A stretch of DNA of 64,000 bases. Source: Escherichia phage vB_EcoM_PHB13. The stretch lies in the sequence record MK573636; one strand, 5' to 3'. Under the pieces are notes generated by a model, which searched no databases, had not been told where the DNA came from, and saw nothing but the letters and a program-made list of their open reading frames with translations. Of this stretch, positions 1-64,000 are shown in pieces (positions within the stretch are counted from its first letter, which is position 1; every line of letters starts with the position of its first letter). The position numbers were made by a program, and so were the translations under genes.

Positions 1-975
1 AGATTCACGCATTACCGGAGCAAGTTCACGAATACGTTCGATTGATTCAGGATCACCACCACCATCTGCACCGACATAATCACGATCATTTGTCGGATTC
101 TCAATAATTTTAACAATAGAGATAGATGCAAGGGTATCCGCGTATGTGAAATTGACAGATCCGTTTGCTTCCGCGCCTTTAGTGCTAATATATTCAATTA
201 CGATATTAGCACCAGTTGACGGCTTAAGTCCACCAATATAATTTGCTTCCAGTGCACCGCCAGCAGCAGATAAAGTTGATTCACCCTCACCAAAGAAAAT
301 TTCAGTATGTCCGTCTACGGTTTCACGCATATAGAAAATATTACTAGCGCCAGTTGCATTAACAATACTTTCTCGCGTCCAGTCTTTCCATTCAGCACCG
401 TCTACCCACAACTTAACCTGAGCGCGGTCAATATCAGGATCGCGGATCAGAATTTGTTTCTTCGGATTAAATAACATCTCTGTACGAACGATACGACCTT
501 GTGCGACTTTAAGCATAGGCGTATATAAACCATTTGAACCCAAAACGCTTACAACATCCTCGGTAGTAACAAACGGGTAAGAAGTCTGGCGATCCACACT
601 TGCAATAAATTTAGTTCCTCGTGGGATTCGAATACTTGCCGGATTTCGTGGATGTGATACGTGCAACATAATAGTAGTTGATGCACTAGTTTTACTCGCT
701 GGCAAATATCCTAAATCTTGCGCGGCTTGAACAACTGAACTACGCTTAATTGCCGTTCTGATAAAAGATTCATATAGCGCGGCGTTAGCGAATTGCTGAA
801 TATACAGAGTGTTATATGCGAGCAAGTCCATCAATACGTTAATACCAGCACCATTAAAATCAAAATCTTTAAATTCTTCCTGGTTTCTCATCCAGTCTGT
901 TAATGCGCTTTTAATTTCATCGAATGTAGCAGCATTAAAAATATCAGGAATTTGTGTAATCTTTTGCTTTGTCAT
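1..975 (-). CDS. 6: baseplate wedge subunit gp6, N-terminal ~325 aa (gene runs off the window start)
   Basis: Reverse-complement translation from the ATG at ~975 ([13 protein letters not shown]...[12 protein letters not shown]...SSVVQAAQD...) stays open to the window edge and resembles the conserved N-terminus of T4 gp6. ATGA overlap with the 5.4 stop; synteny 53-5-5.1-5.4-6. Absent from the ORF track because it is truncated. Confidence 0.75.
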
Positions 976-1265
976 TTTATAAACACCTTCGGTGATGCCA
1001 TAGCGACGGTATCGCCACAGCTAATACGATCTGCCATTTGAATTGCTTTCTTTCCGGTAACAAATACTTTCGGGGTACTGGCGACCGTAGTTCCCCCGTG
1101 TGTATCATAAGGTTTTGTTGTTCTTGTATGTGGGGTAATAGAATCACCTTCTACTAATACAGGGATACCCTCAACAAATACCTTAGATTGAGTTGCATTA
1201 ATTACCGTAGGTGGGTAGTTTCCGTGCCCTGTAGTTTTAGCTTTATCGTAGGATAATCCAGCCAT
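972..1265 (-). CDS. 5.4: PAAR-repeat spike tip protein gp5.4
   Basis: 97 aa, same size as T4 gp5.4; immediately downstream of gp5/gp5.1; start overlaps the 5.1 stop. Confidence 0.8.
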
Positions 1266-1831
1266 TAAACACCCCTATGTACATAATCTCTTAGTTGCTG
1301 CGCCCACACATCCCAATTTCCAAAAACGGTTTGAGTATAAACTTTCTCTATTGTGTGCTCGGTTACTACCGGAGGAGGATTAGTTTCACCAGCACCCTCT
1401 CGGCTATTGGAACCACCACTATTTCCTTCACCAGAACCACCAGAAGACTCTGAAACAGATTGGATATAGGTTAGGGTTACTTTATAAGTATAAACCTCCT
1501 GTAGACGTGTAGGAGCGTTAAAATAATATAGATCTGCGGTAGTTGGATCTGGTAAATCATCAAAACTTCCGGCAGATTTTTTAATTCTATCTTTCGTTAT
1601 ATATTTAAGAGAATCCGCGCCAAGCGAAAAACTATCCCGATACTCACCAGATATTTTAGTTTCTTCAACGGTAACGCCCTTATTAGGGCGATACTCGCTG
1701 ATCTTAAACTCTTTAATCGTGTATGTGGTATTTGCATCCGGTGGCGTTGCTTTATAAGAGAACACCACCTCAAAGATTTCTCGCTCGCTGATATCCTCCA
1801 ATTTTGAACTCATCGGAAGAATTTCAACCAT
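1265..1831 (-). CDS. 5.1: baseplate-associated conserved protein gp5.1
   Basis: 188 aa ORF between gp5 and gp5.4 in the late baseplate operon; Gly/Ser-rich central segment. Confidence 0.55.
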
Positions 1832-1839
1832 TAGTTACC

Positions 1840-3639
1840 TCACCCAAGATCAATACGGCTACCATCAATTTTAACTGTACCAGATGCAATATCTTTAACG
1901 CTTGCACCACAATTACGGGACCAGTCACCATTAACCTGGTCTGATTTAGTGCCATTGACGGTCATATTAAAATTACCCTCAACGGTTAAATCATAGTTAC
2001 CTTTAATTGTTTCGGTAGTGTTACCCTCGATCATTAATTCAGCATTACCCTTGACGTTAGCCGTCAAATTGGCGTCAAGCTGCGCGGTAACATCACCTAC
2101 AACATGCATATTTGCAGTACCTTCAACGGTCTGATTAACATTGCCACGAATAAATTCAGTGACGTTACCATCAACGGTTTGCATCACATTACCCATATAA
2201 TAAACTTGCGCGTCACCTTCAACAACAACTTGCAGATTTCCTTTAACGTTGACTTTGCGACCTTGCTTAACGATCAAATAATCATCACCTTCAATCTTTT
2301 CTACCCTCGTTCCGTCCGGTCTGGTTTCTTCAAATGTACCAGAAGGATGTTTACGATGATAACGCTCGTGAGAAGGAGTATCATCAATCTCGATAATATG
2401 ACCGCTCTCTGACTCGTACACATGGTTATATGGATACCTTGCAGAATACGAACTCTTAGGCTCTTTAAACATGATTCGTGTGTCTTGTGGGGTAAACGGT
2501 GCTTCTGGGTCTTCTTCTGCTCTCTGCGTCTTATAGGCAGCAATACGGGCATTTCTCAAACGTGCTCGCGGATCATCCGAAATTGATTCCTCTTTCTTTG
2601 GAGCAATTACGCCATATGATTCTAAGTTACCAGTTAAAATAATTTTAGAAACACGGCTTGAACGTCCTGGAGTTTGGTTAGCCCATACCGATTGACGTAA
2701 TCCATCATAGGCTTGTTTCCATTCTTCCGCTAACATCGCAGCAAGACTATTCTTAAATTTACCCAATCCACCAACGCCCATTTGAAACGCCATATTTTCT
2801 AATGCCATACGACGAGAAGCATTACACTTATTATAGACAGGTGCAATTCGTGGATGTTTGCGCATATCACGACGAGTCTTTTCTATATCGTCAGCAAATA
2901 CTTTACTGACTTCTTCGGCTGTAAGTCTTCCGTTTGTAACTTCACGCCCTACCAGCTTAGAAAGTTCATTATTGATAATACCCAGATCACTGGTTTTCTT
3001 ATAAATGATCAAATGCCCGATTCCTATTGTCGGATATCCTTCTGAATCAAGATACCATTTCTCACGATATCCCTCATCGCCACGAAGCATTTTTTCTATT
3101 GTAAAATCAGGATTATCATCAACCGGAATTTGATCTAATGGCTCGTCGTCTGGATTTACTGCAACTCCAGTGTTTTCATCTCGAATATAGACACTATCAG
3201 GTTTTGTTGTTTGTCCGGTTTCTGGGTTAATACCGCCACGGGCAAGAATATTAACATCATTACCGATATAACGCGGATATGCACCGGAAGGGTCGCAAAA
3301 ACCTTCTGTAGTGAGTGGTTTCTCTGTATATTGTCCGGCAATAGTACCCAGAATAACGCAGTTTAAATAACGTTCATCTAAAGCCAAACCAAATACCATT
3401 GAACCTTCAACAATACCAGTAGGGCTTTGACCTATACCGGAGATCGCCGCGCTTGTAATATCTTGTACTGGCGTAATCCATAATAGATCTTCGGTTGGAA
3501 GACCTTGAATGTCACCGTGTGCGGATAGCGAAGGATGTATACCATGAATCCTAACCTGAACACGCCCCAGCATTAATGGGTCTTCCCTGTTTTCTACAAT
3601 TCCGGTAAACCATTTAACGGAGTTATTAAACATTAGCAT
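1840..3639 (-). CDS. 5: baseplate central spike / tail lysozyme gp5
   Basis: 599 aa. Central T4-lysozyme-like domain (...MLRGDEGYREKWYLDSEGYPTIGIGHLI...) and C-terminal beta-helix repeats (VxGNxxxxV repeated many times) are typical of the T4 cell-puncturing device. Confidence 0.9.
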   Translation of the reverse strand: MLMFNNSVKWFTGIVENREDPLMLGRVQVRIHGIHPSLSAHGDIQGLPTEDLLWITPVQDITSAAISGIGQSPTGIVEGSMVFGLALDERYLNCVILGTIAGQYTEKPLTTEGFCDPSGAYPRYIGNDVNILARGGINPETGQTTKPDSVYIRDENTGVAVNPDDEPLDQIPVDDNPDFTIEKMLRGDEGYREKWYLDSEGYPTIGIGHLIIYKKTSDLGIINNELSKLVGREVTNGRLTAEEVSKVFADDIEKTRRDMRKHPRIAPVYNKCNASRRMALENMAFQMGVGGLGKFKNSLAAMLAEEWKQAYDGLRQSVWANQTPGRSSRVSKIILTGNLESYGVIAPKKEESISDDPRARLRNARIAAYKTQRAEEDPEAPFTPQDTRIMFKEPKSSYSARYPYNHVYESESGHIIEIDDTPSHERYHRKHPSGTFEETRPDGTRVEKIEGDDYLIVKQGRKVNVKGNLQVVVEGDAQVYYMGNVMQTVDGNVTEFIRGNVNQTVEGTANMHVVGDVTAQLDANLTANVKGNAELMIEGNTTETIKGNYDLTVEGNFNMTVNGTKSDQVNGDWSRNCGASVKDIASGTVKIDGSRIDLG

Positions 3640-3650
3640 AATTAATCACC

Positions 3651-4205
3651 TTACACATCAGCCTTTTCCATTTCTCGAATGAATGCGTTAATAAATTGTT
3701 TAATTTGTGTAGGATCTATGATCTTGATCTTGCGTCGTTCCTCATTACGGAGGATCGCATCTTCCAGTGTGTCTACTGCCGATAATGCACCTTGAAACTG
3801 CAAATGACGATGATGAATATCCCCTTTATCATACCAGTTGCTTGATCCTTTCGGATATTCGGTAAGATTCCAATACTTGTTTCCGTCAATATCAACGTGG
3901 TATAATACTTGATTTCCTCCTACATTTGCATATCGTTGTTCGGCTGATTCATATGCTGTCTCTTGATCGGTGATCCAGTCATGAAACGGATCGTATACGT
4001 CATTAAGCATCAGCAAGATCCAATAAAGTTGCTGGTTTCCGTATACTTCATATGCAACTTGTTCCGGTCGTGGACTACCTTGAATGTAATATGTTTGTAT
4101 GTTATAATCAGAAATTATTGCGTTGAAATATGCGCGGTAATTGCGCACAATGTCAGTAATCATCTTGCCGTTGTATTCTATGGCAGGGAAGAAAGAAAAG
4201 AGCAT
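3651..4205 (-). CDS. 53: baseplate wedge subunit gp53
   Basis: 184 aa, first gene of the minus-strand late operon upstream of gp5; size and position match T4 gp53; late promoter motif just upstream. Confidence 0.75.
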   Translation of the reverse strand: MLFSFFPAIEYNGKMITDIVRNYRAYFNAIISDYNIQTYYIQGSPRPEQVAYEVYGNQQLYWILLMLNDVYDPFHDWITDQETAYESAEQRYANVGGNQVLYHVDIDGNKYWNLTEYPKGSSNWYDKGDIHHRHLQFQGALSAVDTLEDAILRNEERRKIKIIDPTQIKQFINAFIREMEKADV

Positions 4206-4237
4206 TTTATCACCCTCAATTGATAAATAGTATTATG

Positions 4238-4245
4238 TATTTATA
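4238..4245 (-). promoter_or_regulatory. T4-type late promoter (TATAAATA on the minus strand) for the 53-5-5.1-5.4-6 operon
   Basis: Plus-strand TATTTATA, i.e. TATAAATA on the minus strand, about 33 bp upstream of the gene 53 start, with a GAGGGTG Shine-Dalgarno between them. Confidence 0.5.
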
Positions 4246-4260
4246 ATAAAGGGTGCTAAA

Positions 4261-4734
4261 ATGGGAGGATCTAACACTTATAAGGGCAAGTATGTTCCTG
4301 AGAATAAGGAAAAATATAAAGGGGATATACGGAAAATCACATACCGTTCAAGCTGGGAATTGCATGTTTTTAAATGGTGTGACCGTAATCCTCATGTGGT
4401 TAAATGGGGGTCTGAGACCGTTGTAATTCCTTACAATTCATCAACAGACGGTAAGCGTCACAGATATTTTGTTGATGTTTATGTTAAGTTTGATGATGGA
4501 AAAGAGCATTTATGGGAAATTAAGCCAGCCAAAGAGACTAGACCACCAGAAAAGCCAAAGCGATTAACGACTAAAACAAAGCAGCGTTATATGATGGAGG
4601 CTTGGACGTGGACGAAAAATACCGAAAAGTGGGCAGCGGCAGTAGCATTGTGTAAAAAACATAATATGGAATTTAAAATCATAACCGAACACACATTAAA
4701 AAAGGTGTTCGGTTTTAAAGGTTTAAATAAGTGA
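4261..4734 (+). CDS. 4: head completion protein gp4
   Basis: 157 aa, divergent from gene 53 as in T4; contains ...ITYRSSWELHVFKWCDRNPHV... region; size matches T4 gp4 (150 aa). Confidence 0.75.
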   Translation: MGGSNTYKGKYVPENKEKYKGDIRKITYRSSWELHVFKWCDRNPHVVKWGSETVVIPYNSSTDGKRHRYFVDVYVKFDDGKEHLWEIKPAKETRPPEKPKRLTTKTKQRYMMEAWTWTKNTEKWAAAVALCKKHNMEFKIITEHTLKKVFGFKGLNK

Positions 4735-5745
4735 GTTCTTAAAGTCTTTTACTATAGTTTGATAGCATTGGTCGGGATACCCATTCTCGACCGCTATTTT
4801 TCTTGTTTTTCTATCGCTAGGCATACCATGTTCTTTCCACAGCTTATATATTTCGTCATAATATACCCAGACACCAGAATTTTTTCTGGGATTTAATTTT
4901 ATTAGGTCGTTTCCATTCTCCTTTATGTACTTATTTTTCATTTCTTTAACGATGTAATCATATGACCTATCTGGGTATCCACGTTTAATGGCCTCGCGCT
5001 TGAATACATATTGACCCGGCATATTCAGATCAATCCATAATGCATATAACTCATCAAATTTCCCCCATGTTTCTTTCGGTTTTTGTGAATCTGAAAGTAG
5101 TTTGGCGATTCTTTGTTTTTCTTCGTCTGACTTTGAGTTTATAGTTTGTAGAAGCCTTTCTCTTCGTAATTTAAGTTTTTCCTCTGATCTATTACTTAAC
5201 GCCTTTGATATTTTCTTTCCACGTTCTTTATACTTTCTTTCTCGTTCTTCATCGCTCAAGTTTCTAAAATGTTCTTTAACGGAATCAGTTCTTTTCTTAT
5301 GGCGACGTTTTAATTCTTCTTCATCAAGAGAAGCCATGAAACGTTTTTGTGATTCCGACATTTTCAGTCTAGATTCTTCCGTGTATACATGTTTTCGCTT
5401 TGCCTCTTCTGATATACCAGCAAGTTTCAACACAATATCTTCTGGCAATTCCTTCATAATATCAATTCTGGTATTAAACATCATAACAACAGACTTCCAA
5501 ATGGAATTTGTTGCTTTACTGAAATAGTAGTGTGCCATCATATGACGAACGGTGTTCAAGTGAACAGCATTAAAATCATGAATTTTAAGGTCTTCATATT
5601 CCTTCCAAATTGATTTTGGTAGAATATGATGCCTCTCTAATTCCCCATCCTTATCTGGGTTTTCACAAATTTCTAGATACTTTTCTAAATACTTGATATC
5701 TGCATTCGGAAACTGCATCAAAATTTTGTTCTTAATATCTTGCAT
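4723..5745 (-). CDS. free-standing HNH homing endonuclease (seg/mob-like)
   Basis: 340 aa. N-terminal His-Asn-His arrangement (ERHHILPKS...NAVHLNTVRHMMAH); C-terminal half carries two copies of a GYPD(R/Q)xY..IVK(E/D)xKN module consistent with a duplicated DNA-binding domain. Opposite strand, inserted between conserved genes 4 and 2. Confidence 0.5.
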   Translation of the reverse strand: MQDIKNKILMQFPNADIKYLEKYLEICENPDKDGELERHHILPKSIWKEYEDLKIHDFNAVHLNTVRHMMAHYYFSKATNSIWKSVVMMFNTRIDIMKELPEDIVLKLAGISEEAKRKHVYTEESRLKMSESQKRFMASLDEEELKRRHKKRTDSVKEHFRNLSDEERERKYKERGKKISKALSNRSEEKLKLRRERLLQTINSKSDEEKQRIAKLLSDSQKPKETWGKFDELYALWIDLNMPGQYVFKREAIKRGYPDRSYDYIVKEMKNKYIKENGNDLIKLNPRKNSGVWVYYDEIYKLWKEHGMPSDRKTRKIAVENGYPDQCYQTIVKDFKNSLI

Positions 5746-5871
5746 CTAATGTTCCTCCTGTGTTATAATGATATTTATCAACAAGTATCGCTGTTTATTT
5801 TCGTCTGCATTTTAGCAATAGCAAAGAGGATTGTCAAGTGTGTAACAAACATAAACATAGAGGATAATATT

Positions 5872-6693
5872 ATGAGCGTATTTGAAATAATCACCGAAGA
5901 CGAAAAGCCGTCTCCCCAAAAACGAAAGTCTAAACAGTGGGTCGAATTGGGTGTAGAATTTGCGAAGGCAAAAGCCAAAGGCATGACAGCTAAAGCATTT
6001 GCAGATTCTAAGGGAATAGCCTATGCGACTTTCACTAAAAGTATGTCTCGTTATGCAAGCGAAATTAAAACAGCAATAGAAGTTGAAAAACTAAAAGGGA
6101 AAGGTGCAAAGGGTCTCAATAAGCAGCAACGCGCAATGATGATGATTAATGATTTTCGTGCGTCTATGCGTGCTGTATCAAAGAGTCGTCCTAAAGAAAA
6201 ATCACAAGAGTGGTTTACTAAAACAATAAAATCGGGAATAAAGGGACACCAGATTGTAAAACCGCAAGTAGGGCGAATCTATACCTTTATGTATGATGCG
6301 AAGTATAAAGACACTTTGCCATATTGGGATGTTTTCCCGCTGATCATTTGTCTGGGTGATTCTAAGACAAAGGCGGGTAATACTGTAATGCTGGGTCTTA
6401 ACTTACACTATGTAACGCCTAAAGCCCGTCAGCAGTTTTTAGAGGCACTTTTAAAGCAATATGCATCTACTCCTACCTTGAGTAATAAAACACGCTTAAA
6501 AATCAAATGGAGCGATGTAAAAGGTATGCGTGGAAGTGATCACATGATCAAAGCATATCTACCGGGACACATTAAAACAAAACTTGTTGAGATTAGCCCG
6601 AAAGATTGGTCGAATATCATCTATATGCCAACATATCAGTTTATGTCAAAAGGCAAGAAATACGACGCAAGGAAAGTCTGGAAGGATGCATAA
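5872..6693 (+). CDS. 2: DNA end protector protein gp2
   Basis: 273 aa from the ATG at 5872 (SD AGAGGATAATATT-ATG); the ORF-track start at 5740 lies in the promoter region. Size and synteny (4-2-3-1) match T4 gp2. Confidence 0.8.
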   Translation: MSVFEIITEDEKPSPQKRKSKQWVELGVEFAKAKAKGMTAKAFADSKGIAYATFTKSMSRYASEIKTAIEVEKLKGKGAKGLNKQQRAMMMINDFRASMRAVSKSRPKEKSQEWFTKTIKSGIKGHQIVKPQVGRIYTFMYDAKYKDTLPYWDVFPLIICLGDSKTKAGNTVMLGLNLHYVTPKARQQFLEALLKQYASTPTLSNKTRLKIKWSDVKGMRGSDHMIKAYLPGHIKTKLVEISPKDWSNIIYMPTYQFMSKGKKYDARKVWKDA

Positions 6694-6699
6694 GATTAA

Positions 6700-6722
6700 G
6701 CCCGTCAATGACGGGCTTTTTA
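6700..6722 (+). terminator. intrinsic terminator after gene 2
   Basis: GCCCGTCAATGACGGGC hairpin followed by a T-tract. Confidence 0.6.
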
Positions 6723-6977
6723 TTATAGATCGATAGCATGAGCATAACCATGTAAGAAGTCTTTTAATTCTTCCTTATTGGTAACACGCTGTAAAATCTC
6801 TAATGCCTTGTCGCGATCACGTAATGCGCCTGAAAGGGATTTTATTTGGTCATCCCTTTCGGCAATCTGCTTAATCAGATCTGTATTGCATTTAGACAAA
6901 TAGAGAACTTCACCCCGCAATGTTGCTAATTCGTTATCCAAACGATCATAGAGTTTTAACAAAATGTCTTCTGTCAT
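6723..6977 (-). CDS. hypothetical coiled-coil protein
   Basis: 84 aa minus-strand ORF between genes 2 and 3; heptad-like charged sequence; no recognisable domain. Confidence 0.35.
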   Translation of the reverse strand: MTEDILLKLYDRLDNELATLRGEVLYLSKCNTDLIKQIAERDDQIKSLSGALRDRDKALEILQRVTNKEELKDFLHGYAHAIDL

Positions 6978-7166
6978 AAGAAGTCCTCGTATAGTACCCG
7001 TTTTATTTATTACTGTATAAAAATATAGTTATTGGTTAAAACATAACCAAAACGAAGAAAGATCTTTAGAATATAGAAAATTTGTTTCGGTTAAAAAGTA
7101 GTCAGTGCCTACGGCACGTCGCAAAGCGACAATTGTTAATAAATATTTTCATTTGAGGAATCGAAA

Positions 7167-7757
7167 ATGTCCAATCTCTTTAATTATGCTAACCCTAGTA
7201 ACTGGCAGATCAATATTCCAGATGGACAACTAACAAAAGGCTTTACTTTAAATGCTCAAGGTGTTACACTTCCGGCTATAACCATTCCACCGACTAAACA
7301 AGTTGCTGGTCAATATGGTTTGGCGGTCGCTGATTATCCTTCCAGTCATGTAGAGTTTGACCCGTTGGTAGTCCGGTTTATTGTCGATGAGCATTTGGAA
7401 AGCTATCTAAACCTTTACACATGGATGCTTTCTATAGTAGACTACAATAACGGTAACTCCACCGCGTGGAAGGATTCAATGCCGGAAGCCGTTCAAGTTC
7501 ACATGATGGACAACGAACGCCGTAACATTGTGTGCACTTTTAACTTTTATGGTTGTTGGTGTTCACAATTGGGGGAACTTGAGTTAACATACACCGATGA
7601 CATGCATGAATCTCTGGTGTGTACTGCAATTCTTCCATTTAAAACAATGAGCATTGAACGTGATGGTCAACTGATCGTTCCTCGCCCAGCAATTCAGGCG
7701 GCGGATCGTCAGCGAGTGGAAGGTATTAAAGCTATGCACCCTGCATTTAGAAAGTAA
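7167..7757 (+). CDS. 3: tail completion and sheath stabiliser gp3
   Basis: 196 aa; position between 2 and 1 as in T4. Confidence 0.7.
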   Translation: MSNLFNYANPSNWQINIPDGQLTKGFTLNAQGVTLPAITIPPTKQVAGQYGLAVADYPSSHVEFDPLVVRFIVDEHLESYLNLYTWMLSIVDYNNGNSTAWKDSMPEAVQVHMMDNERRNIVCTFNFYGCWCSQLGELELTYTDDMHESLVCTAILPFKTMSIERDGQLIVPRPAIQAADRQRVEGIKAMHPAFRK

Positions 7758-7772
7758 CAAGAGGCTTATATT

Positions 7773-8429
7773 ATGAAATTGATTGCACTTTGTGGTAAAA
7801 AGCGCGTAGGAAAAGACACTGCCGCGTTAATCATTGATGGACACAGTTATCAACTGGCAGCACCGATCAAAGAAATCTTATGCGAATGCCAACCAGACTT
7901 AGGTCTGACTTATCTTGACTTTGACGGGTTGGGGCGTGACAGAGAAGCCGATCTAGGTATTGATACATACACAGCGCATAAGTGGTTTATTCAGTGTCTG
8001 CTTATGCTAGATTCGAAGTATGGCGGTAGTTCCTTTACTTGTGATAGTCTGGCTGAGATTTACAAGGTCGTTAATGAGATCGGCGAAAAACATAATAACG
8101 TCTGGTCTATTCGTCTTATGTTAACCACTCTCGGTACTGACATAATGGTTAACTTGATTAATCCGCTTTATTGGTGTAATCTCTTCGTGAATGAGTTTAT
8201 GAAGCGCAAAAGTGAAGAAGGGTATTTTGTAGTAGTTGATGTGCGTCAGCCTATTGAAATTGCTCTCATGCGTACTATGGGTGCTAAGGTGTTGCATATT
8301 CAGCGTGATACCGGTATTGTATCGACTCACTCCACCGAAAAAGGAATTTTGCCTATTGACGGTGAAACCATTATCATAAATAATGGTACATTAGAAGAAT
8401 TTGAAAGCGCGATTCTCGCGAACATTTAA
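7773..8429 (+). CDS. 1: deoxynucleoside monophosphate kinase gp1
   Basis: 218 aa; N-terminal P-loop (LCGKKRVGKDT) with the T4 gp1 pattern; synteny 3-1-57A. Confidence 0.8.
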   Translation: MKLIALCGKKRVGKDTAALIIDGHSYQLAAPIKEILCECQPDLGLTYLDFDGLGRDREADLGIDTYTAHKWFIQCLLMLDSKYGGSSFTCDSLAEIYKVVNEIGEKHNNVWSIRLMLTTLGTDIMVNLINPLYWCNLFVNEFMKRKSEEGYFVVVDVRQPIEIALMRTMGAKVLHIQRDTGIVSTHSTEKGILPIDGETIIINNGTLEEFESAILANI

Positions 8430-8461
8430 TAAAAAGTTATCAACAAGTAGGAGATGTGAAT

Positions 8462-8722
8462 ATGTCCAATCAGCATGAACAAATGATTAATGTCCTGAAA
8501 GTACGTCTGTTCGACACTCAAGAAAAAGCCGCATTCTTAGAAGGCCAACTGAAAGATCGTGAGCGTGTATTGATGGAACTGGTACGCATTCTGGGTATTC
8601 AGCCAGACGAAAACGGGACTGTTTCCCTTGATGCTATTGTCGAAGAAGTGAAAGCACTTCTCCCTAAAGACGAAGCAGCGGAAGACGCAGAAGAGGAAGT
8701 AGAACTGATCACGGAGGCTTGA
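8462..8722 (+). CDS. 57A: tail-fibre assembly chaperone gp57A
   Basis: About 86 aa, acidic coiled-coil protein after AGGAG SD; position after gene 1 as in T4. Confidence 0.65.
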   Translation: MSNQHEQMINVLKVRLFDTQEKAAFLEGQLKDRERVLMELVRILGIQPDENGTVSLDAIVEEVKALLPKDEAAEDAEEEVELITEA

Positions 8723-9189
8723 TTATGACCCCGTTTAGAGAATCCGTTAAAGGTACATATGCGGCGGTTAAATTCACTGAGGATACACTAGACCGCATTG
8801 AAAAATTGCAGGAGTTCTACGATCTGCCTAATGCCGTTCCTCGTGATAAACTGCATAGCACTATCTTATATTCTCGTGTCTATGTTCCGTTTATCCCAGA
8901 AGAAGGGGAGAAGTTCTTAGGCTCTCTATGCCATCTGAAAGTGTTTGAAACTCAATCCGGTACTAATGCTCTTGTGCTGGCATTTGAAAGCGACTACATG
9001 CAATTCAGACACGATATCGGCACTGCTTTAGGTGCGACGTGGGATTATCCTGAATATGTACCGCATATCACGCTTTCTTATGATGTTGGTGCGCGTAAAT
9101 TTGGCACTGACCTAGAGTTCGATTTAGAGATTGTCCGATCTCATGAGTATGTCGAAGATCTAGACCTGGAGTGGACGACCAAACTGTAA
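8719..9189 (+). CDS. 57B: gp57B-like protein, 2H phosphoesterase fold
   Basis: 156 aa with two H-x-T/S-x motifs (HSTI, HITL) characteristic of the 2H phosphoesterase superfamily; T4 57B position. Confidence 0.6.
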   Translation: MIMTPFRESVKGTYAAVKFTEDTLDRIEKLQEFYDLPNAVPRDKLHSTILYSRVYVPFIPEEGEKFLGSLCHLKVFETQSGTNALVLAFESDYMQFRHDIGTALGATWDYPEYVPHITLSYDVGARKFGTDLEFDLEIVRSHEYVEDLDLEWTTKL

Positions 9190-9196
9190 TTTTATA

Positions 9197-9226
9197 CCCC
9201 GAAAATTTTTCGGGGTTTTTTGTTTT
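9197..9226 (+). terminator. intrinsic terminator after 57B
   Basis: CCCCGAAAATTTTTCGGGG hairpin plus T-tract. Confidence 0.65.
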
Positions 9227-9232
9227 TAGTTG

Positions 9233-9261
9233 TTGACAACCATAAACGACTATAGCATAAT
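9233..9261 (+). promoter_or_regulatory. sigma70-type early promoter cassette (TTGACA-N17-CATAAT) with conserved leader
   Basis: TTGACA, 17-bp spacer, CATAAT, then leader ATCGAAACGAAACAC...AGGAGAATCAAA-ATG. Confidence 0.6.
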
Positions 9262-9298
9262 GCACATATCGAAACGAAACACACTTAGGAGAATCAAA

Positions 9299-9676
9299 AT
9301 GATGATGATGTTTAAAGATAAATTCGAATGTCACTACACCCGTAACTTTGACTTAGTATCCCGCTACTACATTCATAAAGAAACTGGTACGCAAGTAGTT
9401 CTTGAATCTCACAGCGAAGTAGGATTCGATTCAACAAAAGTAGCAATTAGTGCTCGCTTCTGGGATAACGGCAAATTTGCTTATATCGCTTGGAACGACG
9501 ACGAAAATGTAATTACAGTAGCTTTCGGTGATGACTACTACACTAAAAAGACTTTCGATAGTAAGCCATCAAATGAATACCTGAAAGCGTATGTGCAGCA
9601 CATGTTCCAACGTGTTCTGACCGGAATGGAAATCAATGTCATGAAAGACATTGTAGACGAAGTAAAATATTCTTAA
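9299..9676 (+). CDS. hypothetical early protein
   Basis: ATG 8 nt after the GGAG of the conserved leader; the ORF-track start at 9230 is a TTG inside the -35 element. Confidence 0.5.
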   Translation: MMMMFKDKFECHYTRNFDLVSRYYIHKETGTQVVLESHSEVGFDSTKVAISARFWDNGKFAYIAWNDDENVITVAFGDDYYTKKTFDSKPSNEYLKAYVQHMFQRVLTGMEINVMKDIVDEVKYS

Positions 9677-9682
9677 AAATAG

Positions 9683-9711
9683 TTGACAATATGAAACGGG
9701 GGTAGTAAGAT
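9683..9711 (+). promoter_or_regulatory. sigma70-type early promoter cassette
   Basis: TTGACA-N17-TAAGAT followed by the AAGGAGAATCAAA-ATG leader. Confidence 0.55.
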
Positions 9712-9742
9712 ACCACCACAAACAAACGAAAGGAGAATCAAA

Positions 9743-9901
9743 ATGAAATTTATCGGTAAAACTTTTATGTTCGTAGCTGGTACTCTGTTTACTGCAACTC
9801 TGTTAGCTGGTGGGTTGGATATCTTTACTACATTTGAAACTTTCGGGTATACTGTAGCATCGGGTGCTCTCTTCGGATTGGGTTTAGCGATTAGCAAATA
9901 A
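9743..9901 (+). CDS. small hydrophobic protein (52 aa)
   Basis: ORF below the ORF-track size cutoff, directly behind a promoter cassette with consensus SD; predicted single or double TM peptide. Confidence 0.4.
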   Translation: MKFIGKTFMFVAGTLFTATLLAGGLDIFTTFETFGYTVASGALFGLGLAISK

Positions 9902-9910
9902 GGTGATAAT

Positions 9911-10114
9911 ATGGAATTGGATATGGTTAAAGCAAAATTTATGGGTAAGGATAAGAGCGGTAAAACATTTGTTATTAATAGAACATTGTTTCGCTCTGAC
10001 CTTAAGTGGGTGACACAACAATTTGCGGAAGTCAACGAGGCAGTTGTGACATGCTTCGTTGATGATAAAAAAGTTTTTGAAATTGATCGTCGTGGGGTGT
10101 CTAATGATCACTAA
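9911..10114 (+). CDS. hypothetical protein
   Basis: 67 aa ORF with AAGGTG SD. Confidence 0.4.
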   Translation: MELDMVKAKFMGKDKSGKTFVINRTLFRSDLKWVTQQFAEVNEAVVTCFVDDKKVFEIDRRGVSNDH

Positions 10115-10301
10115 ACTGTTTAGCAATACTTTGTTTATGATTGCATTTGTTTTCTTTCTGTGTCTGATGATCGGTGTTGTTACAGTAGGTAGCTATTCCG
10201 GTGTTACCTTAGATGATTTTTGCAAACTTGTTATGGTCTCGTTTATACCTAGTATTCTGCTCGCTTTATGTGGTGCTTTTAAATGGCTTTGTACGCTATG
10301 A
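10104..10301 (+). CDS. small membrane protein
   Basis: Hydrophobic 65 aa from an ATG overlapping the previous stop (ATGATCACTAA). Confidence 0.4.
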   Translation: MITKLFSNTLFMIAFVFFLCLMIGVVTVGSYSGVTLDDFCKLVMVSFIPSILLALCGAFKWLCTL

Positions 10302-10389
10302 ACGAAATAGAACGAATGATGTTGATAGGTGGACCTGAGTTCACTAAATTTGATGCAATTCTTATTGCGTTGGGTTTTCTTATGATCTG

Positions 10390-10629
10390 TTGTATGGTGG
10401 CGCTATGAGTAGTATAAAATATTTCGCTTTCTTGTGCTTTATGATGTTCTTTACATTCTTAGCATGTGTTTTCTTTACCTGGCTTGCTCATGTTGATAAT
10501 GCAACCGGACCGTTTTACTTCTTCTGTGTATTGTCTGTGTTGACTGGTGCTCTTGTTACGTGGATGATTCGAGATTGTTACGGAATGTATAAGTTTGAAA
10601 AGACTCGACCGAAATGGGGCAAACGATGA
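10390..10629 (+). CDS. small membrane protein
   Basis: 79 aa with two hydrophobic segments; start uncertain. Confidence 0.4.
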   Translation: MYGGAMSSIKYFAFLCFMMFFTFLACVFFTWLAHVDNATGPFYFFCVLSVLTGALVTWMIRDCYGMYKFEKTRPKWGKR

Positions 10630-10808
10630 AATTATTTGCGTGGCTAATTATTTTAAATGTAATTGTTAAGACCTTTCTCGCTGGTCTGATGATGGCGCAT
10701 AGCACCGAACCAGAAGAAGCATTAACGTATTTTGTTGCTTATGTGTTGGGATTCTTGCTTACTGCGTGGATGTGTGATGAATATCGAAGAATTGAGGTAA
10801 AACCATGA
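10614..10808 (+). CDS. small membrane protein
   Basis: 64 aa hydrophobic ORF overlapping its neighbours. Confidence 0.4.
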   Translation: MGQTMKLFAWLIILNVIVKTFLAGLMMAHSTEPEEALTYFVAYVLGFLLTAWMCDEYRRIEVKP

Positions 10809-11023
10809 AGATGACTTTTTATATCTTAGCAAGTATCATGCTTGTGATCTCTTCTGCACTATTTGCATTTCTTACCGTTTGGGGGATCTGCACTGATGCG
10901 AAGCCGTGGGATATCATAGAAAATACGGTTATGTTCCTGATCAGTGTCATGTGTCTTTTTGATGCATTTAACTCTATCAAGGAAGAAGATCAAAAACGTC
11001 GCGAGAGAAAGCGATATAAATAA
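10805..11023 (+). CDS. small membrane protein
   Basis: 72 aa with two TM segments and a basic C-terminus. Confidence 0.4.
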   Translation: MKMTFYILASIMLVISSALFAFLTVWGICTDAKPWDIIENTVMFLISVMCLFDAFNSIKEEDQKRRERKRYK

Positions 11024-11029
11024 TAGTGA

Positions 11030-11199
11030 ACTAAAGACAGCGCGGTTAGAATGATTTGGACGTCACCTAGCCGCATTTATTGCAGCGTATGGGGTGATCC
11101 GGTACGCTAAAGCATTCACTTGCTAGGCCGCTAGCAGGTTGGAGACAAGGAAGATTCGCTACCTTCCCCTATAAGCCACTCTTCGGAGTGGCTTTTTTA
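11030..11199 (+). ncRNA. candidate structured small RNA
   Basis: About 170 bp without ORF; TATAAATA late-promoter-like motif at 11015-11022 upstream; four consecutive predicted hairpins then an intrinsic terminator. Syntenic with the T4 tRNA/stable-RNA region, but no tRNA T-loop consensus. Confidence 0.3.
11174..11199 (+). terminator. intrinsic terminator
   Basis: AAGCCACTCTTCGGAGTGGCTT hairpin followed by TTTTTT. Confidence 0.65.
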
Positions 11200-11226
11200 T
11201 TGCCTAAATTTTTTTGAAAAAAGTGG

Positions 11227-11255
11227 TTGACACCAGACCCAGCCTATAGCATAAT
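11227..11255 (+). promoter_or_regulatory. sigma70-type early promoter cassette
   Basis: TTGACA-N17-CATAAT followed by ACACCCATCGAAACGAAACAC...GGAGAATCAAATT-ATG. Confidence 0.6.
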
Positions 11256-11301
11256 ACACCCATCGAAACGAAACACACTTTCTTAAACGGAGAATCAAAT
11301 T

Positions 11302-11487
11302 ATGGCACGTCGCATCACTAAAGCACTGAAAGCAGTAAGCAAAGAAAACGTAGTAGCTATTCTGGTAATCTGGGGTTATAACGAAGAATCCGCTAAACAG
11401 AAAGTTGAAGCAGGGTTTGAACTGGCAGTAAAAGCAATGCCGAATGATGACTCTGTAGGGCTGGCAAACTATATTGCATATTTCTGA
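11302..11487 (+). CDS. hypothetical early protein
   Basis: 61 aa behind a promoter cassette. Confidence 0.45.
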   Translation: MARRITKALKAVSKENVVAILVIWGYNEESAKQKVEAGFELAVKAMPNDDSVGLANYIAYF

Positions 11488-11495
11488 TAAAAGTG

Positions 11496-11524
11496 TTGAC
11501 AGGGGAGGATAACTCCCCTACAAT
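11496..11524 (+). promoter_or_regulatory. sigma70-type early promoter cassette with spacer palindrome
   Basis: TTGACA, then AGGGGAG-GATAA-CTCCCCT inverted repeat filling the spacer, then TACAAT. Confidence 0.55.
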
Positions 11525-11553
11525 ACAACCATCAACGAAACGGGAGAATCAAA

Positions 11554-11781
11554 ATGATTAACTTTAAAGACGCAGCAAAAGAAATTATCGACTTTGAGCG
11601 TGAACTGTTTGAGATGGAACCGCAGATGGGTAAAATGGAACTGGCTAACCAGATCTGGGCTACTAGACTGAATCCGGCTGATCGCTTAGAGATCATGAAC
11701 ATTGTAGGCGCAAGCGACATGAAAGGTGGTGCTATGGCTAAACTCCGCAAATGCACCGCATACATTGCTGATCAACTGTAA
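11554..11781 (+). CDS. hypothetical early protein
   Basis: 75 aa behind a promoter cassette. Confidence 0.45.
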   Translation: MINFKDAAKEIIDFERELFEMEPQMGKMELANQIWATRLNPADRLEIMNIVGASDMKGGAMAKLRKCTAYIADQL

Positions 11782-11792
11782 GAGGGTATATT

Positions 11793-11981
11793 ATGGGGGA
11801 GAAACCATTAGTACAACTAAGAGTACGCTATAACCAGATTTTAGCATTACTTAAAGCTGAGGGTGTAGATCCATCGGACCGCGAGGCTGTAAAAGCGTGT
11901 CTATCTGATACGGTACAACCAAAACAGAACTATGCTTGTTATATGTACTTTCAAAATCGATTGAATAACGTTAAGTGTTGA
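11793..11981 (+). CDS. hypothetical protein
   Basis: 62 aa ORF. Confidence 0.35.
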   Translation: MGEKPLVQLRVRYNQILALLKAEGVDPSDREAVKACLSDTVQPKQNYACYMYFQNRLNNVKC

Positions 11982-11990
11982 GGTGATACT

Positions 11991-12179
11991 ATGGAAGACA
12001 AAATTGAACAATTACGCGAATCCGCTAAAGAGCATGGTATGAGCGAAGAGTTTGTAGAATGGTTTATTTCTAAAAAGGCTGATTCCTGCGGGTGCTTTAC
12101 CTTCATCACTATGTCCATTATGTGGGAAGGTTGGAAAGGTGCGGTAGAAACTGCCCTAGAAATTATGAAAAAAGACTAA
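11991..12179 (+). CDS. hypothetical protein
   Basis: 62 aa ORF with SD. Confidence 0.35.
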   Translation: MEDKIEQLRESAKEHGMSEEFVEWFISKKADSCGCFTFITMSIMWEGWKGAVETALEIMKKD

Positions 12180-12188
12180 AAAAAGTTG

Positions 12189-12217
12189 TTGACACACGAT
12201 AGGGTGTATAGCATAAT
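12189..12217 (+). promoter_or_regulatory. sigma70-type early promoter cassette
   Basis: TTGACA-N17-CATAAT followed by ACACCCATCGAAACGAAACAC...AAGGAG...ATG. Confidence 0.6.
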
Positions 12218-12259
12218 ACACCCATCGAAACGAAACACGAACTACTAAGGAGTATCAAA

Positions 12260-12586
12260 ATGAAACCAGTATCTGTTAAAGTTATCTTCTCTGAATCTTC
12301 TGTATTCGCTAACGCAAACGAAGTATTCCACTTCGAAGACTTCGAGCGTAAAGCACAGGACGCGGCAGCAAAAGCCTATGAAAGCGAATATGACAAAACT
12401 CAAATCGAGGTTACTTTCGAAAACGGCACTACTTACGCTTGCCGCCTTGACCTGGGTGATCGTCTGTCTGGCTTCCGTCACCATGTAGAGAAGACAATCG
12501 CTTTCTCTAAAACCGAAAAAGGAAAACACTACTTTTCTGTTTTCGGTACTGAAAATCTGGATTTCTTGAAAACTGTTTCTTTCTAA
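12260..12586 (+). CDS. hypothetical early protein
   Basis: 108 aa behind a promoter cassette. Confidence 0.45.
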   Translation: MKPVSVKVIFSESSVFANANEVFHFEDFERKAQDAAAKAYESEYDKTQIEVTFENGTTYACRLDLGDRLSGFRHHVEKTIAFSKTEKGKHYFSVFGTENLDFLKTVSF

Positions 12587-12594
12587 GGTATATT

Positions 12595-12777
12595 ATGAAA
12601 AAGATTAATTGGTTAGCGAACATAGGCGCGGTCTGCGCCTTTAACATCCTCGGATGGATAATGTTACATTTTGATGAGCGAGTTTCAAAATGTGAGGGTG
12701 TATTGATTCTCGGATCTGCTAGCATATTCATTATGCTGTATGCAATTGCTGTTGACTTAAGCCGCGATGGTTGTTAA
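12595..12777 (+). CDS. small membrane protein
   Basis: 60 aa, two hydrophobic segments. Confidence 0.4.
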   Translation: MKKINWLANIGAVCAFNILGWIMLHFDERVSKCEGVLILGSASIFIMLYAIAVDLSRDGC

Positions 12778-12976
12778 TATGACGCTCAAGAATATGTTTT
12801 TTAACTTCGTAGGTGCTTCCATTCTTTCAATGCTATATCTTGTGATTGTATGGATGGGCGACTATGAATTAACTAACGATGAAAATTTGACAGTGTTTAC
12901 TGTCTTGACGATGATCATTTACACTGTCTTTCTTGTCTTGGATTTTATTGTGTTTCTTTACAAAACGGTGACTTGA
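12767..12976 (+). CDS. small membrane protein
   Basis: 69 aa hydrophobic. Confidence 0.4.
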   Translation: MVVNMTLKNMFFNFVGASILSMLYLVIVWMGDYELTNDENLTVFTVLTMIIYTVFLVLDFIVFLYKTVT

Positions 12977-13173
12977 TGACGATTAGTAAAAATGATATTG
13001 GTTTTGTTGCGGGTATCGCTAGCGTCTTTACTGTTGTTATTTTGCTAATGCTTTTACCCGGTGTATTCTCTGACCAGATTGAATTGTATGTAGCTTTTAT
13101 CTGTTGCATTTATACTTGGTTTGCAATGTTTGTGATTAGTCTAATTATGCAATTCGTCGTTAACAAATTTTAG
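12973..13173 (+). CDS. small membrane protein
   Basis: 66 aa hydrophobic. Confidence 0.4.
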   Translation: MMTISKNDIGFVAGIASVFTVVILLMLLPGVFSDQIELYVAFICCIYTWFAMFVISLIMQFVVNKF

Positions 13174-13194
13174 ATTTAATGTGAGGATTATATT

Positions 13195-13515
13195 ATGAGT
13201 AAACTGTTTGAAACTCCGCGCGAAATTCTGATCGATAAACTGAAAGAACGTGGTTTTAAGATCAAAGATGCAACCAAATACAGCCGAATTGATGAAATTA
13301 AGTTGCATTCTCTTGATGAACTGGTAGAATATGTTGCGGCAGTTGCTGATCCGCAGTTTGATGTGATTGTAGGTGACGTTGAATATCTCGATAATGTATA
13401 TTCATTCTTCACTTATGGTAAAATTGTGTCGGTGAAAATTTCATTCTGTGAAAATGTGGAGGTAGTTGCTAGTGAACCAGAAGAACCAACTGACAACGGT
13501 CCTACGGCAGCGTAA
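13195..13515 (+). CDS. hypothetical protein
   Basis: 106 aa behind a GAGGATTATATT-ATG type initiation region. Confidence 0.45.
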   Translation: MSKLFETPREILIDKLKERGFKIKDATKYSRIDEIKLHSLDELVEYVAAVADPQFDVIVGDVEYLDNVYSFFTYGKIVSVKISFCENVEVVASEPEEPTDNGPTAA

Positions 13516-13786
13516 CAAGGAAGACCGCCTGATTTATGCGCTGGCGGTTATCCTAGAAAAAGAATTACCGGATCTTGAGGTAGTCTTTACTGACCGACCA
13601 GTAGGCCAACGTTACGGAGGGTATGATAGCCTAGTTTATCCTTCATATAGCCTTGAAATGTGGGTAGAAGATTTTAAAAACCTGGCTGATACATCTAAAC
13701 CGCTTTATCTATGGGATGTTGAGTATAATTGCGATCCTAACTGGCCTGGTATTAATGTCTATGCGTCTATGACTTTGAAGGTGTGA
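13466..13786 (+). CDS. hypothetical protein
   Basis: 106 aa ORF; start uncertain, overlaps the preceding gene. Confidence 0.35.
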   Translation: MLVNQKNQLTTVLRQRNKEDRLIYALAVILEKELPDLEVVFTDRPVGQRYGGYDSLVYPSYSLEMWVEDFKNLADTSKPLYLWDVEYNCDPNWPGINVYASMTLKV

Positions 13787-13788
13787 TA

Positions 13789-13947
13789 ATGATTGAACAA
13801 ATGTTAACTGCAATGGTAATGGCTTTCTGTATGGTTGTTGTTATGATTGCAATGATCCCTAAAGAGAGAATGAGTCTTCTTGTCGCTGTCTGTATGGGTG
13901 TTGTTTGCGGATGGTTTGGAATCGCTTTAGAACAAGCTCTACGTTGA
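13789..13947 (+). CDS. small membrane protein (52 aa)
   Basis: Sub-cutoff hydrophobic ORF starting 2 nt after the previous stop. Confidence 0.3.
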   Translation: MIEQMLTAMVMAFCMVVVMIAMIPKERMSLLVAVCMGVVCGWFGIALEQALR

Positions 13948-14170
13948 TTAACAAAGCGGGTAGGGGAATGTACTACCCGCACTAAATTAGCTAACTGGAG
14001 GGCTTTCTATGGCGTTTTATTATAGTATGCTTTGTGCTGGGGTTGTGCTTCTATACTGGCGTATTCTGTTTGATTGGCTGGATAGACGGCGGATTCTCTA
14101 ATATCATTTTGCTTGCTGGATCAATCGCCTCGTTTCTGTTGATATGGCTTTTTTCTTATTTGTTTGGTAA

Positions 14171-14362
14171 ATGGGATTTATTATGAACAAATATATGTTT
14201 TGGGCGACCATTGCCTATGTTGTGATTGCTGTAGTCTGGGGACTCTGTGTTATCGTCGCTTCCCTTATATGGTGGGAATCACTTGGCGCGGGTTGTCTTA
14301 TTAGCGGCGCATCATGTCTTATCACTGGCGTGATTGTTGGTTTTCTTATGTCGGAGGATTGA
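14171..14362 (+). CDS. small membrane protein, holin-like candidate
   Basis: 63 aa with two TM segments, upstream of the endolysin. Confidence 0.4.
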   Translation: MGFIMNKYMFWATIAYVVIAVVWGLCVIVASLIWWESLGAGCLISGASCLITGVIVGFLMSED

Positions 14363-14364
14363 CA

Positions 14365-14580
14365 ATGGTTTTCTTCGGTCTTATTATAATGGTGCTTAAT
14401 GTCATTTGTGGCGTTGCTATGTTAGCTATGGCCTTTACTGTTCCTATGTCTGTTGACAGCGCCGCGTCAGTAGGTGTGTTGGGAATTGTAAACCTGTTTA
14501 CTGCCATAGCATGTTGGATCACCGGACGCGATGAGGTAATGTATTACTTTTATAAACGTAAACAGAGAAAAGGAAAATAA
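14365..14580 (+). CDS. small membrane protein, holin-like candidate
   Basis: About 72 aa, two TM segments and a highly basic C-terminal tail (KRKQRKGK), the classic holin layout. Confidence 0.4.
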   Translation: MVFFGLIIMVLNVICGVAMLAMAFTVPMSVDSAASVGVLGIVNLFTAIACWITGRDEVMYYFYKRKQRKGK

Positions 14581-14581
14581 T

Positions 14582-14773
14582 ATGAGATTTGCATTTGGTT
14601 TTACCGTGATGTTGATTATTGCTCTGAGTATGTGTACCGGAATGCTTGTATTTGGCCTTGCAAACGGATTTGGCATTTATAATAATCCGTGGGTTGATTG
14701 GGGAATGGTTGTCGTTAATGCGATCCTGATTGGTGCTAATACAAGAACTCTATGCAGGATCGCCGGAATCTAA
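14582..14773 (+). CDS. small membrane protein
   Basis: 63 aa with two TM segments, directly upstream of the endolysin. Confidence 0.4.
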   Translation: MRFAFGFTVMLIIALSMCTGMLVFGLANGFGIYNNPWVDWGMVVVNAILIGANTRTLCRIAGI

Positions 14774-14801
14774 ATATTATCACTCACAAAGGGGGTGAAT
14801 A

Positions 14802-15191
14802 ATGTTTAAATTATCTCAAAGAAGCAAAGATCGGCTTGTTGGTGTACATCCAGACCTAGTAAAAGTCGTTCATCGTGCATTAGAACTGACTCCGGTCGAT
14901 TTTGGTATTACGGAAGGTGTGCGTAGTCTAGAAACGCAAAAGAAATATGTTGCGGAAGGTAAATCTAAGACTATGAAATCTCGTCATCTTCACGGTTTCG
15001 CGGTTGACGTTGTAGCGTATCCTAAAGATAAGGATACATGGAACATGAAATATTACCGCATGATCGCTGATGCATTTAAACAAGCTGGTCGAGAATTGGG
15101 TGTTCCTGTTGAATGGGGTGGGGATTGGTCTAGTTTCAAAGATGGTCCTCATCTACAATTGCCACACAGCAAATACCCAGATCCAAAATAA
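14802..15191 (+). CDS. L-alanyl-D-glutamate peptidase endolysin (peptidase M15 / VanY-like)
   Basis: 129 aa with zinc-binding SRHLHGFAVD motif and a second His (DGPHLQ) diagnostic of M15 peptidases such as the T5 endolysin; occupies the approximate position of T4 gene e but is not a T4-type lysozyme. Confidence 0.75.
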   Translation: MFKLSQRSKDRLVGVHPDLVKVVHRALELTPVDFGITEGVRSLETQKKYVAEGKSKTMKSRHLHGFAVDVVAYPKDKDTWNMKYYRMIADAFKQAGRELGVPVEWGGDWSSFKDGPHLQLPHSKYPDPK

Positions 15192-15253
15192 AATATTAAC
15201 CATCAACGGGGAGACAATCTAAGGATCTCTCCCCGTTCACTGGAGACTTTACC

Positions 15254-15739
15254 ATGAATATTGATGTAAAATTAGAAAGTAAAGATTTGATTTATGCTGC
15301 GTGTGTATCTGCCGTAGATGGCATCATAGAACGCCGTAAGCGACGTAATTTTGCTGATGACCTAGATTCCATCGTCTCAATCAATTTAGGCCGTCAAACA
15401 GGGCATACAGACGCTACAATAAAGTTATATGACCATTATACGCGAAAAGGCTATAGTGTCTTTATCGTTTCAACGACGAGGGAACATGCCAAAACGATCC
15501 GAGAACGCGGTCGCGGTGAAAATGTAAATATTTCAAATGTAGATTGTACGTCGATCCGAACTTTCCTGAATCCGATCACATGGCGAGGTCGTAGTCTTGA
15601 CAAAACAATTTTTATCCTAGATACTACCATGCGCGGATTTACTGACAGCGTATTGCAGTTTTTAGAAGTAAATCGACTTAGTGTTGGGATGGGTAATGTA
15701 GAAGACCAACCTATTTTCATTGGCTTAGGTATCAACTAA
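15254..15739 (+). CDS. hypothetical protein
   Basis: 161 aa ORF; no confident domain. Confidence 0.4.
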   Translation: MNIDVKLESKDLIYAACVSAVDGIIERRKRRNFADDLDSIVSINLGRQTGHTDATIKLYDHYTRKGYSVFIVSTTREHAKTIRERGRGENVNISNVDCTSIRTFLNPITWRGRSLDKTIFILDTTMRGFTDSVLQFLEVNRLSVGMGNVEDQPIFIGLGIN

Positions 15740-15874
15740 TGAAAAATAAAGATAGCGTAGCTCGTCGATTCCGTGCTACAATTAAAAAGAATCGTAAAGT
15801 CCAACCTGATAAACTCTATGGTGTTTTGGTTGGTAAAATTAATGACGAACGTCCTGATCTATAAGAGGTGAATT

Positions 15875-16291
15875 ATGGAATTTAAAGCAATTCAAATCAT
15901 GAAAGGTGAGCATAAAGGTACTATTATCGGTGGACACTTCGCGCCTATGATTCTGGTATCCGAACCGAAAGCACTGATCGGCGCTAAAGTAATTGTTAGT
16001 AAGACTTTCGCAGAAGACCATGCGATCACCGCAGAAGACGTCGATTCTCTGGCACTGCACACAACTAGCTTCCGTCCTGTTATTGTAGATAATGGTGCTC
16101 CTGTTGTCGAAGGTGGTCAGCATTTGAATGTTAACGTATTGTTACGAGAAATGTTGCTGGACGCTGTTGAACATCCTGAGAAGTACCCGCAGCTTACAAT
16201 TCGCGTTTCTGGTTACGCAGTGCGCTTCAATAGTCTGACTCCAGACCAGCAACGTGATGTTATCGCTCGTACCTTTACCGAATCTCTCTAA
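15875..16291 (+). CDS. autonomous glycyl radical cofactor (GrcA/YfiD-like)
   Basis: 138 aa; C-terminal ~60 aa ([59 protein letters not shown]) is nearly identical to the glycyl-radical domain of enterobacterial GrcA/PFL, including the RVSGY motif. Confidence 0.85.
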
Positions 16292-16302
16292 TTTTTCATC
16301 AA

Positions 16303-16334
16303 GCCAATCCGAAAAGGGTTGGCTTTTTCGTTTT
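16303..16334 (+). terminator. intrinsic terminator after the grcA-like gene
   Basis: GCCAATCCGAAAAGGGTTGGC hairpin plus T-tract. Confidence 0.6.
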
Positions 16335-16377
16335 ATGATGATATGATGCAATCTCTTAATCAACTGAGGGTTTAATT

Positions 16378-17076
16378 ATGCATACAATGGTTAAAATGGT
16401 CTTCGGATCTCACTTGTACGGCCTTGATACTGAAAATTCCGATAAAGATTATCGTGGTATCTTTGTTCCGACTGCGAAAGAAATTATCTTAGGATCTATG
16501 AAAGAACACTATGACCAAAGCACTAGCGGTCAAGGTATCAAGAACACCAAAGACGATATTGACGTTAATGTGTTCAGTCTAAAACGGTTTATCAATCTGG
16601 CATGTAAAGGCGATATTGGCGCTATTGACATGGTGCACGCGCCTAGTAACATGTTGATTGAATCCTCCAGAGAATGGGAATACATCCGAACACATCGCGA
16701 TAAATTCTATCATGTTGGTATGTGGGGTTTGTCTGGTTATCTCAAAAAGCAGGTAGCCAAATCTGAAAAGTATTTCAGTAACTGGAAAGATCTTTCTCAT
16801 GCTCTGCGTGTTGGTTATCAGCTACTTGAAATCTATCAGACAGGTGATCTACAATTCCCGCTCGCGCGACGTTCTTCTATTTTAGCGTGTAAATTGGGTG
16901 AGAGAACCTTTGATAATGTGCGGGAAGAATTGAAAGATCTCTACGAGCGTGTTAAACTCGCGCGTGAAGAGGCAAAGAAAAACGGTATGCCGGAAGAACC
17001 AGATGTTGACTTTTGGAAAGATTTATTAGAATATATTCATCTGACCGTTGTTCTGGAACACTATACCCGTGGTTAG
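16378..17076 (+). CDS. predicted nucleotidyltransferase (Pol-beta superfamily)
   Basis: 232 aa with N-terminal GSxxxGxDxxxSDxD motif (GSHLYGLDTENSDKDYRGIF), the nucleotidyltransferase-fold signature. Confidence 0.5.
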   Translation: MHTMVKMVFGSHLYGLDTENSDKDYRGIFVPTAKEIILGSMKEHYDQSTSGQGIKNTKDDIDVNVFSLKRFINLACKGDIGAIDMVHAPSNMLIESSREWEYIRTHRDKFYHVGMWGLSGYLKKQVAKSEKYFSNWKDLSHALRVGYQLLEIYQTGDLQFPLARRSSILACKLGERTFDNVREELKDLYERVKLAREEAKKNGMPEEPDVDFWKDLLEYIHLTVVLEHYTRG

Positions 17077-17097
17077 TTAATATAGGAGATTAAGAAA

Positions 17098-17292
17098 ATG
17101 CAAGTTTATACCAATAGCAATAAAGGACAAGATATTACGCCCGGAAAGATGTATGATTTTACCCCGGCACGAGACGACGAACATCCACCGACTATCGGGT
17201 ATATTGAAGATGATGTGGGGTTTCGTATTACGATCCTTCTTGATGGTGGATGTTCTCATCTTCGCGGTGATAAATGGGAGTTAGTACCATGA
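17098..17292 (+). CDS. small paralogous protein A
   Basis: 64 aa; shares K(M/L)Y.FTP...GYI.DD.G...GCSHL...W motifs with the next two ORFs. Confidence 0.45.
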   Translation: MQVYTNSNKGQDITPGKMYDFTPARDDEHPPTIGYIEDDVGFRITILLDGGCSHLRGDKWELVP

Positions 17293-17534
17293 TGTATGTG
17301 ATGACACCTTATAGTAGTAGATCGTACATCACCCCAAATAAACTGTATAAGTTTACGCCAGATGAAAGAATGTCTACCTACGGTTACATCAAAGATGATA
17401 AAGGATACAAACTTTTTATTTCTCTGAAAAGCTGTGCATACTTAGACGACCGTCCGTGGACACTGATCGAAGAACCAAAACAACCTGAGAATAAAGGTCT
17501 TTGGAATGTGCTAAAAAAATTCTTGAAAAAGTAG
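17289..17534 (+). CDS. small paralogous protein B
   Basis: About 81 aa paralog of 17098; ATG after GGAG SD. Confidence 0.45.
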   Translation: MMYVMTPYSSRSYITPNKLYKFTPDERMSTYGYIKDDKGYKLFISLKSCAYLDDRPWTLIEEPKQPENKGLWNVLKKFLKK

Positions 17535-17563
17535 TTGACAGCATGAAACGGGGGTAGTAATAT
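17535..17563 (+). promoter_or_regulatory. sigma70-type early promoter cassette with spacer palindrome
   Basis: TTGACA...GGGGG-TAGTAATATA-CCCCC...; the -10 (TAATAT) lies in the loop of the palindrome; leader ATCGAAACAAAGGAG. Confidence 0.55.
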
Positions 17564-17591
17564 ACCCCCATCGAAACAAAGGAGTATTAAA

Positions 17592-17927
17592 ATGAGTGTT
17601 AAAGAAGTATTTGTTTATACTGACTATGAAGGGTGTGCCTATCTCACTGCTGGAAAACTTTACCGTTGTGAGATTATTCATGGTACGTTAGGTCGAATTA
17701 TGTGCGATCCTATTACAAAATTGTGGAAAAATAATCCTAGTGAGCGAGAAACTCTTATTAACCTAGATCCAGACGGTTGTTCACATTTGGACTATAGAAA
17801 ATGGCATATAGTTACACATGATGCTTATGGTATTCATCTTGCTACTAAAGAATTAACTATTGACAAGTTCAAGTTTAAAGAAATCCCGTTTGTATACTGG
17901 CTTCGCAATTTGTTTAAGAAAGGATAA
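17592..17927 (+). CDS. small paralogous protein C
   Basis: 111 aa, third member of the family (KLYRCE...DPDGCSHLDYRKW). Confidence 0.45.
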   Translation: MSVKEVFVYTDYEGCAYLTAGKLYRCEIIHGTLGRIMCDPITKLWKNNPSERETLINLDPDGCSHLDYRKWHIVTHDAYGIHLATKELTIDKFKFKEIPFVYWLRNLFKKG

Positions 17928-17931
17928 TAAA

Positions 17932-18354
17932 ATGGAAACAATTAACGTACATGTTCGCCGTAGTAAGCTGCGTAGATTCTTCGAAACCGAAATGCGCAAA
18001 ACCAATGCGCAGATCAAAGAAAAGTGCTTGAATGATGGTTACGGTGAGTATATTTTCATTCGCTTTAGTCCGCATATGATCGACCGTCTAACCGATCGTC
18101 ATATCGATGAACATAAGACAATGGAACTATTCAATAAGGTAGAAACTCGTTTGCCGGAGATCTTCGACTTCCTGAGAATGGAAGACCGACCTAATCGATT
18201 AGAAATTACTGACGGTAACATGTGGATCGGAATGACAGTAGATCTAATCGAAGAGGGTAAACCGTATCACGGTCTATGCTGCCGAATGATTATAGAGAAT
18301 CCAAAACGACTTGCGGGTAAAATGTCGGCTGTTGTTTTGAGGGTAGACCAATAA
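17932..18354 (+). CDS. hypothetical protein; possible RegB-like endoribonuclease by position and size
   Basis: 141 aa from the ATG at 17932 (METINVHVRRSKLRRFFETEMRK...RLEITDGNMW...). Located between the e-equivalent region and tk, where T4 carries regB (153 aa). Assignment is by synteny only. Confidence 0.3.
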   Translation: METINVHVRRSKLRRFFETEMRKTNAQIKEKCLNDGYGEYIFIRFSPHMIDRLTDRHIDEHKTMELFNKVETRLPEIFDFLRMEDRPNRLEITDGNMWIGMTVDLIEEGKPYHGLCCRMIIENPKRLAGKMSAVVLRVDQ

Positions 18355-18376
18355 TGGAAATTGGTTAAATTAATGC

Positions 18377-18405
18377 TTGACTTTCTGGTGATAGGGCTAT
18401 ATTAT
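18377..18405 (+). promoter_or_regulatory. sigma70-type promoter upstream of the transglycosylase gene
   Basis: AATGCTTGACT ... TATATTAT; -35 overlaps a TGCTT MotA-box-like motif. Confidence 0.4.
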
Positions 18406-18439
18406 GGAATCAGAAAGTTAAGCCAAACAGGAGAAATTA

Positions 18440-19030
18440 ATGTTAAAAGTTCTAAAAGCGATAGTATTGAGTCTGTCACTAGCCGTTGGTGCTACACACG
18501 CATCGACTAGCGCACCGATCAAAAAAGCGCCGATAGACAACTTTACAGCACACCAACTAGATAATTTACATTTCGCCTATCAATACGGCGAACAATTCGA
18601 GAAAAGCGGTAAGTTGAAAAAGCACCATCCGAATATTCGCTATAACGGAAAGGGTTTAGGCCACATCCTGGCGGGTATCGCATGGCAAGAATCAAGCGCG
18701 GGTGCAAACTTAGCACCAAAGAAAAATCATCATGCTTATGGATTATTTCAAAATTACCTTAAAACGGTGAAAGCGAAAAATGCAAAGCGCGGTGTTAAAA
18801 TGAGTGATCGCCAGACTATCAACTTTATAATGAATCGCGAGGTTTCTGCATTCTACGCGATGGATGAGTTAGCATACTGGCTGGATGTTCGAAACGGTAA
18901 TATCCGACTCGCGCTAGCTTCTTACAATGCAGGATGGAACTATAAAGCCGGTTTAGGTTATGCTGATGATGTACTAAAAAAGGCTAACCATCTAAAGAGT
19001 AAAGGCATTCTTAAAACTAAACGCTATTGA
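18440..19030 (+). CDS. secreted lytic transglycosylase-like protein (SLT domain)
   Basis: 196 aa; N-terminal signal peptide (MLKVLKAIVLSLSLAVGATHA); SLT signature AWQESS...GLFQ...YNAG. Confidence 0.6.
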   Translation: MLKVLKAIVLSLSLAVGATHASTSAPIKKAPIDNFTAHQLDNLHFAYQYGEQFEKSGKLKKHHPNIRYNGKGLGHILAGIAWQESSAGANLAPKKNHHAYGLFQNYLKTVKAKNAKRGVKMSDRQTINFIMNREVSAFYAMDELAYWLDVRNGNIRLALASYNAGWNYKAGLGYADDVLKKANHLKSKGILKTKRY

Positions 19031-19037
19031 GGAATGT

Positions 19038-19397
19038 ATGAAAAAGTTGACAATAATTGCTATGATTGCTATGATGTTCTCTGCTGGTGCGCTTGCTAGT
19101 AATGAGCGACCTTATCCAAAGTTCGAATACAAAGGATTTGAGATCAACAAAAAGATCATTAAAACCTTCTGTGATGATGATAACATGTGTAGCGATTTTA
19201 TAGCACTTGAACTCGACGAAGCCTATAAACAAGGTCGAGATGAAAAACGAAAAAATCGAGCGTGGGATCTGAGTATTGCCAGCTTTGCTAAAACAAAACG
19301 CAATCTGTGTGATACTGCCCCTGATAAGCAATTATGCTTTGCCTATCGAGACACACTGTTAAGCCGTTTTATGGCTGGGTTGTCTTCCCGTGACTAA
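19038..19397 (+). CDS. secreted hypothetical protein
   Basis: 119 aa with cleavable signal peptide (MKKLTIIAMIAMMFSAGALA) and four Cys; immediately downstream of the SLT gene. Confidence 0.45.
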   Translation: MKKLTIIAMIAMMFSAGALASNERPYPKFEYKGFEINKKIIKTFCDDDNMCSDFIALELDEAYKQGRDEKRKNRAWDLSIASFAKTKRNLCDTAPDKQLCFAYRDTLLSRFMAGLSSRD

Positions 19398-19412
19398 TTA
19401 GAGGTTTATATT

Positions 19413-19868
19413 ATGATTATTGATACTGTAAAGGGCGATCTCATCGCCCTGTTTAAACAAGGAAACGGTCATTTAATTCATGGTTGTAATTGTTTTCATA
19501 CTATGGGCGCTGGTATTGCTGCAAAGATCGCGAAAGAGTTCCCACAAGCGTTAGAGATTGACAAGCAAACTTCTCGCGGTAAGGTAGAAAAGCTGGGTGG
19601 GTTTAGTGTCTGGACGCATCAAGTTAATGGTTATAATTGGTGCGGGGTGAATCTCTATACCCAATTCCGACCGGGTCCAAATGCTGAATATGGTGCTATC
19701 CTGAAAGGATTTGAGACTATCAATGATGTTTTTGAAGGTGCTATACAGCCTTTCTATATTCCTAAAATCGGTTGCGGTATCGGTGGCCTTGAGTGGGAAT
19801 GTGTAGAAGAGATCATTAATATTGCTACTCCAGACATTAACATTGTGGTGGTTGAATATGACAAATAA
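19413..19868 (+). CDS. macro-domain protein (putative ADP-ribose binding / ADP-ribosylhydrolase)
   Basis: 151 aa; Gly-rich motifs (HGCNCFHTMGAGIAAKIA and IPKIGCGIGGL) in macrodomain-like arrangement. Confidence 0.5.
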   Translation: MIIDTVKGDLIALFKQGNGHLIHGCNCFHTMGAGIAAKIAKEFPQALEIDKQTSRGKVEKLGGFSVWTHQVNGYNWCGVNLYTQFRPGPNAEYGAILKGFETINDVFEGAIQPFYIPKIGCGIGGLEWECVEEIINIATPDINIVVVEYDK

Positions 19869-20052
19869 AAATGATCTATATTCCGGTGATTGGGTGAAAC
19901 GTCAGTCTGTAGAAAACGTAACTTGTTTTCGTTGTTTCACTGAATACAATATAAAAACCGCTCCTGTTAGTGTTCCAAAGACAGACGGGTATTATATTAA
20001 AGAACCGCATTGCCCTAAATGTAAATGTCGATTATATTGGAGTCATCTATGA
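19858..20052 (+). CDS. Cys-rich zinc-ribbon-like small protein
   Basis: About 64 aa with CxxC...CPKCKC motifs. Confidence 0.4.
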   Translation: MTNKNDLYSGDWVKRQSVENVTCFRCFTEYNIKTAPVSVPKTDGYYIKEPHCPKCKCRLYWSHL

Positions 20053-20267
20053 ATAAGCCTAATACCGCTCACATGAAGGAAAACTGCCGTTGTGGTAGAT
20101 GTGGTTGGCCTATCATCTTCACTTGCTGTAACGACGATATGCAGCGTTTACCGTGGGGAATGTGGGATTGGTGGATGTATTGCAGCAATAAAGGTTGCGA
20201 CCATCATGAAGGTGAAGGAGTCTTTCAGGAAACACCTGATTGGGTGGAGGTGATAGAAAATGCTTGA
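20049..20267 (+). CDS. Cys-rich small protein
   Basis: About 72 aa with CRCGRCG and CCND...CSNKGC motifs. Confidence 0.4.
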   Translation: MNKPNTAHMKENCRCGRCGWPIIFTCCNDDMQRLPWGMWDWWMYCSNKGCDHHEGEGVFQETPDWVEVIENA

Positions 20268-20553
20268 GACTATCATTAACCTTGTTATGTGGACTTTCAA
20301 TTTCGTTATTGTTATTATGGCGGGTATTGAGATTGTCAAGCAGTATCTGTTACAATCCAGAAATAAACATGTTGTAATTGATATGGACTCTCAAGGAAAT
20401 AAGCTGATCCGGTTAGAAGATGGTCGGGAATATTGGGTAGGTTATCCAAAGACACTACGCGGATTTATCTTTGCTATGGGTGTTTGCTTCTTTTTCCTTT
20501 GTATCTGGACTTATATCGGTTTAGGTCTTGTTGGATTTTTGGAGATTAATTAA
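20260..20553 (+). CDS. small membrane protein
   Basis: 97 aa with two TM segments; start overlaps the upstream stop, and its end overlaps the tk start (ATGGCG at 20553). Confidence 0.4.
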   Translation: MLETIINLVMWTFNFVIVIMAGIEIVKQYLLQSRNKHVVIDMDSQGNKLIRLEDGREYWVGYPKTLRGFIFAMGVCFFFLCIWTYIGLGLVGFLEIN

Positions 20554-21149
20554 TGGCGCAATTATATTTCTACTATGCATCTATGAACGCTGGCAAATCA
20601 ACTTCTCTGTTACAAAGTGCTTATAACTATACCGAACGTGATATGCGAGTATTAATTCTTAAGCCAGCGATTGATAATCGAGATTCAGAAAGTGAAGTCG
20701 TTTCCCGAATTGGCCTAAGTGTCCCAGCGATCACCTTCACTAAATCTGATGATCTTTTCGATTTGGTTTATCGTGAATCGTTAGGTAAGCGTAGACCGGA
20801 TCGATGGCGTCCAGATGCAGTTTTTGTAGACGAAGCCCAATTTATGACTAAAGAGCATGTTTTAGGCTTGTGTGCGCTTGTTGATGATGCTAATATCCCT
20901 GTACTGTGCTATGGCCTTCGCACTGACTTTCAGGGCAATCTATTTGAAGGATCTGCGGCATTAATGGCATTTGCTGATAAACTGGTCGAAATGAAGGGTA
21001 TTTGTCATTGTGGCAAGAAAGCGACTATGGTCCTTCGCGTAGATAAAGATGGTAATGTTATTCGCGATGGTGCTCAAATAGAAGTTGGTGCAGAGGATAA
21101 ATATGTTTCTGTGTGTCGTAAACATTTTATTGATGGTACTACCAAATAA
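20553..21149 (+). CDS. tk: thymidine kinase
   Basis: 198 aa; P-loop (ASMNAGKST) and C-terminal zinc ribbon (CHCGKKAT...CRKHF) of type II thymidine kinases; T4 tk position. Confidence 0.9.
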   Translation: MAQLYFYYASMNAGKSTSLLQSAYNYTERDMRVLILKPAIDNRDSESEVVSRIGLSVPAITFTKSDDLFDLVYRESLGKRRPDRWRPDAVFVDEAQFMTKEHVLGLCALVDDANIPVLCYGLRTDFQGNLFEGSAALMAFADKLVEMKGICHCGKKATMVLRVDKDGNVIRDGAQIEVGAEDKYVSVCRKHFIDGTTK

Positions 21150-21176
21150 GAGTTAATCATAAATAAAGCCCCGGAT

Positions 21177-21184
21177 TATAAATA
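21177..21184 (+). promoter_or_regulatory. T4-type late promoter motif TATAAATA upstream of the rI-like gene
   Basis: Exact TATAAATA about 34 bp upstream of the ATG at 21218. Confidence 0.45.
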
Positions 21185-21217
21185 TAACTGAATATTTTCA
21201 ATCTGGGGGAATGACTT

Positions 21218-21520
21218 ATGTCATTTATTCGTAAAACTCTAACAGCGGCAATATGCTTGACTGCGGTCGGAAGTGTCAGTGCTGATCAATATGATCCAAC
21301 TGGTGACTTTACTGATTATTTCGACGGCGCAATGATAGTATATGTAAACAAAATATCTCCTTCCATTGAAACCAGCCAGAAATTTCATGCCCATATTATG
21401 AAGATGTATGCTCGTAGTAAATGTATGGATTCTAGGCAGTGTTTTATTATGGGGGGATATGCCGCACAACAATTTGTTCTGTTGCATAATATGGAGAATC
21501 GAGAACATGAAATTCAGTGA
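21218..21520 (+). CDS. rI: lysis inhibition regulator RI-like periplasmic protein (antiholin)
   Basis: 100 aa with N-terminal signal-anchor sequence and a two-Cys C-terminal domain; directly after tk, as rI is in T4 (97 aa). Confidence 0.5.
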   Translation: MSFIRKTLTAAICLTAVGSVSADQYDPTGDFTDYFDGAMIVYVNKISPSIETSQKFHAHIMKMYARSKCMDSRQCFIMGGYAAQQFVLLHNMENREHEIQ

Positions 21521-21905
21521 TTTTCTAAAGACTTCCGAAGAGGGAAAGGCTAATAAAGTTGACCGCTTTATCGGTGAATGTCTGATGAGTGTTACTTATA
21601 TGCATTCTGCGCATTTTGGGGTAACTGGTCCTGGATCTTATGCAAAACATAAGGCTCTAGAAGAGTTCTATCTTGAAATGCAAGAATTGGTTGATAATTT
21701 CACTGAAACCAATATTGGGATCACTGGTCGTTATCAGCCAAAGTTGGTCGTCCGCAAGGAGATTAGCGAAATTGCCTATTTGCAAGAGTTAACGCAAATG
21801 GCTAGTGAGATTTATAATGATGTTGATAGCTCGTTACAGAGTGTTTTAGACGATATCAAAGCTCTATGCTTTAAAACAATTTATAAACTCACTCGACTGG
21901 CTTAA
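21507..21905 (+). CDS. hypothetical protein (rI.-1 position)
   Basis: About 133 aa from the ATG overlapping the rI-like stop. Confidence 0.4.
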   Translation: MKFSDFLKTSEEGKANKVDRFIGECLMSVTYMHSAHFGVTGPGSYAKHKALEEFYLEMQELVDNFTETNIGITGRYQPKLVVRKEISEIAYLQELTQMASEIYNDVDSSLQSVLDDIKALCFKTIYKLTRLA

Positions 21906-22139
21906 TGTTAGTCACCGTGGGATGCATACCATAAGTAAAAGAATACTAGCATTAACACAACTATTTGGCTTCCTCATAATTTCGCGTGTTCAATTACTGC
22001 CGAATCGGAAGACCCGTCTAAGACGAGGAAGGGTTATCATTGGAAAGGGATGGTGAATTGGTTACTATGTTTAACTAGTTTAGCAAAGGTCGATTCAAAC
22101 ACTACTATACAAATGGACGTGAATAAAATATAATCAAAA

Positions 22140-22164
22140 GCCATCCGAAAGGGTGGCTTTTTTG
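22140..22164 (+). terminator. intrinsic terminator
   Basis: GCCATCCGAAAGGGTGGC hairpin plus TTTTTT. Confidence 0.65.
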
Positions 22165-22174
22165 TTTTTAGGTG

Positions 22175-22203
22175 TTGACAACCGGAATAGTGTATAGCAT
22201 AAT
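22175..22203 (+). promoter_or_regulatory. sigma70-type early promoter cassette
   Basis: TTGACA-N17-CATAAT followed by GCACACATCGACAACAAAGGAGAATCAAAA-ATG. Confidence 0.6.
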
Positions 22204-22233
22204 GCACACATCGACAACAAAGGAGAATCAAAA

Positions 22234-22449
22234 ATGATTAATCCAGTAGCGGCAGCACTTGCTTCCGAAGAAACTTTGAAGTATATGGTAGAACATGCAG
22301 CAAAGAAAGGAGAAATTGTTACTGCCGATGAGATCGTAGAAACCATGCTCCGCGATCCGAATGGTAACACTGCAAAGTTTTTCGGTGATCATCTTAAACT
22401 GGCTTACAAAACAATTATGGAGACCGTGAAAAAATGCAAAATGATGTGA
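22234..22449 (+). CDS. hypothetical early protein
   Basis: 71 aa behind a promoter cassette. Confidence 0.45.
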   Translation: MINPVAAALASEETLKYMVEHAAKKGEIVTADEIVETMLRDPNGNTAKFFGDHLKLAYKTIMETVKKCKMM

Positions 22450-22772
22450 TTGAAGTTATTATGAATCAATACCGAAACCGGATTTGGTCTGGACGTATCA
22501 AAGAAGAAAAGGCAAAACGGATCATCGAAAAATATGCTGAAAAGACTAAGCAAGCGCCAACGGCTAACAGAGTTATGATTCTTAAATGTCTGGTGCTTTC
22601 CGGTGACGATATGCCTATTGATGCAGAGACAGCCACCGATTTTCATAAGACCTATCGCCAGTGTGATGTAATTTTTACTTCTGGCTTCGGTAGTTATGAC
22701 TCTATTATGTGGAATTTAATGCACCTTGACGCAACGATCTGGGATGTACTTTCGGAGGAGGGTTACAAATGA
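22434..22772 (+). CDS. hypothetical protein
   Basis: 112 aa ORF overlapping its neighbours. Confidence 0.4.
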   Translation: MQNDVIEVIMNQYRNRIWSGRIKEEKAKRIIEKYAEKTKQAPTANRVMILKCLVLSGDDMPIDAETATDFHKTYRQCDVIFTSGFGSYDSIMWNLMHLDATIWDVLSEEGYK

Positions 22773-23119
22773 ACATTGACATTCAACGACTAATTGATCA
22801 CCTTCACGCGGGAATACCTTATCATGGCGACGTTACCCGTGATATTCTTGATGTGTTGGAATATACCAAGCAAGTGATCAACGAAAAGCAAGCATTAGAA
22901 TCATGGATCGACGAGGCAATAGGAAACATTGCAACCGAAGATGAATTAGATAATCACTTTGGACCTGTTCTTGATGCTCTTATGGCTGCGCGTGATACCA
23001 AACTGAAACAGGATAAACAAGAATTTATCCTTGATGGTTTAGCTCGTTATCACAATGCAATTGATATTATGAATAACCAGCATGATTATGCTATTAGTGT
23101 TTTGCGAGGTCTGGCATGA
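22769..23119 (+). CDS. hypothetical protein
   Basis: 116 aa; ATGA overlap with the upstream gene. Confidence 0.4.
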   Translation: MNIDIQRLIDHLHAGIPYHGDVTRDILDVLEYTKQVINEKQALESWIDEAIGNIATEDELDNHFGPVLDALMAARDTKLKQDKQEFILDGLARYHNAIDIMNNQHDYAISVLRGLA

Positions 23120-23400
23120 AAGACACAAACGAATTTAACTGTATTCAGGTAAGCCCGAATTTTATTGTTCCATCACTGGTGACTAAGCTGAATGGTCATA
23201 TGGTCGCTTTGTCTTCCACACCGCCAGAATCAGGAAAGTTTATTACTATCGTAGTTTATGCGGGGCAAATTTTCTCTCATGATTGCTGCATGAAAAATGG
23301 TCAGTTGATGGTTGCAAATTATGACTACGGCGACCTTGAATGGGAAGTTTTAGGACTGGCTAAAGGCGCTGAAATTCTGGGCTATATTCGATTAATTTAA
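23116..23400 (+). CDS. hypothetical protein
   Basis: 94 aa; ATGA overlap. Confidence 0.4.
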   Translation: MKDTNEFNCIQVSPNFIVPSLVTKLNGHMVALSSTPPESGKFITIVVYAGQIFSHDCCMKNGQLMVANYDYGDLEWEVLGLAKGAEILGYIRLI

Positions 23401-23418
23401 ATTTTTTCTTAGAAAGTG

Positions 23419-23447
23419 TTGACAGCGATCCGGTGTCATTGCATAAT
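23419..23447 (+). promoter_or_regulatory. sigma70-type early promoter cassette
   Basis: TTGACA-N17-CATAAT followed by ACACCCATCGAAACGAGATAC...AGGAGAATCAAAA-ATG. Confidence 0.6.
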
Positions 23448-23488
23448 ACACCCATCGAAACGAGATACACTTTCTAGGAGAATCAAAA

Positions 23489-23710
23489 ATGGCAACTGTT
23501 AAAATTATCAAATCTTCCGCTGGTTTCGGTTTCATGCGTGGAGCTAAGTACCCGATGATTATTGAAAACGTTGCCATCGAAGATGGTATGGCTAAAGTGA
23601 CCAGCCGTCAATTGTTCGAAGCTGGTGTTAAAACTGCTGAATCATGGGCGCTTCGTTACCCAAACAAAACTTGGTCTTTCTTCCTGAATGGAGAAGCAGA
23701 GGTCATCTAA
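23489..23710 (+). CDS. small protein, KIEII/GVKLPII family member
   Basis: 73 aa; KIIKSSAGFGFMRGAKYPMIIE resembles the N-termini of ORFs at 26061, 26277 and 26534. Confidence 0.45.
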   Translation: MATVKIIKSSAGFGFMRGAKYPMIIENVAIEDGMAKVTSRQLFEAGVKTAESWALRYPNKTWSFFLNGEAEVI

Positions 23711-23728
23711 GTAATATTATTAATCAAT

Positions 23729-23750
23729 GCCCCTTAATTGGGGCTTTTCT
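23729..23750 (+). terminator. intrinsic terminator
   Basis: GCCCCTTAATTGGGGC hairpin plus T-rich tail. Confidence 0.5.
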
Positions 23751-23764
23751 TGTGAGGAAATTTT

Positions 23765-24544
23765 ATGGCAATATCTTCTGGATGGGTAGGATCATCTGCT
23801 GTGTCCGAGACTGGTCAACGGTGGATGAGTGCCGCAATGGAAGCTGTACGCTTAGGTCGTCCGGCGTATATGTCAGCAATGGTCGGACGTTCTAAAGAGA
23901 TTCATTATAGCATTGGTGCTAGTAACTCTTACAATAAAGATACGCTTATTAACTGGATGAAAGCACAAGGATCTACTCCGGTAGTAATTACTATCACAGG
24001 TAATATTGTTTCCCAATCTACTGGCGTTCCTTGTCTTGACTTCCCTAGCTCGTTAACAAACGAATATGTAACATTGATCATTAACTCCGGTGTTCATGTT
24101 TGGGGGCGTGGTGGTAATGGTGGCAATAACTCCGCTGGTGGTGCTGGTGGTAATGCAATTAACAACGGTATAGGCACACGCTTACGCATCACAAATAACG
24201 GTGTTATCGCAGGCGGTGGCGGTGGCGGTGGTGGCGGATATTATTCTCCTACGAAACCAATGAAATTAACCTTTGGTGGTGGCGGCGGTCGTCCATTTGG
24301 TGCTGCTGGTGGGTCTGCTAATATGGAACGGGGTGCTACTGCTGGTACTATTTCCGCGCCAGGTAAAGGGTCTGTCAACGGTGTATATAATGGCGGTAAC
24401 GGTGGTGATGCTGGCGGTGCTGGTGGTAAATGTAATATCCGTGGACAGGGATCGGAATATAATGGCGGTGCGGCTGGTAAGGCTGTTACTGGCAATGCCC
24501 CTCGCTGGGATAAAGTAGGCACGATCTACGGTGCTCGCGTGTAA
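23765..24544 (+). CDS. glycine-rich protein with gp38-adhesin-like polyglycine motifs
   Basis: 259 aa; about 110 aa N-terminal domain, then GGNGGNN, GGAGG, a run of nine Gly, GGGGG and GGNGGDAGGAGG segments resembling the glycine-rich motifs of T2-type gp38 adhesins and colicin translocation domains. Confidence 0.5.
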   Translation: MAISSGWVGSSAVSETGQRWMSAAMEAVRLGRPAYMSAMVGRSKEIHYSIGASNSYNKDTLINWMKAQGSTPVVITITGNIVSQSTGVPCLDFPSSLTNEYVTLIINSGVHVWGRGGNGGNNSAGGAGGNAINNGIGTRLRITNNGVIAGGGGGGGGGYYSPTKPMKLTFGGGGGRPFGAAGGSANMERGATAGTISAPGKGSVNGVYNGGNGGDAGGAGGKCNIRGQGSEYNGGAAGKAVTGNAPRWDKVGTIYGARV

Positions 24545-24550
24545 TTTTAT

Positions 24551-24587
24551 GGGCTATCCTTCGGGATAGCCTTTTTGTTTTTTGGGT
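24551..24587 (+). terminator. intrinsic terminator
   Basis: GGGCTATCCTTCGGGATAGCC hairpin plus T-tract. Confidence 0.65.
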
Positions 24588-24588
24588 G

Positions 24589-24616
24589 TTGACAATGAAA
24601 ATCATAGTGCTATAAT
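24589..24616 (+). promoter_or_regulatory. sigma70-type early promoter cassette
   Basis: TTGACA-N16-TATAAT followed by GCACACATACCAACTAAGGAGAATCAAAG-ATG. Confidence 0.6.
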
Positions 24617-24645
24617 GCACACATACCAACTAAGGAGAATCAAAG

Positions 24646-24936
24646 ATGACCGCTGAACAATTAATCAAACATATCCGCAACATTATTTGGGATCTGTCTG
24701 GTGATAAAGAGGAACAGGCTGAACGCATTTTAGCTAAACTCTATGAGCGCCGTGACCGTGGAGTATCCGTAAAGAAAGTAGAAACTTTCAAAGAGTTATC
24801 TTTCATCGAAGCTAAAAAGGATGGATTAATTTATCAGTTGACAGATGGTTACTGGTGCTATGATAATACTCGCTATGACACCGCGACTGATGCATTAAAA
24901 GCATGTAATGACCATCTTCGCAAAACTACAATTTGA
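24646..24936 (+). CDS. hypothetical early protein
   Basis: 96 aa behind a promoter cassette. Confidence 0.45.
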   Translation: MTAEQLIKHIRNIIWDLSGDKEEQAERILAKLYERRDRGVSVKKVETFKELSFIEAKKDGLIYQLTDGYWCYDNTRYDTATDALKACNDHLRKTTI

Positions 24937-24946
24937 GGATTATATT

Positions 24947-25144
24947 ATGAAGGTTAAAACATTGGCTGATATGGATGAGATCGAGACTCAAGTACATGCG
25001 GCGCTAGTCGGTTATGAGTTTGGTCGATTCCTTAATAAGTTCCATGATTATAAATGCTTAAATTGTGGTGCTCATAACGTAATTGGTGCTTGCTGTATTA
25101 ATCCTGTTATAGTACCATATAAAAGAAATGAAACAGAAGAGTGA
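24947..25144 (+). CDS. Cys-rich small protein
   Basis: About 65 aa from GAGGATTATATT-ATG; CxxC and CC motifs. Confidence 0.4.
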   Translation: MKVKTLADMDEIETQVHAALVGYEFGRFLNKFHDYKCLNCGAHNVIGACCINPVIVPYKRNETEE

Positions 25145-25154
25145 GGAATATAGA

Positions 25155-25412
25155 ATGAATGCCAACGAACAAGTAATACCGCCACCTTTCGGTCGCATTC
25201 CTATAGTTATCACAAAGTCAAATATGTCTTTCGTTGAGGTTGGTGAGCGTACACACATAACAACGATGCACGGAAAACAGTATATTTGGTCATCTTTCTG
25301 TAAATCGTATGAGCTTTTAAGCTGGGCGATTGATGTATGGAAAATTGAATATGAAGTAATTACAGAAGAGAGAGGAATACAAAATGAAAAAGTTGATGGC
25401 TACATTTCATGA
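25155..25412 (+). CDS. small paralogous protein
   Basis: About 85 aa; ITKSNMSFVEVGERTHITTM...SWAIDVWKIEYEVITEE duplicated in the next ORF. Confidence 0.45.
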   Translation: MNANEQVIPPPFGRIPIVITKSNMSFVEVGERTHITTMHGKQYIWSSFCKSYELLSWAIDVWKIEYEVITEERGIQNEKVDGYIS

Positions 25413-25474
25413 CATGCGAGATCTACCAGGTTTAGCACATATCGATTTTCCTGTTACTATGGAAGTGTCGGAAT

Positions 25475-25819
25475 ATGACGGTTATCATGATATTCTGTTC
25501 ATTAAAAAATACTGAGTTTATCCGCTTAGGCGCTAAACCTGCTGTGCTATACCCAGAAGGAAACCGGACAGCGGTCAGAAAAACAAATTCTGTTAAATTG
25601 TCATTTAGTTCAGATGTTGGCTTGGAACCCGCTTTCGGATATACTCCGGTCGAGATCACAAAATCGAATACTTCTTTCGTGAAAGTTGGAGAGAAAACGC
25701 ATATTTCAACTATGCCGAACGGTGCACAATATCTATGGTCCGATTTCTGCCAGCGTTATGAGCGTTTATCATGGGCTACCCGCTTATGGTGTGTTGAGTA
25801 TAAGGAGATCACAAAATGA
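25475..25819 (+). CDS. small paralogous protein
   Basis: Paralog of 25155 (EITKSNTSFVKVGEKTHISTM...SWATRLWCVEYKEITK); start uncertain. Confidence 0.4.
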   Translation: MTVIMIFCSLKNTEFIRLGAKPAVLYPEGNRTAVRKTNSVKLSFSSDVGLEPAFGYTPVEITKSNTSFVKVGEKTHISTMPNGAQYLWSDFCQRYERLSWATRLWCVEYKEITK

Positions 25820-26064
25820 TCACCGGATATATTCCATATTCAACGACAAAACACATTATCGGATTTGAAGACATAGAAAAGTCTTGCTTTCCTCTCAAGG
25901 TTGAAGTAGACTTTATTACAGCGAACGGATGGGCTTACGTCACTGTTTCAGAAATGAAGCGAGTGGGGTGGGAAAACTGCATACACCTACCGCATCTTAT
26001 CCTAGATGTTCGCGCTGGTGAAATTGATATTGCTGGAAAGATCTATGGAGATAATGTAACATGA
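25816..26064 (+). CDS. hypothetical protein
   Basis: 82 aa; ATGA overlap. Confidence 0.4.
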   Translation: MITGYIPYSTTKHIIGFEDIEKSCFPLKVEVDFITANGWAYVTVSEMKRVGWENCIHLPHLILDVRAGEIDIAGKIYGDNVT

Positions 26065-26258
26065 AAATTGAAATTATTGATGACGGTGGATTTTCTTTCA
26101 TGAATGGCGTTAAACTTCCTATTATCGTGGAAGGTCGTCGGTATGGGCTTGATTATCTTGTAGAAACGCAGGAACTACAAAAAGCTGGAGTGCCGATTAA
26201 AGGTTATTTTCCTGAGTATGAATGGTGTTTTCGTGCCAATGAAGCATGGGTAGTGTAA
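26061..26258 (+). CDS. small protein, KIEII/GVKLPII family
   Basis: 65 aa (MKIEIIDDGGFSFMNGVKLPIIVEG...YEWCF). Confidence 0.45.
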   Translation: MKIEIIDDGGFSFMNGVKLPIIVEGRRYGLDYLVETQELQKAGVPIKGYFPEYEWCFRANEAWVV

Positions 26259-26276
26259 CTAATTGAGGATTATATT

Positions 26277-26534
26277 ATGAAGATTGAAATTATTAGTGAT
26301 GCCGATTATTCTTTCTTGAAAGGTGTTAAACTTCCGATCATTGTTAGAGGAACTCCCTTCTATGATAGTTTTTTGGTAACGACCAAAGAATTACGCAAAG
26401 CTGGCGTTTCCTTTGAGGGAATTTACAATGATGATTATGAATGGTGTTTCTTGGATAGATTTGCCCGTAAAGCAGAAAAAGCACGAAAAGAATCATGCTT
26501 TGCTCGCTTTAATAACTGGTTGAGGAAGCTGTAA
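26277..26534 (+). CDS. small protein, KIEII/GVKLPII family
   Basis: 85 aa (MKIEIISDADYSFLKGVKLPIIVRG...YEWCF), tandem paralog. Confidence 0.45.
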   Translation: MKIEIISDADYSFLKGVKLPIIVRGTPFYDSFLVTTKELRKAGVSFEGIYNDDYEWCFLDRFARKAEKARKESCFARFNNWLRKL

Positions 26535-26872
26535 TGAACGAACCGAAAATGTATTTGTTGCTGAATGATTCAGGATACACCTTCTTACAAGGTGTCGAAA
26601 GTGATTCCCGTCCGATTGTATATGGCAAGGAGCATCCGACCATTCCTGGGATCATTCTTGTTACGACAAGATCACTTCGTCGAGTGTCGGAAAGCCCATA
26701 CCTACAAAACGTAAAGCAAGACCGAGAATGGGCTTTCGAGTTGGGTAAAGACCTTGTTGAATGGGTAAACTGTGAAGACAAGAACCAAAGAAATCATGAA
26801 AAGAAGATTGCACGACTTGAACATAGAAGAAAACTTGATGAAATCAAAAACAGGATTCTACAATCAATGTAA
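26534..26872 (+). CDS. small protein, KIEII/GVKLPII family (divergent)
   Basis: 112 aa (..DSGYTFLQGVESDSRPIVYG...REWAF). Confidence 0.4.
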   Translation: MNEPKMYLLLNDSGYTFLQGVESDSRPIVYGKEHPTIPGIILVTTRSLRRVSESPYLQNVKQDREWAFELGKDLVEWVNCEDKNQRNHEKKIARLEHRRKLDEIKNRILQSM

Positions 26873-27101
26873 CAGAGTATTCATTGTCCTGATGGAGTCG
26901 GAAAACTATCCTGAACTCTCTAAAACGCGTTTTCCGTGCGTTGTTGAAGCATATAAGGTAAATGCACCGGATAAACAGTTTATCGTGTTAGCTAGCGAAA
27001 TAGAGCGGCTAGGGGCGATTCCTAAACATGATGAATACGTGTTTCGTAAGGTGTACTCTGTACATCATTTTGATGTAGTAGTTAATTTACTAAAATCATA
27101 A
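26772..27101 (+). CDS. hypothetical protein
   Basis: ORF-track frame; the true start is probably an internal ATG near 26892 after the upstream stop. Confidence 0.3.
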   Translation: MKTRTKEIMKRRLHDLNIEENLMKSKTGFYNQCNRVFIVLMESENYPELSKTRFPCVVEAYKVNAPDKQFIVLASEIERLGAIPKHDEYVFRKVYSVHHFDVVVNLLKS

Positions 27102-27109
27102 AAAAGTTG

Positions 27110-27138
27110 TTGACAGGGGATCGCGTATCCCCTATACT
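27110..27138 (+). promoter_or_regulatory. sigma70-type early promoter cassette with spacer palindrome
   Basis: TTGACA-GGGGATCGCGTATCCCC-TATACT followed by ...ACGAAACACACTTTCTTAAGGAGAATCAAA-ATG. Confidence 0.55.
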
Positions 27139-27180
27139 ACACACATCAAAACGAAACACACTTTCTTAAGGAGAATCAAA

Positions 27181-27459
27181 ATGAGCAATCTGTCTTTCGC
27201 TAAAGTAGAAATTTCTAAAACTCGCGGTGGCTTTAAAATCAAAACTTCCAATATCACTTCCTGCCGTGGTTGCGACCAGTTTGCTCGTGACCTTGCTGTG
27301 AAGCTGGGTATCAAAACCTTTACCGTTGAGAGCGGATCTAACTGGACTACCCTGATTGTTGCTGCCGCTTGGATCAATGGCGAGTATGTGGAAAAAGCAT
27401 ACTTTGACATTTTCTACGACTACGAAGAAAAATGCTTTTATGCACTGCAAGACATGTAA
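27181..27459 (+). CDS. hypothetical early protein
   Basis: 92 aa behind a promoter cassette. Confidence 0.45.
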   Translation: MSNLSFAKVEISKTRGGFKIKTSNITSCRGCDQFARDLAVKLGIKTFTVESGSNWTTLIVAAAWINGEYVEKAYFDIFYDYEEKCFYALQDM

Positions 27460-27468
27460 GGAGGTATT

Positions 27469-27777
27469 ATGGATTTAAACGCGTTAGGCAGAAATCTTTC
27501 TATCTGGGCGGTAGGTGCAATGATCTCGTATCTTGTATTCTGCTTGTATGCCAGATTCGACAAGGACACTAAAGAGGTTGATATAGGAGCATTTTGTATT
27601 GCTGCGATCGTCTGGCCTATAACGTGGATTATTGTAGAAATTGTCATGATCTATAAAGGATTGAAATGTTTTGGTCTATCAATTGCTGGTAAGCCGGAAG
27701 CTAAACCGCGCACGCATAAAGGATTCAGTCCAAAACAGGAAGATGGCGGTCGATATAAACCGGAAGAAGATTTTTAA
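27469..27777 (+). CDS. small membrane protein
   Basis: 102 aa with two TM segments and a charged C-terminus. Confidence 0.4.
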   Translation: MDLNALGRNLSIWAVGAMISYLVFCLYARFDKDTKEVDIGAFCIAAIVWPITWIIVEIVMIYKGLKCFGLSIAGKPEAKPRTHKGFSPKQEDGGRYKPEEDF

Positions 27778-27783
27778 AAACTG

Positions 27784-27812
27784 TTGACATGAAAATGCGG
27801 TTATCCTATAAT
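27784..27812 (+). promoter_or_regulatory. sigma70-type early promoter cassette
   Basis: TTGACA-N17-TATAAT with ATGCGG...CCGCAT inverted repeat around the -10; leader of the GAGGATTATATT-ATG type. Confidence 0.55.
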
Positions 27813-27846
27813 AGCCGCATCAAATGAACGATGTGAGGATTATATT

Positions 27847-28155
27847 ATGTTTATCTCTTCTGCTACTCCAGTTAAAGTTTACGGCGAAACTGTGTATCTT
27901 CCGGCTGGCTATCGCTATGTTATCGTTGACCGTTACGGTGATGTATATGCTTTTAAAGGCCGTCCGGTTGAGATTGATGCTGAATATTGTACATGGGGAT
28001 ATAAAGCCGCTTACATGGATATTCCTGATTTGGGAGTACGCTTAGGAAGATTTGATAATGATGTTAAACCATGCTTGATTAAGTATGCATCCTATGGTAA
28101 AACTGTTAAACCAAATAGCGTCGGCTGGATTGATGACGGCGTTAACGTGAAATAA
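27847..28155 (+). CDS. hypothetical early protein
   Basis: 102 aa. Confidence 0.45.
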   Translation: MFISSATPVKVYGETVYLPAGYRYVIVDRYGDVYAFKGRPVEIDAEYCTWGYKAAYMDIPDLGVRLGRFDNDVKPCLIKYASYGKTVKPNSVGWIDDGVNVK

Positions 28156-28169
28156 TGTGAGGTGAATTT

Positions 28170-28463
28170 ATGCTGTCTACTCGTAAAATGGTTGTTGGTG
28201 TCGCTGAAAATGCTTTAGAAATCGCTGATGAGGCTTTGACCGTCGCTTATGTTCGACGTGAAGAACTGCTACTGAAACACGCGGATCTGTTGGTTGAACT
28301 GAAAGAGACTATGAAAGCGGGTAAAAGCAGTACCGCTATTGCCATTAAACTTTCTGATAGTGAAGATGAGATCGTGGAGATCCACACTAAGATCAAGGAA
28401 GTAGAAAAATACTCTGAAATGCTGCGACACAATCTTGATGAATTGGGGGTAAATCATGGCTAA
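28170..28463 (+). CDS. hypothetical protein
   Basis: 97 aa. Confidence 0.4.
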   Translation: MLSTRKMVVGVAENALEIADEALTVAYVRREELLLKHADLLVELKETMKAGKSSTAIAIKLSDSEDEIVEIHTKIKEVEKYSEMLRHNLDELGVNHG

Positions 28464-28677
28464 GTTACGATCTGGACGAATTTTAACGCTGGCTGAACTG
28501 AGAGAAAAAGGATTAGACCCTGATTCTGTCGGTATAAGACCTATTAATTACATTCTGTTTCTAGAGGGTAAACTCTTTACTAATGCTCATCCAGCATTAA
28601 ATGCACCACATTTTTATAAGTGCAATGACTTTAACGGTTATATCGTTCCAGAATATTTCTTAGAATTTGATGATTAG
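28456..28677 (+). CDS. hypothetical protein
   Basis: 73 aa. Confidence 0.4.
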   Translation: MAKLRSGRILTLAELREKGLDPDSVGIRPINYILFLEGKLFTNAHPALNAPHFYKCNDFNGYIVPEYFLEFDD

Positions 28678-28963
28678 TATAAAACACTCACCGACCGGAA
28701 AGGGGTCGGTGATTTTCAATGACGATAAACCGTTAATCTTAATTCGTAATGGTGACTGGACATTACACGATACCCGTGTTACTATCCATTCACCGCCTAA
28801 AGAGATTCAACGGGAATTGGTTAGGATCGCCCTAACCGATAAGCATAAAGAGGCGGTAGGCTATTCTCTTTTGAAGTTGGGTGTTGACTTTCCTTTCGAG
28901 TATACGCTAACATTCAGAGAGCAGTCAGTGCGATTAACAGAGATTCTATTCTCTGAGATATGA
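28667..28963 (+). CDS. hypothetical protein
   Basis: 98 aa. Confidence 0.4.
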   Translation: MMISIKHSPTGKGSVIFNDDKPLILIRNGDWTLHDTRVTIHSPPKEIQRELVRIALTDKHKEAVGYSLLKLGVDFPFEYTLTFREQSVRLTEILFSEI

Positions 28964-28973
28964 GGATTATATA

Positions 28974-29405
28974 ATGGTTTATCCAACTCCTAGTAAGATT
29001 TACATTGATGATACCCATTTTATGGTTGATATGATGGGTATAAAGTTTAGTGGTATTGTTAAAATTGTAGAATGGGAATTGCACGGTCAACCTGTCACTG
29101 ACTATGACCATTACATTCCTTTTTTGGGTGATGACAATTTTGTCTCGTTTGACCATGAAGGTTACATGATCTTTGAACAGTCTGACGTACCGACCTATCT
29201 GGCAATGATGCAAATTCCTACGAAGGTTTCTGTTGCTGAGGGTGATTGCGATTGCTGCGGTTGGTATAGTGTAACAGATATTAAGTTGCCATCCGGTAAA
29301 GAACTCTATAACGAAGACCATTTTGGAAACTGCAACTTTCCGTGTGATTGGGATGAATTTTTCGAACTGGTAGAAACTGAAAGAACTTATTTAAGGAAGG
29401 GATAA
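28974..29405 (+). CDS. hypothetical Cys-rich protein
   Basis: 143 aa; CDCC and CNFPC motifs. Confidence 0.4.
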   Translation: MVYPTPSKIYIDDTHFMVDMMGIKFSGIVKIVEWELHGQPVTDYDHYIPFLGDDNFVSFDHEGYMIFEQSDVPTYLAMMQIPTKVSVAEGDCDCCGWYSVTDIKLPSGKELYNEDHFGNCNFPCDWDEFFELVETERTYLRKG

Positions 29406-30220
29406 TGAAGAAAGCATTAGGTTTAATTCCCTATACTGGCAATAAGGAAAAGTTATTGCCTGGTGTTAGTAAGTATTTCCCTAAGCACTACAACCGCTTT
29501 GTTGATGCCTTTTGTGGTGGTTTGAGCGTGTCTCTGTATGTTGAAGGTGATGTGCTGGCTAATGACTATGATCACCGTTTAATTGACGCTTACAAGGCCA
29601 TTGATGCGTGTCCTGACCCAGTTTCTACGATCAAGCGGATTATTGCCGAGAATGGTTTGTCTCGCGATGATAAAGATGCTTACATGGCATTCCGCAAGAA
29701 GTATAACGAGAATCCAGATCCGCTATCTCTGTTTGTGTTGATTCAACATAGTTTTAGCAACATTAACCGCCATAACCGGAAGGGCGAATTTAATGCTAAT
29801 TTTGGTCGCCGGACTTTTAACGAAAACGCGGTAGAGCGTGTCCTGAATTTTAAGGAAGAAAACAAAGACGGTCGAATCAGTTTTACGTCTGGACGATATG
29901 ACGAGATCGAGATCTTGCCGGATGATTTCGTTTTCCTTGATCCGCCATATTGGATCACGTCGGCAGAATATAATAAGTTCTGGAGTGAAGAAGAAGAGAT
30001 TAAATTCTACATGTGGATAGAATCATTAATGTCTAGCGGTGCTAAGTTTGGATTAAGCAATGTTACTCACCACAAAGGGAAAGTTAACAACCATCTGCTC
30101 GATTTTATCGAACGTAATGATGTTTCTGTTGTTGAACTGGATAAAACATATTGTTTAGATCGTAGCGGGGGTAAAAAATCCGATACTAAGGAAGTTTATG
30201 TCACCAATGTTAAAATATGA
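29405..30220 (+). CDS. dam: DNA adenine methyltransferase (Dam-like, N6-A MTase)
   Basis: 271 aa; N-terminal AdoMet motif (FVDAFCGGLSV) and catalytic DPPY (FLDPPYW), typical of T4 Dam / GATC MTases. Confidence 0.85.
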   Translation: MKKALGLIPYTGNKEKLLPGVSKYFPKHYNRFVDAFCGGLSVSLYVEGDVLANDYDHRLIDAYKAIDACPDPVSTIKRIIAENGLSRDDKDAYMAFRKKYNENPDPLSLFVLIQHSFSNINRHNRKGEFNANFGRRTFNENAVERVLNFKEENKDGRISFTSGRYDEIEILPDDFVFLDPPYWITSAEYNKFWSEEEEIKFYMWIESLMSSGAKFGLSNVTHHKGKVNNHLLDFIERNDVSVVELDKTYCLDRSGGKKSDTKEVYVTNVKI

Positions 30221-30953
30221 GGTTATACACAAGACTCCAGAAGATAAACGTTTATATGATTTATATCATTCACGGTTTTATTATGATGATGGTTTTCTTA
30301 GGTGGAAGATTCACCCGCACCGAAAAGGTGTTATAAACGGATTAGCTGGAAGTGATACCCCCGATGGGTATCGTATTGTATGGACTGGCGAGCGATACGA
30401 ACGTATGCACCGTGTTATCTATCATATGTTTCATGGTCATTGTCCTAAGTATATAGATCATAAAGACCGAGATCGTTATAATAGCCGCATTGAAAACCTT
30501 AGAGAGACGACAAGCAAACAAAATAATATGAATATGAGCAAGACCAAATGCAAAACATATTCGAAGTATAAAGGTGTGTCGTTTAATAAGAATAAAGGTT
30601 ATTGGACTGGTGCAATAATGTTGGATGGGAAGTCGATACATTTAGGATATTTTCCCTCTGAGATCGGTGCGGCGTATGCATATAATCTTGCAGCGTTGAA
30701 ACATTTTGGTGATAGGTATTGTATAAACGAGATTGATGATATAGAATATGCAAAGTCTGAATATGGCAAGAAGCTCCAAAAAGCAGCAAGTTCCCGTCAT
30801 AGATACGTTTACAAAGTACCAAAACAAGGTAATTACGGTGCTAAAGTTCGCGGTGTGTATATAGGAAGATTTGACACAGAAGATGATGCGGCACGGGCAG
30901 TTAATGCCTATATTATTGAAAATGAACTTGATATAGAACTGAATGAGGTATAA
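30198..30953 (+). CDS. HNH-AP2 homing endonuclease
   Basis: 251 aa; HNH_3-type motif (IDHKDRDRYNSRIENLRETTSKQNNMN) followed by two AP2-like DNA-binding domains (YKGVSFNKNKGYWTGAI..., NYGAKVRGVYIGRFDTEDDAARAVNAYI). Start overlaps the last 23 nt of dam. Confidence 0.75.
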   Translation: MSPMLKYEVIHKTPEDKRLYDLYHSRFYYDDGFLRWKIHPHRKGVINGLAGSDTPDGYRIVWTGERYERMHRVIYHMFHGHCPKYIDHKDRDRYNSRIENLRETTSKQNNMNMSKTKCKTYSKYKGVSFNKNKGYWTGAIMLDGKSIHLGYFPSEIGAAYAYNLAALKHFGDRYCINEIDDIEYAKSEYGKKLQKAASSRHRYVYKVPKQGNYGAKVRGVYIGRFDTEDDAARAVNAYIIENELDIELNEV

Positions 30954-30954
30954 C

Positions 30955-31236
30955 ATGGTAGAAATTTTTGGTTTTGAGGGTTACAACTGTAAGTATTGCC
31001 AGAATGCAAAGCGACTTTGTGAATCGCGTAAGATCCCTTACATCTACATTCCGGTTAATGATGGTGTAGACGAAAACGGTCGTCCGGTAAAGATTGATTA
31101 TATCATTGCCGACATTCAGGATCGCGCAGGGGTAGAAGTTATTGCCACCATGCCGCAGATTTTCTATAATGGTGATTATATTGGTGGTTTTGATGAGTTC
31201 CGTTCCTTTGTAGTCAAAAACAAGATTAATGGTTAA
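30955..31236 (+). CDS. nrdC: glutaredoxin / thioredoxin NrdC
   Basis: About 93 aa with CKYC active site and C-terminal PQIFYNGDYIGGFDEF glutaredoxin signature; T4 nrdC position next to gene 49. Confidence 0.75.
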   Translation: MVEIFGFEGYNCKYCQNAKRLCESRKIPYIYIPVNDGVDENGRPVKIDYIIADIQDRAGVEVIATMPQIFYNGDYIGGFDEFRSFVVKNKING

Positions 31237-31260
31237 ATACCTTCTTTGGAGGGTGAATTT

Positions 31261-31734
31261 ATGTTACTGACTGCTAAGAGTGCTAAAGAGTACAAACAAG
31301 AACTATTCGAAAAACAAGGGGGCATTTGCCCCCTTTGTCAATTGCCACTTTTTGAGGATATGAGCAAAAACCATCTTGACCATGATCACGATCTAGATGG
31401 GAAAGGGCAAGGCCGCGTAAGGGGATTGCTTCATTCGTGTTGCAACCGCCTAGAAGGATCGTTGACCGGAGACTTTAAACGGTTTGGTGTTGGTGCTTTA
31501 GGTGCTGATTTCGTTGTTTGGGCTACAAACTATGTTAATTACATCAAAGGAGACTACACCGACAATCATTTACATCCTCAATATGCTGTTGATAAAGTAA
31601 AACGATTTTCACGCTTGACACGCGCGGAGATGGTTGCTATTATGGACGCAGAAGGTTTCGATTATTGTGACGCTGATACACGAGAAGAAATCACGAAGAA
31701 GTATAAGAAACAATTTATACAAAGATTAAGATAG
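31261..31734 (+). CDS. 49: endonuclease VII (Holliday junction resolvase) gp49
   Basis: 157 aa from MLLTAK; zinc site CPLCQ...HLDHDHDLDG...RGLLHSCCN and overall pattern match T4 endo VII. Confidence 0.85.
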   Translation: MLLTAKSAKEYKQELFEKQGGICPLCQLPLFEDMSKNHLDHDHDLDGKGQGRVRGLLHSCCNRLEGSLTGDFKRFGVGALGADFVVWATNYVNYIKGDYTDNHLHPQYAVDKVKRFSRLTRAEMVAIMDAEGFDYCDADTREEITKKYKKQFIQRLR

Positions 31735-31737
31735 TAG

Positions 31738-31766
31738 TTGACAATAAGAAATGGGAGTAGTAAAAT
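31738..31766 (+). promoter_or_regulatory. sigma70-type early promoter cassette with spacer palindrome
   Basis: TTGACA...GGGAGTAGTAAAATACTCCC...; the -10 is inside the palindrome; leader AAGGAGAATCAACA-ATG. Confidence 0.55.
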
Positions 31767-31797
31767 ACTCCCATCTAATCAAGAAGGAGAATCAACA

Positions 31798-32070
31798 ATG
31801 CGTAAGATGTTTAAATCCGGTGTGGCCTATGTTTTTAAATCTGAGCAAGCACGTAAAGACTTCTTAGAGGATGACTACGAAGGTTTGAAAGATACCTACG
31901 AAGTCATCAAGAATGGGTTTACTGTTCTTAAAGTGTCACCTATTGGTTATGTAAGTGAAATCTCGGTTGATGGGAAAACATATACCGCTAAAGACTTTGA
32001 TCCGCGTTGGGAATTTATGCTTCTTCCGTGTGACCGCATTCTGTTTCGTGCTGTTCAATTAGTGAAATGA
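31798..32070 (+). CDS. hypothetical protein, FKVL/ERKYFKRI-family module
   Basis: About 90 aa; the ORF-track start at 31738 is the promoter TTG. Shares the GFxVLKV...G.V...DG..YTA.DF module with the next two genes. Confidence 0.45.
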   Translation: MRKMFKSGVAYVFKSEQARKDFLEDDYEGLKDTYEVIKNGFTVLKVSPIGYVSEISVDGKTYTAKDFDPRWEFMLLPCDRILFRAVQLVK

Positions 32071-32084
32071 TAGAGGATTATATT

Positions 32085-32645
32085 ATGGTACAGAAAACGT
32101 ATAAATTGTATCCGGCTAAGTCTTCAACTGATGCTGTTTTTGAACGAGGTCGTTATTACACTTTCCGTAATGCTGAGTCCGCAGAGGAATTTATCAAACG
32201 ATGTCCGCAACATAATAAGTTCTTGTATGACGTGCTTTGTAACGGCTTTAAAGTTCTCACTGTTGATGCGATGGGGCGTGTGTATCTGGTAGAAACTCAT
32301 GAGTATGAAGGTGCATCTGTTCTGATTGCTGCAAACGAGCGCAAATACTTTAAACGCATCACTAAAAAGCAGTTTGAAGAAATGAAACCAGTTAAGAAAG
32401 AAGAATCTCTGGGAGATCTGATTAACTTGTTTGGTAAAGTTCGCTCGATCTCCTTTGCGATTGAAGATGACATTACTGACAATAAAATCTTTATCAAGAG
32501 CGCGGAAGACCTGAAAGAGTTTCTTATTGAAAATAGATTTCGGCTGGAAACCTTTCTTGAAAGTGAAATTATTCGACATGATACTTACGCTAAATTCAGC
32601 GCCGATAAAGTAGCTGAACTGAAAGAGATCCAAAAGTCACTTTAA
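32085..32645 (+). CDS. hypothetical protein, FKVL/ERKYFKRI family
   Basis: About 186 aa from GAGGATTATATT-ATG; contains ...GFKVLTVDAMGRVYLVE...ERKYFKRITKKQFEEM. Confidence 0.45.
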   Translation: MVQKTYKLYPAKSSTDAVFERGRYYTFRNAESAEEFIKRCPQHNKFLYDVLCNGFKVLTVDAMGRVYLVETHEYEGASVLIAANERKYFKRITKKQFEEMKPVKKEESLGDLINLFGKVRSISFAIEDDITDNKIFIKSAEDLKEFLIENRFRLETFLESEIIRHDTYAKFSADKVAELKEIQKSL

Positions 32646-32648
32646 CAC

Positions 32649-32677
32649 TTGACATGATGAAACGGGAGTAGTAAGAT
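32649..32677 (+). promoter_or_regulatory. sigma70-type early promoter cassette with spacer palindrome
   Basis: TTGACA...GGGAGTAGTAAGATACTCCC... Confidence 0.55.
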
Positions 32678-32708
32678 ACTCCCATTTAAACAACTAGAGG
32701 ATTATATT

Positions 32709-33887
32709 ATGGCTAAATTCTTTGAAGGTCATTACTATGCATTCCGTGAAGGTGGTAAAGATGAGTTTCTAGACTTTTCTCGCTATTCAATTATTCTGAC
32801 CGATGCTTCGCGCCGTGGTCATATTCGGGTTGCTGAAATCGTCGAAAAGGGCTTTAAAGTATTAGAAAAAGATGACAACGGTCATGTTATTACTATTGAA
32901 GCTGGAGATGTAGTTTATTCCGCTGAGGATATCGTTTATTATTGGGCTACTATGATTATGCACGATGAGCGTAAATACTTTAAACGCATCTCAAAAGAGG
33001 CATACGAAGCGATGAACAAGAAAGAGGATGCAATGCCGACTTACTTTGAAAAAGGTAAATGTTATTCGTTTACACCAGAAGGTTTGCAAGAATTTAAGCG
33101 ATTCTGGGGAGAGCATGATCCAGATCACAAAGAAGCTATGAAACTTGTTGATTTTGTCGAATATGGCTTTTTAGTTGAAGAAGAATTGCACGGATCAGCT
33201 ACCATGATCACCGCGAAAGGTGAAACTGTTAAGGCAGATCGTTTTTGTGATCAATGGGCTTGTGTGTTTGATGGTGGCGAATTTGAATACTTCGCGGAAA
33301 TCACGAAACAACAATTTCATTCTATGCAAGCGGATGGTCAGAGATTTAAAGTAGGTGAACGCTACAAGCCAAATCAGCATAATTTGCCATATTGGTTTAC
33401 CGCTGAAACTGTATCAAGTCATGTTGTTGAAATTGTTCAAAAGCTGGGACAAGGATTTAAGGTGACTAAAGTAGATGATTATGGAAGTGTTGACGCGGTT
33501 GAAATTGATGGTGTAGAATATACACCGAAATCTTTCGGGCTTTGCTGGTATCACTTGATCAGCAATGATGAACGTTATAACTTTGTTGAACTGCCATCTG
33601 AACCGGAAGAAGCACTAGAAGATCATGATCATCTGTCTGAACTGGTTAAACTGTTTGGTGATCTGCCGGATGGTGTAGGCGTGGCGGTAATGGGTGAAGG
33701 TACTGTTATTCGCAACCTGAAAGACCTTAAAAAGTTCTTGATTGACATGCTGCCTAAACTTGATGATAATCTCGATAAAGATATTCAGAATCGCAAAGAA
33801 ATTGTTAAAGATACTGAAAAAGAGATCGAAGAGATTCGAGCAATTCGCCAGAAGGTGAAAGCAGTAAAGAAAAAAGTTAGTGCTTGA
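32709..33887 (+). CDS. hypothetical protein, FKVL/ERKYFKRI family (multi-module)
   Basis: 392 aa with at least three related internal modules (GFKVLEKDDNGHV..ERKYFKRISKEAYEAM; GFLVEEELHG...; GFKVTKVDDYGSV...). Confidence 0.45.
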   Translation: MAKFFEGHYYAFREGGKDEFLDFSRYSIILTDASRRGHIRVAEIVEKGFKVLEKDDNGHVITIEAGDVVYSAEDIVYYWATMIMHDERKYFKRISKEAYEAMNKKEDAMPTYFEKGKCYSFTPEGLQEFKRFWGEHDPDHKEAMKLVDFVEYGFLVEEELHGSATMITAKGETVKADRFCDQWACVFDGGEFEYFAEITKQQFHSMQADGQRFKVGERYKPNQHNLPYWFTAETVSSHVVEIVQKLGQGFKVTKVDDYGSVDAVEIDGVEYTPKSFGLCWYHLISNDERYNFVELPSEPEEALEDHDHLSELVKLFGDLPDGVGVAVMGEGTVIRNLKDLKKFLIDMLPKLDDNLDKDIQNRKEIVKDTEKEIEEIRAIRQKVKAVKKKVSA

Positions 33888-33911
33888 CATGCGAAGGGAG
33901 TATGCTATAAT
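33884..33911 (+). promoter_or_regulatory. sigma70-type early promoter cassette with spacer palindrome
   Basis: TGCTTGACA-...GGGAGTATGCTATAATACTCCC...; consensus TATAAT within the palindrome. Confidence 0.55.
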
Positions 33912-33941
33912 ACTCCCACTTAACAACGAGAGGATTATATT

Positions 33942-34436
33942 ATGTGGGTACAAGATGTTTGGTATACTGTAACTAAAGAAAACCTTGACGCATTCAGCGA
34001 CCAATCTTGCGCTAATAGCTCAATTGCTGGTATACTTACTGATGTGTTTGGTGGTGTAGATAAAATTCGTTTTAAAGTTGTTGTTAGTTCGCTGGGTCAG
34101 GTGAAAGATCTTTACACCGAAGATAAAGACCTTGATCTTGAACTTCGTCTTCGTATTGATAATGCAAGTCTAGGTTATTGGTTTGAAGATAACGAATATG
34201 AATACTTCACACCAGCAATTAAAGTTTTTGCGACTAAACTGGAAGCTGTACTGAATCTACGACCAATTAATGTTGACGGCTACATTATCAAAAATATTCA
34301 GGATTGGGAGTTGTATCTAGATCAGGTTATCCGAAATAGTAAGCAGGAAGCCGCTAATAAGAAGCGACAAGAGATTAAACAGCTTAAAGCTGAACTGGAA
34401 GCGGCGGAAAAAGAATTAGCAGAACTGGTAAAATAA
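33942..34436 (+). CDS. hypothetical protein
   Basis: 164 aa; C-terminal coiled coil. Confidence 0.45.
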   Translation: MWVQDVWYTVTKENLDAFSDQSCANSSIAGILTDVFGGVDKIRFKVVVSSLGQVKDLYTEDKDLDLELRLRIDNASLGYWFEDNEYEYFTPAIKVFATKLEAVLNLRPINVDGYIIKNIQDWELYLDQVIRNSKQEAANKKRQEIKQLKAELEAAEKELAELVK

Positions 34437-34444
34437 CTATCAAC

Positions 34445-34468
34445 GAGCGGGAGAAATCCCGCTTTTTC
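34445..34468 (+). terminator. intrinsic terminator
   Basis: AGCGGGAGAAATCCCGCT hairpin plus TTTTT. Confidence 0.6.
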
Positions 34469-34480
34469 ATAGGTGATACA

Positions 34481-36343
34481 ATGGAAAAACTAATCAAAGA
34501 CATTACAGAGATCGCAACGGGTAAAGAAAACGAAGTAAGCAAAGAGAACGCGAACAAAGACGCGCGAACATTCCCGACACGTCGAGATCTGATTGCTGGT
34601 GCTGTGTCTAAACAGATTGCTAAAACCGTGTTACCTGAGCACATCTATAAAGCGCATGTAGACGGTGACATTCATTATCATGATATGGATTATGCACCCG
34701 CTATGCCGTTTACTAACTGCTGTCTTGTTAATCTCAAAGACATGTTAGAGAATGGTTTTAAATTGGGTAGCGCACAAATCGAAAGTCCGAAATCAATCGG
34801 CGTTGCTTGTGCTGTAACCGCTCAAATTATCGCACAGGTGGCAAGTCATCAATATGGCGGGACCACAATCGCAAACATCGACCAGGTGTTAGCGCCGTAT
34901 GTTAAGAAAACATATCATAAACACCTTGCTGATGCCGAAGCCTACGGAATCAAAGCTGATACTCTCTATGCACAAGAGAAAACAGAAAAAGAAACGTTAG
35001 ACGGATATCAGGCGTTGGAATATGAGATCAACACTTTGTTCTCTACCAACGGTCAAACACCTTTTGTGACTTTAACCTTTGGTATGGGTACTAGCTGGGA
35101 AGAAAAACTGATTCAGAAAGCGATCCTGAAAGTTCGAACTAAAGGTTTAGGTAAAGACGGTATAACTCCGGTGTTTCCTAAGCTGGTGATGTTCTTAGAA
35201 GAAGGATTAAACCTTAAACCGGAAGATCCGAACTACGACATTAAGCAACTTGCATTGGAATGTTCTAGTAAGCGTCTTTACCCTGATTATATCTCTGCGA
35301 AGAATAACCGTAGCATCACTGGATCTAGTGTTCCGGTTAGCCCGATGGGTTGTCGTAGCTTCCTGGGTGTGTGGCATAATGATAAAGGCGAGGAAGTATT
35401 AGACGGACGTAATAACTTAGGTGTTGTGACTCTGAATCTTCCGCGTATTGCCCTTATTGCCGCTCGTCGTGCTGGTAAAGCGTCTGTAATGCGCAGAATT
35501 GAGCTATTCGAACAAGAGCTAGCTAATCGTATGCCTATTTGCTTTGATGCGCTCATGAGTCGCGTAGACGCTTTAAAAGGGGCTAAAGCCAATGTTGCTC
35601 CGGTGCTGTATACAGAAGGTGCATTTTTCCGTATTCATCAAAACGATGAAATTTTGGAAGTGTTGAAAGATGGTCGCGCTAGTATCTCTCTTGGGTATAT
35701 TGGTTTACATGAGGTATTGAGCGTCCTGTTTGGTGTTCATCCGTTTGATTCGGAAGATGCGCAGCGATACGGTAAACATATTCTTAAGATCTTGCGTCAT
35801 TATACTGAAAAATGGAAGGATGAAACCGGACTTGGGTTTAGTCTTTACGGTACGCCAGCCGAGAGCCTTTGCTATCGATTTAATCGACTGGATCGAGAGC
35901 AATTTGGTATTGTTAAGGGTGCTACCGATAAAGACTGGTACACCAACTCATTCCACCTTGACGTAGACCGGAAAGTCACACCATTTGAGAAAATCGACTT
36001 TGAGAAAGATTATCACTGGCTGGCGTCCGGTGGCATGATCTCTTATGTTGAGTTCCCAGACATGAAAAACAACCTGAAAGGTCTTGAAACTGTAGTAGAC
36101 TATGCAATGGATAAATTGCACTACTTCGGTGTTAATACTCCTTCTGATGTATGTCATGTATGCGGATCTAATAAGGAAATGAGAGCGACCGAGTCTGGTT
36201 TTGTTTGCCCTGATTGCGGCAATGACAATCTGGAAAAGATGAATGTTATCCGTCGCGTTAGTGGATATCTTGGATCTGTTGATCTGCGTCCATTCAACCA
36301 CGGGAAACACTCCGAGATGGTAAACCGCGTTAAGCACATGTAA
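34481..36343 (+). CDS. nrdD: anaerobic ribonucleoside-triphosphate reductase NrdD
   Basis: 620 aa; class III RNR size with C-terminal zinc ribbon (CHVCG...CPDCG) and glycyl-radical region (RRVSGYLGS). Uninterrupted reading frame, no intron. Confidence 0.9.
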   Translation: MEKLIKDITEIATGKENEVSKENANKDARTFPTRRDLIAGAVSKQIAKTVLPEHIYKAHVDGDIHYHDMDYAPAMPFTNCCLVNLKDMLENGFKLGSAQIESPKSIGVACAVTAQIIAQVASHQYGGTTIANIDQVLAPYVKKTYHKHLADAEAYGIKADTLYAQEKTEKETLDGYQALEYEINTLFSTNGQTPFVTLTFGMGTSWEEKLIQKAILKVRTKGLGKDGITPVFPKLVMFLEEGLNLKPEDPNYDIKQLALECSSKRLYPDYISAKNNRSITGSSVPVSPMGCRSFLGVWHNDKGEEVLDGRNNLGVVTLNLPRIALIAARRAGKASVMRRIELFEQELANRMPICFDALMSRVDALKGAKANVAPVLYTEGAFFRIHQNDEILEVLKDGRASISLGYIGLHEVLSVLFGVHPFDSEDAQRYGKHILKILRHYTEKWKDETGLGFSLYGTPAESLCYRFNRLDREQFGIVKGATDKDWYTNSFHLDVDRKVTPFEKIDFEKDYHWLASGGMISYVEFPDMKNNLKGLETVVDYAMDKLHYFGVNTPSDVCHVCGSNKEMRATESGFVCPDCGNDNLEKMNVIRRVSGYLGSVDLRPFNHGKHSEMVNRVKHM

Positions 36344-36349
36344 TTTTCA

Positions 36350-36381
36350 GCCGATCCGAAAGGGTCGGCTTTTTCGTTTTT
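36350..36381 (+). terminator. intrinsic terminator after nrdD
   Basis: GCCGATCCGAAAGGGTCGGC hairpin plus T-tract. Confidence 0.65.
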
Positions 36382-36386
36382 GGGTG

Positions 36387-36414
36387 TTGACAACCTGATT
36401 AGCTAATGTATAAT
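36387..36414 (+). promoter_or_regulatory. sigma70-type early promoter cassette
   Basis: TTGACA-N16-TATAAT followed by ...CATCGAAAACAACGAGAGG...ATG. Confidence 0.6.
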
Positions 36415-36443
36415 GCTCACATCGAAAACAACGAGAGGACAAC

Positions 36444-36986
36444 ATGATGATGATGTTTTGTGTACTGAGCAAAGAAGTTAAACTTCGTAAACTGGAAATT
36501 GGCGATGGTGTTGTTGTTAAAATGCACGCTAGCACATTGGCTAGTTTTAATTTAAAGGAAAGTTTTTTTATTAGAGGAACGGTGGTTAATGTCTGCTGGA
36601 GTCAAGGCGAAGGAATCCGTAGCTTTTGCGTAATTGACGATGATAATAACCTGTATGTGATTCGCTATCATAATAATTCTGTATTGGTCTATACCGACAA
36701 TTCACGAGAATTATATACTCTTGAATTTGTTAAGCGTACTGATTGCGACCGATTTGTTCGTGCTTATGAAGAAGATGGCTGTTTTGCGACTGAAACAGAA
36801 ACAAATGAATATGTTCCTATGGAAGTAGGAGCAGAAATTAAACACAAGATCACGGATCGTATTTTTAAGGTTGTGGCGGTTGCTCATACTCAATTTGTAG
36901 CGCAAGCGCCGGATGAAGAATTTATTATCTACAATATTGGTAATGCAAGTTCTCATTTTCATAATGTACTATATCGCGACCTTTGA
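36444..36986 (+). CDS. hypothetical protein
   Basis: 180 aa between nrdD and nrdG, where T4 has mobC / I-TevIII; no nuclease motif recognised. Confidence 0.45.
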   Translation: MMMMFCVLSKEVKLRKLEIGDGVVVKMHASTLASFNLKESFFIRGTVVNVCWSQGEGIRSFCVIDDDNNLYVIRYHNNSVLVYTDNSRELYTLEFVKRTDCDRFVRAYEEDGCFATETETNEYVPMEVGAEIKHKITDRIFKVVAVAHTQFVAQAPDEEFIIYNIGNASSHFHNVLYRDL

Positions 36987-37003
36987 TAATGTGTGAGGTG
37001 AAT

Positions 37004-37531
37004 ATGAAATCATTAAACCGTAAGCGTAAAGCACAACGACACAAAGAACTAGCTAAAAAGATTGCTATTGAACTGGTTGAGCGTGAGGATAGCTATTTGT
37101 CTACGGGTCGTTTGTATACATTCCATGCATTGATTGATGGTAAGCCAGTGTTGCATAATCATGATTGTTTGGCACTGTTTCACGAAATCAAACCAATTCA
37201 TCGTGAATGGGATGACAACAAAGCAAAAGGTCAATATTTCCTTACTTGTTCGTGTGGTCATGCTGGATGTGCTGGATATTGGGAACCTGTTACTATCCGT
37301 GAGAAAAATGATACCATTCAATGGGTCGCCCGTACCCGCGATGGTTATGATAAAGGTGCTGATGGTACTGGAGATAACGTAGTTTACTTTAATCGTGATT
37401 GGTATTATATGGCGCGATGTATGATCCTGTTTTATCTTGACTCGATGCCGTATGAATATTTCAGTTTCCAGAATGGGACCGAACTGACAGGGAAGGAATG
37501 GTCTGACTACATTCGAAAAAATTTAAAATAA
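37004..37531 (+). CDS. hypothetical protein
   Basis: About 175 aa from GAGGTGAAT-ATG; contains CSCGHAGCAG. Confidence 0.45.
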   Translation: MKSLNRKRKAQRHKELAKKIAIELVEREDSYLSTGRLYTFHALIDGKPVLHNHDCLALFHEIKPIHREWDDNKAKGQYFLTCSCGHAGCAGYWEPVTIREKNDTIQWVARTRDGYDKGADGTGDNVVYFNRDWYYMARCMILFYLDSMPYEYFSFQNGTELTGKEWSDYIRKNLK

Positions 37532-37535
37532 ATGC

Positions 37536-37564
37536 TTGACGGGGATCGCGAGATCCCCTATACT
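37536..37564 (+). promoter_or_regulatory. sigma70-type early promoter cassette with spacer palindrome
   Basis: TGCTTGACG-GGGATCGCGAGATCCCC-TATACT followed by ...ACGAGATAC...AGGAGAATCAAAT-ATG. Confidence 0.55.
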
Positions 37565-37606
37565 ATATTCATCAAGACGAGATACAACTTTACAGGAGAA
37601 TCAAAT

Positions 37607-37759
37607 ATGTGGACTTTACTGATTTGGGAAACTGAAAACGCACAAGTAGAAATCCGTGAATACGAATACCTAAGCCCAGCTTATCTATTAGCATCTCGCG
37701 GTGGTTACTATAAAGCGCAGATTGTAAACGAGTTCGGGGTAATTGAATATGAGTTCTGA
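37607..37759 (+). CDS. small hypothetical protein (50 aa)
   Basis: ATG at consensus distance from the cassette SD; the ORF-track start at 37532 lies in the promoter. Confidence 0.4.
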   Translation: MWTLLIWETENAQVEIREYEYLSPAYLLASRGGYYKAQIVNEFGVIEYEF

Positions 37760-38252
37760 TACATACGGCAAACTACGCTATGCCGATATTAAAGATTGTG
37801 ATATGGTTAACGGTGAGGGAGTGAGAGTCTCCCTTTACGTTACCGGATGTTCACACGCATGTGATGGTTGCTTTAATGCTAGCCTACTCAATCCTAAGAA
37901 CGGGGAACCATTCACCGATGATACAATGGGATTGATTCTGGATCTGCTTAGACCTGATTTTATTCAGGGGCTAACATTCTTAGGTGGCGATCCACTGTAT
38001 AAACGCAATTTAAAGGGTGTACAGCGGATCATCGATGAAGTAAAATCATGGATGCCAAATAAAGATATTTGGCTATGGTCTGGTTATACCCTTGACCAAT
38101 TGAATGATGAGCAAAGAAAAATTGTAGAATCAGTTGACATGTTCATCGATGGGCGTTATATTAAAGATATGCCAACGAAGAAGCCGTGGCGGGGGTCTGA
38201 CAATCAAGTACAATACAAGATTGTTAATAGTATTCCAGTGAAAATTATTTGA
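37743..38252 (+). CDS. nrdG: anaerobic RNR activating protein NrdG (radical SAM)
   Basis: 169 aa with radical-SAM Cx3Cx2C cluster motif (GCSHACDGC) and NrdG size; T4 order nrdD-nrdG. Confidence 0.8.
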   Translation: MNMSSDTYGKLRYADIKDCDMVNGEGVRVSLYVTGCSHACDGCFNASLLNPKNGEPFTDDTMGLILDLLRPDFIQGLTFLGGDPLYKRNLKGVQRIIDEVKSWMPNKDIWLWSGYTLDQLNDEQRKIVESVDMFIDGRYIKDMPTKKPWRGSDNQVQYKIVNSIPVKII

Positions 38253-38262
38253 GGTGATTATT

Positions 38263-38790
38263 ATGGAATGGGAAGTTGGTAAAACTTACAAGATTGAATG
38301 CGAAGCGTCGAAAGCCGAACTGACTAAATTTTCGTCGTCTATTAACAGATGTATTGTTGACTTGTTGGCTGGTCGCCCGTTTAGGGTAGAAGACCTTGAC
38401 GATGATGGTGATGTTAGAGAAATTACTATTATTGGTAGTAATTTCGACTCTATGACGTTAAAAGAATCCCCTATTGGCTGTTCCGGTGTGTGGTTTTGGT
38501 CGGGTGAGCGTCGTTTCTTTACCGAAGTTACTATTGAACCTAAGATTCCAGATTCGGAAGAAAAAGAAGAAGACCTAACTTTAGAACGCCTGGGTCTGCT
38601 TATGGAAGCCTACGACATTCAGTTGATCGATAAGATGGGGTTACATAATAGCATTGCCAAAATTACTACCCTAGAAGGTATTAAGAGCGTGCTTGATGGT
38701 ATGCCTAGCCGGATCGGTGCTATCCGAGAATACAAGCAAACGCGCGACCGTATGATCCAATTAGAATCACGTATCAAAAATGAGAGATGA
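38263..38790 (+). CDS. WExGKTY-family protein (paralog 1)
   Basis: About 175 aa starting MEWEVGKTYK. Confidence 0.45.
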   Translation: MEWEVGKTYKIECEASKAELTKFSSSINRCIVDLLAGRPFRVEDLDDDGDVREITIIGSNFDSMTLKESPIGCSGVWFWSGERRFFTEVTIEPKIPDSEEKEEDLTLERLGLLMEAYDIQLIDKMGLHNSIAKITTLEGIKSVLDGMPSRIGAIREYKQTRDRMIQLESRIKNER

Positions 38791-38794
38791 TATT

Positions 38795-39259
38795 ATGAAA
38801 TGGGAAGCTGGTAAGACCTATGCGTGGAAAGATGTAAAAGATGCAAACCAATTTTTTAAATGGTATGATGTTGATTATTTGAAATATCTGAGATTACCGT
38901 TTAAAGTTGCGTCGGTTGATGCGAAAAAAGGATACGTGCGGTCTGTTTATCTTCATGATGGAACTTATATGAGTTCAACCGATGTAGGTCTATCTTGTTG
39001 GTTTCTGGATCATGACCGTAGCAGATTTGAAGAAATTATTATTCCAGAAGAATCTAAATTAATTGATCTTCTCAAGTTGGCGATGGATAATTATAAAATC
39101 CGCTTTGAATGCAAATCACATGCGGCTATCGGTGCTAACGCCTTGCGTCATATCTCCAGTTTTGAAGAGTTGAAAGATTTTCTTGACAAAATGCCGGAAA
39201 GGGTGCAAGCTATACAGGAAGCAGAGAAAGCATTAAACGAACTTGATAAAATCGGTTAA
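38795..39259 (+). CDS. WExGKTY-family protein (paralog 2)
   Basis: About 154 aa starting MKWEAGKTYAWKD. Confidence 0.45.
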   Translation: MKWEAGKTYAWKDVKDANQFFKWYDVDYLKYLRLPFKVASVDAKKGYVRSVYLHDGTYMSSTDVGLSCWFLDHDRSRFEEIIIPEESKLIDLLKLAMDNYKIRFECKSHAAIGANALRHISSFEELKDFLDKMPERVQAIQEAEKALNELDKIG

Positions 39260-39271
39260 GGGGAATATATT

Positions 39272-40096
39272 ATGAAATGGGAAATTGGTAAAACTTACAC
39301 CTGGAAAGACGAAAACGCTAAAACTGAGTTTATTACTAACGGAGAAGGTGTTCTTTCTCCACTTAACAGCGATATTAGTGCAGCTATTGGTGACAAGCCA
39401 TTTACCATCATCGAGATCGAGGGTAACGGTTGGATTGATGCAATAGAGCTAGACGGTGTTTATCATACGGCGAAAACTGCTACAGGAAAAGACATTTGGA
39501 AGTCAACATATTTGTTTAGTCCATTTGATAGAAAATTCTTTCGTGAAGTTGAAGAAGTTCCCCAGAAATGGGAAGTTGGTAAAACTTATACTTGGAAAGA
39601 TATTAAGGCTATGACCGACTTCTGTCATTATGCCGAAAACGTATCTAACCTTAATTATGTTATTGCACGAGCAATAAATTATAGACCTTTTACTGTTAAA
39701 AATGTTCGTCCATGTGGGCAAATTGATGTAATTGAAATTGATGGTAAAGACCATACTCTAATGAGCGCAACCGAAGATAGAGACCATAAAGGAACTAGCT
39801 GGTTTATTGATTCTGATAGAAAATTCTTTCGTGAAGTAGAAGAATTGGAAGTTATAACCACTGATTCTAAGATCGTTGGACAGTTGAAACGTCTGTTTAG
39901 TAGTCGTTACGGCCTGACAATGGTTAAATTTGGCGAAGCAAATGAAGGTAAAACCTTTGAACGTTTCGATGATTTCATTTCGGCACTTGACAAGATGGAT
40001 GAAATCATGCAAGATCGCCAGAAGATTAAAGACCTTCAAGAAGACATTAAACGTCGTGAAGTTGAATTTTTGATTGGTAAAGAGCGAGGATGGTAA
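39272..40096 (+). CDS. WExGKTY-family protein (paralog 3, internally duplicated)
   Basis: 274 aa with two copies of the module (MKWEIGKTYTWKD... and ...QKWEVGKTYTWKD..., each ending DRKFFREVEE). Confidence 0.45.
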   Translation: MKWEIGKTYTWKDENAKTEFITNGEGVLSPLNSDISAAIGDKPFTIIEIEGNGWIDAIELDGVYHTAKTATGKDIWKSTYLFSPFDRKFFREVEEVPQKWEVGKTYTWKDIKAMTDFCHYAENVSNLNYVIARAINYRPFTVKNVRPCGQIDVIEIDGKDHTLMSATEDRDHKGTSWFIDSDRKFFREVEELEVITTDSKIVGQLKRLFSSRYGLTMVKFGEANEGKTFERFDDFISALDKMDEIMQDRQKIKDLQEDIKRREVEFLIGKERGW

Positions 40097-40097
40097 T

Positions 40098-40583
40098 ATG
40101 TTTGTTGCTGGCGTGACCTATCAGTGGAAAGATAAGAAAACGAGAGAAGATTTTGCAAACTTTAGCGTTGCAAATGATGCAATAGCAGAGTTTATCGGCG
40201 ACCGTCCATTTAAAGTTATTGCATTTGATCACCACCATGCATCGGATGTGAATTATGTTTCTGTGATTGAAATTGATGGCACGGTATACACCTGCTGCAA
40301 TGTTGATGATGTACGGGAATACGCGCACAACTGGTTTTTGCAATCAGAAGAACGTCATTTTAAAGTGGTATCGGCAGAGCTATCATCCGAAGCAATGTTG
40401 GAACAATTTTTCAACAACTACGAAGTTTCTGTACGTCGCTATGGCGAAGAAGAAGTGTTTAAAATCGATGATTACAATCAGTTTAAACGAGTATTCGCCA
40501 CTAAGTTACAGCGTGATTTTGAACGCGAGAAGCGCATCAAGGAACTGGAAGAAGAATTGGAAAGATTAAAGGCTGAGAAATGA
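40098..40583 (+). CDS. WExGKTY-family protein (paralog 4)
   Basis: About 161 aa starting MFVAGVTYQWKD. Confidence 0.45.
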   Translation: MFVAGVTYQWKDKKTREDFANFSVANDAIAEFIGDRPFKVIAFDHHHASDVNYVSVIEIDGTVYTCCNVDDVREYAHNWFLQSEERHFKVVSAELSSEAMLEQFFNNYEVSVRRYGEEEVFKIDDYNQFKRVFATKLQRDFEREKRIKELEEELERLKAEK

Positions 40584-40849
40584 TCGAGATATACGGTATA
40601 CCGAAAGAGGCTTATCATTGTTATGGTTGTATTAGTGCAATGAAGCTACTGGATGATCTGGGTATTCCGTATACACTTAAACCAGTATTCAAGCAGGTCG
40701 GGGTTGACATTATTCCCGACCGTGATATGATTGAAGAACTGGCGGGGAGGCTAAACTCAAAGAGCCTCCGGTTTGTATACCCCCAGATATTCATTGACAA
40801 CGAGCACATTGGAGGCTATAAAGAACTGAGGGCGATTTATGATTATTGA
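40580..40849 (+). CDS. nrdH: glutaredoxin-like protein NrdH
   Basis: 89 aa with CYGC redox motif and C-terminal PQIFIDNEHIGGY glutaredoxin signature; T4 nrdH position. Confidence 0.7.
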   Translation: MIEIYGIPKEAYHCYGCISAMKLLDDLGIPYTLKPVFKQVGVDIIPDRDMIEELAGRLNSKSLRFVYPQIFIDNEHIGGYKELRAIYDY

Positions 40850-40997
40850 GAATTTAGTTTCGGTGTTCATTATTGCTTTATTTGCTATAATGACTTTACC
40901 GTTGAAGAAGTGTAAACACTGTAACGGAACAGGATTGCGTGGTGATGGGTGTTGCGCTCATTGTCATGGATCTGGTAAAGTAAGTATCATTAAGTAA
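40839..40997 (+). CDS. small membrane-anchored protein with DnaJ-type zinc-finger repeats (52 aa)
   Basis: Sub-cutoff ORF: N-terminal TM helix followed by two CxxCxGxG repeats (CKHCNGTG, CAHCHGSG). Start overlaps the end of nrdH in another frame. Confidence 0.35.
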   Translation: MIIENLVSVFIIALFAIMTLPLKKCKHCNGTGLRGDGCCAHCHGSGKVSIIK

Positions 40998-41018
40998 TTC
41001 TTGAGTGAGGAATATATT

Positions 41019-41306
41019 ATGTTAGTACACAATGCAATCGCACACATGGTTTATTCTCGATTTGGGCGCAGGGAAGAAATCAATATTACCGACGCAGATT
41101 TAGATCTGATGCAAGTAGAAGGTCAGACATATCTGAAAAATAACGGCGTGAATATCGGTAAAGCGCGTGTGCGTGAATTGTTGGTTGAATATATTCTCTC
41201 TGAATTTGGCATTAGTGCTTTCGGTGTGAAAGAGCTTGCACCTAAGCGCGAAATTTCTGATAAAATGATCAAGAAATGCCAGAAAGCACGACGTAAGGGT
41301 TTCTAA
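41019..41306 (+). CDS. hypothetical protein
   Basis: About 95 aa from GAGGAATATATT-ATG; stop overlaps the start of the NTPase gene. Confidence 0.45.
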   Translation: MLVHNAIAHMVYSRFGRREEINITDADLDLMQVEGQTYLKNNGVNIGKARVRELLVEYILSEFGISAFGVKELAPKREISDKMIKKCQKARRKGF

Positions 41307-42775
41307 TGAAGATTGAAACATTAATCGCATTGCCAGCGGCGGGGAAAACTGATGCTATACTTTCCCACGTCCTAGAGACAAAAGAAAAAGCGGTTATTGC
41401 TTCGCCATCTCGTGTTTTAAGTGAACAATCTTACAATAAGTTTAAAAGAATGGGCGGTCGTGCTGTCTTGATCGATAGCACAAGACTAAGAAGCCTTAAG
41501 ACAGTGCAAGCGTCGATAATGCAATCAGTTAAAGACGGTGCTGATGTGATATTCATTACACATACAGCGTTATCTAATATGGAACGTTCAAAAATGTTTG
41601 GTGAATATGCTCTTTACATTGATGAAGTTCCTCAACTGGTTGAATTTAATGAGTATCCGTTTAAGTCTAATCTTGAACTTATCACGAAGCATTGCGAACC
41701 AATCGCCGACGAATCGGAATGCCTACAGAACTTAGTTCTAAAAGACTCTGAGAAGGCCGCTATCAAAGAAAAGATAGAAAGTGCAAAGGATGGTACTGAT
41801 ATGATCGATTCTTCTCTTAGAGGGCTTTATGAGGCGTTATTAGAGAAGAAAATCAACGTTATGGTAAAACATAACGAAGGACACCGGAAGAATGGGTCGA
41901 AAATTGTTTTCTTGAACGATAACAAACACGGTACGTGGGGAGACTTTAAAAAGGTTACGATAGCATGTGCAAATCTCTTTGATACATATAGCGGGAAGTA
42001 TCTACGATACTATGCAAATTGCGATTTTGTTCCGAGTGCGCTAGAATCCAGACTATATTTCAAAGAGTATAAAAATACAGATAGAGTTAATATCATCCTT
42101 ATGACGGACTCCGAACGATGGTCGCGTCACCAGTCAGAAACAAACAATACCTTTGAACGTCTTGTTGATATGGTTAAAAATGAATGTGGTGATGACTTCA
42201 TTTATACCGTGAATCGGGACCGTGAAGCGTGCACAAATGGTATTGGCGAGCGGATACCTTACGGATCTTATGGTCTTAACTCTTACATTCATCATAAAAA
42301 TGTTGCTGTGATGTTCAGCTTTAACCCTCAACGATGGGAGATTGATATTTTAAAAGGTCTTGCTAATAGTTGTGATCTCCCGACAAATGAGTTTTTGAAA
42401 GCGCGTCATGTGTCTGATTATCTGGAACCAGCATTTCAATTATGTTTGCGTTGTAACCTGAGAGACAACGAGAGCAAGGAGAATGTTAATCTATATGTTC
42501 CTGATTGGGCGTTGGTAGATTATCTAAAAACGTTTCTACCTAATGCCAATGTAATAACAGACAGAATGATTCCGCTAGAATGTGGTGAGCGTAAAGGGCG
42601 AAAATCATTTAAAAAGATGTTCGATTTTAACGAGCAAGAGAATGCAAGATTTAACGGATTTAAGTACCGCATGAAGAAAAAGGGAAAAACTCTTGATCCG
42701 TCTGACGGTGAATCAGTAGAGATGGTTAGAGTGTGGATAACTAAGCAAAGAAAGTATAATGGCAATGGGGAATAG
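41306..42775 (+). CDS. P-loop NTPase of unknown function
   Basis: 489 aa; Walker A-like LPAAGKT near the N-terminus and Walker B-like ALYIDEV about 95 residues later; no further helicase motifs recognised. Lies between nrdH and gene 55, where T4 has only small 55.x ORFs. Confidence 0.5.
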   Translation: MKIETLIALPAAGKTDAILSHVLETKEKAVIASPSRVLSEQSYNKFKRMGGRAVLIDSTRLRSLKTVQASIMQSVKDGADVIFITHTALSNMERSKMFGEYALYIDEVPQLVEFNEYPFKSNLELITKHCEPIADESECLQNLVLKDSEKAAIKEKIESAKDGTDMIDSSLRGLYEALLEKKINVMVKHNEGHRKNGSKIVFLNDNKHGTWGDFKKVTIACANLFDTYSGKYLRYYANCDFVPSALESRLYFKEYKNTDRVNIILMTDSERWSRHQSETNNTFERLVDMVKNECGDDFIYTVNRDREACTNGIGERIPYGSYGLNSYIHHKNVAVMFSFNPQRWEIDILKGLANSCDLPTNEFLKARHVSDYLEPAFQLCLRCNLRDNESKENVNLYVPDWALVDYLKTFLPNANVITDRMIPLECGERKGRKSFKKMFDFNEQENARFNGFKYRMKKKGKTLDPSDGESVEMVRVWITKQRKYNGNGE

Positions 42776-42815
42776 CCCGAAAGGGTTATTTCCTAAATAA
42801 TAGCGAGGGTGCGAA

Positions 42816-43349
42816 GTGTCTGATTATGTAAACAATAAAGAGCTTTACGAAGAAATTTGCCGTTGGAAACAACAAATTGCAGCAGAAGGTCGGCAAGTTC
42901 CAATGAGCGATCAAATCGGCCTAGCAATTATGCAAATCTCTAAAAATCTATCACGTCGTTTTAACTTTTCTGGTTATAGTCAAACATGGCGCGAAGAAAT
43001 GATCGACGACGGAATCGAAGCGGCGGTCAAGGGTTTGATTAATTTTGACGAGACAAAGTATAAAAATCCTCATGCTTACATCACGCAAGCGTGCTTTAAT
43101 GCTTTTGTACAGCGCATTAAAAAAGAGAGAACAGCGACAGCCGCAAAATACAAATATTTTGTGCATCATGTATATGACGAACGCGACGCTGATATGTGCC
43201 AGATTGCTGATGAGGCATTCATACAGGACATTTACGATAAAATCAACAACTACGAGGAATCGGTCAATAAACCGAAAGCGCCAAAGGTTGAAGATGTATT
43301 GACTGAGGAATTGCCTAGCCTGGACCAATTTTATGAGATTGAAAATTAA
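42816..43349 (+). CDS. 55: late-transcription sigma factor gp55
   Basis: 177 aa (GTG start); size, order (nrdH...55...47) and conserved central region ([21 protein letters not shown]...[15 protein letters not shown]) fit T4 gp55. Confidence 0.8.
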
Positions 43350-43566
43350 CATTTCCCGTTTGCTGGAAGAAGCAGAGTTTGAAACTGACCTCGTGCCGTA
43401 TTTCGCCAAATTATTTTTGAGAGATTGCGGCGTTCCGGTGATTATCGATCCGTGCAATATCAAATCACCGGATCTTGAGGTCTTGACGGGTACAATCTCA
43501 CATAGCTATAATGTATCAGAAGATGAATTTTCTTTAATAATTGATTATATCCCAGAGGTAAAATAA
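43333..43566 (+). CDS. hypothetical protein
   Basis: 77 aa. Confidence 0.4.
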
Positions 43567-43567
43567 C

Positions 43568-43855
43568 ATGACTTACGATGAACAGCATGACAAGATTGCA
43601 GTGAATGAAGTAGACAAAGTACAAGCAGAACTAGAGGCTAAAGCCGCTAAGAAAGCGGAAAAGATCTTGCGTAAGAACTCGCGAGAGATTGCACGACTTA
43701 AGCGGTGGGCTGAACAAGCTATCATCGATGATAACCGTGATGCGTATATCTACGCTATCGGAAAGTTACGTGATATCTACAAACAGCCACACACGCCAGA
43801 ACTGCTTTCTGCTATGTGGATTAGTACACGGCAAACGGTATTAAGTATGCTGTAA
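43568..43855 (+). CDS. hypothetical protein
   Basis: 95 aa, basic and helical. Confidence 0.4.
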   Translation: MTYDEQHDKIAVNEVDKVQAELEAKAAKKAEKILRKNSREIARLKRWAEQAIIDDNRDAYIYAIGKLRDIYKQPHTPELLSAMWISTRQTVLSML

Positions 43856-43945
43856 TGGCTTTATAAGGGAGACTCCGAAAGGGGTTTCCCTTTTTATTTT
43901 TCTGTGATATAGTGAGAGCATCGAAAACGAAGAGAGGAAGAGACT

Positions 43946-44971
43946 ATGAAAATTTTGCTTTTAGGTGATCTGCATACTGGCATCGGTGGCGATGATCCGT
44001 GGGTGCATGAGTATATTTTAGACACGATCAAGAAAGCTGTTGATTATTCTAAAGAAAATGGTATTAAGATATGGATTCAAACAGGGGATTGGTTTGATTG
44101 TCGCAAGGCTATCACACATGAAACCATGAAATTTAACCGTACTAAGGTCATCCCATTACTGGAAGAGGCAGGAATCACCTGTTATATCACGGTCGGGAAT
44201 CATGATATGTTTAAACGCAATAAGATCCAGCCTAACGCGCCGCGTGAAGTGTTAAGCCAGTATGATTGCATTAAGGTTATTGATAAGCCAGAAACAGTTA
44301 CCTTTGATGGGGTATCATTCGACCTGTTCCCGTGGTTTTGTGATGACAATAAATCCGAGGTTTTAGAGTTTATTCAAAATTCATTCAGCGAATATTGTGT
44401 AGGCCATTGGGAATTGTCCGGCTACTATTTCTATAAAGGGTTAAAATCCGAAGGTTATAGCGCGGACTTCCTCAAGAAATACCGTGAAGTGTTTTCCGGT
44501 CACTTTCATACTATCAGTGATGGCGGTAACGTAACGTATATTGGCACACCATACACACTAACGGCTGGCGACGAAAATGATCCGCGTGGTTTTTGGGTAT
44601 TCGATACAGATACACACAAAAAGGAGTTTATCCAGAATGACAAAACTTATCATGTGCGTATCACTTACCCGTCAGATGATAAAATCGATGTAGAACGCTT
44701 TAAAGGGCTTAGTGTGCGCCTAATTGCAACGGTCGCTGATAATGGGTTAACTAAGTTAGAAAGCGCGTTAGAAGCCGTTGTGCATAAGCTAAAAGTTGTC
44801 CATAAGCTGGAGAGTAGCGCATCACAGGAAACAGGTGTTATTGAAGTTAAAAGCACTATTCAGATGGTCTATGAATATCTGGAAGAACAAAACCTAGAAC
44901 CGGAAGAACTTGCGGCGGTCAAGCGTATTTCTGATGAACTTTTAGCCGAAGTAAATAACGCAAAAAGTTAG
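43946..44971 (+). CDS. 47: recombination endonuclease subunit gp47 (Mre11-like)
   Basis: 341 aa; calcineurin-like phosphoesterase motifs (LGDLHTG, GDWFD, GNHD, GHFH); T4 gp47 is 339 aa. Confidence 0.85.
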   Translation: MKILLLGDLHTGIGGDDPWVHEYILDTIKKAVDYSKENGIKIWIQTGDWFDCRKAITHETMKFNRTKVIPLLEEAGITCYITVGNHDMFKRNKIQPNAPREVLSQYDCIKVIDKPETVTFDGVSFDLFPWFCDDNKSEVLEFIQNSFSEYCVGHWELSGYYFYKGLKSEGYSADFLKKYREVFSGHFHTISDGGNVTYIGTPYTLTAGDENDPRGFWVFDTDTHKKEFIQNDKTYHVRITYPSDDKIDVERFKGLSVRLIATVADNGLTKLESALEAVVHKLKVVHKLESSASQETGVIEVKSTIQMVYEYLEEQNLEPEELAAVKRISDELLAEVNNAKS

Positions 44972-45000
44972 TTGACGCGGGGAGAAATCCCCGTTATACT
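44972..45000 (+). promoter_or_regulatory. sigma70-type early promoter cassette with spacer palindrome
   Basis: TTGACG-CGGGGAGAAATCCCCG-TATACT. Confidence 0.55.
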
Positions 45001-45025
45001 CTCTAAAAATTGATTGGAGGTTGTT

Positions 45026-45271
45026 ATGGTTACTAATGCACTGAAAGAAATCAACGAAGGTTTGTCGAAATTCACTAAGATCCATGTATTTGAGGTTGTG
45101 CGAGATGGTCAGTATATGCTATCATTTCGGTCTAACTATGGTTTATGGACTCATGACGAAATCCCATTTGATCGTGAAAATATCACCAAAGAGTGGCTAA
45201 CAAACATCGTATCCCGTAAGGTTGCTGATATTACCCAGAATGTTATTGCTCGTGAATCGTGGAGTATGTAA
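45026..45271 (+). CDS. hypothetical protein
   Basis: About 81 aa after GGAGG SD. Confidence 0.4.
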   Translation: MVTNALKEINEGLSKFTKIHVFEVVRDGQYMLSFRSNYGLWTHDEIPFDRENITKEWLTNIVSRKVADITQNVIARESWSM

Positions 45272-45272
45272 A

Positions 45273-45590
45273 ATGAAAACACTTGCACAAAAAGTAGTAG
45301 AATTTAATGCAGCTTTGCCTATGTTTGCTCGACGTAAGGGGATCTCCGTTGATGTATGGTATTCTAAAGAGCATGAAGAAGTTCGGATGATGGTCGAAAA
45401 GCGACTCACCGATACTACTGTTAAGTGTAAGATTCGCTCTATTCCTCGCGCGGAAATAGAATTTGATGAAAGCTATTACTTTACGCTGCGTCATGTGCTG
45501 AAACAAGCAGTGGATGAACTTTTAGAAGACCTGAAACAATATGAGATTGAACGAGGAACATATTATGAATACGACTATGGTCGCGGCTGA
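45273..45590 (+). CDS. hypothetical protein
   Basis: About 105 aa. Confidence 0.4.
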   Translation: MKTLAQKVVEFNAALPMFARRKGISVDVWYSKEHEEVRMMVEKRLTDTTVKCKIRSIPRAEIEFDESYYFTLRHVLKQAVDELLEDLKQYEIERGTYYEYDYGRG

Positions 45591-46137
45591 TTCTGATTGG
45601 TTGGTAATGGAACATTTTATTAAATTGGTGCACACATACACACTAAAACAATCACATTGCAAGAATCCGATCTATGGCTATCTGAAAGCGCGTATTGCTA
45701 AAATGTGGGGTCAGCCAGTGGTTAAGATGTGGTATGATGACGGTTATCGTCGTTACCTTAAAGTGATTCATCCACAGGATTTGATGGTAACTATGGACAT
45801 TGGCGACTTTGTAAAAGACAAAGTAGAATCCATTATTAAGAGTGTGGTTGGTGAATATAATCCGATTGTATATGGTGCTTTCGTACAGTGGAAACAATCC
45901 AGCAAGTATTATTTTCCGAATACTCCATTGACGTTAACAGGTTGGATCTCTGTCATGCATAGTGGGGTATTCCTGGAAGCGTCAGAGACAATGTATAAAG
46001 GGTATATTCTCCCGCATCGACTGGTGAAATGTGATTACCGCTTGACTGTAGGTGAATTTCGCGATATTCTGGAACAGCAAGCGGAAGACCTGCAAGGTGA
46101 AATTGAAGAATTTTTAGAGGAACATAAACTAAAATGA
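45565..46137 (+). CDS. hypothetical protein
   Basis: About 190 aa from GAGGAACATATT-ATG. Confidence 0.4.
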   Translation: MNTTMVAADSDWLVMEHFIKLVHTYTLKQSHCKNPIYGYLKARIAKMWGQPVVKMWYDDGYRRYLKVIHPQDLMVTMDIGDFVKDKVESIIKSVVGEYNPIVYGAFVQWKQSSKYYFPNTPLTLTGWISVMHSGVFLEASETMYKGYILPHRLVKCDYRLTVGEFRDILEQQAEDLQGEIEEFLEEHKLK

Positions 46138-46397
46138 TTCTATCGATGACCTACCTTAGACACAGGGTTATAGAAGGTCTTCGCGAATATCTGGCATTGA
46201 ATAAAGGGATTTATGTTGATCCCTTTATGACATATGATCCTGCGACACTGGATTATGTGATCATGTTGCCAGATCGCAGAGACACATTAGTTAAAGTGAA
46301 GGCGGCAAGTGTTTACAACATTGATGAAGATGTGTTAGCATTTAATATTATGGAATGTGTGATTGCGGAGTGGCTTAATGGCAAAGTTAAATTTTAA
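46134..46397 (+). CDS. hypothetical protein
   Basis: 87 aa; ATGA overlap. Confidence 0.4.
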   Translation: MILSMTYLRHRVIEGLREYLALNKGIYVDPFMTYDPATLDYVIMLPDRRDTLVKVKAASVYNIDEDVLAFNIMECVIAEWLNGKVKF

Positions 46398-48060
46398 AAC
46401 CTTGCGCTATCAAAATATAATGAGCGTGGGTGCTGAACCTGTTGAGATTCAGCTAGACGGATTCAAAAAGACACTAATCACTGGTGTCAACGGTGCTGGT
46501 AAATCGACCATGATCGAGGCGCTTTGCTTTGTGTTGTTCGGTAAACCGTTTCGTAGTATCAAGAAAGGCCAATTGATTAACAGCGTCAACAAAAAGAAAC
46601 TGTTAGTCGAAGTCTGGTTTGAACTGGACGGGAAAGAGTTTTATATCAAACGTGGTCAAAAACCGGAAGTATTCGAAGTGCATCGAGACGGTCAAAAGAT
46701 CGACGAGAGCGCAAGCACCAAAGACTTTCAGGAATATTTTGAAGGTATCATAGGAATGAACCTAGCCAGCTTTAAACAGATCGTTGTTTTAGGCACTGCT
46801 GGTTATGTTCCGTTTATGAGTCTTCCGGCAGCGGGTCGCCGTAAACTGGTCGAGGATTTGCTTGATATTGCTACGCTAGGCGAAATGGATAAACTGAATA
46901 AAGCGTATGTGCGCGAGATAACCCAGAATATCCAAATGCAGGAAATGAAAGCTAATCACGTTCAGCAACAAATCAACACTCATAAAAAGTACATAGAGGA
47001 CGCGAGCAAGGCTAGTGCCGAGAATCTACAGCGTTTGCAGAATATGTATGATAAAGAGGTAGAATCGGCTAAAGCATTTAAAGCCGAAGAAACGCGCTTG
47101 ACCGATGAGCTATTGGCTGTTGTTATGCCGGAAGATCCTAGCGCGGCATTGGCTAAAATTAATACGGCTATCGCACAGATTGGTGCGCAGATCCAGAACT
47201 TTGACCGTGTTATCCATATGCACGAGAAAGGCGGGATCTGTCCTACGTGCACACAACCGATCATTCAAGGTAATGATCAAGCTGTACGCGAACAAAAAGC
47301 ACAAGCAGAACATAAACTGTCTCTGATTGACGAGAAACGCGTAGAATACGCAGAGAAGGCCAATTCTTTCCAGACAGCACAAACTAAGGTCTTGGAAATT
47401 AAACGCGCTATAGAGTCACAGAGAGCGAATTTAACAGCATCTGTAGGTCGGGCTAAACAGATCCAGAAAGAAATTCAGGAATTACAAAAAGAAAGGGTTG
47501 ACAATTCCGAAGAACTTGCTAAACTGGAACACGAACTGGTAGAGATTACTAATGAAAAATCAAAGCTAGTTCTTGAAAAATATCACCGTGGATTTGTAAC
47601 AGAAATGTTGAAGGATTCCGGTGTTAAGGCGTCTATCGTCAAGAAATATATTCCATATTTCAATGATCGGATTGCGTATTATCTTGATATCATGGAAGCG
47701 GATTATATCTTTACGCTAGATGAAGAGTTTAACGAAACAATCAAATCACGGGGGCGTGAATCGTTTTCGTATACATCGTTCAGTCAAGGCGAAAAGGCAC
47801 GTATTGACCTTGCGATGCTCTTTACATGGCGTGATGTTGCTGGTAAAGTATCTGGTACTAATATTTCTTTGTTGGTGCTCGACGAAATTTATGATGGGGC
47901 TACGGACGTTCAAGGCGTAAAAGCACTTGATTCCATCATTGACAAATTAGATGATAACGTGTATATTATCAGCCATCGTGACCATAACCCTGATGATTTT
48001 AGCCGTCATCTCAAGATGGTTAAACGTGGGCGATTCACTGAAATGAATGTTAACATTTGA
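46378..48060 (+). CDS. 46: recombination endonuclease subunit gp46 (Rad50/SbcC-like ATPase)
   Basis: 560 aa; N-terminal Walker A (GVNGAGKST), long central coiled coil with CxxC zinc hook (CPTC), C-terminal ABC signature/Walker B (SQGEKARIDLA...LLVLDE). Confidence 0.85.
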   Translation: MAKLNFKTLRYQNIMSVGAEPVEIQLDGFKKTLITGVNGAGKSTMIEALCFVLFGKPFRSIKKGQLINSVNKKKLLVEVWFELDGKEFYIKRGQKPEVFEVHRDGQKIDESASTKDFQEYFEGIIGMNLASFKQIVVLGTAGYVPFMSLPAAGRRKLVEDLLDIATLGEMDKLNKAYVREITQNIQMQEMKANHVQQQINTHKKYIEDASKASAENLQRLQNMYDKEVESAKAFKAEETRLTDELLAVVMPEDPSAALAKINTAIAQIGAQIQNFDRVIHMHEKGGICPTCTQPIIQGNDQAVREQKAQAEHKLSLIDEKRVEYAEKANSFQTAQTKVLEIKRAIESQRANLTASVGRAKQIQKEIQELQKERVDNSEELAKLEHELVEITNEKSKLVLEKYHRGFVTEMLKDSGVKASIVKKYIPYFNDRIAYYLDIMEADYIFTLDEEFNETIKSRGRESFSYTSFSQGEKARIDLAMLFTWRDVAGKVSGTNISLLVLDEIYDGATDVQGVKALDSIIDKLDDNVYIISHRDHNPDDFSRHLKMVKRGRFTEMNVNI

Positions 48061-48277
48061 CAGAGTAACGCAGCCGGAGTTAGAATTGTATACCTTAATC
48101 AATCTATATTCCGGTGAAGAATATGTAGTTAGTATGGGGGATATGAAAAACAGCATATACAGCGATGCAGACATAACAAAAATGTTGTCTTGTCGTCATC
48201 ATGAGTTTATGCTGGTCCCCAACTTTGATAAACTTGATTACCCTGATGCTGGGGTTGCAACAAACTTTAGAACGTGA
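48047..48277 (+). CDS. hypothetical protein
   Basis: 76 aa. Confidence 0.35.
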   Translation: MLTFDRVTQPELELYTLINLYSGEEYVVSMGDMKNSIYSDADITKMLSCRHHEFMLVPNFDKLDYPDAGVATNFRT

Positions 48278-48307
48278 TATACTGATTTTATTTTGGAGAT
48301 TAATATT

Positions 48308-48685
48308 ATGACTACTTCCGCAAACCTGGCTAAAATTACTGTAGCAGACATTCAGAACAAGAAAACCAGTCTCGAATTTGACCGAGCAATGAACAAGATC
48401 CGTAAAGCGTGGGTACTACAAATGCCAGAAAGCGAGAAAGCTAAAATGAAGGTTATCCCGCAGCAAGCACGCTTTGAACTGTACGCGCATATTGATGATA
48501 TGGTGCAAAAAGAATGGATCGCGGCAATGCGCAAGTATTACGATGATTCAATTGCTAAAGGCGCTAAAACTATTCGAGGTAAAGATATTCTCGAAAAGGG
48601 TTATCAGATTGACACCGATGAACTGCTGATTGAAGCCGCTAGCGTAGTAGTAACTCGTCTGATCGCAATTGCTGATGGGAAGTGA
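48308..48685 (+). CDS. hypothetical protein
   Basis: About 125 aa from GGAGATTAATATT-ATG. Confidence 0.4.
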   Translation: MTTSANLAKITVADIQNKKTSLEFDRAMNKIRKAWVLQMPESEKAKMKVIPQQARFELYAHIDDMVQKEWIAAMRKYYDDSIAKGAKTIRGKDILEKGYQIDTDELLIEAASVVVTRLIAIADGK

Positions 48686-48689
48686 TAGA

Positions 48690-49067
48690 ATGAAACGTAT
48701 GAGCTTAAAAGAACAATTAATGTTTATCGACCTTGACTATAAACTATTCCCGATACCGTTTGATTATGTCAAACGTGGCTGTGTGGTTAATTTTGATATT
48801 GGAACCGATAGCAACATTTGGCATTTTGTTGTTGATGAGTTTGTTGATAATGTGATTCGTCGTAAACTTGCGTTTGATGTTCGTGGTGATCTGGTATATC
48901 TCGAAGGTAAGAAGACCGCAAAGAATCCTGTTACTGTCTATGCTCTGCAACAATACTTGACAGCATACATTGGATTTAAGTATACTCATGCTATTGATGA
49001 GCAAGCTGCGGAAAACTTCCAAAACAAAATGCTCAAGATTCGTAACGAACACGCAGTAAACCCATAA
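48690..49067 (+). CDS. hypothetical protein, possible RNA polymerase-binding protein RpbA by position
   Basis: About 125 aa, immediately upstream of gene 45 where T4 has rpbA (129 aa). Synteny only. Confidence 0.3.
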   Translation: MKRMSLKEQLMFIDLDYKLFPIPFDYVKRGCVVNFDIGTDSNIWHFVVDEFVDNVIRRKLAFDVRGDLVYLEGKKTAKNPVTVYALQQYLTAYIGFKYTHAIDEQAAENFQNKMLKIRNEHAVNP

Positions 49068-49099
49068 TTAATTGATTAACATGATAAGGTGATTTGAAT

Positions 49100-49786
49100 A
49101 TGAAACTAACTAAAGAAACTGTTGCGATCCTGAAAAACTTTTCCGCTATTAACCCAGGTATCATCCTGAAAAAAGGAAACGTCCTGATCACCAAAAACAT
49201 GACAAACGTTGTATATGGTGAAGCGACTCTGAATCAAGAACTGGAACACGAAATCGGGATCTATGATCTTAACTCTTTCCTGGGCATTCTGAATCTGGTG
49301 GGCGATGAAGCAGATATTACGGTTGATAACCGCACCGGAAACATTCGTGTGTCTAATGATCGTCTGAAAATTAATTATCCTGGTGCTAGTGCTGCTGCTA
49401 TCGTATCACCGAAAGGCCGAGTTACTCCACCTGCAAGCGATGTAGATTACGAACTGAGCAACGACGATCTGAAACAGCTTATGAAAATGAGCAATCAGCT
49501 TAAAGTGGATCGCCTTGAATTTCTTCCGATTGATGGTCGTCTGATGATCAAAGGTTGGGAAGAGATTGACAAAAATAATCCTAATGAGATGTTTTGTCTT
49601 GATATGGGCGAATATACCGGAACCGCAGACTTCCATTTCTTTATTCGTAAAGATAACATGAAACTGGTTGCTACTGACTTCGGCGATTACAAACTTAGCT
49701 TCACTCGCCGTAAGGCTGTATGGCTGGCAAGTGAAACCGTATCTTATATGATCGCGTGTGACCTTGACTCAAGCTACACCGACTAA
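49100..49786 (+). CDS. 45: sliding clamp gp45
   Basis: 228 aa, same length as T4 gp45; N-terminus MKLTKETVAILKNFSAINPGIILKKG matches the T4 pattern. Confidence 0.85.
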   Translation: MKLTKETVAILKNFSAINPGIILKKGNVLITKNMTNVVYGEATLNQELEHEIGIYDLNSFLGILNLVGDEADITVDNRTGNIRVSNDRLKINYPGASAAAIVSPKGRVTPPASDVDYELSNDDLKQLMKMSNQLKVDRLEFLPIDGRLMIKGWEEIDKNNPNEMFCLDMGEYTGTADFHFFIRKDNMKLVATDFGDYKLSFTRRKAVWLASETVSYMIACDLDSSYTD

Positions 49787-49851
49787 TATAATATTTGTGG
49801 GGAGTGTAAATACTCCCCGTTTTAATGATGTAATTTGTGAGAGGTGATTAT

Positions 49852-50826
49852 ATGCTGAGTGTTAATGAAAATGAGTTTCAGTGGGAACAGAAATACCGTC
49901 CGAAATCAATTTCTGAATGTATTCTGCCGGAAGCAGATAAAAAGATCTTCGCGCAGATTGTTAAGCAAGGCCGAATCCCTTCTATGATCCTGCATAGCCC
50001 ATCGCCAGGTACTGGTAAAACAACCGTTGCTAAGGCGCTTTGCGAAGATGTGGGTGTTGATTATCTGTTTGTTAACGGCGCAGATTGTAAGATTGATTTT
50101 ATCCGCGATGAGATTACACGCTTTGCGCAGAGTGTATCACTCGATGAAGAAAAACGAGAAAAAGGCAAAGTTGTTATTATCGATGAGTATGACCGAGCGG
50201 GGTTGGCTGACGCTCAAAGACACTTGCGTAGTTTCTCTGAGGCATACTCAAACAACGTGACATTCATTATCACAGCAAACGATCTAGAAGGTATTATCCC
50301 GGCATTACGATCTCGATTTGATCCCATCACGTTTGGATCTCCGACTAAAGATGATCAGCTTCGCATGATGAAAGAAATGATCGTCCGGTGTAAAGCAATT
50401 CTTGATAAAGAAGGTGTACCAGTAGAAGAAATGCGCGTATTAGCGGAATTGGTTAAGCAGAACTTCCCAGACTTCCGGCGCGTAATGAAACTTTTGGACC
50501 GCTACGCTAAACATGGTAAAATTGATGCTGGCGTATTGAGCATGGTTATCGAAAGTAGCAATACCGAAGTAACCGATGTGGTGGAAGCACTTAAAACTAA
50601 ACAGTTTGCTAATGTGCGTAAACTCGCACCACGCTATACCAATACATACGCTCAATTTGTCAAGAAACTTTATAATGAGTTGTATACTCAAGTTAAGCCA
50701 GCTTCTATTATTCGTCTCACTGAGATTATCGGTGAAAATAATCAGATGTTTGCGCACGCGGCTGATAAAGAGATTCACATTGTCTTTTTGTTAATGCAAT
50801 TAATGGTTGAATTGGAGTTCGTATAA
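49852..50826 (+). CDS. 44: clamp loader large subunit gp44 (AAA+)
   Basis: About 324 aa; Walker A SPSPGTGKTT, Walker B VVIIDEYD, sensor SRF; T4 order 45-44-62. Confidence 0.85.
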   Translation: MLSVNENEFQWEQKYRPKSISECILPEADKKIFAQIVKQGRIPSMILHSPSPGTGKTTVAKALCEDVGVDYLFVNGADCKIDFIRDEITRFAQSVSLDEEKREKGKVVIIDEYDRAGLADAQRHLRSFSEAYSNNVTFIITANDLEGIIPALRSRFDPITFGSPTKDDQLRMMKEMIVRCKAILDKEGVPVEEMRVLAELVKQNFPDFRRVMKLLDRYAKHGKIDAGVLSMVIESSNTEVTDVVEALKTKQFANVRKLAPRYTNTYAQFVKKLYNELYTQVKPASIIRLTEIIGENNQMFAHAADKEIHIVFLLMQLMVELEFV

Positions 50827-51404
50827 TGTTAGGTCAATTTTTCGGTGAAGATGATACACAATTAAACGAGCATGAAATTGCATGGCGCTCTCGTGATTGG
50901 GAAAAGGTGTCTGAATTAGCTGACACATTCACCGAGAAAACCGACAATGCATTGTTTGCTCTGATGGATCATATCACCTTAGATAAACAGCGTGTTAATG
51001 TGGGAAACAATTCTGCATATAACCAGAGATGGATTAATACCGCTCTTTCCCAGCACGCAGATTGCCTATATAGCGCGTATGTGATGAATTTAATCGGTCA
51101 TGGCCTCCCAGATCAAATGCATTTTGATTATCTCTTACAGAGTATTTCTAAGGGGAAACGATACGGTAAATGGGCTAAACTAACAGAAGAATTGGACCAA
51201 AAATTGGTTTTAATGGCAGTGGCGAAAGCATATTGTGTAAATATGGATGACGCCCGGTTTTATCTCGATTTGGCTAATGAAAAGGGATATATGGACAAGT
51301 TATTGAAGCACATTAAACCGTATGCGACCGATGAACTTTTGGCGGGTGTTACTAAGAATCAGACAGAAAGGAAACGACTTAAAAAGATTATAGAAAGGTG
51401 GTAA
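50826..51404 (+). CDS. 62: clamp loader small subunit gp62
   Basis: 192 aa; ATGTTAG overlap with the gp44 stop; position as in T4. Confidence 0.7.
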   Translation: MLGQFFGEDDTQLNEHEIAWRSRDWEKVSELADTFTEKTDNALFALMDHITLDKQRVNVGNNSAYNQRWINTALSQHADCLYSAYVMNLIGHGLPDQMHFDYLLQSISKGKRYGKWAKLTEELDQKLVLMAVAKAYCVNMDDARFYLDLANEKGYMDKLLKHIKPYATDELLAGVTKNQTERKRLKKIIERW

Positions 51405-51405
51405 A

Positions 51406-51768
51406 ATGATTGAAATTAATTTGATTAGTCCTGAAAACTTCCTTAAAATTAAGGAGACTTTAACCCGCTGCGGCATTGCCAACAATCGTGACAAGACCCT
51501 GTATCAGTCTTGTCATATTCTCCAGAAGAAAGGGCGCTATTACATCGTTCATTTCAAGGAGTTGTTGAAATTAGATGGTCGTAGTGTTAAAATGACGTGG
51601 GAAGATGAATTACGCCGTAATAACATTGCAAAACTTCTTGCGCAGTGGAATCTGTGTACCCTGATTGATAGTGATTTTGAAACTACCGAAGTTAATAATT
51701 TCCGTGTACTGTCTTTCAAACAGAAAGAAGAGTGGACGCTGATCGAGAAATATCAGATCGGACGCTAA
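51406..51768 (+). CDS. regA: translational repressor RegA
   Basis: 120 aa; MIEINL...HILQKKGRYYIVHFKELL; T4 RegA is 122 aa at the same position. Confidence 0.8.
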   Translation: MIEINLISPENFLKIKETLTRCGIANNRDKTLYQSCHILQKKGRYYIVHFKELLKLDGRSVKMTWEDELRRNNIAKLLAQWNLCTLIDSDFETTEVNNFRVLSFKQKEEWTLIEKYQIGR

Positions 51769-51789
51769 GATACTGATGGGATAGGGGTA

Positions 51790-51818
51790 TTGACAAACTA
51801 AGTCGATTCCCCTATAAT
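51790..51818 (+). promoter_or_regulatory. sigma70-type promoter upstream of gene 43 with palindrome around the -35
   Basis: AGGGG-TATTGACAAACTAAGTCGATT-CCCCT then TATAAT; canonical TTGACA-N17-TATAAT. Confidence 0.55.
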
Positions 51819-51850
51819 GAGTGTCTTTCGTAAGTGAAGGAGTTTATATT

Positions 51851-54529
51851 ATGTATTTTCTGTCATGTGAGCGAGTAGGTGATAAGATCTACGAGCGTTA
51901 TATTGATGATGCTGGACAAGAACAAGAGCGTTACGTTGAATATACGCCAACTTTATTTCATCATGCCGCGCCTGGTATGGTTACGAATTATAAAGATATC
52001 TATGGCAAGCCTTGCATTGCTAAAAAATTCCCCTCTATGAACGAGGCCAACAAATGGCGTAAAAAGATGGGGGAGATGGGGCAAGAGGCACTAGGGATGG
52101 ATGATTTTATCATCTCCTATCTGTCTGATACGTATAAAGGCGAGATTCGATATGACCGAAATAAAATCCGTGTAGCATGGGTTGATATCGAGGTCACTGC
52201 CCCAGAATTTCCTAAACCAGAAGAAGCGAAATATCCTATCGATGCAATTACGCATTATGATTCCGTACATGATCGTTTCTTTGTATTTGATTTGAAAGGA
52301 AAAAACGGTGAATCTTGGGAAGCAAGCAAGTCTATTCTTCGCCCAGATATTGTAGAACGTGTTGTTTATAACGTCTATGACACAGAAGATGAATTGCTGT
52401 TAGAATACATCCGATTCTTTGAGGAAAACCGACCCGTTGGTTTCACTGGCTGGAACACAGAAACATTCGATATTCCATATATCATTAAACGTATCAGTAA
52501 TAAGTTCGGAAGTAGAACCGCTAACCGTCTAAGCCCGTGCGGTAAGATTAAATCCCGAATCTCACAGGATGATTTTGGCAACGAGCGTGAAGCATTTACG
52601 ATCATGGGGATCGAAAGCCTTGATTATATTGACCTGTACAAGAAATTTAGCTTTACGACTCAACCAACATATGCATTAGATTATGTTGCTGAATACGAGA
52701 CAGGAATCGGTAAGGTTGATTATGATGGTCCGTTAAAGAAATTGCGTGATGACAACCATCAACTTTACATCGATTATAACATCGGCGACGTTGATCGTGT
52801 GCTGGCGATTGATAAAAAGCGTGGATTTATCGATCTGGTGTATAGCCTATGTTTCTATGCAAAGATTAAATTTAACCATGTTTATAACCCGATGAAAGTA
52901 TGGGATGCTATTATCTTCGGATCTCTGAAAGCTGAGGGTAAAGTAGTACCGGAAAATAAGATACAACCTAAGCAGACGTATCCAGGCGCATTTGTAAAAG
53001 AACCTGTGCCAAATGCTTACCGTTGGATGATGAGCTTTGACTTAACAAGTTTGTACCCATCTATTATTCGACAGGTTAATATTTCGCCTGAAACAATCGC
53101 TGGATCTTTTGATGCTGCACCGATGCACGAGTATATCAATAAAACTGCACCACGTCCTAGTGATGAGTATTCTTGCTCGCCTAACGGATGGATGTATCGA
53201 AAAGATATTCATGGTATCGTACCGATTGAGATTAAAAAGGTATTCGATCAGCGTAAGCAGTACAAAAACATGATGTTGGCATGTGATCGCAATGCTGAAC
53301 TATGTAAAGCGATTCTACACGATGAAAATCATGTTTATGGGGGAACCATTAGCTATAGCGTTGAAGTGCGTCACGACTTCGATGAAGCGTTTAAATCGAT
53401 GCTTTCTGAATTAAGTAAAGACGCCTTAGAGAAATTGCTGGAAGAATGTAAAGACGAGTCGATCTTGTGCAATACAAACCAGCTTTCTCGAAAAGTTTTG
53501 ATCAACTCCCTTTATGGTGCGTTGGGGAATCCTAAATTCCGTTTTTATGATCTCCGTAACGCTAGTGCGATCACACTGTTCGGTCAGCTTGCAATTCAGT
53601 GGATTGAGCGTAAGATTAACGAATACTTAAACGAGCTTTGCGGAACAACCGATTTTGCATATGTTCGTTATTGTGATACTGACTCCGTTTATGTGCTGGT
53701 TAACAATGTTGTTGATAAGGTTGGCGGGGAAGACCGTTTCGACGATACCGAAAAACTTGTTGACTTCCTTGATAATTTCGGTAAACATCGAATGGAACCT
53801 ATTATCGACAAGGGATATCGCGAGTTATGCGAGTACATGAACAACTATGAGCACTTGATGTTTATGGACCGCGAGGCAATTGCTGGTCCTCCGTTGAAAT
53901 CTGCGGGTATCGGTGGATTCTGGACTGGTAAAAAGCGTTATGCTCTTAATGTTTGGGATATGGAAGGAACGCGCTTTGCTGAACCTAAGCTAAAAATCAT
54001 GGGCTTGGAAACGCAACGTAGCTCCACCCCGAAAGCATGTCAGAAATCACTGAAAGAATGTATTCGCCGTATGTTGCAGGAAGGTGAAGAGTCATTGCAG
54101 GAATACTACGGTATTTTTGAGCAAGAATTTAGAAAACTTGACTATCTTGATGTTGCTGCGGTATCATCTGCAAACAACCTACAGAAATACAGCGATTCAA
54201 ACGGGTATCCGATTAAGGGTTGTCCGTATGCGGTTAAGAGTGTATTGTGTTATAATCGTAATGCTCGAAAATTCGGACTAGATCCGATTCGTGAAGGCGA
54301 GAAGGTTATGATTGTACCGCTGAAAGATCGAAATCCGTTTGGAGAAATCTGTTTTGGTTGGTTGTCCGGTACTCGTATTCCTCCAGAGATTGAAAGCGAG
54401 GTGTTAAAGTGGTTAGACTGGTCTTTGTTGTTTAATAAGACTTTCGTCAAACCACTGGAGAACATTACAACGGCTGCAAAGCTGCAATATGAAAAAGTGG
54501 CATCTCTTACAGACCTGTTTGACATTTAA
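51851..54529 (+). CDS. 43: DNA polymerase gp43 (family B)
   Basis: 892 aa from the ATG at 51851; exonuclease motifs (WVDIEV, YNIGDVD), polymerase motifs (SFDLTSLYPSIIRQ, KILINSLYGALG, YCDTDSVY); strong resemblance to T4 gp43 throughout. Confidence 0.92.
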   Translation: MYFLSCERVGDKIYERYIDDAGQEQERYVEYTPTLFHHAAPGMVTNYKDIYGKPCIAKKFPSMNEANKWRKKMGEMGQEALGMDDFIISYLSDTYKGEIRYDRNKIRVAWVDIEVTAPEFPKPEEAKYPIDAITHYDSVHDRFFVFDLKGKNGESWEASKSILRPDIVERVVYNVYDTEDELLLEYIRFFEENRPVGFTGWNTETFDIPYIIKRISNKFGSRTANRLSPCGKIKSRISQDDFGNEREAFTIMGIESLDYIDLYKKFSFTTQPTYALDYVAEYETGIGKVDYDGPLKKLRDDNHQLYIDYNIGDVDRVLAIDKKRGFIDLVYSLCFYAKIKFNHVYNPMKVWDAIIFGSLKAEGKVVPENKIQPKQTYPGAFVKEPVPNAYRWMMSFDLTSLYPSIIRQVNISPETIAGSFDAAPMHEYINKTAPRPSDEYSCSPNGWMYRKDIHGIVPIEIKKVFDQRKQYKNMMLACDRNAELCKAILHDENHVYGGTISYSVEVRHDFDEAFKSMLSELSKDALEKLLEECKDESILCNTNQLSRKVLINSLYGALGNPKFRFYDLRNASAITLFGQLAIQWIERKINEYLNELCGTTDFAYVRYCDTDSVYVLVNNVVDKVGGEDRFDDTEKLVDFLDNFGKHRMEPIIDKGYRELCEYMNNYEHLMFMDREAIAGPPLKSAGIGGFWTGKKRYALNVWDMEGTRFAEPKLKIMGLETQRSSTPKACQKSLKECIRRMLQEGEESLQEYYGIFEQEFRKLDYLDVAAVSSANNLQKYSDSNGYPIKGCPYAVKSVLCYNRNARKFGLDPIREGEKVMIVPLKDRNPFGEICFGWLSGTRIPPEIESEVLKWLDWSLLFNKTFVKPLENITTAAKLQYEKVASLTDLFDI

Positions 54530-54590
54530 GATAAAGTGTGTATAATGGCGGGTGTTGGGTGACGATACCCGCCAATGTGAGAAATATATT

Positions 54591-54779
54591 ATGAGAGACA
54601 TTGAAAAGATTAAACGTGAACGTGAGGAAGGCATAGAGCATTTCAAGAAAGTTCACGGAAATCACAGTAACGAAGTATTTGTGACGATCAATGTTGATGC
54701 GATGAAAAAGTTAATTCAAGAGCACTACAAAGATCGAATAACAATGAAGCAATTAAAGTATTACGGATTAACTGAATAG
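54591..54779 (+). CDS. small hypothetical protein
   Basis: About 62 aa from GAGAAATATATT-ATG; the only ORF between genes 43 and uvsX. Confidence 0.4.
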   Translation: MRDIEKIKREREEGIEHFKKVHGNHSNEVFVTINVDAMKKLIQEHYKDRITMKQLKYYGLTE

Positions 54780-54790
54780 AGGTATTAATA

Positions 54791-55861
54791 ATGTCTGTAC
54801 TGGAAAAACTGAAAAAGAACTCTACCCTGAAAACTACTGCGGTACTGTCTAAATCCAGCTTCTTTAACGAAAAAACAAATACTCGCACTAAGATCCCGAT
54901 GCTGAATATTGCGTTTTCCGGTGATCTTAAAAAAGGCTTTCAATCTGGTCTGATTTTCTTTGCTGGTCCGTCTAAGCACTTTAAATCAAACATGGGATTA
55001 ACCTGTGTTAGTGCATACATGAAACAGAATCCTGATGCGGCTTGTTTGTTCTTTGATTCTGAGTTCGGTATTACTCCCGCTTATCTGGAATCTATGGGCG
55101 TAGATCCTGATCGCGTAGTGCATGTTCCAATCAAGAACATCGAAGAACTTAAATTTGAAATCATGAACCAGCTTGAGCAAATTACCCGTGAAGATAAAGT
55201 GATCATCTTTATTGACTCAATTGGTAACTTAGCAAGTAAAAAAGAAGTTGAAGACGCGATTAATGAGAAATCCGCACAGGATATGACGCGAGCGAAAGCA
55301 CTTAAAGGCTTGTTCCGTATGGTTACGCCGTATCTGACTATGAATGATATCCCGTGCATCGCTATTAACCACACTTACGAAACGCAAGAAATGTTTAGTA
55401 AGACCGTTATGTCCGGCGGTACGGGCGCGATGTACAGCGCGAATGAAGTTTTTATTATCGGTCGTCGCCAGCAGAAAGAAGGTACAGAGTTGACTGGTTA
55501 TGAGTTTATATTGAAGGCCGATAAGTCACGAACTGTTAAAGAAGGGTCGAAGTTCCCGATTGATGTAACGTTTAGCGGTGGTATTAACCCATATTCCGGT
55601 TTACTGGATCTCGCAATCGAGCTTGGGTGGGTCGTCAGCCCGTCGAAAGGTTGGTATTCTCGTTCCATTCTGAATACTGAAACAGGAGAAATGGAAACAG
55701 AAGAACGCAAGTTCCGTGCTAAAGAAACTAATAGTGTTGATTTTTGGAGACCGCTTCTGACTAATGATAAGTTTAACGAAGCGATTAACGAACACTATCA
55801 GCTGGGTCAAGTTATAAGCGATGAGGCAGTTGACAAAGAAGTCGAAGATATGTTAGCATAA
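54791..55861 (+). CDS. uvsX: RecA-like recombinase UvsX
   Basis: 356 aa; Walker A AGPSKHFKS, conserved IAINHTYETQEMFSKTVMSGGTG region typical of T4 UvsX. Confidence 0.85.
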   Translation: MSVLEKLKKNSTLKTTAVLSKSSFFNEKTNTRTKIPMLNIAFSGDLKKGFQSGLIFFAGPSKHFKSNMGLTCVSAYMKQNPDAACLFFDSEFGITPAYLESMGVDPDRVVHVPIKNIEELKFEIMNQLEQITREDKVIIFIDSIGNLASKKEVEDAINEKSAQDMTRAKALKGLFRMVTPYLTMNDIPCIAINHTYETQEMFSKTVMSGGTGAMYSANEVFIIGRRQQKEGTELTGYEFILKADKSRTVKEGSKFPIDVTFSGGINPYSGLLDLAIELGWVVSPSKGWYSRSILNTETGEMETEERKFRAKETNSVDFWRPLLTNDKFNEAINEHYQLGQVISDEAVDKEVEDMLA

Positions 55862-55872
55862 CAATGGTAGTA

Positions 55873-55895
55873 AAGGGGCTACGTGCCCCTTTTTC
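55873..55895 (+). terminator. intrinsic terminator after uvsX
   Basis: GGGGCTACGTGCCCC hairpin plus TTTTT. Confidence 0.6.
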
Positions 55896-55916
55896 ATATC
55901 TAGAGAGGATTATATT

Positions 55917-56234
55917 ATGGATAAGAAACCAACAAGTTTAGAAGAAGCACACAGCTTGATTCAAGAAGCAATGAAGACAGTTATCCAGGAACTGATAATT
56001 GTTGATGAAGAGGGAGAACATCATATTGTCTATATTCATAATGTTGAATACGATCCAGACACTAAAGGTATTGTGGTCGACTACTCCACGCCGTCAGATC
56101 GTGATGTGGTATATCCACACGTCATTAAGGCGTTAACCGCGCAGATCAAAGAAGCAGAAGAAAAGTTGAAAAAAGAAACTTTCTGGTATAAACTCAAGAC
56201 CTTTGTTATGCGTGTAGTTGGGGGCTATGTATGA
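55917..56234 (+). CDS. 40: gp40-like head vertex assembly chaperone (by position)
   Basis: 105 aa between uvsX and the gene 41 helicase, as gene 40 is in T4; C-terminal hydrophobic tail. Confidence 0.4.
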   Translation: MDKKPTSLEEAHSLIQEAMKTVIQELIIVDEEGEHHIVYIHNVEYDPDTKGIVVDYSTPSDRDVVYPHVIKALTAQIKEAEEKLKKETFWYKLKTFVMRVVGGYV

Positions 56235-57643
56235 TTAAAACTATCTTTTCACAGTTGATTTACAATGGCGCATTCTTTACGAATGTATGGCCTCACCTTA
56301 AAGCGGACTACTTCACCGAAGACGAAGAAAAACTGATTTATAAGCTGATTAAAAAGCACGTAGACGAATATTCCAATATTCCTACGCCAACAGCATTACA
56401 GATTGCTTTAGACAAGGAGAGAGGCAATCAGACAACATATGAAGGGGCTAAAACTCTTCTTGATTCGCTTGAGAATACACCGGAAGACCTTGATTGGTTA
56501 ATGAAGGAAACCGAAAAATTTATTCGTGACCGTGCCATGTATAATGCAATGTCACGGGCGCTAGAGATTCAGGCGAACGCACAACTACCAAAAGAGAAAC
56601 AGAATAAGAAATTGCCGAGTGAGGGTGCTATTCCTGAGATCATGCAGGAAGCACTATCCATTACGTTTGATTCTGATGTAGGTCATGACTGGTTTAATGA
56701 CTTTGAAAAACGATTCTTGCTATATCAGACTAAGGCGAATAAGATCCCGTTTAAGCTGCCGATGTTGAATAAAATCACGAAAGGAGGTGCGGAAAGAAAA
56801 ACGCTAAATGTGTTGCTTGCTGGTGTAAACGTTGGTAAATCGCTTGGCTTGTGTTCTCTTGCTGCGGATTATATGGAATGTGGTTATGATGTATTGTATA
56901 TATCAATGGAGATGGCAGAGCATGTCGTAGCAAAACGTATCGACGCAAACTTGCTTGACATTACATTAGATGAATTGGATAATGGTAATGTTTCTTTTGC
57001 GGAATATTCCGCACGCATGAAGCGTGTTAAGAATAAGAAGATCGGAGATCGTCCGGTTGGAAAATTGATGATCAAGCAGTATCCGACTGGTGGCGCAAAC
57101 TCCAATCACTTTGAGGCGTTAATGAATGAATTGCGACTCAAGAAACAGTTTAAACCTGATGTTGTGATTGTTGACTATCTGGGGATTTGCGCATCGTCTC
57201 GCTTGCGTGTATACTCTGAAAATAGTTACACACTAGTTAAGGCGATTGCGGAAGAACTGCGAGGATTTTTTGTTAAGTGGGATGTTGTTGGTTGGACTGC
57301 GGCACAGACTACCCGCGCGGGTTGGGATGCTTCCGACCTTAACATGAGTGATACCGCTGAATCAGCAGGTCTTCCGGCTACTGCCGACTTTATGTTGGGT
57401 GTTATCGAAACCGAAGACCTGGCTAAAATGGGCGTCCAACTCATGAAGCAGATCAAGTCTCGTTACGGTGATAAGAACTATTATTCACGGTTTAACGTTG
57501 GTGTGAAGAAAGGCAATCAGCGTTGGTATGAAGTACCAAACCAGATCGCAGATCAGGAGAATACACAAGTTAAACCACAAAGCGCACAGCAAGCCGAGAA
57601 ACGCGAAAAACTCGACGAGCTAGCAAATACCATGACTTTCTAA
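56231..57643 (+). CDS. 41: replicative DNA helicase gp41 (DnaB-like)
   Basis: 470 aa; Walker A AGVNVGKS, Walker B VVIVDYLG, DnaB-family layout; T4 gp41 is 475 aa. Confidence 0.85.
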   Translation: MIKTIFSQLIYNGAFFTNVWPHLKADYFTEDEEKLIYKLIKKHVDEYSNIPTPTALQIALDKERGNQTTYEGAKTLLDSLENTPEDLDWLMKETEKFIRDRAMYNAMSRALEIQANAQLPKEKQNKKLPSEGAIPEIMQEALSITFDSDVGHDWFNDFEKRFLLYQTKANKIPFKLPMLNKITKGGAERKTLNVLLAGVNVGKSLGLCSLAADYMECGYDVLYISMEMAEHVVAKRIDANLLDITLDELDNGNVSFAEYSARMKRVKNKKIGDRPVGKLMIKQYPTGGANSNHFEALMNELRLKKQFKPDVVIVDYLGICASSRLRVYSENSYTLVKAIAEELRGFFVKWDVVGWTAAQTTRAGWDASDLNMSDTAESAGLPATADFMLGVIETEDLAKMGVQLMKQIKSRYGDKNYYSRFNVGVKKGNQRWYEVPNQIADQENTQVKPQSAQQAEKREKLDELANTMTF

Positions 57644-57693
57644 TAAAATGCGCCCTACGGGGCGCTGGTGAATGATTTGATAGGAGATATAAC

Positions 57694-58329
57694 ATGATCG
57701 CTAATGCTTTACCGCCAAAATGGATCGTAAGTCGCTTTTATACTCTCAAGGAAGGTAACGCACCTGATGGTCGTCCGATCCGAGATCTGTTTCTGGAGAT
57801 GACTACCGCCGAAGCACAATTTTATAATGATCTGACAGACGATAAGCCGTTTCTTGTAAATTCTGTGGATCTTGATGGTAATGTTACGTCAATTATCGCA
57901 CATGGTGGGGAAGTGAAAAATATTACTTCTCTGCGTGAACACGGTTGGGAAATTGCTTGTGTATTTCCTGCGGATGTACGCGGATTCTTTGATGAGGTAT
58001 CTGATATTAAAGTAAATGCACTAGAACCATATGACGAGATCCCACCACTGAAAGAAGAAAAAGAGTTGACACCGGAAGATGTAGATAGTACACTACACCC
58101 AGACCTATTTAAGAAGATTAGCGGTTTATGGACTGTTACCCTGCATCCAACCGCATTAGGTCTAGAATTGGGTATGCCAACTTATTCTGATATTGATAAT
58201 TGGACTAAGCATATTGATAAAGATGTTGAAAAACAGCGAAATAATGCTAAAATGCAACTTAAAGAGAAACGAAAAGATCTTGAACGACAACTGAAAGAAA
58301 CCAAACATTTGCTTTCTACGTTCGCTTGA
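57694..58329 (+). CDS. hypothetical protein
   Basis: 211 aa. Confidence 0.4.
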   Translation: MIANALPPKWIVSRFYTLKEGNAPDGRPIRDLFLEMTTAEAQFYNDLTDDKPFLVNSVDLDGNVTSIIAHGGEVKNITSLREHGWEIACVFPADVRGFFDEVSDIKVNALEPYDEIPPLKEEKELTPEDVDSTLHPDLFKKISGLWTVTLHPTALGLELGMPTYSDIDNWTKHIDKDVEKQRNNAKMQLKEKRKDLERQLKETKHLLSTFA

Positions 58330-58359
58330 TCTATAATGAAACTCTAAGGAGACTATATT

Positions 58360-58734
58360 ATGAAAAATATGATTACGCCGGAAGATGTAGCATTTAAAAC
58401 CGCAAATAACGGAGACATTCTTATTTTTATCGACGGTAAACATGCTGGTATGGTTGAACCGGAAGGACGCTGGGGAGTCGCCGAACTTTATGATGTGGCT
58501 GGTGTAGATCCGAAAACTGCAATTGTTTTTCTGGCGGATAAAGATCAAATGCGTCGAAAAATTGCTGCGCTCTATAATGAAGCATTGTATTTCTACGAAC
58601 CGTTTCATCGTATTAAAACGATCTCCCGCGTGACTCGAAAAGATGTTAATGCTTGTGTTATCAAGATTGTAGAGAATCAGGATAAACTGACGAAAGACCA
58701 GATTGTTGACTTACTGAAAGAGATTATTCTATGA
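58360..58734 (+). CDS. hypothetical protein
   Basis: 124 aa from AGGAGACTATATT-ATG. Confidence 0.4.
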   Translation: MKNMITPEDVAFKTANNGDILIFIDGKHAGMVEPEGRWGVAELYDVAGVDPKTAIVFLADKDQMRRKIAALYNEALYFYEPFHRIKTISRVTRKDVNACVIKIVENQDKLTKDQIVDLLKEIIL

Positions 58735-59054
58735 TTGGCTTTAAACAGTTTGTTGAAGAAAATAAACTCAAAGAAGATATGACCGCTGGCGATGCTGGCG
58801 GCAATCCTGAGAAGATCGCAGCAGGTGAAACGAGCGGATCTATTACCAATCGTGGACCTAGTGTAGCGGGTAAAGAAAAACGCAAAAAGGAGAAAGACGG
58901 TGCTTAGTATCATCATGTTTATCGTTGGCTTGCTGTCCGCTATTATCGGTGTTGTTGTTTTCGGATTATCTGGACACAAAACAAAAACAGAAAAGTTATC
59001 CGAGATCACAATGTATGTTGGTGTAGTTCTCATTCTGTTGTCGGTGGCGCTTAA

Positions 59055-59258
59055 ATGATTACGATGAAATGTCTTAAAAGCACATATGCACTTTTTGAAG
59101 CCGGAAAAGAATATGAATTTACAGAACTTGACCCGGTAGGACGTTTTCGTGTATTCTCTTACACATCGCCAGATGGTAGTGTCTACAAATTTGGCTTAGA
59201 TGAAAACGGAGAGAATGAAAATGAAAGTGTAGGAACTTTCATGAAATTTGAGCTATAA
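59055..59258 (+). CDS. hypothetical protein
   Basis: 67 aa. Confidence 0.35.
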   Translation: MITMKCLKSTYALFEAGKEYEFTELDPVGRFRVFSYTSPDGSVYKFGLDENGENENESVGTFMKFEL

Positions 59259-59267
59259 GAGGTTATT

Positions 59268-60296
59268 ATGATTTACTACGCAGATTATGAAATAGCGGAA
59301 AAAGCCATATACGGCGAACGAAATTTTAAACGGTTGCATACTAGCTCATTTACGCTGGTCTGTAGTTGTCCGATCTGCGGTGACTCAAAGAAAAATCATA
59401 CTCAAGCGCGATTCCGTATCTATACCTATAAGGATAGTTTGCGTTGCGGCTGTTTCAACTGTAACTACAATCAGCCGTTAGGTGAATTTCTCAAACAGTA
59501 TAAGCCGGACCTATTCAGGGAATGGCTTATGGAACGACGGAAGGAACAAGGCGACCACAAGAACACCACGTTCAAGCCACTGAAAAAGGTAGAAAAGCCG
59601 GAGATTAAGAAAGTGCAAACATTGCCTTTCTGCGAGAGATTAGATACTCTTCCGGCTAATCATCCTATAATAAAGTATGTCAGTGATCGTTGCATCCCTC
59701 ACGATAAATGGGATCTTCTGTATTTCACGAGAGAATGGCAAAAGGTAGCAAATCACATTAAGGCTGATACTTTCAAGAATCCACAACCTGAACCGCGTTT
59801 AGTGATTCCTATCTTTAACCGCGAGAACAAGATAGAATCCATTCAGGGGCGAGCATTGAGAAAGGATTACGGAAAGACCAAATATATGACGATTAAAACT
59901 CACGAGTTAGCGAGTAAGGTCTATGGTCTTGAACGCGCCGATCCGAGTAAACCAGTGTATTTCTTAGAAGGTCCGATCGATTCATTGTTTATTGATAACG
60001 GGTGTGCAATTACTGGCGGTACGTTGGGATTAGATGAAATCCCTTTCCCAGACCAGCGAGTGTTTGTACTTGATGCGGAACCACGGTCTGCCGATACAAT
60101 GCACCGACTGGAAAAGTTTATCAACGCAGGGGAAAAGATTGTATTATGGGATCGTTGCCCGTGGCATTCTAAAGACGTTAACGCCATGATTCAGGATGAG
60201 GGTGCTACACGCGACCAGATCATGGAATATATCAAAGAGAACACCGTACAAGGTCTGATGGCTAAAATGCGGTTTATGAAATATTGTAAATTTTAA
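59268..60296 (+). CDS. 61: DNA primase gp61
   Basis: 342 aa, same length as T4 gp61; N-terminal zinc ribbon (CSCPICGD...CGCFNC) followed by TOPRIM region. Confidence 0.85.
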   Translation: MIYYADYEIAEKAIYGERNFKRLHTSSFTLVCSCPICGDSKKNHTQARFRIYTYKDSLRCGCFNCNYNQPLGEFLKQYKPDLFREWLMERRKEQGDHKNTTFKPLKKVEKPEIKKVQTLPFCERLDTLPANHPIIKYVSDRCIPHDKWDLLYFTREWQKVANHIKADTFKNPQPEPRLVIPIFNRENKIESIQGRALRKDYGKTKYMTIKTHELASKVYGLERADPSKPVYFLEGPIDSLFIDNGCAITGGTLGLDEIPFPDQRVFVLDAEPRSADTMHRLEKFINAGEKIVLWDRCPWHSKDVNAMIQDEGATRDQIMEYIKENTVQGLMAKMRFMKYCKF

Positions 60297-60310
60297 TTAA
60301 TGAGGTGAAT

Positions 60311-60829
60311 ATGTCAGAATTTAATTCTTGTGCTGGTCTGGTTAACGAAAAAGATATTAACGCGGCTATCGCCGCATATCATCACGCTATTGCAGAAGGT
60401 AAAGATCCGTTTCAGGTGATGCTCGAAATGCAAACTGGTTTGCAGGTTGCATTATCCGAAAAATTTGATTGGGTCCCAAATCCAACTAAGCTAGAGACTT
60501 GCGGTGAAATGCTGGATTGGATGCAACGGATGGATGACGCTATCGCAGACGAAACACGAGAGCTTTACACATCGCTGGGTGGAATGTCCAATGGTAAAGA
60601 TGCAAGTGCAATCTGGAAAATGTGGAAAAAGAACCACGGAGAAGCGCGAGCGCGTAAATTCTCTGAACTGTCACCGGAAGATCAGCTTGAAGTGAAATTT
60701 GAATTTGTGGACGCGATCCACTTCATTCTGTCAAAGATGATCCCGCTGGGTATTGACGCTCAAGAACTCTTTATTCTGTACTATCTGAAAAATGCTGAAA
60801 ACTTCGCCCGTCAAGAACGCGGCTACTAA
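60311..60829 (+). CDS. gp56-like nucleotide pyrophosphatase candidate (assignment by position and size)
   Basis: About 172 aa acidic protein after gene 61, where T4 carries gene 56 (dCTPase, 171 aa). No active-site motif verified. Confidence 0.4.
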   Translation: MSEFNSCAGLVNEKDINAAIAAYHHAIAEGKDPFQVMLEMQTGLQVALSEKFDWVPNPTKLETCGEMLDWMQRMDDAIADETRELYTSLGGMSNGKDASAIWKMWKKNHGEARARKFSELSPEDQLEVKFEFVDAIHFILSKMIPLGIDAQELFILYYLKNAENFARQERGY

Positions 60830-60865
60830 AAATTAGTTGACACTACTCTATCATGGTTTTATTAT

Positions 60866-60896
60866 GCCTCCCGTCGAAAGATTGGAGGCTTTTTTA
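60866..60896 (+). terminator. terminator-like hairpin sequestering the SD of the downstream gene
   Basis: GCCTCCCGTCGAAAGATTGGAGGC hairpin plus TTTTTT, ending 3 nt before the ATG at 60899; the only GGAGG upstream of that ATG is the 3-prime arm of the stem. Confidence 0.5.
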
Positions 60897-60898
60897 TT

Positions 60899-61402
60899 AT
60901 GCAATTTACACCAGAAGAACTTAACATCATTGATGAGGTGATGAACTCTAAAGAAAATATCGATATGTCGATCCTTAATGGATTGATTGAAAAGACTGAG
61001 CGGTTAGTGCATCATGAAGCCTTGTATCGCGGTGTGAGCAAAAGAGAAGGTCGTAAGCTGGATACCTTAATTGTAGGCGATTCTTTCGTTGTAGAGCGTC
61101 CTATGAGCTTTACGCCACTGCAATCAACAGCAGAGGACTTTGCAACCGATGTTTATGCAACAGGAAAGATTATTGCAATAAAACCTACCAAGCCTTGCAT
61201 GAATTATTACGAACATGCTATTGACCGAGTGGTGTCTAAAGAGTATGACAATCCGACTACTCGACTGTCTTTGTATGCTATGTTGGCAGATGAGCGCGAG
61301 TGCATATACAAGACAGGGACGACCATGATCCTTGACGAGATCGAGGAAGTTTACGCGTGTAATGGCGATCTGATAGAGATTTACAAATTTTCTTTAATTT
61401 AA
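60899..61402 (+). CDS. putative mono-ADP-ribosyltransferase (ModA/ModB-like)
   Basis: 167 aa with an ordered R (ALYRGVSKR) - S/T (MSFTPLQST) - ExE (DERE) triad like R-S-E ADP-ribosyltransferases; position corresponds to T4 modA/modB between 56 and srd. Confidence 0.4.
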   Translation: MQFTPEELNIIDEVMNSKENIDMSILNGLIEKTERLVHHEALYRGVSKREGRKLDTLIVGDSFVVERPMSFTPLQSTAEDFATDVYATGKIIAIKPTKPCMNYYEHAIDRVVSKEYDNPTTRLSLYAMLADERECIYKTGTTMILDEIEEVYACNGDLIEIYKFSLI

Positions 61403-61405
61403 GTG

Positions 61406-61434
61406 TTGACAGCACAAACCAGATAGACAATAAT
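61406..61434 (+). promoter_or_regulatory. sigma70-type early promoter cassette
   Basis: TTGACA-N17-(C)AATAAT followed by ACACACATACCAACTAAGGAGAATCAATT-ATG, a leader identical to the one at 24617-24645. Confidence 0.55.
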
Positions 61435-61463
61435 ACACACATACCAACTAAGGAGAATCAATT

Positions 61464-62219
61464 ATGAAACTGTTTGCTTTTAAATCTAACGAAGAATTGG
61501 CGCTGGTTGTTTTCCGTCTGAACTCTATCATGGCTGGTGCTTCACGTCGCAACAAAGACTTCTCTATGAGCTTAGTCACTGTGCGTAACATTTACCGACA
61601 GACTCATTGCGCCTATTCCGGTGAGGCTTTCGGTGAAGGTGATGATGGACTCTCCTTAGAGCGCATTGATTGCAATCTGGGATATGTTGATGGCAATGTA
61701 ATTCCGGTTAAACTGAAATACAATTCTTTCCGTGGCAATCACACTATCGAATCTCTTAAAGAGATCCAGGAACTAGGAACTAACGGTAAACTTTCTGATG
61801 ATGAAATTGCCCTACGTGCGAAGTACATCGAGTGGATCGAACTTAACGAGAATCGCATCAAAAATCAGGAAATGGCAATCGAAGAAAAGAAATTAGCAAT
61901 CGAGCGCCATAAAAAGCACAACGAACCGGAGAAAGCAGAGGCAGCCGAGCGAGCGATTAAAAATACTCTCTTCCGTATGGAAGAACGTTATCAGAAAATT
62001 GCAGATCTCAAGCAAGCCCTTAGCGAAATCAACAAGAAAGAAGAAAAACTTAAGGCTATTGCAAACAATACCGAAATCGTGCTAAAATATACCAGCGTTT
62101 TGATTGAATCTCTTTCTAAGTATGAGAACTTAACGCCAGCACAAAAAGAACGCGTGAAATACGGGCTTCCGATTGATGCGTCGTGGATTGAATTGATGAA
62201 AGCGAAGGTAGGTTTATAA
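61464..62219 (+). CDS. Srd-like protein (by synteny)
   Basis: 251 aa; position between the mod-like gene and dda.1/dda matches T4 srd (about 250 aa). Confidence 0.35.
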   Translation: MKLFAFKSNEELALVVFRLNSIMAGASRRNKDFSMSLVTVRNIYRQTHCAYSGEAFGEGDDGLSLERIDCNLGYVDGNVIPVKLKYNSFRGNHTIESLKEIQELGTNGKLSDDEIALRAKYIEWIELNENRIKNQEMAIEEKKLAIERHKKHNEPEKAEAAERAIKNTLFRMEERYQKIADLKQALSEINKKEEKLKAIANNTEIVLKYTSVLIESLSKYENLTPAQKERVKYGLPIDASWIELMKAKVGL

Positions 62220-62533
62220 TGCATGTATTTGCTGTATGTTATCGTGATAAAGACGGATTCTTTCAATACTCAGTGGACGCGAAGGGTCGCGTCCTAACTT
62301 GCGAAACACATGATGCTGCGTTAGCGTCAATGTGTGATCAGATAGATTATTGTGAGAGTCTATTGGCGGGTGAACCGAAATACAAGGTTGTACCTAAACG
62401 AAAATTTGGCATAATCCGGTCTTCTGAAATTGTTCGGGATGGTATCGAATATAAAATTCCTGAATATGAAAAAGAACGGGTACGGCGAGAACTCAATACT
62501 ATCTGTGTTCGCAAGGTGAGGATTTTAGGATAA
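62219..62533 (+). CDS. hypothetical protein (dda.1 position)
   Basis: 104 aa; ATGA overlaps at both ends. Confidence 0.4.
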   Translation: MHVFAVCYRDKDGFFQYSVDAKGRVLTCETHDAALASMCDQIDYCESLLAGEPKYKVVPKRKFGIIRSSEIVRDGIEYKIPEYEKERVRRELNTICVRKVRILG

Positions 62534-63924
62534 TGAGCAGAGTATTAACTTTCGATATGTTAACAGACGGGCAAAAACATGCTTTTGATGTTCTAATGAA
62601 ACGCATTGAACAAAAGAAGCATACAACTGTCCGTGGTGCGGCGGGTACTGGTAAAACCGCAATGATGAAATTCATTGTTCAGGAAATGGTCCGTCGTGGT
62701 GTAACTGGTGTGGTTTTGGCAACGCCTACCCACCAGGCTAAAAAAGTTTTGAGTAAAGCGGTAGGTCGTCAAGCATTTACTTTACATGCTTTATTGCGTC
62801 TTAATCCGACCAACTATGAAGATACTCAAGTATTTGAACAAAAAGATACTCCTAAGCTAGATGATGTTCAGATCATCATTGTTGATGAAGCGAGTATGGT
62901 CGATAAGAAGTTATTTGATATTCTCATGAAGAGTATCAACGGTCGAATTGTTGTTATTGCAGTTGGCGATCCGCACCAGTTACGACCAGTTGATCCAAGC
63001 GGTGCAACGTCAATTTCTCCTTTCTTCACGGATGAAAATTTTCAAAACGTGGAGTTGACAGAAATTAAACGATCTAATGCACCGATCATTGATGTGGCGA
63101 CCGCTGTCCGTAACGGTAAATGGGTATTCGAAAAGCAGTGCGGTAACGAGGGTGTATTCCATAGCTCAACTCTGCCGGAGTTTATGAAGCATTATTTCGA
63201 AACCGTTAAAACGCCGGAAGACCTTCTAGAAAACCGTATTCTGGCTTACACTAACAAGAGCGTCGAAAAACTCAATGAAATTGTGCGTAAGCGCGTTTAT
63301 AACACCGATGAACCCGTGATTGTAGATGAAATTCTGGTTACTCAGGAACCGTTGATCGAATATCTGCGAGATGAACGCGGGAAGAAAATTCCCAATGTTA
63401 TTTTTAACAATGGTGAGATGATCCGGGTTAAAGAGGTTATACCGCGTGAATTTACATTACGTTGCACGGGGGTAGATCCGCAACCAGTTTTAGGCTATAC
63501 TCTGAAAGTGGAAAGCGTCGATGATGACGAAGACAAAGAAATCCTAAATCAGAAAGTCGGTTTAGATGCAGTCGGAATCACTACAGATAAACCAGATTTA
63601 GTAGAAATCAACATTCTGACAGAACAACGTCAGAAGAACATTTTCTCTATCTATCTGAATACGGTCGCCGGACAATATCGCGAAATGAAGAAAGAGAATC
63701 CAAAATTTAAACCAGATTGGGATTCCTTCTGGACGATGAAACGTATGTTCTTGAATGTAAAAGCATTACCAGCTTGCACCATTCATAAGTCACAAGGGAT
63801 CAGCGTAGACCGCGTGTTCCTGTATACTCCTTGTATGTGTACAGACAATGTTGACTTTGAATTGGCAATGCAGTTATTATATGTGGGTGTTACCCGTGCG
63901 CGGTATCGAGTAGACTATATTTGA
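62533..63924 (+). CDS. dda: SF1 DNA helicase Dda
   Basis: 463 aa; Walker A GAAGTGKT, motif II IIVDEASM, conserved ATPTHQAKK and ELTEIKRSNAPIIDVATAVRNGKW regions closely matching T4 Dda. Confidence 0.85.
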   Translation: MSRVLTFDMLTDGQKHAFDVLMKRIEQKKHTTVRGAAGTGKTAMMKFIVQEMVRRGVTGVVLATPTHQAKKVLSKAVGRQAFTLHALLRLNPTNYEDTQVFEQKDTPKLDDVQIIIVDEASMVDKKLFDILMKSINGRIVVIAVGDPHQLRPVDPSGATSISPFFTDENFQNVELTEIKRSNAPIIDVATAVRNGKWVFEKQCGNEGVFHSSTLPEFMKHYFETVKTPEDLLENRILAYTNKSVEKLNEIVRKRVYNTDEPVIVDEILVTQEPLIEYLRDERGKKIPNVIFNNGEMIRVKEVIPREFTLRCTGVDPQPVLGYTLKVESVDDDEDKEILNQKVGLDAVGITTDKPDLVEINILTEQRQKNIFSIYLNTVAGQYREMKKENPKFKPDWDSFWTMKRMFLNVKALPACTIHKSQGISVDRVFLYTPCMCTDNVDFELAMQLLYVGVTRARYRVDYI

Positions 63925-63934
63925 GGAAATTATT

Positions 63935-64000
63935 ATGATTATGCGAAGTATCCCAGAATTTAATGATGTGACGGTAAGCCGTCACAATGGAACTGTTACC
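63935..64000 (+). CDS. start of a further early gene (truncated by the window end)
   Basis: ATG after AGGAAATTATT SD; open to the window edge (MIMRSIPEFNDVTVSRHNGTVT...). Confidence 0.3.
   Translation, partial: MIMRSIPEFNDVTVSRHNGTVT

What the first reader, a model, noticed from the sequence alone, without database searches (positions are those of the whole stretch)
4723..5745. HNH endonuclease gene inserted on the opposite strand between head completion gene 4 and gene 2
A 340-aa ORF with an HNH-like His-Asn-His arrangement and a tandemly duplicated C-terminal module (GYPDRSYDYIVKEMKN / GYPDQCYQTIVKDFKN) interrupts the otherwise conserved 4-2-3-1 block and is transcribed in the opposite direction, the hallmark of a free-standing homing endonuclease. 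The nearby gene 2/4 sequence is a candidate homing site.
Basis: partly seen in the sequence, partly recalled or inferred. Interest (0 to 1): 0.45.

Follow-up and report, generated by a model that had tools for sequence, protein, structure and literature searches.

The report
Mob-like HNH homing endonuclease insert
A selfish, self-spreading nuclease gene has been inserted between two conserved head genes of an RB49-like coliphage and brought a foreign piece of the neighbouring gene with it; this kind of element is well known in T4-type phages, so it is a clean but ordinary example.

Summary
Window 4723..5745 (-) is a real 340-aa ORF. It lies in a 1,126-bp insertion (about 4731-5856) between gene 4 and gene 2 of a Krischvirus (RB49-like) phage, and only 2 of 59 related phage records carry it.

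The protein has an N-terminal HNH (His-Me finger) motif (H39 H40 N59 H68 H72 invariant in the family), a K/E-rich NUMOD3-like linker, and two tandem copies of a about 50-aa C-terminal module. GIY-YIG (Seg-like) and HNH (Mob-like) endonucleases also carry this module.

No Pfam model hits the protein directly. Support comes from PHROG hits, family profiles and motif alignment; fold searches were inconclusive.

The cassette has its own early-type sigma-70 promoter and Shine-Dalgarno. It is nearly identical in three phage backbones whose closest relatives lack it. It is always linked to a 375-bp tract of gene 4 that is 25% diverged with saturated synonymous sites, while gene 2 is unchanged. This is a co-conversion signature and puts the likely target in gene 4.

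The orthologue in phage Ec_Makalu_002 is already annotated and published as an HNH homing endonuclease. Interest is low to moderate. The side observation is that gene 4 is flanked by several different endonuclease genes, each with its own diverged tract.

The parts
4723..5745 (-). Homing endonuclease ORF, 340 aa
   Evidence: ORF. (PHROG 655 homing endonuclease 7e-15; PHROG 12434 HNH endonuclease 5e-6). (the 99% identical orthologue in Ec_Makalu_002 is annotated 'putative homing endonuclease, HNH family'). (13 copies, none with a stop; 11 synonymous and 4 non-synonymous variant sites).
5386..5745 (-). N-terminal nuclease domain (aa 1-120). The HNH core is aa 37-72, at 5530-5637.
   Evidence: AlphaFold model pLDDT 95.1, pTM 0.88, with strand 37-40, strand 60-63 and helix 65-79, which is a beta-beta-alpha arrangement. 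H39 H40 P43 N59 H68 H72 are invariant. The family profile's best PDB hits are HNH domains aligned on this motif.
5077..5385 (-). Central K/E-rich helical linker (aa 121-223) that aligns with the NUMOD3 repeats of homologues
   Evidence: alignment. (17 of 23 family members hit Pfam NUMOD3, best 1.6e-20; the window protein itself does not). (long helices, pLDDT 62-87).
4921..5073 (-). C-terminal module, copy 1 (aa 225-275); predicted three-helix, presumed DNA-binding
   Evidence: repeat E 9e-14. (helices 230-239, 245-254, 263-277; pLDDT about 90). (module alignment; W, W and Y invariant).
4726..4875 (-). C-terminal module, copy 2 (aa 291-340)
   Evidence: the same module forms the C-terminus of a GIY-YIG SegA-like protein (VR26, 47% identity) and of an HNH+NUMOD3 MobE-like protein (VR5, 37%).
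5809..5837 (-). Sigma-70 early-type promoter of the cassette: TTGACA, 17 nt, (TGc)TAAAAT
   Evidence: 11 of 12 matches, TG before the -10; it is the only - strand match to TTGAC[AT]-N15-18-TAnnnT in the 64-kb window, against 37 on the + strand. This is a consensus match only; it has not been shown to fire.
5754..5759 (-). Shine-Dalgarno AGGAGG, 8 nt before the ATG
   Evidence: sequence.
4731..5856 (.). Inserted cassette, 1,126 bp relative to endonuclease-free Krischvirus genomes
   Evidence: alignment gaps in RB49, Phi1, E26, GEC-3S, JEP8, Makalu_001, Whisky. The right junction lies directly before gene 2's own ribosome-binding site (ATAGAGGATAATATTATG).
4357..4734 (+). Cassette-linked diverged tract of gene 4; it spans about the last 126 of the gene's 157 codons. 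Candidate co-conversion tract and candidate location of the target or immunity polymorphisms.
   Evidence: 75% nucleotide identity to RB49, synonymous sites saturated, 1-2 differences in 374 nt among cassette-bearing genomes; the window-type gp4 protein was found on 10 of 10 displayed contigs, always next to the 340-aa ORF.
4261..4734 (+). Gene 4 (head completion); left neighbour and probable target gene
   Evidence: PF08722, 5e-21. (PHROG 218 head closure, 1e-60).
5872..6693 (+). Gene 2 (DNA end protector); right neighbour, not diverged
   Evidence: PHROG 429, 3e-72. (10-18 differences in 744 nt to all relatives).

Best explanation
This is a free-standing homing endonuclease gene of the T4 Mob type. 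It has an N-terminal HNH (His-Me finger) nuclease domain, a NUMOD3-like linker and two C-terminal DNA-binding modules, and it sits in a self-contained 1.1-kb cassette with its own early promoter and ribosome-binding site.

Inferred mechanism: when a phage with the cassette and one without it infect the same cell, the enzyme is made early and binds a site in the cassette-free allele of gene 4, within about 375 bp of the gene 4/gene 2 junction. It nicks or cuts there. T4 MobE and MobA, the studied relatives, nick one strand. Recombination-dependent repair then copies the cassette, plus the adjacent 3' part of gene 4, from the cassette-bearing genome. The carrier's own diverged gene 4 tract is probably not recognised, which would protect it.

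Shown here: the insertion, the domain motifs, the sporadic distribution, the diverged tract and its linkage to the cassette, the sharing across different backbones, and signs of purifying selection. Inferred: nuclease activity, the position of the target, nick versus double-strand cut, promoter use, and immunity of the carrier allele.
For: The 1,126-bp insert is present in 2 of 59 Krischvirus records.

Family and motif evidence:
- PHROG homing endonuclease 7e-15 and HNH endonuclease 5e-6.
- tblastn match to a MobD-like endonuclease: 26% identity over 81% of the protein, E 2e-6.
- An HMM of close homologues finds 5,544 representative proteins at E<=1e-3.
- 17 of 23 relatives carry NUMOD3, and 7-8 hit Pfam HNH.
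- H39 H40 N59 H68 H72 are invariant.
- A profile of the N-terminal domain has as its best PDB hits the HNH domains of a group II intron maturase (E 0.028), McrA (0.17) and Cas8f-HNH (0.62), all aligned on the HH..N..H..H motif.
- The confident model shows beta-beta-alpha.

Mobility evidence:
- The cassette plus gene 4 tract differ by only 1-2 in 374 nt and 9-12 in 1,126 nt among the window, Cognac and Makalu_002.
- Their left flanks match cassette-free phages best: Makalu_002 against Makalu_001 0/1741, window against E26 8/1741, Cognac against Phi1 or GEC-3S 14/1741. Against each other they differ by 35-58/1741.
- The gene 4 tract is 75% identical to RB49 with saturated dS, while gene 53 and gene 2 are 98-100% identical.
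- The window-type gp4 allele was seen only next to the ORF: 10 of 10 displayed contigs, and the allele matches at 99% or more in only 2 phage records, both of them cassette carriers.

Function evidence: 13 copies are intact, with 11 synonymous against 4 non-synonymous variant sites. The cassette has its own promoter and Shine-Dalgarno.

Precedent: MobE nicks T2 nrdB near its insertion site and co-converts flanking DNA (PMC2790892).
Against: No Pfam or NCBIfam model hits this protein directly.

Sequence search against PDB with the single protein found nothing.

Profile-to-PDB E-values are marginal (0.03-0.6).

About 5% of 100-bp windows elsewhere in the genome are also at least 15% diverged from E26. 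A diverged patch on its own is therefore not rare in these phages.

The left boundary of the tract falls in the same interval (4335-4357) in all carriers, so independent homing events cannot be told apart from one acquisition followed by ordinary recombination.

No cleavage site is known.
Confidence: 0.8

Rival explanations
1. The ORF is an inactive relic of a homing endonuclease. It was acquired once with a foreign piece of gene 4 and now moves among Krischvirus genomes only by ordinary homologous recombination of its flanks.
For: There is no direct curated-model hit. All carriers share the same left recombination interval. Mosaic patches are common in these genomes. Defunct endonucleases are known in T4, for example I-TevIII.
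Against: All 13 copies are intact and the catalytic residues are conserved. Variant sites are 11 synonymous against 4 non-synonymous. The promoter and Shine-Dalgarno are retained. The cassette is more conserved (about 1% divergence) than the backbones that carry it (2-3% in the flanks), which points to recent spread.
Confidence: 0.1
2. The protein is kept mainly because it benefits the phage. It could be a weapon that damages competing cassette-free Krischvirus genomes in mixed infections (marker exclusion), or a DNA-binding regulator, with homing only a by-product.
For: The cassette has its own early promoter, uncoupled from the late genes around it. It has two DNA-binding modules. The ORF appears to be under purifying selection. 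Localized marker exclusion by T4 endonucleases (SegF, SegG) is in the titles of references 53 and 54 of PMC2993671.
Against: Nothing in the sequence separates this from selfish homing. The gene is rare (2 of 59 records), which does not suggest a general fitness benefit. Mechanistically it overlaps the best explanation.
Confidence: 0.08
3. The ORF is ancestral to Krischvirus and has been lost from most members; it was not inserted.
For: Presence/absence data alone cannot give the direction of the change.
Against: Cassette-free genomes have an 11-nt gene 4/gene 2 spacer with no scar. The ORF is tied to a gene 4 tract with saturated synonymous divergence inside backbones that are otherwise 97-100% identical. 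Carriers are scattered over three backbone types. The closest full-length homologue is only 30% identical.
Confidence: 0.02

Closest known systems
Phage T4 MobE, and MobA-MobD: free-standing HNH homing endonucleases
   Same: These have an N-terminal HNH motif of the form E-x-HH-I-hydrophobic-P-[KR] ... N-L-V-x-L-x(4)-H-x(3)-H, NUMOD3-type linker repeats and a C-terminal DNA-binding region. They are inserted between conserved genes and are sporadic among close relatives. MobE acts on the neighbouring gene (nrdB), and flanking polymorphisms are co-inherited. A MobE-like protein in phage VR5 shares the C-terminal module of the window protein (37% identity).
   Different: Identity to annotated Mob proteins is only about 24-26%. 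The insertion site is different (gene 4/gene 2, inside the late structural region). The ORF is antisense to its neighbours and has its own sigma-70-type promoter, whereas T4 mobE is promoter-less and co-transcribed with nrdA. It has two copies of the C-terminal module. Its activity is untested.
Makalu002_131 (QGS83736.1) of Escherichia phage Ec_Makalu_002, and DEFFOIHO_00131 of phage Cognac
   Same: These are orthologues: 99.1% protein identity, the same position and the same orientation. GenBank annotates the Makalu_002 gene as 'putative homing endonuclease, HNH family'. The genome paper notes it as an HNH-type homing endonuclease absent from Makalu_001 and Phi1 (PMC11611945).
   Different: Differences are a few substitutions; the window copy has a private E28 where all the others have A28. 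The paper does not analyse a target, a co-conversion tract or domain structure.
Solved HNH (His-Me finger) nucleases: the HNH domain of a group II intron maturase (6me0), McrA (6ghc), and the phage GVE2 HNH endonuclease (5h0o)
   Different: The match is limited to about 40 residues, with marginal E-values. The surrounding helices (aa 1-35 and 80-120) have no counterpart in solved structures. There are no zinc-binding cysteines.
T4-type Seg (GIY-YIG) free-standing endonucleases, for example the SegA-like protein of VR26 and a Seg-like protein of IME281
   Same: They share the about 50-aa C-terminal module (W..YDELY.LW...F..IAV.NGYPD..Y..M...F): 47% identity to VR26 SegA-like. IME281 carries it in tandem like the window protein.
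   Different: The catalytic domain is unrelated (GIY-YIG rather than HNH). This is domain shuffling, not orthology.

Membership tests
HNH / His-Me finger nuclease superfamily | Conserved catalytic motif: an HH pair (general base and metal ligand), a structural Asn, and distal His metal ligand(s) | tested here: met
   H39, H40, N59, H68 and H72 are invariant in 21- and 51-sequence alignments. They align with the motif of the 6me0, 6ghc and 8ydb HNH domains.
HNH / His-Me finger nuclease superfamily | Significant match to a curated HNH model | tested here: inconclusive
   The window protein has no Pfam or NCBIfam hit. It hits PHROG 12434 'HNH endonuclease' at 5e-6. Pfam HNH (PF01844) is hit by 7 of 23 and 8 of 51 family members, and HNH_5 and HNH_4 by fewer. 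The family profile against PDB gives E 0.028 for an HNH domain.
HNH / His-Me finger nuclease superfamily | Beta-beta-alpha-metal fold | tested here: inconclusive
HNH / His-Me finger nuclease superfamily | Metal-dependent DNA nicking or cleavage | not testable with these tools
   Needs a biochemical assay.
T4 Mob-type free-standing homing endonucleases | Architecture: N-terminal HNH, NUMOD3 linker repeats, C-terminal DNA-binding region | tested here: met
   The HNH motif is at aa 37-72. The central region aligns with the NUMOD3 repeats of homologues, although Pfam NUMOD3 does not score on this protein itself. The C-terminal module is shared with MobE-like and SegA-like endonucleases.
T4 Mob-type free-standing homing endonucleases | Sequence homology to annotated Mob proteins | tested here: met
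   PHROG 655 'homing endonuclease' 7e-15. tblastn to a MobD-like endonuclease of phage Melville: 26% identity over 81% of the protein, E 2e-6. The relationship is distant.
Homing endonuclease gene (functional class) | Presence/absence polymorphism at one site among close relatives, with flanking genes intact | tested here: met
   Present in 2 of 59 records. The insertion is exact at the gene 4/gene 2 junction, and gene 4 and gene 2 remain intact.
Homing endonuclease gene (functional class) | Co-converted flanking tract, and horizontal spread that disagrees with the backbone | tested here: met
   A 375-bp gene 4 tract, 25% diverged, is strictly linked to the ORF. The cassette is shared by three backbones whose nearest relatives lack it.
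Homing endonuclease gene (functional class) | Cleavage of the cassette-free allele, and biased inheritance in mixed infection | not testable with these tools
   Needs phage crosses and cleavage mapping.

The most novel reading that the evidence does not exclude
Gene 4 (head completion) of Krischvirus phages is a contested site for several different homing endonucleases, each linked to its own diverged stretch of the gene:
- This ORF, downstream of gene 4, goes with a diverged 3' tract of 375 bp.
- A 231-aa HNH+NUMOD3 endonuclease upstream of gene 4 in MIZ3 and Brandy goes with a diverged 5' tract of about 120 bp.
- A 30%-identical homologue sits upstream of gene 4 in one metagenome contig. That gene 4's first 60 nt are MIZ3-type (98% identity), nt 61-120 match neither type well (72-75%), and the rest is window-type (85-95%) up to the contig end.

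On this reading the endonuclease-free but strongly diverged JEP8/Whisky allele is a cleavage-resistant escape allele or a scar of a lost endonuclease. Endonuclease traffic, rather than selection on the virion protein, would then drive the allelic diversity of an essential structural gene.
Probability: 0.35. Interest if true: 0.45.

Novelty: new member of a known kind. Interest (0 to 1): 0.27.

Why it matters
In itself it matters little. Free-standing HNH endonucleases are common in T4-type phages, and this one's orthologue is already annotated as such.

Its practical value is as a very clean natural test system. Makalu_001 and Makalu_002 are nearly isogenic around the locus (0 differences in 1,741 bp on the left) and differ by the cassette plus a 375-bp marked tract. 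Homing frequency, co-conversion length, target site and allele immunity could all be measured directly with them.

The region from gene 53 to ORF130 also holds at least three other endonuclease insertions, each with its own diverged tract. That makes it a compact model for how selfish nucleases create mosaic boundaries in essential phage genes, a pattern proposed more generally by Barth et al. 2023 (PMC10448857).

Tried and rejected
Searches that gave nothing useful:
- Pfam and NCBIfam on the protein alone gave no relevant hit.
- phmmer against PDB sequences gave only a spurious coiled-coil match.
- Foldseek against PDB gave nothing below E 1, with either the full-length model or the N-terminal domain model.
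- A profile of the C-terminal module against PDB sequences gave nothing, so DNA binding remains an inference.
- Pfam on the C-terminal 120 aa gave nothing.
- The T4 late promoter TATAAATA is absent from the insert. How gene 2 is transcribed in carriers is therefore open. The + strand has an extended -10-like TGTTATAAT at 5761-5769 and a terminator-like hairpin at 4769-4793, but these are consensus matches only.
- The cassette's intergenic segment is not repeated elsewhere in the window, so it is not a repeated regulatory cassette.
- Scans of IMG/VR and JGI metagenomes for the window-type gene 4 allele found none.
- No donor lineage for the cassette was found: the closest full-length homologue is 30% identical.

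Rejected readings:
- A chance ORF. It has homologues and shows purifying selection.
- An ancestral gene lost elsewhere. See the rival explanations.

Full report
**What the window is.** The region is the gene 5 / 53 / 4 / 2 / 3 / 1 segment of a T4-type phage. Megablast places it in the genus Krischvirus (RB49-like coliphages). Fifty-nine phage records match window 3600-7200, most at 93-95% identity over 68% of the query, and only two (Ec_Makalu_002 and Cognac) cover the whole query.

**The observation.** ORF 4723..5745 (-) encodes 340 aa and is preceded by AGGAGG, 8 nt before the ATG.
- In RB49, Phi1, E26, GEC-3S, JEP8, Makalu_001 and Whisky, gene 4 ends 11 nt before gene 2 starts.
- The window has 1,126 additional bases at 4731-5856.
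- The right junction lies directly in front of gene 2's own ribosome-binding site.
- On the left, the ORF's last four codons overlap the last four codons of gene 4 tail to tail.

**What the protein is: sequence evidence.**
- Pfam and NCBIfam give no relevant hit for the protein alone. PHROGs gives 'homing endonuclease' (phrog_655, 7e-15) and 'HNH endonuclease' (phrog_12434, 5e-6).
- tblastn against phages finds the two orthologues at 99%. After those come only distant matches: a MobD-like endonuclease (26% over 81% of the query) and putative HNH homing endonucleases of Aeromonas phages (34% over the N-terminal 130 aa, E 1e-19). The C-terminal 50-70 aa also match the C-terminal ends of a SegA-like GIY-YIG protein (VR26, 47%) and a MobE-like HNH+NUMOD3 protein (VR5, 37%).
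- In the 5.8-billion-protein collection the closest non-orthologue is 30% identical (P0002), followed by Vibrio 'NUMOD3 domain-containing' proteins.
- A profile of these close homologues finds 5,544 cluster representatives at E<=1e-3, so the family is large.
- Across 21-51 aligned relatives, H39, H40, P43, N59, H68 and H72 are invariant.
- Of the relatives, 17 of 23 hit Pfam NUMOD3 and 7-8 hit Pfam HNH.
- A profile of the N-terminal domain has, as its best matches among PDB sequences, the HNH domains of a group II intron maturase (E 0.028), McrA (0.17) and Cas8f-HNH (0.62). All three align on HH..N..H..H.

**What the protein is: structure evidence.**
- The AlphaFold model of residues 1-120 is confident (pLDDT 95, pTM 0.88). 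It places the motif on strand-strand-helix (37-40, 60-63, 65-79).
- The two C-terminal modules are predicted three-helix units. They have no solved relative by sequence. Their DNA-binding role is inferred from their position at the C-termini of two unrelated endonuclease classes. A Seg-like GIY-YIG protein in phage IME281 also carries the module in tandem.
- Repeated, shuffled DNA-binding domains in phage homing endonucleases have been described before (PMC10448857).

**Evidence for mobility: the diverged gene 4 tract.**
- Against cassette-free relatives, the window is 0-2% diverged in gene 53 and gene 2 but 16-25% diverged per 100 bp across gene 4 from about 4357 to the insertion.
- Over the 375-bp tract, nucleotide identity to RB49 is 75%. 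Over all of gene 4, 52 codons differ synonymously and 21 non-synonymously, gp4 is 87% identical, and the Nei-Gojobori dS is saturated.
- Patches this diverged make up about 5% of 100-bp windows in a 52-kb comparison with E26, so a diverged patch alone is not remarkable.

**Evidence for mobility: linkage and spread.**
- The tract is found only with the ORF. In the phage collection only the two carriers have it (at least 99% identity); every other record is at most 81%.
- In the assembly collection, all 10 displayed contigs that encode exactly this gp4 have the 340-aa ORF next to it.
- All contigs carrying the orthologous ORF show the same gene context.
- The cassette and tract are nearly identical among the window, Cognac and Makalu_002: 1-2 differences in 374 nt and 9-12 in 1,126 nt.
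- Their left flanks are closest to cassette-free phages. Makalu_002 against Makalu_001 is 0/1741, the window against E26 is 8/1741, and Cognac against Phi1 or GEC-3S is 14/1741. Against each other the three carriers differ by 35-58/1741.
- This pattern fits a cassette that has recently moved between backbones and dragged one flank with it. Experimental MobE homing leaves the same kind of pattern (PMC2790892).
- Because the whole visible tract is in gene 4 and none is in gene 2, the target most likely lies in gene 4. The carrier's diverged allele is the likely source of self-immunity. Both points are inferences.

**Expression.**
- The insert carries TTGACA, 17 nt, (TGc)TAAAAT on the - strand at 5837-5809.
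- This is the only - strand match to the early-promoter pattern in the 64-kb window; the + strand early region has 37.
- The cassette is therefore probably transcribed early and independently of the late genes on either side. That also explains why its antisense orientation is tolerated.
- T4 mobE differs in this respect: it is promoter-less.
- There is no late promoter consensus in the insert, so how gene 2 is transcribed in carriers is unknown.

**Is the gene still functional?** Thirteen copies are all intact. Fifteen variant sites split into 11 synonymous and 4 non-synonymous. This fits purifying selection, although the sample is small.

**Surroundings.** The same short region holds other endonuclease insertions in other Krischvirus genomes.
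- A 231-aa HNH+NUMOD3 gene lies between genes 53 and 4 in MIZ3 and Brandy. There the first about 120 nt of gene 4 are diverged (58-72% identity to RB49) and the rest is 95-100% identical to RB49.
- The 30%-identical homologue P0002 lies upstream of gene 4 on a metagenome contig. That gene 4's first 60 nt are MIZ3-type (98%). The next 60 nt match neither type well (72-75%). The remainder, up to where the contig ends inside gene 4, is window-type (85-95% nucleotide identity; protein identical from residue 31 to that end).
- A 343-aa CapR-domain endonuclease follows gene 2 in Phi1 and Cognac and, judging from the annotation and match length, also in ECD7. In Phi1 and Cognac there is local divergence at window 6600-6700.
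- JEP8 and Whisky carry a further, strongly diverged gene 4 allele with no endonuclease.

**Novelty.** The orthologue is annotated 'putative homing endonuclease, HNH family' in GenBank. The genome paper mentions it as absent from Makalu_001 and Phi1 (PMC11611945). The finding is a correct identification of an ordinary, uncharacterised member of a well-known class. The linked gene 4 tract and the crowding of endonucleases around gene 4 are the only parts that go beyond the existing annotation.

Noticed in passing
window 30198-30953 (+), with 29901-30200 upstream: This is a second free-standing endonuclease gene in the window: 251 aa, Pfam HNH_3 2e-13 plus AP2 1e-8. It lies between a methylase-like ORF (29405..30220) and a small ORF (30943..31236), whose homologues in E26 are annotated DNA adenine methylase and thioredoxin. 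It is absent from phage E26 (unaligned 30211-30940). The 300 bp just upstream are 17-31% diverged from E26 and the downstream side is not, the same one-sided pattern as at gene 4.
   Followed up: partly
window about 6690 (3' end of gene 2); L002 2961-3992, L003 4087-5115: Phi1 and Cognac, and by annotation and match length ECD7 (and probably FL37, FL38 and G2248), carry a 1,024-bp insertion here encoding a 343-aa endonuclease (PHROG 681 endonuclease 9e-77; Pfam CapR domain 2e-10). The window lacks it. In Phi1 and Cognac the last about 100 bp of gene 2 are 24-25% diverged from the window. Cognac carries both endonucleases.
   Followed up: partly
L025 2545-3240 (MIZ3), L026 (Brandy); corresponds to window about 4206-4260: A third insertion site: a 231-aa HNH+NUMOD3 endonuclease between genes 53 and 4, in the same orientation as gene 4. 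It is linked to a diverged first about 120 nt of gene 4, while the rest of the gene is RB49-like.
   Followed up: partly
L023 45-1013 and 1006-1428: On a metagenome contig, the closest full-length homologue of the window protein (P0002, 30% identity) sits directly upstream of gene 4. That gene 4's first 60 nt are MIZ3-type (98% identity), nt 61-120 match neither type well (72-75%), and the rest is window-type (85-95% nucleotide identity; gp4 identical to the window's from residue 31 to where the contig ends, residue 141). Related endonucleases are thus repeatedly found next to gene 4.
   Followed up: partly
L007 and L009 1662-2138 (JEP8, Whisky); corresponds to window 4261-4734: A further gene 4 allele: 69% nucleotide identity to the window and 74-75% to RB49, with one extra codon and no adjacent endonuclease. 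The 74.7% match of G2494 and the 76.4% match of ELT4 and MIZ3 point to still more alleles. These could be escape alleles or scars of lost endonucleases; this is untested.
   Followed up: no
window 4261-4734 (+): The head completion protein gp4 matches Pfam PF08722 'TnsA-like endonuclease N terminal' at 5e-21. A PHROG 'endonuclease' family also matches weakly. This structural head protein therefore shows clear sequence similarity to a nuclease domain family.
   Followed up: no
window 39557-39809, and patches at 26301-26600, 38801-39100, 45001-45200: A 253-bp stretch is absent from E26, and several other 100-300-bp patches are 16-38% diverged from E26 in an otherwise about 96-97% identical genome. 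Their gene content was not examined.
   Followed up: no
L027 491-901 and 898-1548 (phage IME281, downstream of nrdB): Two adjacent GIY-YIG-like ORFs. The second (216 aa, annotated hypothetical) starts with a GIY-YIG-like motif and ends with two tandem copies of the same C-terminal module as the window protein. The tandem module arrangement is therefore not unique to this gene.
   Followed up: partly
window 4769-4793 (+) and 5761-5769 (+): Inside the cassette, on the strand of genes 4 and 2, there is a terminator-like hairpin with a T-run 35 nt after the gene 4 stop codon and an extended -10-like TGTTATAAT about 100 nt before gene 2. If either is functional, the insertion has rewired gene 2 transcription. 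Both are consensus matches only.
   Followed up: no

Follow-up and report, generated by a model that had tools for sequence, protein, structure and literature searches.

The closest described relatives of the elements considered here are the PeSL (promoter-early stem-loop) cassettes of phages RB49 and phi1 (Arbiol et al. 2010, PMC2839356; Comeau et al. 2014, PMC4122927). Each combines TTGACA and TAnAAT hexamers, preceded by A/T-rich sequence, with a hairpin of the GGGG...CCCC type and a leader, and closes with a Shine-Dalgarno sequence and ATG (PMC2839356). PeSLs recombine mutually, with crossovers mapped between the Shine-Dalgarno sequence or ATG and the -10 element (PMC2839356). Both PeSL papers treat the Shine-Dalgarno sequence as an alignment landmark only and leave RegB and GGAG unmentioned.

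Two regulatory systems of phage T4 act on similar start regions. The RegB/S1 system (Durand et al. 2006, PMC1702504; Uzan and Miller 2010, PMC3014915) targets the Shine-Dalgarno sequences of promoter-proximal early genes in leaders prone to be single-stranded. Its recognition sequence, GGAGRAYARAA, and the rules for cleavage applied here are taken from PMC1702504. The translational repressor RegA recognizes unstructured, A/U-rich RNA that coincides with the AUG or lies immediately 5' to it, as in the operators of rIIB (AAAAUUAUG) and gene 44 (AAAUUAUG) and in the SELEX site UUGUUAUG (PMC3014915).

The window analyzed here, 64,000 nucleotides of Escherichia phage vB_EcoM_PHB13 (MK573636), is the early (pre-replicative) arm of an RB49-like T4-type coliphage of the Krischvirus group, with 95-97% identity to RB49. 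Two ready-made initiation modules are reused before about a quarter of the early-strand genes and before no late structural genes. The finding is real, but it mostly extends known biology and its novelty is modest. One of the modules, the cassette end that carries the Shine-Dalgarno sequence of PeSLs, has already been described (PMC2839356), and the regB gene of RB49 was, by the account in PMC3014915 (citing Piesiniene 2004), already annotated and studied experimentally. We give an even chance to the explanation that we favor, in which the RB49-like early arm combines a module A that is cut by RegB with a module B that survives early shut-off. The pattern itself is observed; we infer from it that class A is cleaved and class B resists cleavage, and what biological purpose each serves.

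Two recurrent initiation regions

We compared the start regions of the 128 genes of the window that map onto RB49 RefSeq genes, allowing up to 2 mismatches for class membership. Class A, GGAGAATCAAA followed by 0-3 nt and ATG, precedes 14 of these genes, and class B, GAGGATTATATT-ATG, precedes 16 (8 of them exact). The first-pass annotation had described two stereotyped initiation regions used almost exclusively by early genes. Both motifs are indeed enriched, but "almost exclusively" is wrong because the two classes together account for 23% of the mapped genes. The other 98 genes have varied Shine-Dalgarno sequences (GAGG, GGAG, GGTG or other).

Enrichment over expectation, proposed earlier as the test of the pattern, is found for both motifs. 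With up to 2 mismatches GGAGAATCAAAATG occurs 11 times in the window (0.95 expected), and with up to 3 mismatches GAGGATTATATTATG occurs 26 times (3.2 expected). Exact copies of the class B 12-mer lie at 13183, 24935, 26265, 27835, 32073, 32697, 33930 and 55905, 8 in all compared with 0.03 expected from a position-independent model built on all 128 start regions. An annotation-free count also returns both motifs as the top repeated 12-mers of the 64 kb. The nine starts previously assigned to class B are all start codons of RB49-mapped genes (gp2, p109, p077, p073, p068, p059, frd.2, p057 and gp40), one of which, at 5872, carries a single mismatch (GAGGATAATATT).

Both classes are confined to the early side, at 57 of ~224 early-strand genes versus 0 of ~50 late genes (RB49 and window together; Fisher p = 3e-6), neither having been found at the ~50 late genes of RB49. 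Class B is restricted to the early-transcribed strand, but its genes are not all functionally "early", since gp2 and gp40 are among them. Relative to RB49, the motifs show slower divergence (4 differences in 336 nt) than the remaining start regions (37 in 1020 nt; p = 0.026), and four motif copies are invariant across five Krischvirus genomes. Predicted accessibility of the start regions is only marginally above that of other genes.

It is possible, if doubtful, that the modules are simply the two best Shine-Dalgarno/spacer combinations for E. coli ribosomes, reached by convergent selection for high expression, and that RegB sensitivity is incidental. Both have canonical Shine-Dalgarno cores and spacing in A/U-rich, weakly structured surroundings: in module A, AAGGAG is followed by 7 nt, an arrangement that we take to resemble the T7 gene 10 site, and module B is GAGG with an 8-nt A/U spacer. 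The absence of both modules from late genes, and the frequency of GGTGA-type sites in the late genes inspected, also fit a purely translational role. However, efficient initiation normally needs no one exact 12-mer, and 8 copies were seen where 0.03 were predicted. Nor does translation alone account for the association of module A with promoter-proximal ORFans and of module B with conserved genes of greater length.

Class A at the end of the PeSL cassette

The class A sites of the window are as follows:

9288..9301, + strand, p125 class A, GGAGAATCAAA-ATG, ATG at 9299; sigma70-like promoter 9233-9261
9732..9745, + strand, p124 class A; promoter 9683 with hairpin
11289..11304, + strand, p117 class A, GGAGAATCAAATT-ATG; promoter 11227
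11543..11556, + strand, p116 class A; promoter 11496 with GGGGAGG...CTCCCC hairpin
12249..12262, + strand, p113 class A variant, GGAGTATCAAA-ATG; promoter 12189
17581..17594, + strand, p095 class A variant, GGAGTATTAAA-ATG, the ORF directly upstream of regB; promoter 17535 with hairpin
21493..21509, + strand, rI.-1 weak class A-like site, GGAGAATCGAGAAC-ATG; no promoter upstream
22222..22236, + strand, p084 class A; promoter 22175, terminator-like hairpin 22136
23477..23491, + strand, p080 class A; promoter 23419
24634..24648, + strand, p078 class A, GGAGAATCAAAG-ATG; 12/12 promoter match at 24589
27170..27183, + strand, p070 class A; promoter 27110 with GGGGAT...ATCCCC hairpin
31786..31800, + strand, p060 class A variant, GGAGAATCAACA-ATG; invariant in 5 Krischvirus genomes
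37595..37609, + strand, p053 class A, GGAGAATCAAAT-ATG; from the start-region comparison
61452..61466, + strand, srd class A variant, GGAGAATCAATT-ATG; from the start-region comparison

Class A (as RNA, AAGGAGAAUCAAA, 0-3 nt, AUG) forms the 3' terminus of the PeSL cassette as published, which consists of early sigma70 promoter, G/C stem-loop, leader and Shine-Dalgarno sequence. Of the 14 sites, 13 follow closely on a TTGACA-N16-18-TAnAAT promoter that is accompanied by a PeSL hairpin or by an upstream hairpin resembling a terminator; the distance downstream of this near-consensus promoter is 25-45 nt. Like PeSLs, they occupy hyperplastic regions, where they precede ORFans and head small operons. 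The leader, prone like those of the T4 RegB targets to be single-stranded, is A/C-rich and poor in G; the 22 nt before GGAG are 49% A, 27% C, 17% U and 7% G, compared with 23% G on the whole strand.

Because class A is a known PeSL end, its uniformity can stem from cassette recombination and not from selection by RegB. Concerted evolution could thus be the whole explanation, the uniform motifs being parts of recombining PeSL cassettes or microhomology for them, functional as ribosome-binding sites and with no further regulatory meaning at the RNA level. The mapped crossovers (PMC2839356), the constant company of class A and cassette, and the ORFans that follow it all favor this view, which we nevertheless consider unlikely. 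The 11-mer of class A stays constant, whereas from the -10 element to GGAG the leader differs among sites in both length and sequence, a contrast that is partly by construction because the sites were picked by the motif itself. Class B copies share only ~13 nt, with upstream information content near zero, and most lack a promoter or cassette. Furthermore, modules A and B are interchangeable on one PeSL subtype, which bears A at p060 and B at frd.2 and p057; a cassette subtype with either of two start modules was not found in the PeSL papers (PMC2839356, PMC4122927).

RegB and its putative cleavage sites

The suggestion that a regB-like ORF lies at 17932-18354 is borne out: the protein is a RegB homologue (Pfam REGB_T4, E = 7e-48) and aligns to the T4 RegB structure 2HX6. 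The phage, like T4, thus encodes a RegB orthologue.

17932..18354, + strand, regB endoribonuclease gene, 140 aa; Pfam REGB_T4 E = 7.1e-48, PDB 2HX6 E = 7e-26, 97% identical to RB49 regB
17922..17934, + strand, regB start region, GGATAATAAAATG; GGAU plus a perfect A-rich RegB/S1 3' consensus, candidate autoregulatory site

Class A looks like a putative cleavage site for this enzyme. Its leader, GGAGAAUCAAA, agrees with GGAGRAYARAA at 10 of 11 positions. Among the 119 GGAG sites on the early strand, 9 score 6/7 on RAYARAA, and all are class A start regions. When GGAU sites are included, the sole 7/7 3' part is that of regB's own start region; class A thus gives the best consensus matches among early-strand start regions, second only to the perfect GGAUAAUAAAA of regB. 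According to PMC3014915 (citing Piesiniene 2004), this GGAU Shine-Dalgarno sequence is cleaved in vivo in RB49, and on that basis RB49 RegB obeys the T4 3' rule.

Several observations temper this agreement. The fit is effectively one observation, not nine, because class A copies share descent as cassettes. The class B spacer is equally invariant yet unlike a RegB site, so spacer invariance is no evidence for selection by RegB. The one mismatch of class A is a C at position 8, where A is strongly preferred in T4 and SELEX sites and is among the three most conserved A positions; the RegB-resistant T4 gene 1 RNA also has C8, along with C10 and A7 (PMC1702504). Whereas T4 RegB sites form a degenerate family with consensus GGAGAAUAAAA, here a near-invariant 11-mer with C8 recurs in ~30 copies per genome. 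The two enzymes differ as well, with ~39% identity over the aligned N-terminal 84 residues and Asn in place of the catalytic His68 of T4 RegB, and the specificity of RegB here may differ from that of T4 RegB. The searchable literature yielded neither cleavage nor expression data for these leaders. The idea that class A forms a RegB-sensitive set is, as judged from sequence, partly supported.

If the favored explanation is correct, host polymerase most likely transcribes the module A units immediately after infection, and their strong Shine-Dalgarno sequence would give a burst of translation. RegB, aided by host ribosomal protein S1 reading the A-rich 7 nt after GGAG, would then cut between G and A of this motif. 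The cut would destroy the ribosome-binding site and take off the 5' triphosphate end, leaving the message open to RNase E/G. RegB would limit itself likewise through its own site, and module B genes would keep being translated after early shut-off.

Class B and its possible readers

The class B sites of the window, and the gene for one candidate reader of them, are as follows:

5860..5874, + strand, gene 2 class B, GAGGATAATATT-ATG; one mismatch
7761..7775, + strand, gene 1 (dNMP kinase) class B, GAGGCTTATATT-ATG; motif search
13183..13197, + strand, p109 class B, exact; internal position, no promoter
19401..19415, + strand, tk.4 class B, GAGGTTTATATT-ATG; motif search
24935..24949, + strand, p077 class B, exact; motif search
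26265..26279, + strand, p073 class B, exact; motif search
27835..27849, + strand, p068 class B, exact; downstream of 12/12 sigma70-like promoter 27784
28962..28976, + strand, p064 class B, GAGGATTATATA-ATG; motif search
32073..32087, + strand, p059 (goF-like) class B, exact; invariant in 5 genomes
32697..32711, + strand, frd.2 class B, exact; downstream of PeSL-type promoter and hairpin 32649
33930..33944, + strand, p057 class B, exact; downstream of PeSL-type promoter and hairpin 33884
39260..39274, + strand, p049 class B-like, GGGGAATATATT-ATG; motif search
41007..41021, + strand, 55.2 class B, GAGGAATATATT-ATG; motif search
45553..45567, + strand, p036 class B-like, GAGGAACATATT-ATG; motif search
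54579..54593, + strand, p025 class B-like, GAGAAATATATT-ATG; motif search
55905..55919, + strand, gene 40 class B, exact; motif search
51406..51768, + strand, regA translational repressor gene, candidate reader of class B; PDB 1REG E = 4e-48

As RNA, module B is GAGGAUUAUAUU-AUG, a 4-nt Shine-Dalgarno sequence with an 8-nt pure A/U spacer. It is found with a promoter, including PeSL, or at internal operon positions without one. Class B was absent from gene 40 orthologues in the three other genera examined.

Class B could be an operator for RegA (candidate RNA GAGGAUUAUAUUAUG), a reading that we regard as quite improbable. The phage does encode RegA, with the RNA-binding residues named for the T4 protein conserved (K14, T18, R21, W81 and F106). 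T4 RegA operators, like class B, are unstructured, A/U-rich and abut the AUG, and UUAUG is common to class B and the rIIB, gene 44 and SELEX sites (PMC3014915). Class B stands before gene 1 here and before rIIA and cd in RB49, and the start regions of rpbA (GGAGAUUAAUAUU-AUG) and gene 44 (GGUGAUUAU-AUG) resemble it. A partial match means little, however, because RegA sites are notoriously degenerate, whereas class B is invariant and has no 5' poly(A) tract of the kind described at the T4 sites. In addition, most orthologues of the classic T4 targets lack class B here and in RB49 (regA itself, genes 45 and 62, rIIB and dexA).

A highly improbable alternative is that class B contains an entry site for RNase E, tying its messages to decay by the host enzyme and not to RegB. 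The GAUUA of class B, with G-AUU-A directly after the Shine-Dalgarno sequence, matches RAUUW, the RNase E consensus reportedly described by Ehretsmann in 1992. The decay of T4 mRNA depends on RNase E as one of its major factors (PMC3014915), but so short and degenerate a motif is expected often in any A/U-rich spacer.

Returning to the reading in which module B survives early shut-off, the T4 rules predict that class B would be RegB-resistant. Its role is most likely that of an efficient start site for genes translated on past that point. The genes that carry it are longer and more conserved, among them gene 1, tk.4, 55.2, frd.2, 40 and 2 here, and in RB49 also cd, a frd-like gene and rIIA.

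Two recurrent start regions among the early genes

By megablast, the window belongs to the genus Krischvirus, with 95-98% identity over its length to RB49, phi1, JSE, GEC-3S, and ~55 other coliphages. It corresponds to the reverse complement of RB49 from ~70 kb to ~6 kb and contains the following features:

1-4205, minus strand: late baseplate genes 6, 5, and 53
From ~4.2 kb onward, plus strand: long gene array
4723-5745, minus strand: 340-aa ORF between genes 4 and 2
17932-18354, plus strand: regB (Pfam PF10715, REGB_T4, E = 7.1e-48 and 162.9 bits, curated threshold 27)

The plus-strand array begins with genes 4, 2, 3, 1, and 57A/B, followed by an ORFan-rich hyperplastic region. It continues through regB, vs, tk, rI, 38, dam, nrdC, 49, nrdD/G, 55, 47, and 46, and its last part holds 45, 44, 62, regA, 43, uvsX, 40, 41, 61, 56, modB, srd, and dda. 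Because circularity was to be avoided, start codons follow the RefSeq annotation of RB49, transferred by tblastn; this gave 128 genes, five of whose starts were corrected manually. Each start that the first-pass annotation had named as an example is the ATG of a mapped gene. Rfam and tRNA scans gave no matches.

Two start motifs recur in the window. Class A (GGAGAATCAAAATG) is a GGAG-type start region lying 0-3 nt before the ATG, and class B (GAGGATTATATTATG; GAGGAUUAUAUUAUG as RNA) consists of a Shine-Dalgarno sequence and an 8-nt A/U spacer directly before the ATG. The class A motif occurs in 11 copies with at most two mismatches, compared with 0.95 expected, and the class B motif in 26 copies with at most three mismatches, compared with 3.2 expected; eight of the latter are exact. 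The same two motifs make up the top repeated 12-mers of the window in an annotation-free count. From the 12 nt preceding each of the 128 starts, a position-independent model expects the exact class B 12-mer 0.03 times, against eight seen, and therefore the stereotypy exceeds a common Shine-Dalgarno preference. The enrichment of two stereotyped motifs proposed from the sequence is thus borne out, but the accompanying claim that early genes use them "almost exclusively" is wrong. With up to two mismatches allowed, class A precedes 14 genes and class B 16, or 30 of 128 (23%), and the other 98 genes have varied GAGG, GGAG, GGTG, or other sites before the start. An IMG/VR scan for the exact 16-mer TGAGGATTATATTATG was uninformative, returning mostly single, chance-like matches in unrelated contigs and a few Krischvirus-like contigs.

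Both classes are confined to the early-transcribed strand. Neither is found before any gene in the late structural block of RB49 (70-111 kb; genes 7-24 and 25-54). Elsewhere in RB49, where 120-164 kb was covered by DNA searches and retrieved sequence, class A is found solely before ORFans, in the hyperplastic regions at 114-123, 131, and 158-160 kb, whereas class B is found before p200, p203, p207, cd, p233, frd, p239, p260, p262, and rIIA, all on the early-transcribed strand. For RB49 and the window together, the modules precede 0 of ~50 late genes and 57 of ~224 early-strand genes (Fisher p = 3e-6; gene totals are approximate). Many late genes favor a GGTGA-type Shine-Dalgarno sequence (window 1-4270; RB49 70-111 kb). 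Such sites have no GGA and therefore cannot be substrates of RegB, the T4-type endoribonuclease that cuts GGAG in early Shine-Dalgarno sequences. The exact class B module GAGGATTATATT-ATG stands before RB49 rIIA (RB49 stretch L003, 34748-34765) and cd (stretch L005, 7502-7516); RB49 rIIB and dexA do not have the module.

Class A, the PeSL cassette, and RegB

Judged by its sequence features, the context of class A is the promoter-early stem-loop (PeSL) cassette already described for RB49 and phi1. That cassette terminates in the Shine-Dalgarno sequence and start codon of downstream genes and drives ORFan shuffling (PMC2839356). A near-consensus σ70-like promoter (TTGACA-N16-18-TAnAAT) lies 25-45 nt upstream of 13 of the 14 class A sites, and each of these promoters is accompanied by a hairpin, either G/C-type and placed between or across the hexamers, or terminator-like and immediately upstream. 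These 13 sites thus show the full set of PeSL elements, namely σ70 hexamers, a stem-loop, a Shine-Dalgarno sequence with ATG, and ORFans downstream. The products are short, with a median of 91 aa. Neither RegB nor GGAG is mentioned in the PeSL papers (PMC2839356, PMC4122927).

The site recognized by RegB together with the host ribosomal protein S1 comprises 11 single-stranded nucleotides, GGAGRAYARAA (T4 consensus GGAGAAUAAAA), in whose 3' part, RAYARAA, the A residues at positions 6, 8, and 11 are most conserved; GGAU is cut solely when a strict A-rich part comes next (PMC1702504). Every GGAG and GGAU of the early strand was scored against this 3' consensus. All 14 class A sites have GGAG (the GGA triplet plus G at position 4), and their AAUCAAA agrees with RAYARAA at 6/7 positions, or 10/11 over the full consensus, a fit that amounts to effectively one observation because the copies are related by descent. 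The mismatch falls on position 8, where class A has C in place of one of the three best-conserved A residues; C8 also occurs, along with C10 and A7, in the RegB-resistant gene 1 RNA of T4 (PMC1702504). Nine early-strand GGAG sites score 6/7, and all nine are class A start regions, whereas none of the ~78 GGAG sites outside start regions reaches that score. One GGAU, GGATGACAACA at 37210, also scores 6/7 and is >20 nt from, or not upstream of, any annotated start. The only 7/7 match among all early-strand GGAG and GGAU sites is the start region of regB itself, at 17922 (GGATAATAAAATG; GGAUAAUAAAA), whose Shine-Dalgarno sequence is of the GGAG/GGAU type that RegB cuts, consistent with autoregulation.

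The regB-like ORF that the first-pass annotation had suggested at 17932 is well supported. In addition to the Pfam match, its product aligns to the T4 RegB structure 2HX6 (E = 7e-26) and is 97% identical to annotated RB49 RegB (RB49p094), and the gene adjoins vs.1 and vs. The catalytic histidines of T4 RegB are His48 and His68 (PMC3014915). His48 and Arg52 are kept in the window protein; the position of His68 is occupied by Asn, as it is in RB49, and His57 and His61 are close by. The regB of RB49, with GGAU as its Shine-Dalgarno sequence, belongs to a set of three diverged regB genes, and the regB Shine-Dalgarno sequences tested, that of RB49 included, are reported to be cut by RegB in vivo (PMC3014915). 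This cleavage implies that RB49 RegB is active despite Asn68.

The best-supported reading of these sequence matches is that module A would combine strong immediate-early translation with a built-in predicted RegB/S1 cleavage site; both the cleavage and its consequences are what we infer. Module A is the first feature of the primary transcript, and the triphosphate 5' end would therefore be lost as well if RegB cut there. Such cuts feed, in T4, a decay route through PNK and RNase G/E (PMC3014915); pseT is annotated in RB49. In the searchable literature, neither data on RegB-dependent cleavage of class A leaders nor a Krischvirus transcriptome paper was found.

Rival readings explain the stereotypy by concerted evolution alone, through cassette recombination, or by a translation optimum alone. 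Class A leaders differ in length and sequence between the -10 element and GGAG but share a constant 11-mer, a contrast that arises partly by construction, as the sites were chosen by the motif itself. The 22 nt before the GGAG are A/C-rich, with just 7% G. This low G content and the place 25-45 nt behind a promoter fit the setting of a RegB/S1 target, which is an unpaired intergenic stretch of an early message. Class A start regions have a mean unpaired probability of 0.53 compared with 0.47 for other genes, a marginal difference. Predicted start-region accessibility is slightly higher in both classes (p = 0.06 and 0.04), and these values are likewise marginal and were set aside as evidence.

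RB49 regB, the PeSL cassettes, and the RegB/S1 consensus are already published. In the searchable literature (Desplats 2002 and Piesiniene 2004 lying outside it), we found neither an explicit link between the PeSL leader and a RegB/S1 site nor a second stereotyped module B replacing A on the same cassette; searches with the motif strings returned unrelated primer matches only. The two-module finding builds on known systems and does not introduce a new kind, its novelty is modest, and the current view of T4-type gene regulation is not overturned. If class A sites are RegB sites, each Krischvirus genome would contain a clean, predictable RegB regulon of ~30 ORFan operons, and the mobile PeSL would bring a captured gene a promoter, a terminator, and a built-in shut-off signal. 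PeSL shuffling and RegB, two separately described features of RB49-type phages, would then be linked, and the many copies of a single C8 site would offer a natural test set for RegB/S1 specificity. The start region of gene 43 (DNA polymerase; 51839-51853), GGAGTTTATATT-ATG, is a hybrid in which a GGAG Shine-Dalgarno sequence is joined to a spacer resembling that of class B, and a consensus promoter lies upstream at 51790. RegB processing stimulates gp43 synthesis in T4 (PMC3014915).

Class B and its possible readers

Class B copies have ~13 nt in common, with information content near zero upstream of the motif. PeSL-type promoters precede three of them (p068, frd.2, and p057), and most others are operon-internal and promoterless. 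At p060 and frd.2 the cassette is of a single PeSL subtype, whose hairpin GGGAGTAGTAAnATACTCCC lies over the -10 element, p060 having class A and frd.2 class B; p057, whose hairpin (GGGAGT...ACTCCC) is a close relative, also has class B. It follows that A and B are exchangeable as the end of one cassette type. Class B products are longer than those of class A (median 147 aa), and conserved functions stand behind the module: gene 1, tk.4, 55.2, frd.2, 40, and 2, with cd, frd, and rIIA added in RB49. The start region of gene 40 is unrelated to class B in the orthologues from ECML-134 (Tequatrovirus), PG7 (Karamvirus), and Klebsiella phage Lemur, so that the module is lineage-specific there rather than ancient. 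Class B is thus a Krischvirus "house style" and not an inherited orthologous feature.

In class B, GGAU is followed by UAUAUUA (GGAUUAUAUUA), which scores 4/7 on the RegB/S1 3' consensus and lacks the strict A-rich part. Of the 30 intergenic GGAU sites of T4, 28 are RegB-resistant (PMC1702504), and by T4 rules we predict that class B is resistant as well. Module B would then be a RegB-insensitive start site for genes needing sustained translation, and it may mark genes exempt from early shut-off. As a compact, highly reused ribosome-binding site, it may also be of practical use.

Alternatively, class B could be an operator for RegA. The window encodes RegA with its RNA-binding residues conserved, and the class B spacer is A/U-rich, adjoins the AUG, and shares a UUAUG ending with the T4 rIIB and gene 44 operators. 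However, regA, 45, 62, rIIB, and dexA are not class B genes. RegA operators are unstructured A/U-rich sequences that overlap the AUG or lie directly before it and have a 5' poly(A) tract, and class B has no such tract. An RNase E site of the RAUUW type is a weak alternative. A wider reading takes both modules as dedicated operators, with RegB/S1 cleavage acting on A and either RegA or a different RNA-binding protein recognizing B, so that the module behind which a shuffled ORF lands sets a "transient" or "sustained" expression class. As either module fits the same promoter cassette, shuffling would under this reading assign the expression class of a new ORF. The binary A/B program could then also take the place of the MotA/AsiA middle mode, for which there is no annotation in RB49. 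We regard this reading as a whole as unlikely.

Other roles for the class B sequence were considered. A -10 element is an unlikely role for TATATT, since transcription from it would begin within the ORF, and it is not a late promoter, as it does not match TATAAATA. By inspection, class B has no extended pairing with the 16S 3' end beyond GAGG.

Conservation of the modules and local differences from RB49

At positions -12 to -1, the window differs from RB49 at 2/156 nt in class A and 2/180 nt in class B, compared with 37/1020 nt in other genes (modules versus others, p = 0.026); flanking sequence is ~3% different. Four modules at 31.7-34.0 kb are invariant in five Krischvirus genomes where local identity falls to 91%, and conservation is likewise good across the intergenic regions as a whole.

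The boundaries of window/RB49 divergence at p073 do not coincide with the class B motif; the divergent patch begins inside the ORF. Genes p074, p073, and p072 (26061-26872) resemble tandem paralogues, with repeated VKLPIIV...DYEWCF segments, and p073 is just 59% identical to its RB49 counterpart. From this patchy pattern, the divergence looks like exchange among the tandem copies.

Free-standing HNH-AP2 endonucleases are polymorphic between the window (30198-30953, plus strand; 43856-43948) and RB49 (stretch L003, 9938-10492). An HNH_3+AP2 ORF lies between dam and nrdC in the window and is absent there in RB49. In the opposite direction, an HNH ORF separates gene 47 from a leader in RB49 and is absent from the window, where that leader, which in RB49 stands before the HNH gene, leads straight into gene 47. 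The 340-aa minus-strand ORF has no Pfam match and is missing at the corresponding place in RB49. Beside it, gp4 is just 87% identical to RB49 gp4, compared with 97-100% for most neighboring genes.

Follow-up and report, generated by a model that had tools for sequence, protein, structure and literature searches.

Promoter cassettes repeated through a 64-kb Krischvirus window are very probably promoter-early stem-loops (PeSLs) of the RB49/phi1 type

Introduction

What are the promoter-like repeats that stand ahead of so many genes in the window (the whole stretch of 64,000 nucleotides analysed here), and do they serve gene expression or gene shuffling? The window derives from a Krischvirus (RB49/Phi1-like T4-type coliphages), with 95–98% identity to RB49, Phi1, GEC-3S and other Krischvirus genomes. 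It was in phi1 and RB49 that PeSLs were originally defined (Arbiol 2010, PMC2839356), as TTGACA-N17-TATAAT preceded by an AT-rich tract and accompanied by a Gn-loop-Cn stem-loop and SD-ATG (PMC2839356; PMC4122927), and when we tested each sequence feature of this definition in the window, each was found. We consider it very likely that the repeats belong to the PeSLs (promoter-early stem-loops), composite cassettes for early regulation in RB49/phi1-type phages, in agreement with an earlier note on this DNA that had called them PeSL-like cassettes of a T4-type phage. The family is real but already published; since PeSLs are already known at the same positions in a genome about 95–98% identical, this is a correct rediscovery and not a new element. 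Orthology with the relatives is seen directly, and at the orthologous sites of GEC-3S the deposited annotation already shows promoters, -35/-10 boxes and terminators. As for activity, promoter and terminator function has been reported for a few PeSLs, the published terminator test concerning one PeSL only, and mini-circles have also been shown.

Results

A family of related promoters

The 19 positions that the earlier note gave for -35 boxes all proved exact. Every one of these cassettes is intergenic and on the + strand, with TTGACA (17 sites) or TTGACG (2 sites), a 16–17 nt spacer, a -10 hexamer that shares 4 to 6 of its 6 letters with TATAAT, a short A-rich leader and SD-ATG, the SD and ATG following the -10 at a distance of 25–46 nt. 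The claim of more than 20 copies went beyond the 19 listed, and is reached only with three looser members outside that list, at 18377, 54519 and 60837. The members, read directly from the sequence, and the regB gene are as follows.

9196..9301 (+): cassette, terminator class; terminator 9196-9216, -35 at 9233, -10 CATAAT, leader ATCGAAACGAAACAC, GGAGAATCAAA, ATG 9299
9658..9745 (+): cassette; -10-spanning hairpin GGGGGTA/TACCACC (one mismatch in the window, stem perfect in all five relatives compared), -35 at 9683, ATG 9743
11173..11304 (+): cassette, terminator class; terminator 11173-11194, -35 at 11227, ATG 11302
11471..11556 (+): cassette; spacer hairpin AGGGGAG-GATAA-CTCCCCT (-12.8 kcal/mol), -35 at 11496, ATG 11554
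12164..12262 (+): cassette; -10-spanning hairpin GGGTGTAT-AGCATA-ATACACCC (-10.6), -35 at 12189, ATG 12260 (LPD25-domain ORF)
17510..17594 (+): cassette; -10-spanning hairpin GGGGGTA-GTAATA-TACCCCC (-12.5), -35 at 17535 directly 3' of the preceding stop codon, ATG 17592; regB belongs to this unit
17922..18354 (+): regB; ATG 17932, own SD GGATAATAAAA at 17922 (PMC3014915)
18352..18442 (+): looser member; TTGACT-17-TATTAT, -35 at 18377, GGAGAAATTA-ATG 18440; a promoter in the GEC-3S annotation
22136..22236 (+): cassette, terminator class; terminator 22136-22161 (-16.0), -35 at 22175, ATG 22234
23394..23491 (+): cassette; weak -10-spanning hairpin GGTGT/ACACC, -35 at 23419, GAGATAC-variant leader, ATG 23489
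24551..24648 (+): cassette, terminator class; terminator 24551-24572, -35 at 24589, TGCTATAAT, leader ATACCAACTAAGGAGAATCAAA, ATG 24646; the gp38 indel has its right junction at about 24622
27085..27183 (+): cassette; spacer hairpin AGGGGAT-CGCGT-ATCCCCT (-9.3), -35 at 27110, ATG 27181
27759..27849 (+): cassette; -10-spanning hairpin ATGCGGTTAT/ATAGCCGCAT with one G.T pair (-12.1), -35 at 27784, SD GAGGATTATATT, ATG 27847
31713..31800 (+): cassette; -10-spanning hairpin ATGGGAGTA-GTAAAA-TACTCCCAT (-13.1), -35 at 31738 just 3' of the EndoVII gene, ATG 31798
32624..32711 (+): cassette; -10-spanning hairpin GGGAGTA-GTAAGA-TACTCCC (-10.4), -35 at 32649, SD GAGGATTATATT, ATG 32709 (frd.2)
33859..33944 (+): cassette; -10-spanning hairpin GGGAGTAT-GCTATA-ATACTCCC (-11.8), -35 at 33884 overlapping the TGA stop codon of the preceding gene, ATG 33942
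36349..36446 (+): cassette, terminator class; terminator 36349-36370 (-16.0) directly 3' of nrdD, -35 at 36387, ATG 36444
37511..37609 (+): cassette; spacer hairpin GGGGATC-GCGA-GATCCCC (-12.5), -35 TTGACG at 37536, ATG 37607
44947..45028 (+): cassette; spacer hairpin CGGGGA-GAAA-TCCCCG (-12.3), -35 TTGACG at 44972 directly 3' of a gp47-like gene, divergent leader, ATG 45026
51765..51853 (+): divergent member without hairpin; -35 at 51790, TATAAT, ATG 51851 (family B DNA polymerase, g43)
54494..54593 (+): added member; TTGACA-16-TATAAT at 54519 directly 3' of g43, leader hairpin GGCGGGT...ACCCGCC (-19.8), ATG 54591
60812..60901 (+): added member; TTGACA-17-TATTAT at 60837, leader hairpin GCCTCC...GGAGGC plus T-run (-13.8), predicted to sequester the SD, ATG 60899
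61381..61466 (+): cassette without hairpin; -35 at 61406, AATAAT, leader ATACCAACTAAGGAGAATCAAT (26 nt exactly identical to the 24589 copy), ATG 61464

As the 54519 member follows g43 immediately, g43 has a PeSL on both flanks, and the same arrangement is described for RB49 and phi1 (PMC2839356). The transcription units behind the cassettes range from one gene to about twenty, which does not fit the idea that each cassette brackets a small ORF.

Such promoters are far more frequent than chance would give: TTGACA-N15-18-TANNNT occurs 28 times in the window versus 4.5 expected, 27 of the 28 on the + strand, and the AT content upstream of the promoters is 0.72 versus 0.60 for the window (maximum over 5000 random sets, 0.68). 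Strong sigma-70 promoters could in principle have converged on these signals without any family relationship, the -35/-10 hexamers being simply the E. coli consensus and the most divergent copies, 44972 and 51790, sharing little else. We tested this reading and found it unsupported: an nhmmer profile built from the copies, a check that the earlier note had called for, recovers 19/19, with 16 copies at E 1e-10 to 1e-16, 33884 at 1e-9, and 44972 and 51790 at 1e-4 to 1e-5. The top unlisted match, 58060, lies inside an ORF and scores about like 44972, and the remainder have E of at least 0.4. Similarity moreover reaches well past the hexamers, through discriminator, leader and SD; exact matches between two copies reach 32 nt, collinearity among four terminator-class copies extends over about 125 nt, and GGAGAATCAAA (at most 1 mismatch) occurs 12 times versus 1.8 expected, every time in a cassette. 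Convergence is thus highly improbable, and the copies are more alike than unrelated sigma-70 promoters would be.

Two stem-loop layouts

An intrinsic terminator ahead of the promoter, put forward earlier as the stereotyped layout, is present at only 5/19 sites (9233, 11227, 22175, 24589 and 36387). At ten others a GC-rich Gn-loop-Cn hairpin (dG -9 to -13 kcal/mol, no U-tract) lies inside the promoter, in the spacer or spanning the -10, with the stem ending at -1; these embedded stem-loops, the "SL" of PeSL, had been overlooked. Stems are weak or absent at four sites: 23419, 22175 (internal stem), 51790 and 61406. Perfect stems of at least 6 bp are found in 9/19 promoters versus 0.7 in shuffles. 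Upstream terminator and internal hairpin are, by direct observation, mutually exclusive (Fisher p=0.011), and the intergenic gap separates the two classes (p=9e-4): the gap to the previous gene is 43–203 nt with a canonical terminator and -4 to 18 nt with an embedded hairpin, so that the embedded form accompanies tight gene packing. The stems are conserved as structures, with 27 distinct perfect stems across eight genomes, freely varying loops and compensated stem changes.

We suggest that the hairpins act on read-through RNA, although efficient intrinsic termination by the embedded ones is not expected from sequence alone, because they lack a U-tract. The missing U-tracts, the overlap of the stems with the spacer or -10 and the presence of an endonuclease VII gene in the window would also suit a role as DNA, in which the Gn-loop-Cn repeats form cruciforms or a phage-protein binding site that modulates the promoter or initiates recombination. 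We find this quite unlikely. Compensated changes and free loops point to a structure and not a sequence-specific site, and the 5' arms hold 211 G versus 21 C, a one-sidedness not called for by a symmetric DNA structure. Only two non-Watson-Crick pairs are credible, a very small sample; both are G.T, tolerated on the sense strand only, and the mutual exclusivity with canonical RNA terminators likewise speaks for RNA.

Leader and SD block

The leaders are A-rich (48% A) and show little structure (mean MFE -1.8 kcal/mol, z +0.55). GGAG stands at the SD position in 15/19 cassette genes versus 27/84 other genes (p=2.5e-4), and the GGAGAATCAAA SD block is specific to the first genes of cassettes. 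Of the conserved leader proposed earlier, the long form CATCGAAACGAAACAC is a 5-copy subfamily and not a general trait.

The cassette SD block may in addition be a target of RegB/S1, whose consensus from T4 early mRNAs is GGAGRAYARAA (Durand 2006, PMC1702504). The block GGAGAAUCAAA fits at 10/11 positions, the exception being a C at position 8, where RegB sites strongly prefer A. Cassette SDs make up nine of the 11 best + strand matches, but being identical copies they count as one observation, and the number of 10/11 matches in the whole window does not exceed shuffle expectation (11 versus 7.8). The only perfect match in the window is the SD of regB itself; with this gene encoded within the window, its product would be the trans-acting partner of the cassette SD blocks. 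RegB is not mentioned in the main PeSL paper (Arbiol 2010, PMC2839356).

Shuffling and indel breakpoints

The published proposal, taken in its strong form, sees PeSLs first and foremost as recombination linkers, whose conserved sequence would drive shuffling of the hyperplastic regions via mini-circle excision and integration between flanking copies. Arbiol 2010 (PMC2839356) detected mini-circles by PCR and found 10/14 differential ORFans adjoining a PeSL. In the window there is a single clean case, the gain or loss of the gp38 adhesin gene with a junction between the -10 and leader of a cassette. Modules have evidently been reassorted between cassettes: all four combinations of promoter core and leader type occur, and in G2248 and LF73P4 the 44972 hairpin core recurs ahead of the ORF078 homologue.

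The earlier note had proposed a comparison of cassette boundaries with indel breakpoints across relatives. Among the 42 indel junctions and 14 variable loci found by comparing the window with seven relatives, only 2/42 junctions and 2/14 loci fall in cassettes (p=0.63), which is chance level given that 5% of the sequence lies in cassettes. The events are for the most part homing-endonuclease insertions or intra-operon changes. Exact homology is also short, at most 32 nt and reaching 20 nt or more in only 5/171 copy pairs, and the uniform orientation and fixed distance to the ATG are as expected for expression signals. We therefore regard linkage as the primary role as doubtful; of the modular shuffling suggested earlier, the gp38 case and the reassortment stand, and a PeSL role in shuffling is only weakly visible in the window.

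Discussion

Our preferred reading is that each cassette would be a self-contained early unit, transcribed by host sigma-70 RNA polymerase immediately upon infection. Early timing is suggested by the promoter consensus and by mapping in RB49, where, as Nolan 2006 states, the early consensus agrees with mapped 5' ends. An A/T-rich upstream tract and near-consensus -35 and -10 would direct a putative start at the A of the conserved CATC, followed by a 19–40 nt A-rich, unstructured leader and a strong SD 7–9 nt upstream of the ATG. There would be essentially one strong stem-loop per cassette, always upstream of its own predicted +1, and for that reason part only of transcripts that read through from upstream. 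It may end, attenuate or 3'-stabilise the upstream transcript, and the units would thus be insulated. Where the previous gene leaves room (43–203 nt), this function would fall to a canonical terminator with U-tract; between abutting genes (-4 to 18 nt), to a stem-loop folded into the spacer or across the -10. The SD block GGAGAAUCAAA is probably also a RegB/S1 cleavage site, through which phage-encoded RegB would later shut off the cassette mRNAs. Shared cassette sequence could serve as an occasional recombination site, which would be incidental to its main role.

Several known systems resemble parts of this arrangement. T4 RegB/S1 sites (PMC1702504) are 11-nt single-stranded sequences that start with GGA, continue A-rich and are usually early-gene SDs; the cassette block, a candidate cleavage site, resembles them in its 10/11 match, its unstructured leader and the regB gene in the window, and differs in the C at position 8. 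Morons and integron gene cassettes are, like PeSL units, small accessory genes carrying their own promoter and terminator, and the PeSL authors themselves liken PeSL+ORFan units to integrons (PMC2839356). The cassettes, however, lack an integrase, an attC-type site and opposite-strand insertion, all being co-oriented with neighbouring early genes.

The PeSL analogues of T4/PST and KVP40/nt-1 (Comeau 2014, PMC4122927) and the classical T4 early promoters are also composite terminator/promoter elements, and the analogues share with the window a position upstream of early ORFans in hyperplastic regions. Their promoters read TTTACW...TAYWAT or TTGYVH...TAWWAT, whereas those of the window are near-perfect sigma-70 consensus; their stems are AT-richer (AGNA-loop-TCNT or A3-4G3-loop-C3T3-4) and just upstream of the promoter (PMC4122927), unlike the Gn/Cn stems of the window, which are often embedded in it.

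The closest match is the PeSLs of phi1/RB49 (PMC2839356), of the same genus, with 95–98% identity and the same sequence definition. There, too, the stem-loop lies in the spacer, over the -10, upstream or downstream, with SD-ATG at the 3' end, and the genomic sites match, including both g43 flanks and the surroundings of nrdD. The published density is 52 per 164-kb genome (PMC2839356), that of the window 19–22 in 64 kb, and nothing essential differs. To the description of PeSLs our analysis adds the unenriched indel junctions at cassettes in the window, the exclusivity of terminator and embedded stem, the choice between which tracks gap size, the embedded stems ending at -1 and the RegB/S1-like SD block.

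A Family of Promoter-Leader Cassettes

By nucleotide identity the window belongs to a Krischvirus, a T4-type coliphage of the RB49/Phi1 kind. Over a stretch of 4 kb it shares 97-98% identity with ELT4, Sf20, Phi1, GEC-3S and about 50 other records; over a stretch of 25 kb the best records reach about 95-96%, and several indels interrupt the match. No record identical to the window was found in the searched collection. The 19 early promoter-leader cassettes that an earlier note had listed, each named here by the coordinate of its -35 box, lie exactly where they were placed, and every one of them is an intergenic + strand element that points the same way as its downstream ORF. Sixteen fall within 9.2-37.6 kb, amid small ORFs without a Pfam match. 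The -35 box is TTGACA in 17 cassettes and TTGACG in two, the spacer is 16-17 nt and the -10 hexamer is identical to TATAAT at four to six of its six positions, which makes these near-consensus sigma-70 promoters. In the window as a whole, TTGACA-N15-18-TANNNT occurs 28 times against 4.5 expected, and 27 of the 28 are on the + strand. The 25 nt upstream of the cassettes have a mean AT content of 0.72 vs. 0.60 window-wide (5000 random sets peaked at 0.68). Every cassette has an SD and an ATG 25-46 nt past the -10, the SD 7-9 nt ahead of the ATG, and the ORFs so opened are 50-892 aa long (n = 19).

When the copies are made into an nhmmer profile, all 19 are recovered, with E-values of 1e-10 to 1e-16 for 16 cassettes, 1e-9 for 33884, and 1e-4 to 1e-5 for the most divergent, 44972 and 51790. 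The best unlisted match, at about 58060, scores E 1e-4, about equal to 44972, and all others have E >= 0.4; we reject the site at about 58060 as a family member despite its score, as it is internal to an ORF and lacks an SD-ATG. With up to one mismatch allowed, GGAGAATCAAA is found 12 times where 1.8 would be expected, without exception in cassettes and on the + strand, and the longest exact stretch common to two cassettes is 32 nt, with stretches of at least 20 nt in only 5 of 171 pairs. Since the similarity reaches well beyond the hexamers, the copies are more alike than unrelated sigma-70 promoters. The long leader that had been described as general is found five times as CATCGAAACGAAACAC (<=3 mismatches) against 0.7 expected, and thus marks out a subfamily only. 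The claim of more than 20 copies is likewise too high for the list itself, which has 19, but holds once three looser members (18377, 54519 and 60837) are counted; all three are promoters between genes, compatible with the published definition in its looser form, and 18377 is marked as a promoter in GEC-3S.

Orthologues are collinear for all 17 cassettes from 9233 to 44972, except where a compared relative is without the region, and the GEC-3S record carries annotated promoters, boxes and terminators at positions orthologous to the cassettes. With a single 98-nt cassette as query, 8-13 matching places per genome were found in about 58 Krischvirus records, and outside the genus only weak partial matches in a few Cronobacter and Citrobacter phages, which makes the family genus-specific by sequence. 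An Rfam scan of the entire window gave no family match. The first gene of the 12189 cassette (12260-12586) encodes 108 aa with an LPD25 domain (E 3e-14), LPD25 being large polyvalent protein associated domain 25; a Pfam scan of seven other cassette-driven proteins gave no match.

Position and Conservation of the Stem-Loops

A terminator hairpin had been proposed ahead of each promoter. Such a hairpin is present at only five of the 19, each with a stem of -12 to -16 kcal/mol and a T-run, and these look like canonical terminators. Ten other cassettes have GC-rich hairpins embedded in the promoter itself (dG -9 to -13 kcal/mol, no T-run), which the earlier note had overlooked, and several of which are annotated as putative terminators in the G2248 record. 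With five upstream terminators and ten embedded hairpins among 19 cassettes, the family as a whole carries the stem-loop of a PeSL (promoter-early stem-loop, the composite early cassette of RB49/phi1-type phages).

Stem-loop classes of the 19 cassettes (named by -35 coordinate)
9233, 11227, 22175, 24589, 36387; + strand; separate terminator upstream of the promoter
11496, 27110, 37536, 44972; + strand; hairpin in the spacer
12189, 17535, 27784, 31738, 32649, 33884; + strand; hairpin across the -10
9683, 23419; + strand; weakened or mismatched stem (the 9683 stem is perfect in five of five relatives compared)
51790, 61406; + strand; no stem-loop found

Perfect stems of at least 6 bp are present in nine of the 19 promoters, where shuffles give 0.7 and random segments of the window 1.1. 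The two layouts are mutually exclusive, embedded hairpins being found in none of the five terminator-bearing cassettes vs. 10 of the 14 others (Fisher p = 0.011), and they differ in their distance past the previous stop codon, which is 43-203 nt for the terminator class and -4 to 18 nt for the hairpin class (Mann-Whitney p = 9e-4); one hairpin-class -35 overlaps the upstream TGA. We suggest a simple rule, namely that the position of the stem-loop tracks packing: cassettes with space ahead of them have a terminator of their own, and those that adjoin the previous gene have a hairpin within the promoter that ends at -1.

Downstream of the -10 there is a conserved AC-C-CATC. A +1 at the A of CATC would fit RB49 early promoters, for which positions -3 to -1 are reported to favor C (PMC1524935). 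Given this predicted start, the 3' arm of each -10-spanning stem ends at about -1, and the stem-loop would thus be missing from the cassette's own transcript and could form only on read-through RNA from upstream or in DNA. In favor of the RNA, the 5' stem arms contain 211 G vs. 21 C, and such one-sided G arms would fit a strand-specific role better than a symmetric DNA structure. A comparison of G.U with A.C pairs, as a sign of pairing at the RNA level, gave two credible G.U and no credible A.C in a very small sample.

In MAFFT the -10-spanning class gave an ungapped alignment with two hairpin registers out of phase, unusable for pair counting, and stems were therefore counted by a custom script that took the 3' arm as its anchor. 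Together with seven relatives, the window has 27 distinct perfect stems, in which the loops are free to vary and stem changes are compensated (e.g., GGGTGTAT/ATACACCC, GGGAGTAT/ATACTCCC and GGGGGTA/TACCCCC). Substitutions between orthologues fall chiefly in the 5' spacer and the loops. Four of the terminator-class cassettes (9170-9300, 22110-22236, 24525-24648 and 36325-36446) are collinear over about 125 nt, beginning at the upstream stop-codon context TGTAATTTTA, and have terminator stems of differing sequence that all pair. After two of them, at 9299-9313 and 36444-36458, the first five codons are ATGATGATGATGTTT (MMMMF). We considered whether these genes are paralogues and rejected this, as the proteins are otherwise unrelated (E = 0.88); the shared codons mean that the cassette homology extends 15 nt into the ORFs at 9299 and 36444.

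Among the looser members, 54519 and 60837 have their stem-loops in the leader. At 60837 a hairpin GCCTCC...GGAGGC with a T-run (60866-60898) is situated between the promoter and the ATG at 60899. This predicted hairpin would sequester the SD, and in such an attenuator-like layout 60837 differs from the other cassettes.

Leaders and a Possible RegB Site

In length the predicted leaders range from 19 to 40 nt (mean 28); 48% of their bases are A, and folding predicts them to be near-unstructured (mean MFE -1.8 kcal/mol, z +0.55 vs. shuffles, i.e. less structured). GGAG is present at the SD of 15 of the 19 cassette genes; of the 84 other + strand genes, 27 have it (p = 2.5e-4), and exact GGAGAATCAAA is found at cassette first genes only. 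The target of RegB/S1, at which early mRNA is cleaved, is an 11-nt single-stranded site, GGAGRAYARAA, with GGA at the 5' side and an A-rich 3' part (PMC1702504). According to the folding model, the leaders would offer the single-strandedness of such a site. The sequence GGAGAAUCAAA, present in nine identical copies and three one-mismatch variants, all within cassettes, agrees with this consensus at 10 of 11 positions and has C at position 8, where A is preferred. Cassette SDs, identical copies of one another, account for nine of the window's 11 best + strand matches, and in total such matches are no more numerous than expected from shuffles.

The window contains a regB ORF (17932-18354; Pfam REGB_T4, E 4e-48), and its own SD, GGATAATAAAA (17922-17932), is the sole 11 of 11 match to the RegB/S1 consensus. 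In RB49, regB has a GGAU SD that is cleaved in vivo (PMC3014915), and the perfect match here is consistent with the published autoregulation of RB49 regB. The resemblance of the cassette SD block to the same site suggests a built-in early shut-off. Because the nine copies are identical, have C at position 8, and belong to a total of matches no higher than in shuffles, a link between RegB and the cassettes is something that we infer from the sequence. A scan of IMG/VR with the SD 16-mer AAGGAGAATCAAAATG gave at least 120 single scattered matches in unrelated contigs and no further cassette variant, as AAGGAGAATCAAAATG is a generic strong RBS there.

Tentatively, and with more doubt than confidence, we propose that the cassette could be a three-part unit that insulates transcripts and times expression, made up of a stem-loop ending at -1, an A-rich leader and an SD cleaved by RegB/S1. 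The stem-loop, ending exactly at -1, would never be in the cassette's own mRNA, the second part would be the unstructured A-rich leader, and the SD block would be a RegB/S1 cleavage site, where a cut by RegB would silence the gene that follows. In an RNA read through from upstream, the same cut would leave a 3' end about 20-45 nt beyond the hairpin, which could then shield the upstream message. The four cassettes with an alternative SD (three GAGGAUUAUAUU, one GAGAGGACAAC) would escape the RegB shut-off.

We also observed a second stereotyped translation-start module, (T)GAGGATTATATT-ATG, which occurs 16 times (<=2 mismatches) vs. 0.18 expected, always on the + strand, at sites spanning 13183-55919 (e.g., 13183, 24935, 26265, 32073 and 55905). 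It is found mostly at internal operon genes, where the upstream TGA often overlaps the SD, and it also serves three cassettes (27784, 32649 and 33884).

Cassettes and Gene Content

The earlier note had related the cassettes to modular gene shuffling and asked whether their boundaries coincide with indel breakpoints. We chained positions 1-46,000 of the window against seven relatives (GEC-3S, the RB49 assembly, LF73P4, Phi1, G2248, JK32 and JSE) and found 21 indel or replacement events of at least 50 bp, merging into 14 variable loci. Within cassettes fall 2 of the 42 junctions, and 2 of the 14 loci lie at cassettes, against a cassette footprint of 5.0% (binomial p = 0.63), which is chance level in this sample. 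Homing-endonuclease insertions make up most of the events, and several inserts of 525-782 bp that are specific to relatives are of this kind too; the remainder are changes within operons. Recombination between cassettes is not the main source of the gene-content differences in this sample of seven relatives.

One window-specific insertion of 1.1 kb (4721-5857) separates the head completion gene (gp4) from gp2 and holds an ORF of 340 aa on the minus strand (4723-5745) with its own TTGACA-N17-TAAAAT promoter (5837-5809). The insertion is absent from six relatives compared, the LF73P4 record having no coverage of the region, and is found at 99% identity in the phages Ec_Makalu_002 and Cognac; the ORF has no Pfam match and is distantly similar to MobD/HNH-type homing endonucleases. 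A homing endonuclease gene of HNH_3 + AP2 type (30198-30953), between dam and nrdC, is common to GEC-3S and absent from RB49, Phi1, G2248, JK32 and JSE.

Beside the 22175 cassette, an upstream ORF of about 2.1 kb has lost its interior by deletion. Only the ends of this ORF are kept, as a remnant at 21912-22131 just upstream of the terminator at 22136; G2248 (G2248_00084) and JK32 (JK32_00086) have the whole ORF, and Phi1 has kept part of it.

There is one clean junction of the PeSL type, at the gp38 locus, where homology resumes between the -10 and the leader. The order in G2248 and LF73P4 is ORF080, TTGACACGGGGAGAAATCCCCGTATAAT, leader CATACCAACTAAGGAGAATCAAA and ORF078, and in the window it is ORF080, terminator, gp38, terminator, a different promoter and then the same leader CATACCAACTAAGGAGAATCAAA. 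The gp38 adhesin gene and its flanking terminators (23710-24622) are missing at this locus in G2248 and LF73P4, where a single spacer-hairpin promoter stands in place of gp38 (29297-29335 in one of the two records, 27120-27158 in the other). Modules are also reassorted, all four combinations of two promoter-core types and two leader types being present. The leader of 24589 recurs 37 kb off at 61406 (26 nt exact), and the hairpin core of 44972 recurs upstream of ORF078 in two relatives. From the gp38 junction and this reassortment we conclude that recombination between cassettes does occur. That the cassettes are not preferred indel junctions in the 46 kb and seven relatives compared tempers the claim that they drive shuffling; the single clean cassette junction does move a host-range adhesin, gp38.

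Relation to Published PeSLs

The resemblance to PeSLs that the earlier note pointed out is an identity: all sequence-level defining features were looked for and all were found in the window, and the cassettes are therefore PeSLs, already known and correctly rediscovered. PeSLs were defined in phi1 (52 copies) and RB49 (51 copies) as an AT-rich tract, a consensus sigma-70 promoter, a stem-loop that is often polyG/polyC, and an SD-ATG on the 3' side, the stem-loop having five possible positions, of which those between the two boxes and across the -10 are the commonest (Arbiol 2010; PMC2839356). The consensus for RB49/phi1 was later restated as TTGACA-N17-TATAAT with Gn-loop-Cn stems (Comeau 2014; PMC4122927). 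By lacZ fusions, promoter activity was reported for two PeSLs, 193/192 and 206/205, from other genome regions than the window, terminator-like activity was reported for one stem-loop only, PeSL211/210, and mini-circles were found to arise from crossovers between the -10 and SD regions (PMC2839356). Mapping of RB49 early 5' ends is cited in Nolan 2006 (PMC1524935), and our literature search found no paper on Krischvirus transcription start sites.

As a discovery our observations carry little weight, the PeSLs having been described in 2010 in the same phage group and extended in 2014 to other T4-like phages, and a near-identical deposited genome already annotates the cassette promoters. What we add is incremental, namely the packing rule for stem-loop placement, the predicted stem ends at -1, the apparent resemblance of the SD to the RegB site, and the absence of junction enrichment, modest refinements that specialists may use. 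RegB is not mentioned in the main PeSL paper (Arbiol 2010; PMC2839356). The genomic setting of the cassettes is likewise that of the phi1 and RB49 PeSLs, in which PeSLs lie on both sides of g43 and are associated with nrdD (PMC2839356): in the window, 51790 and 54519 flank the family B DNA polymerase gene (g43), and 33884 and 36387 are located around nrdD.
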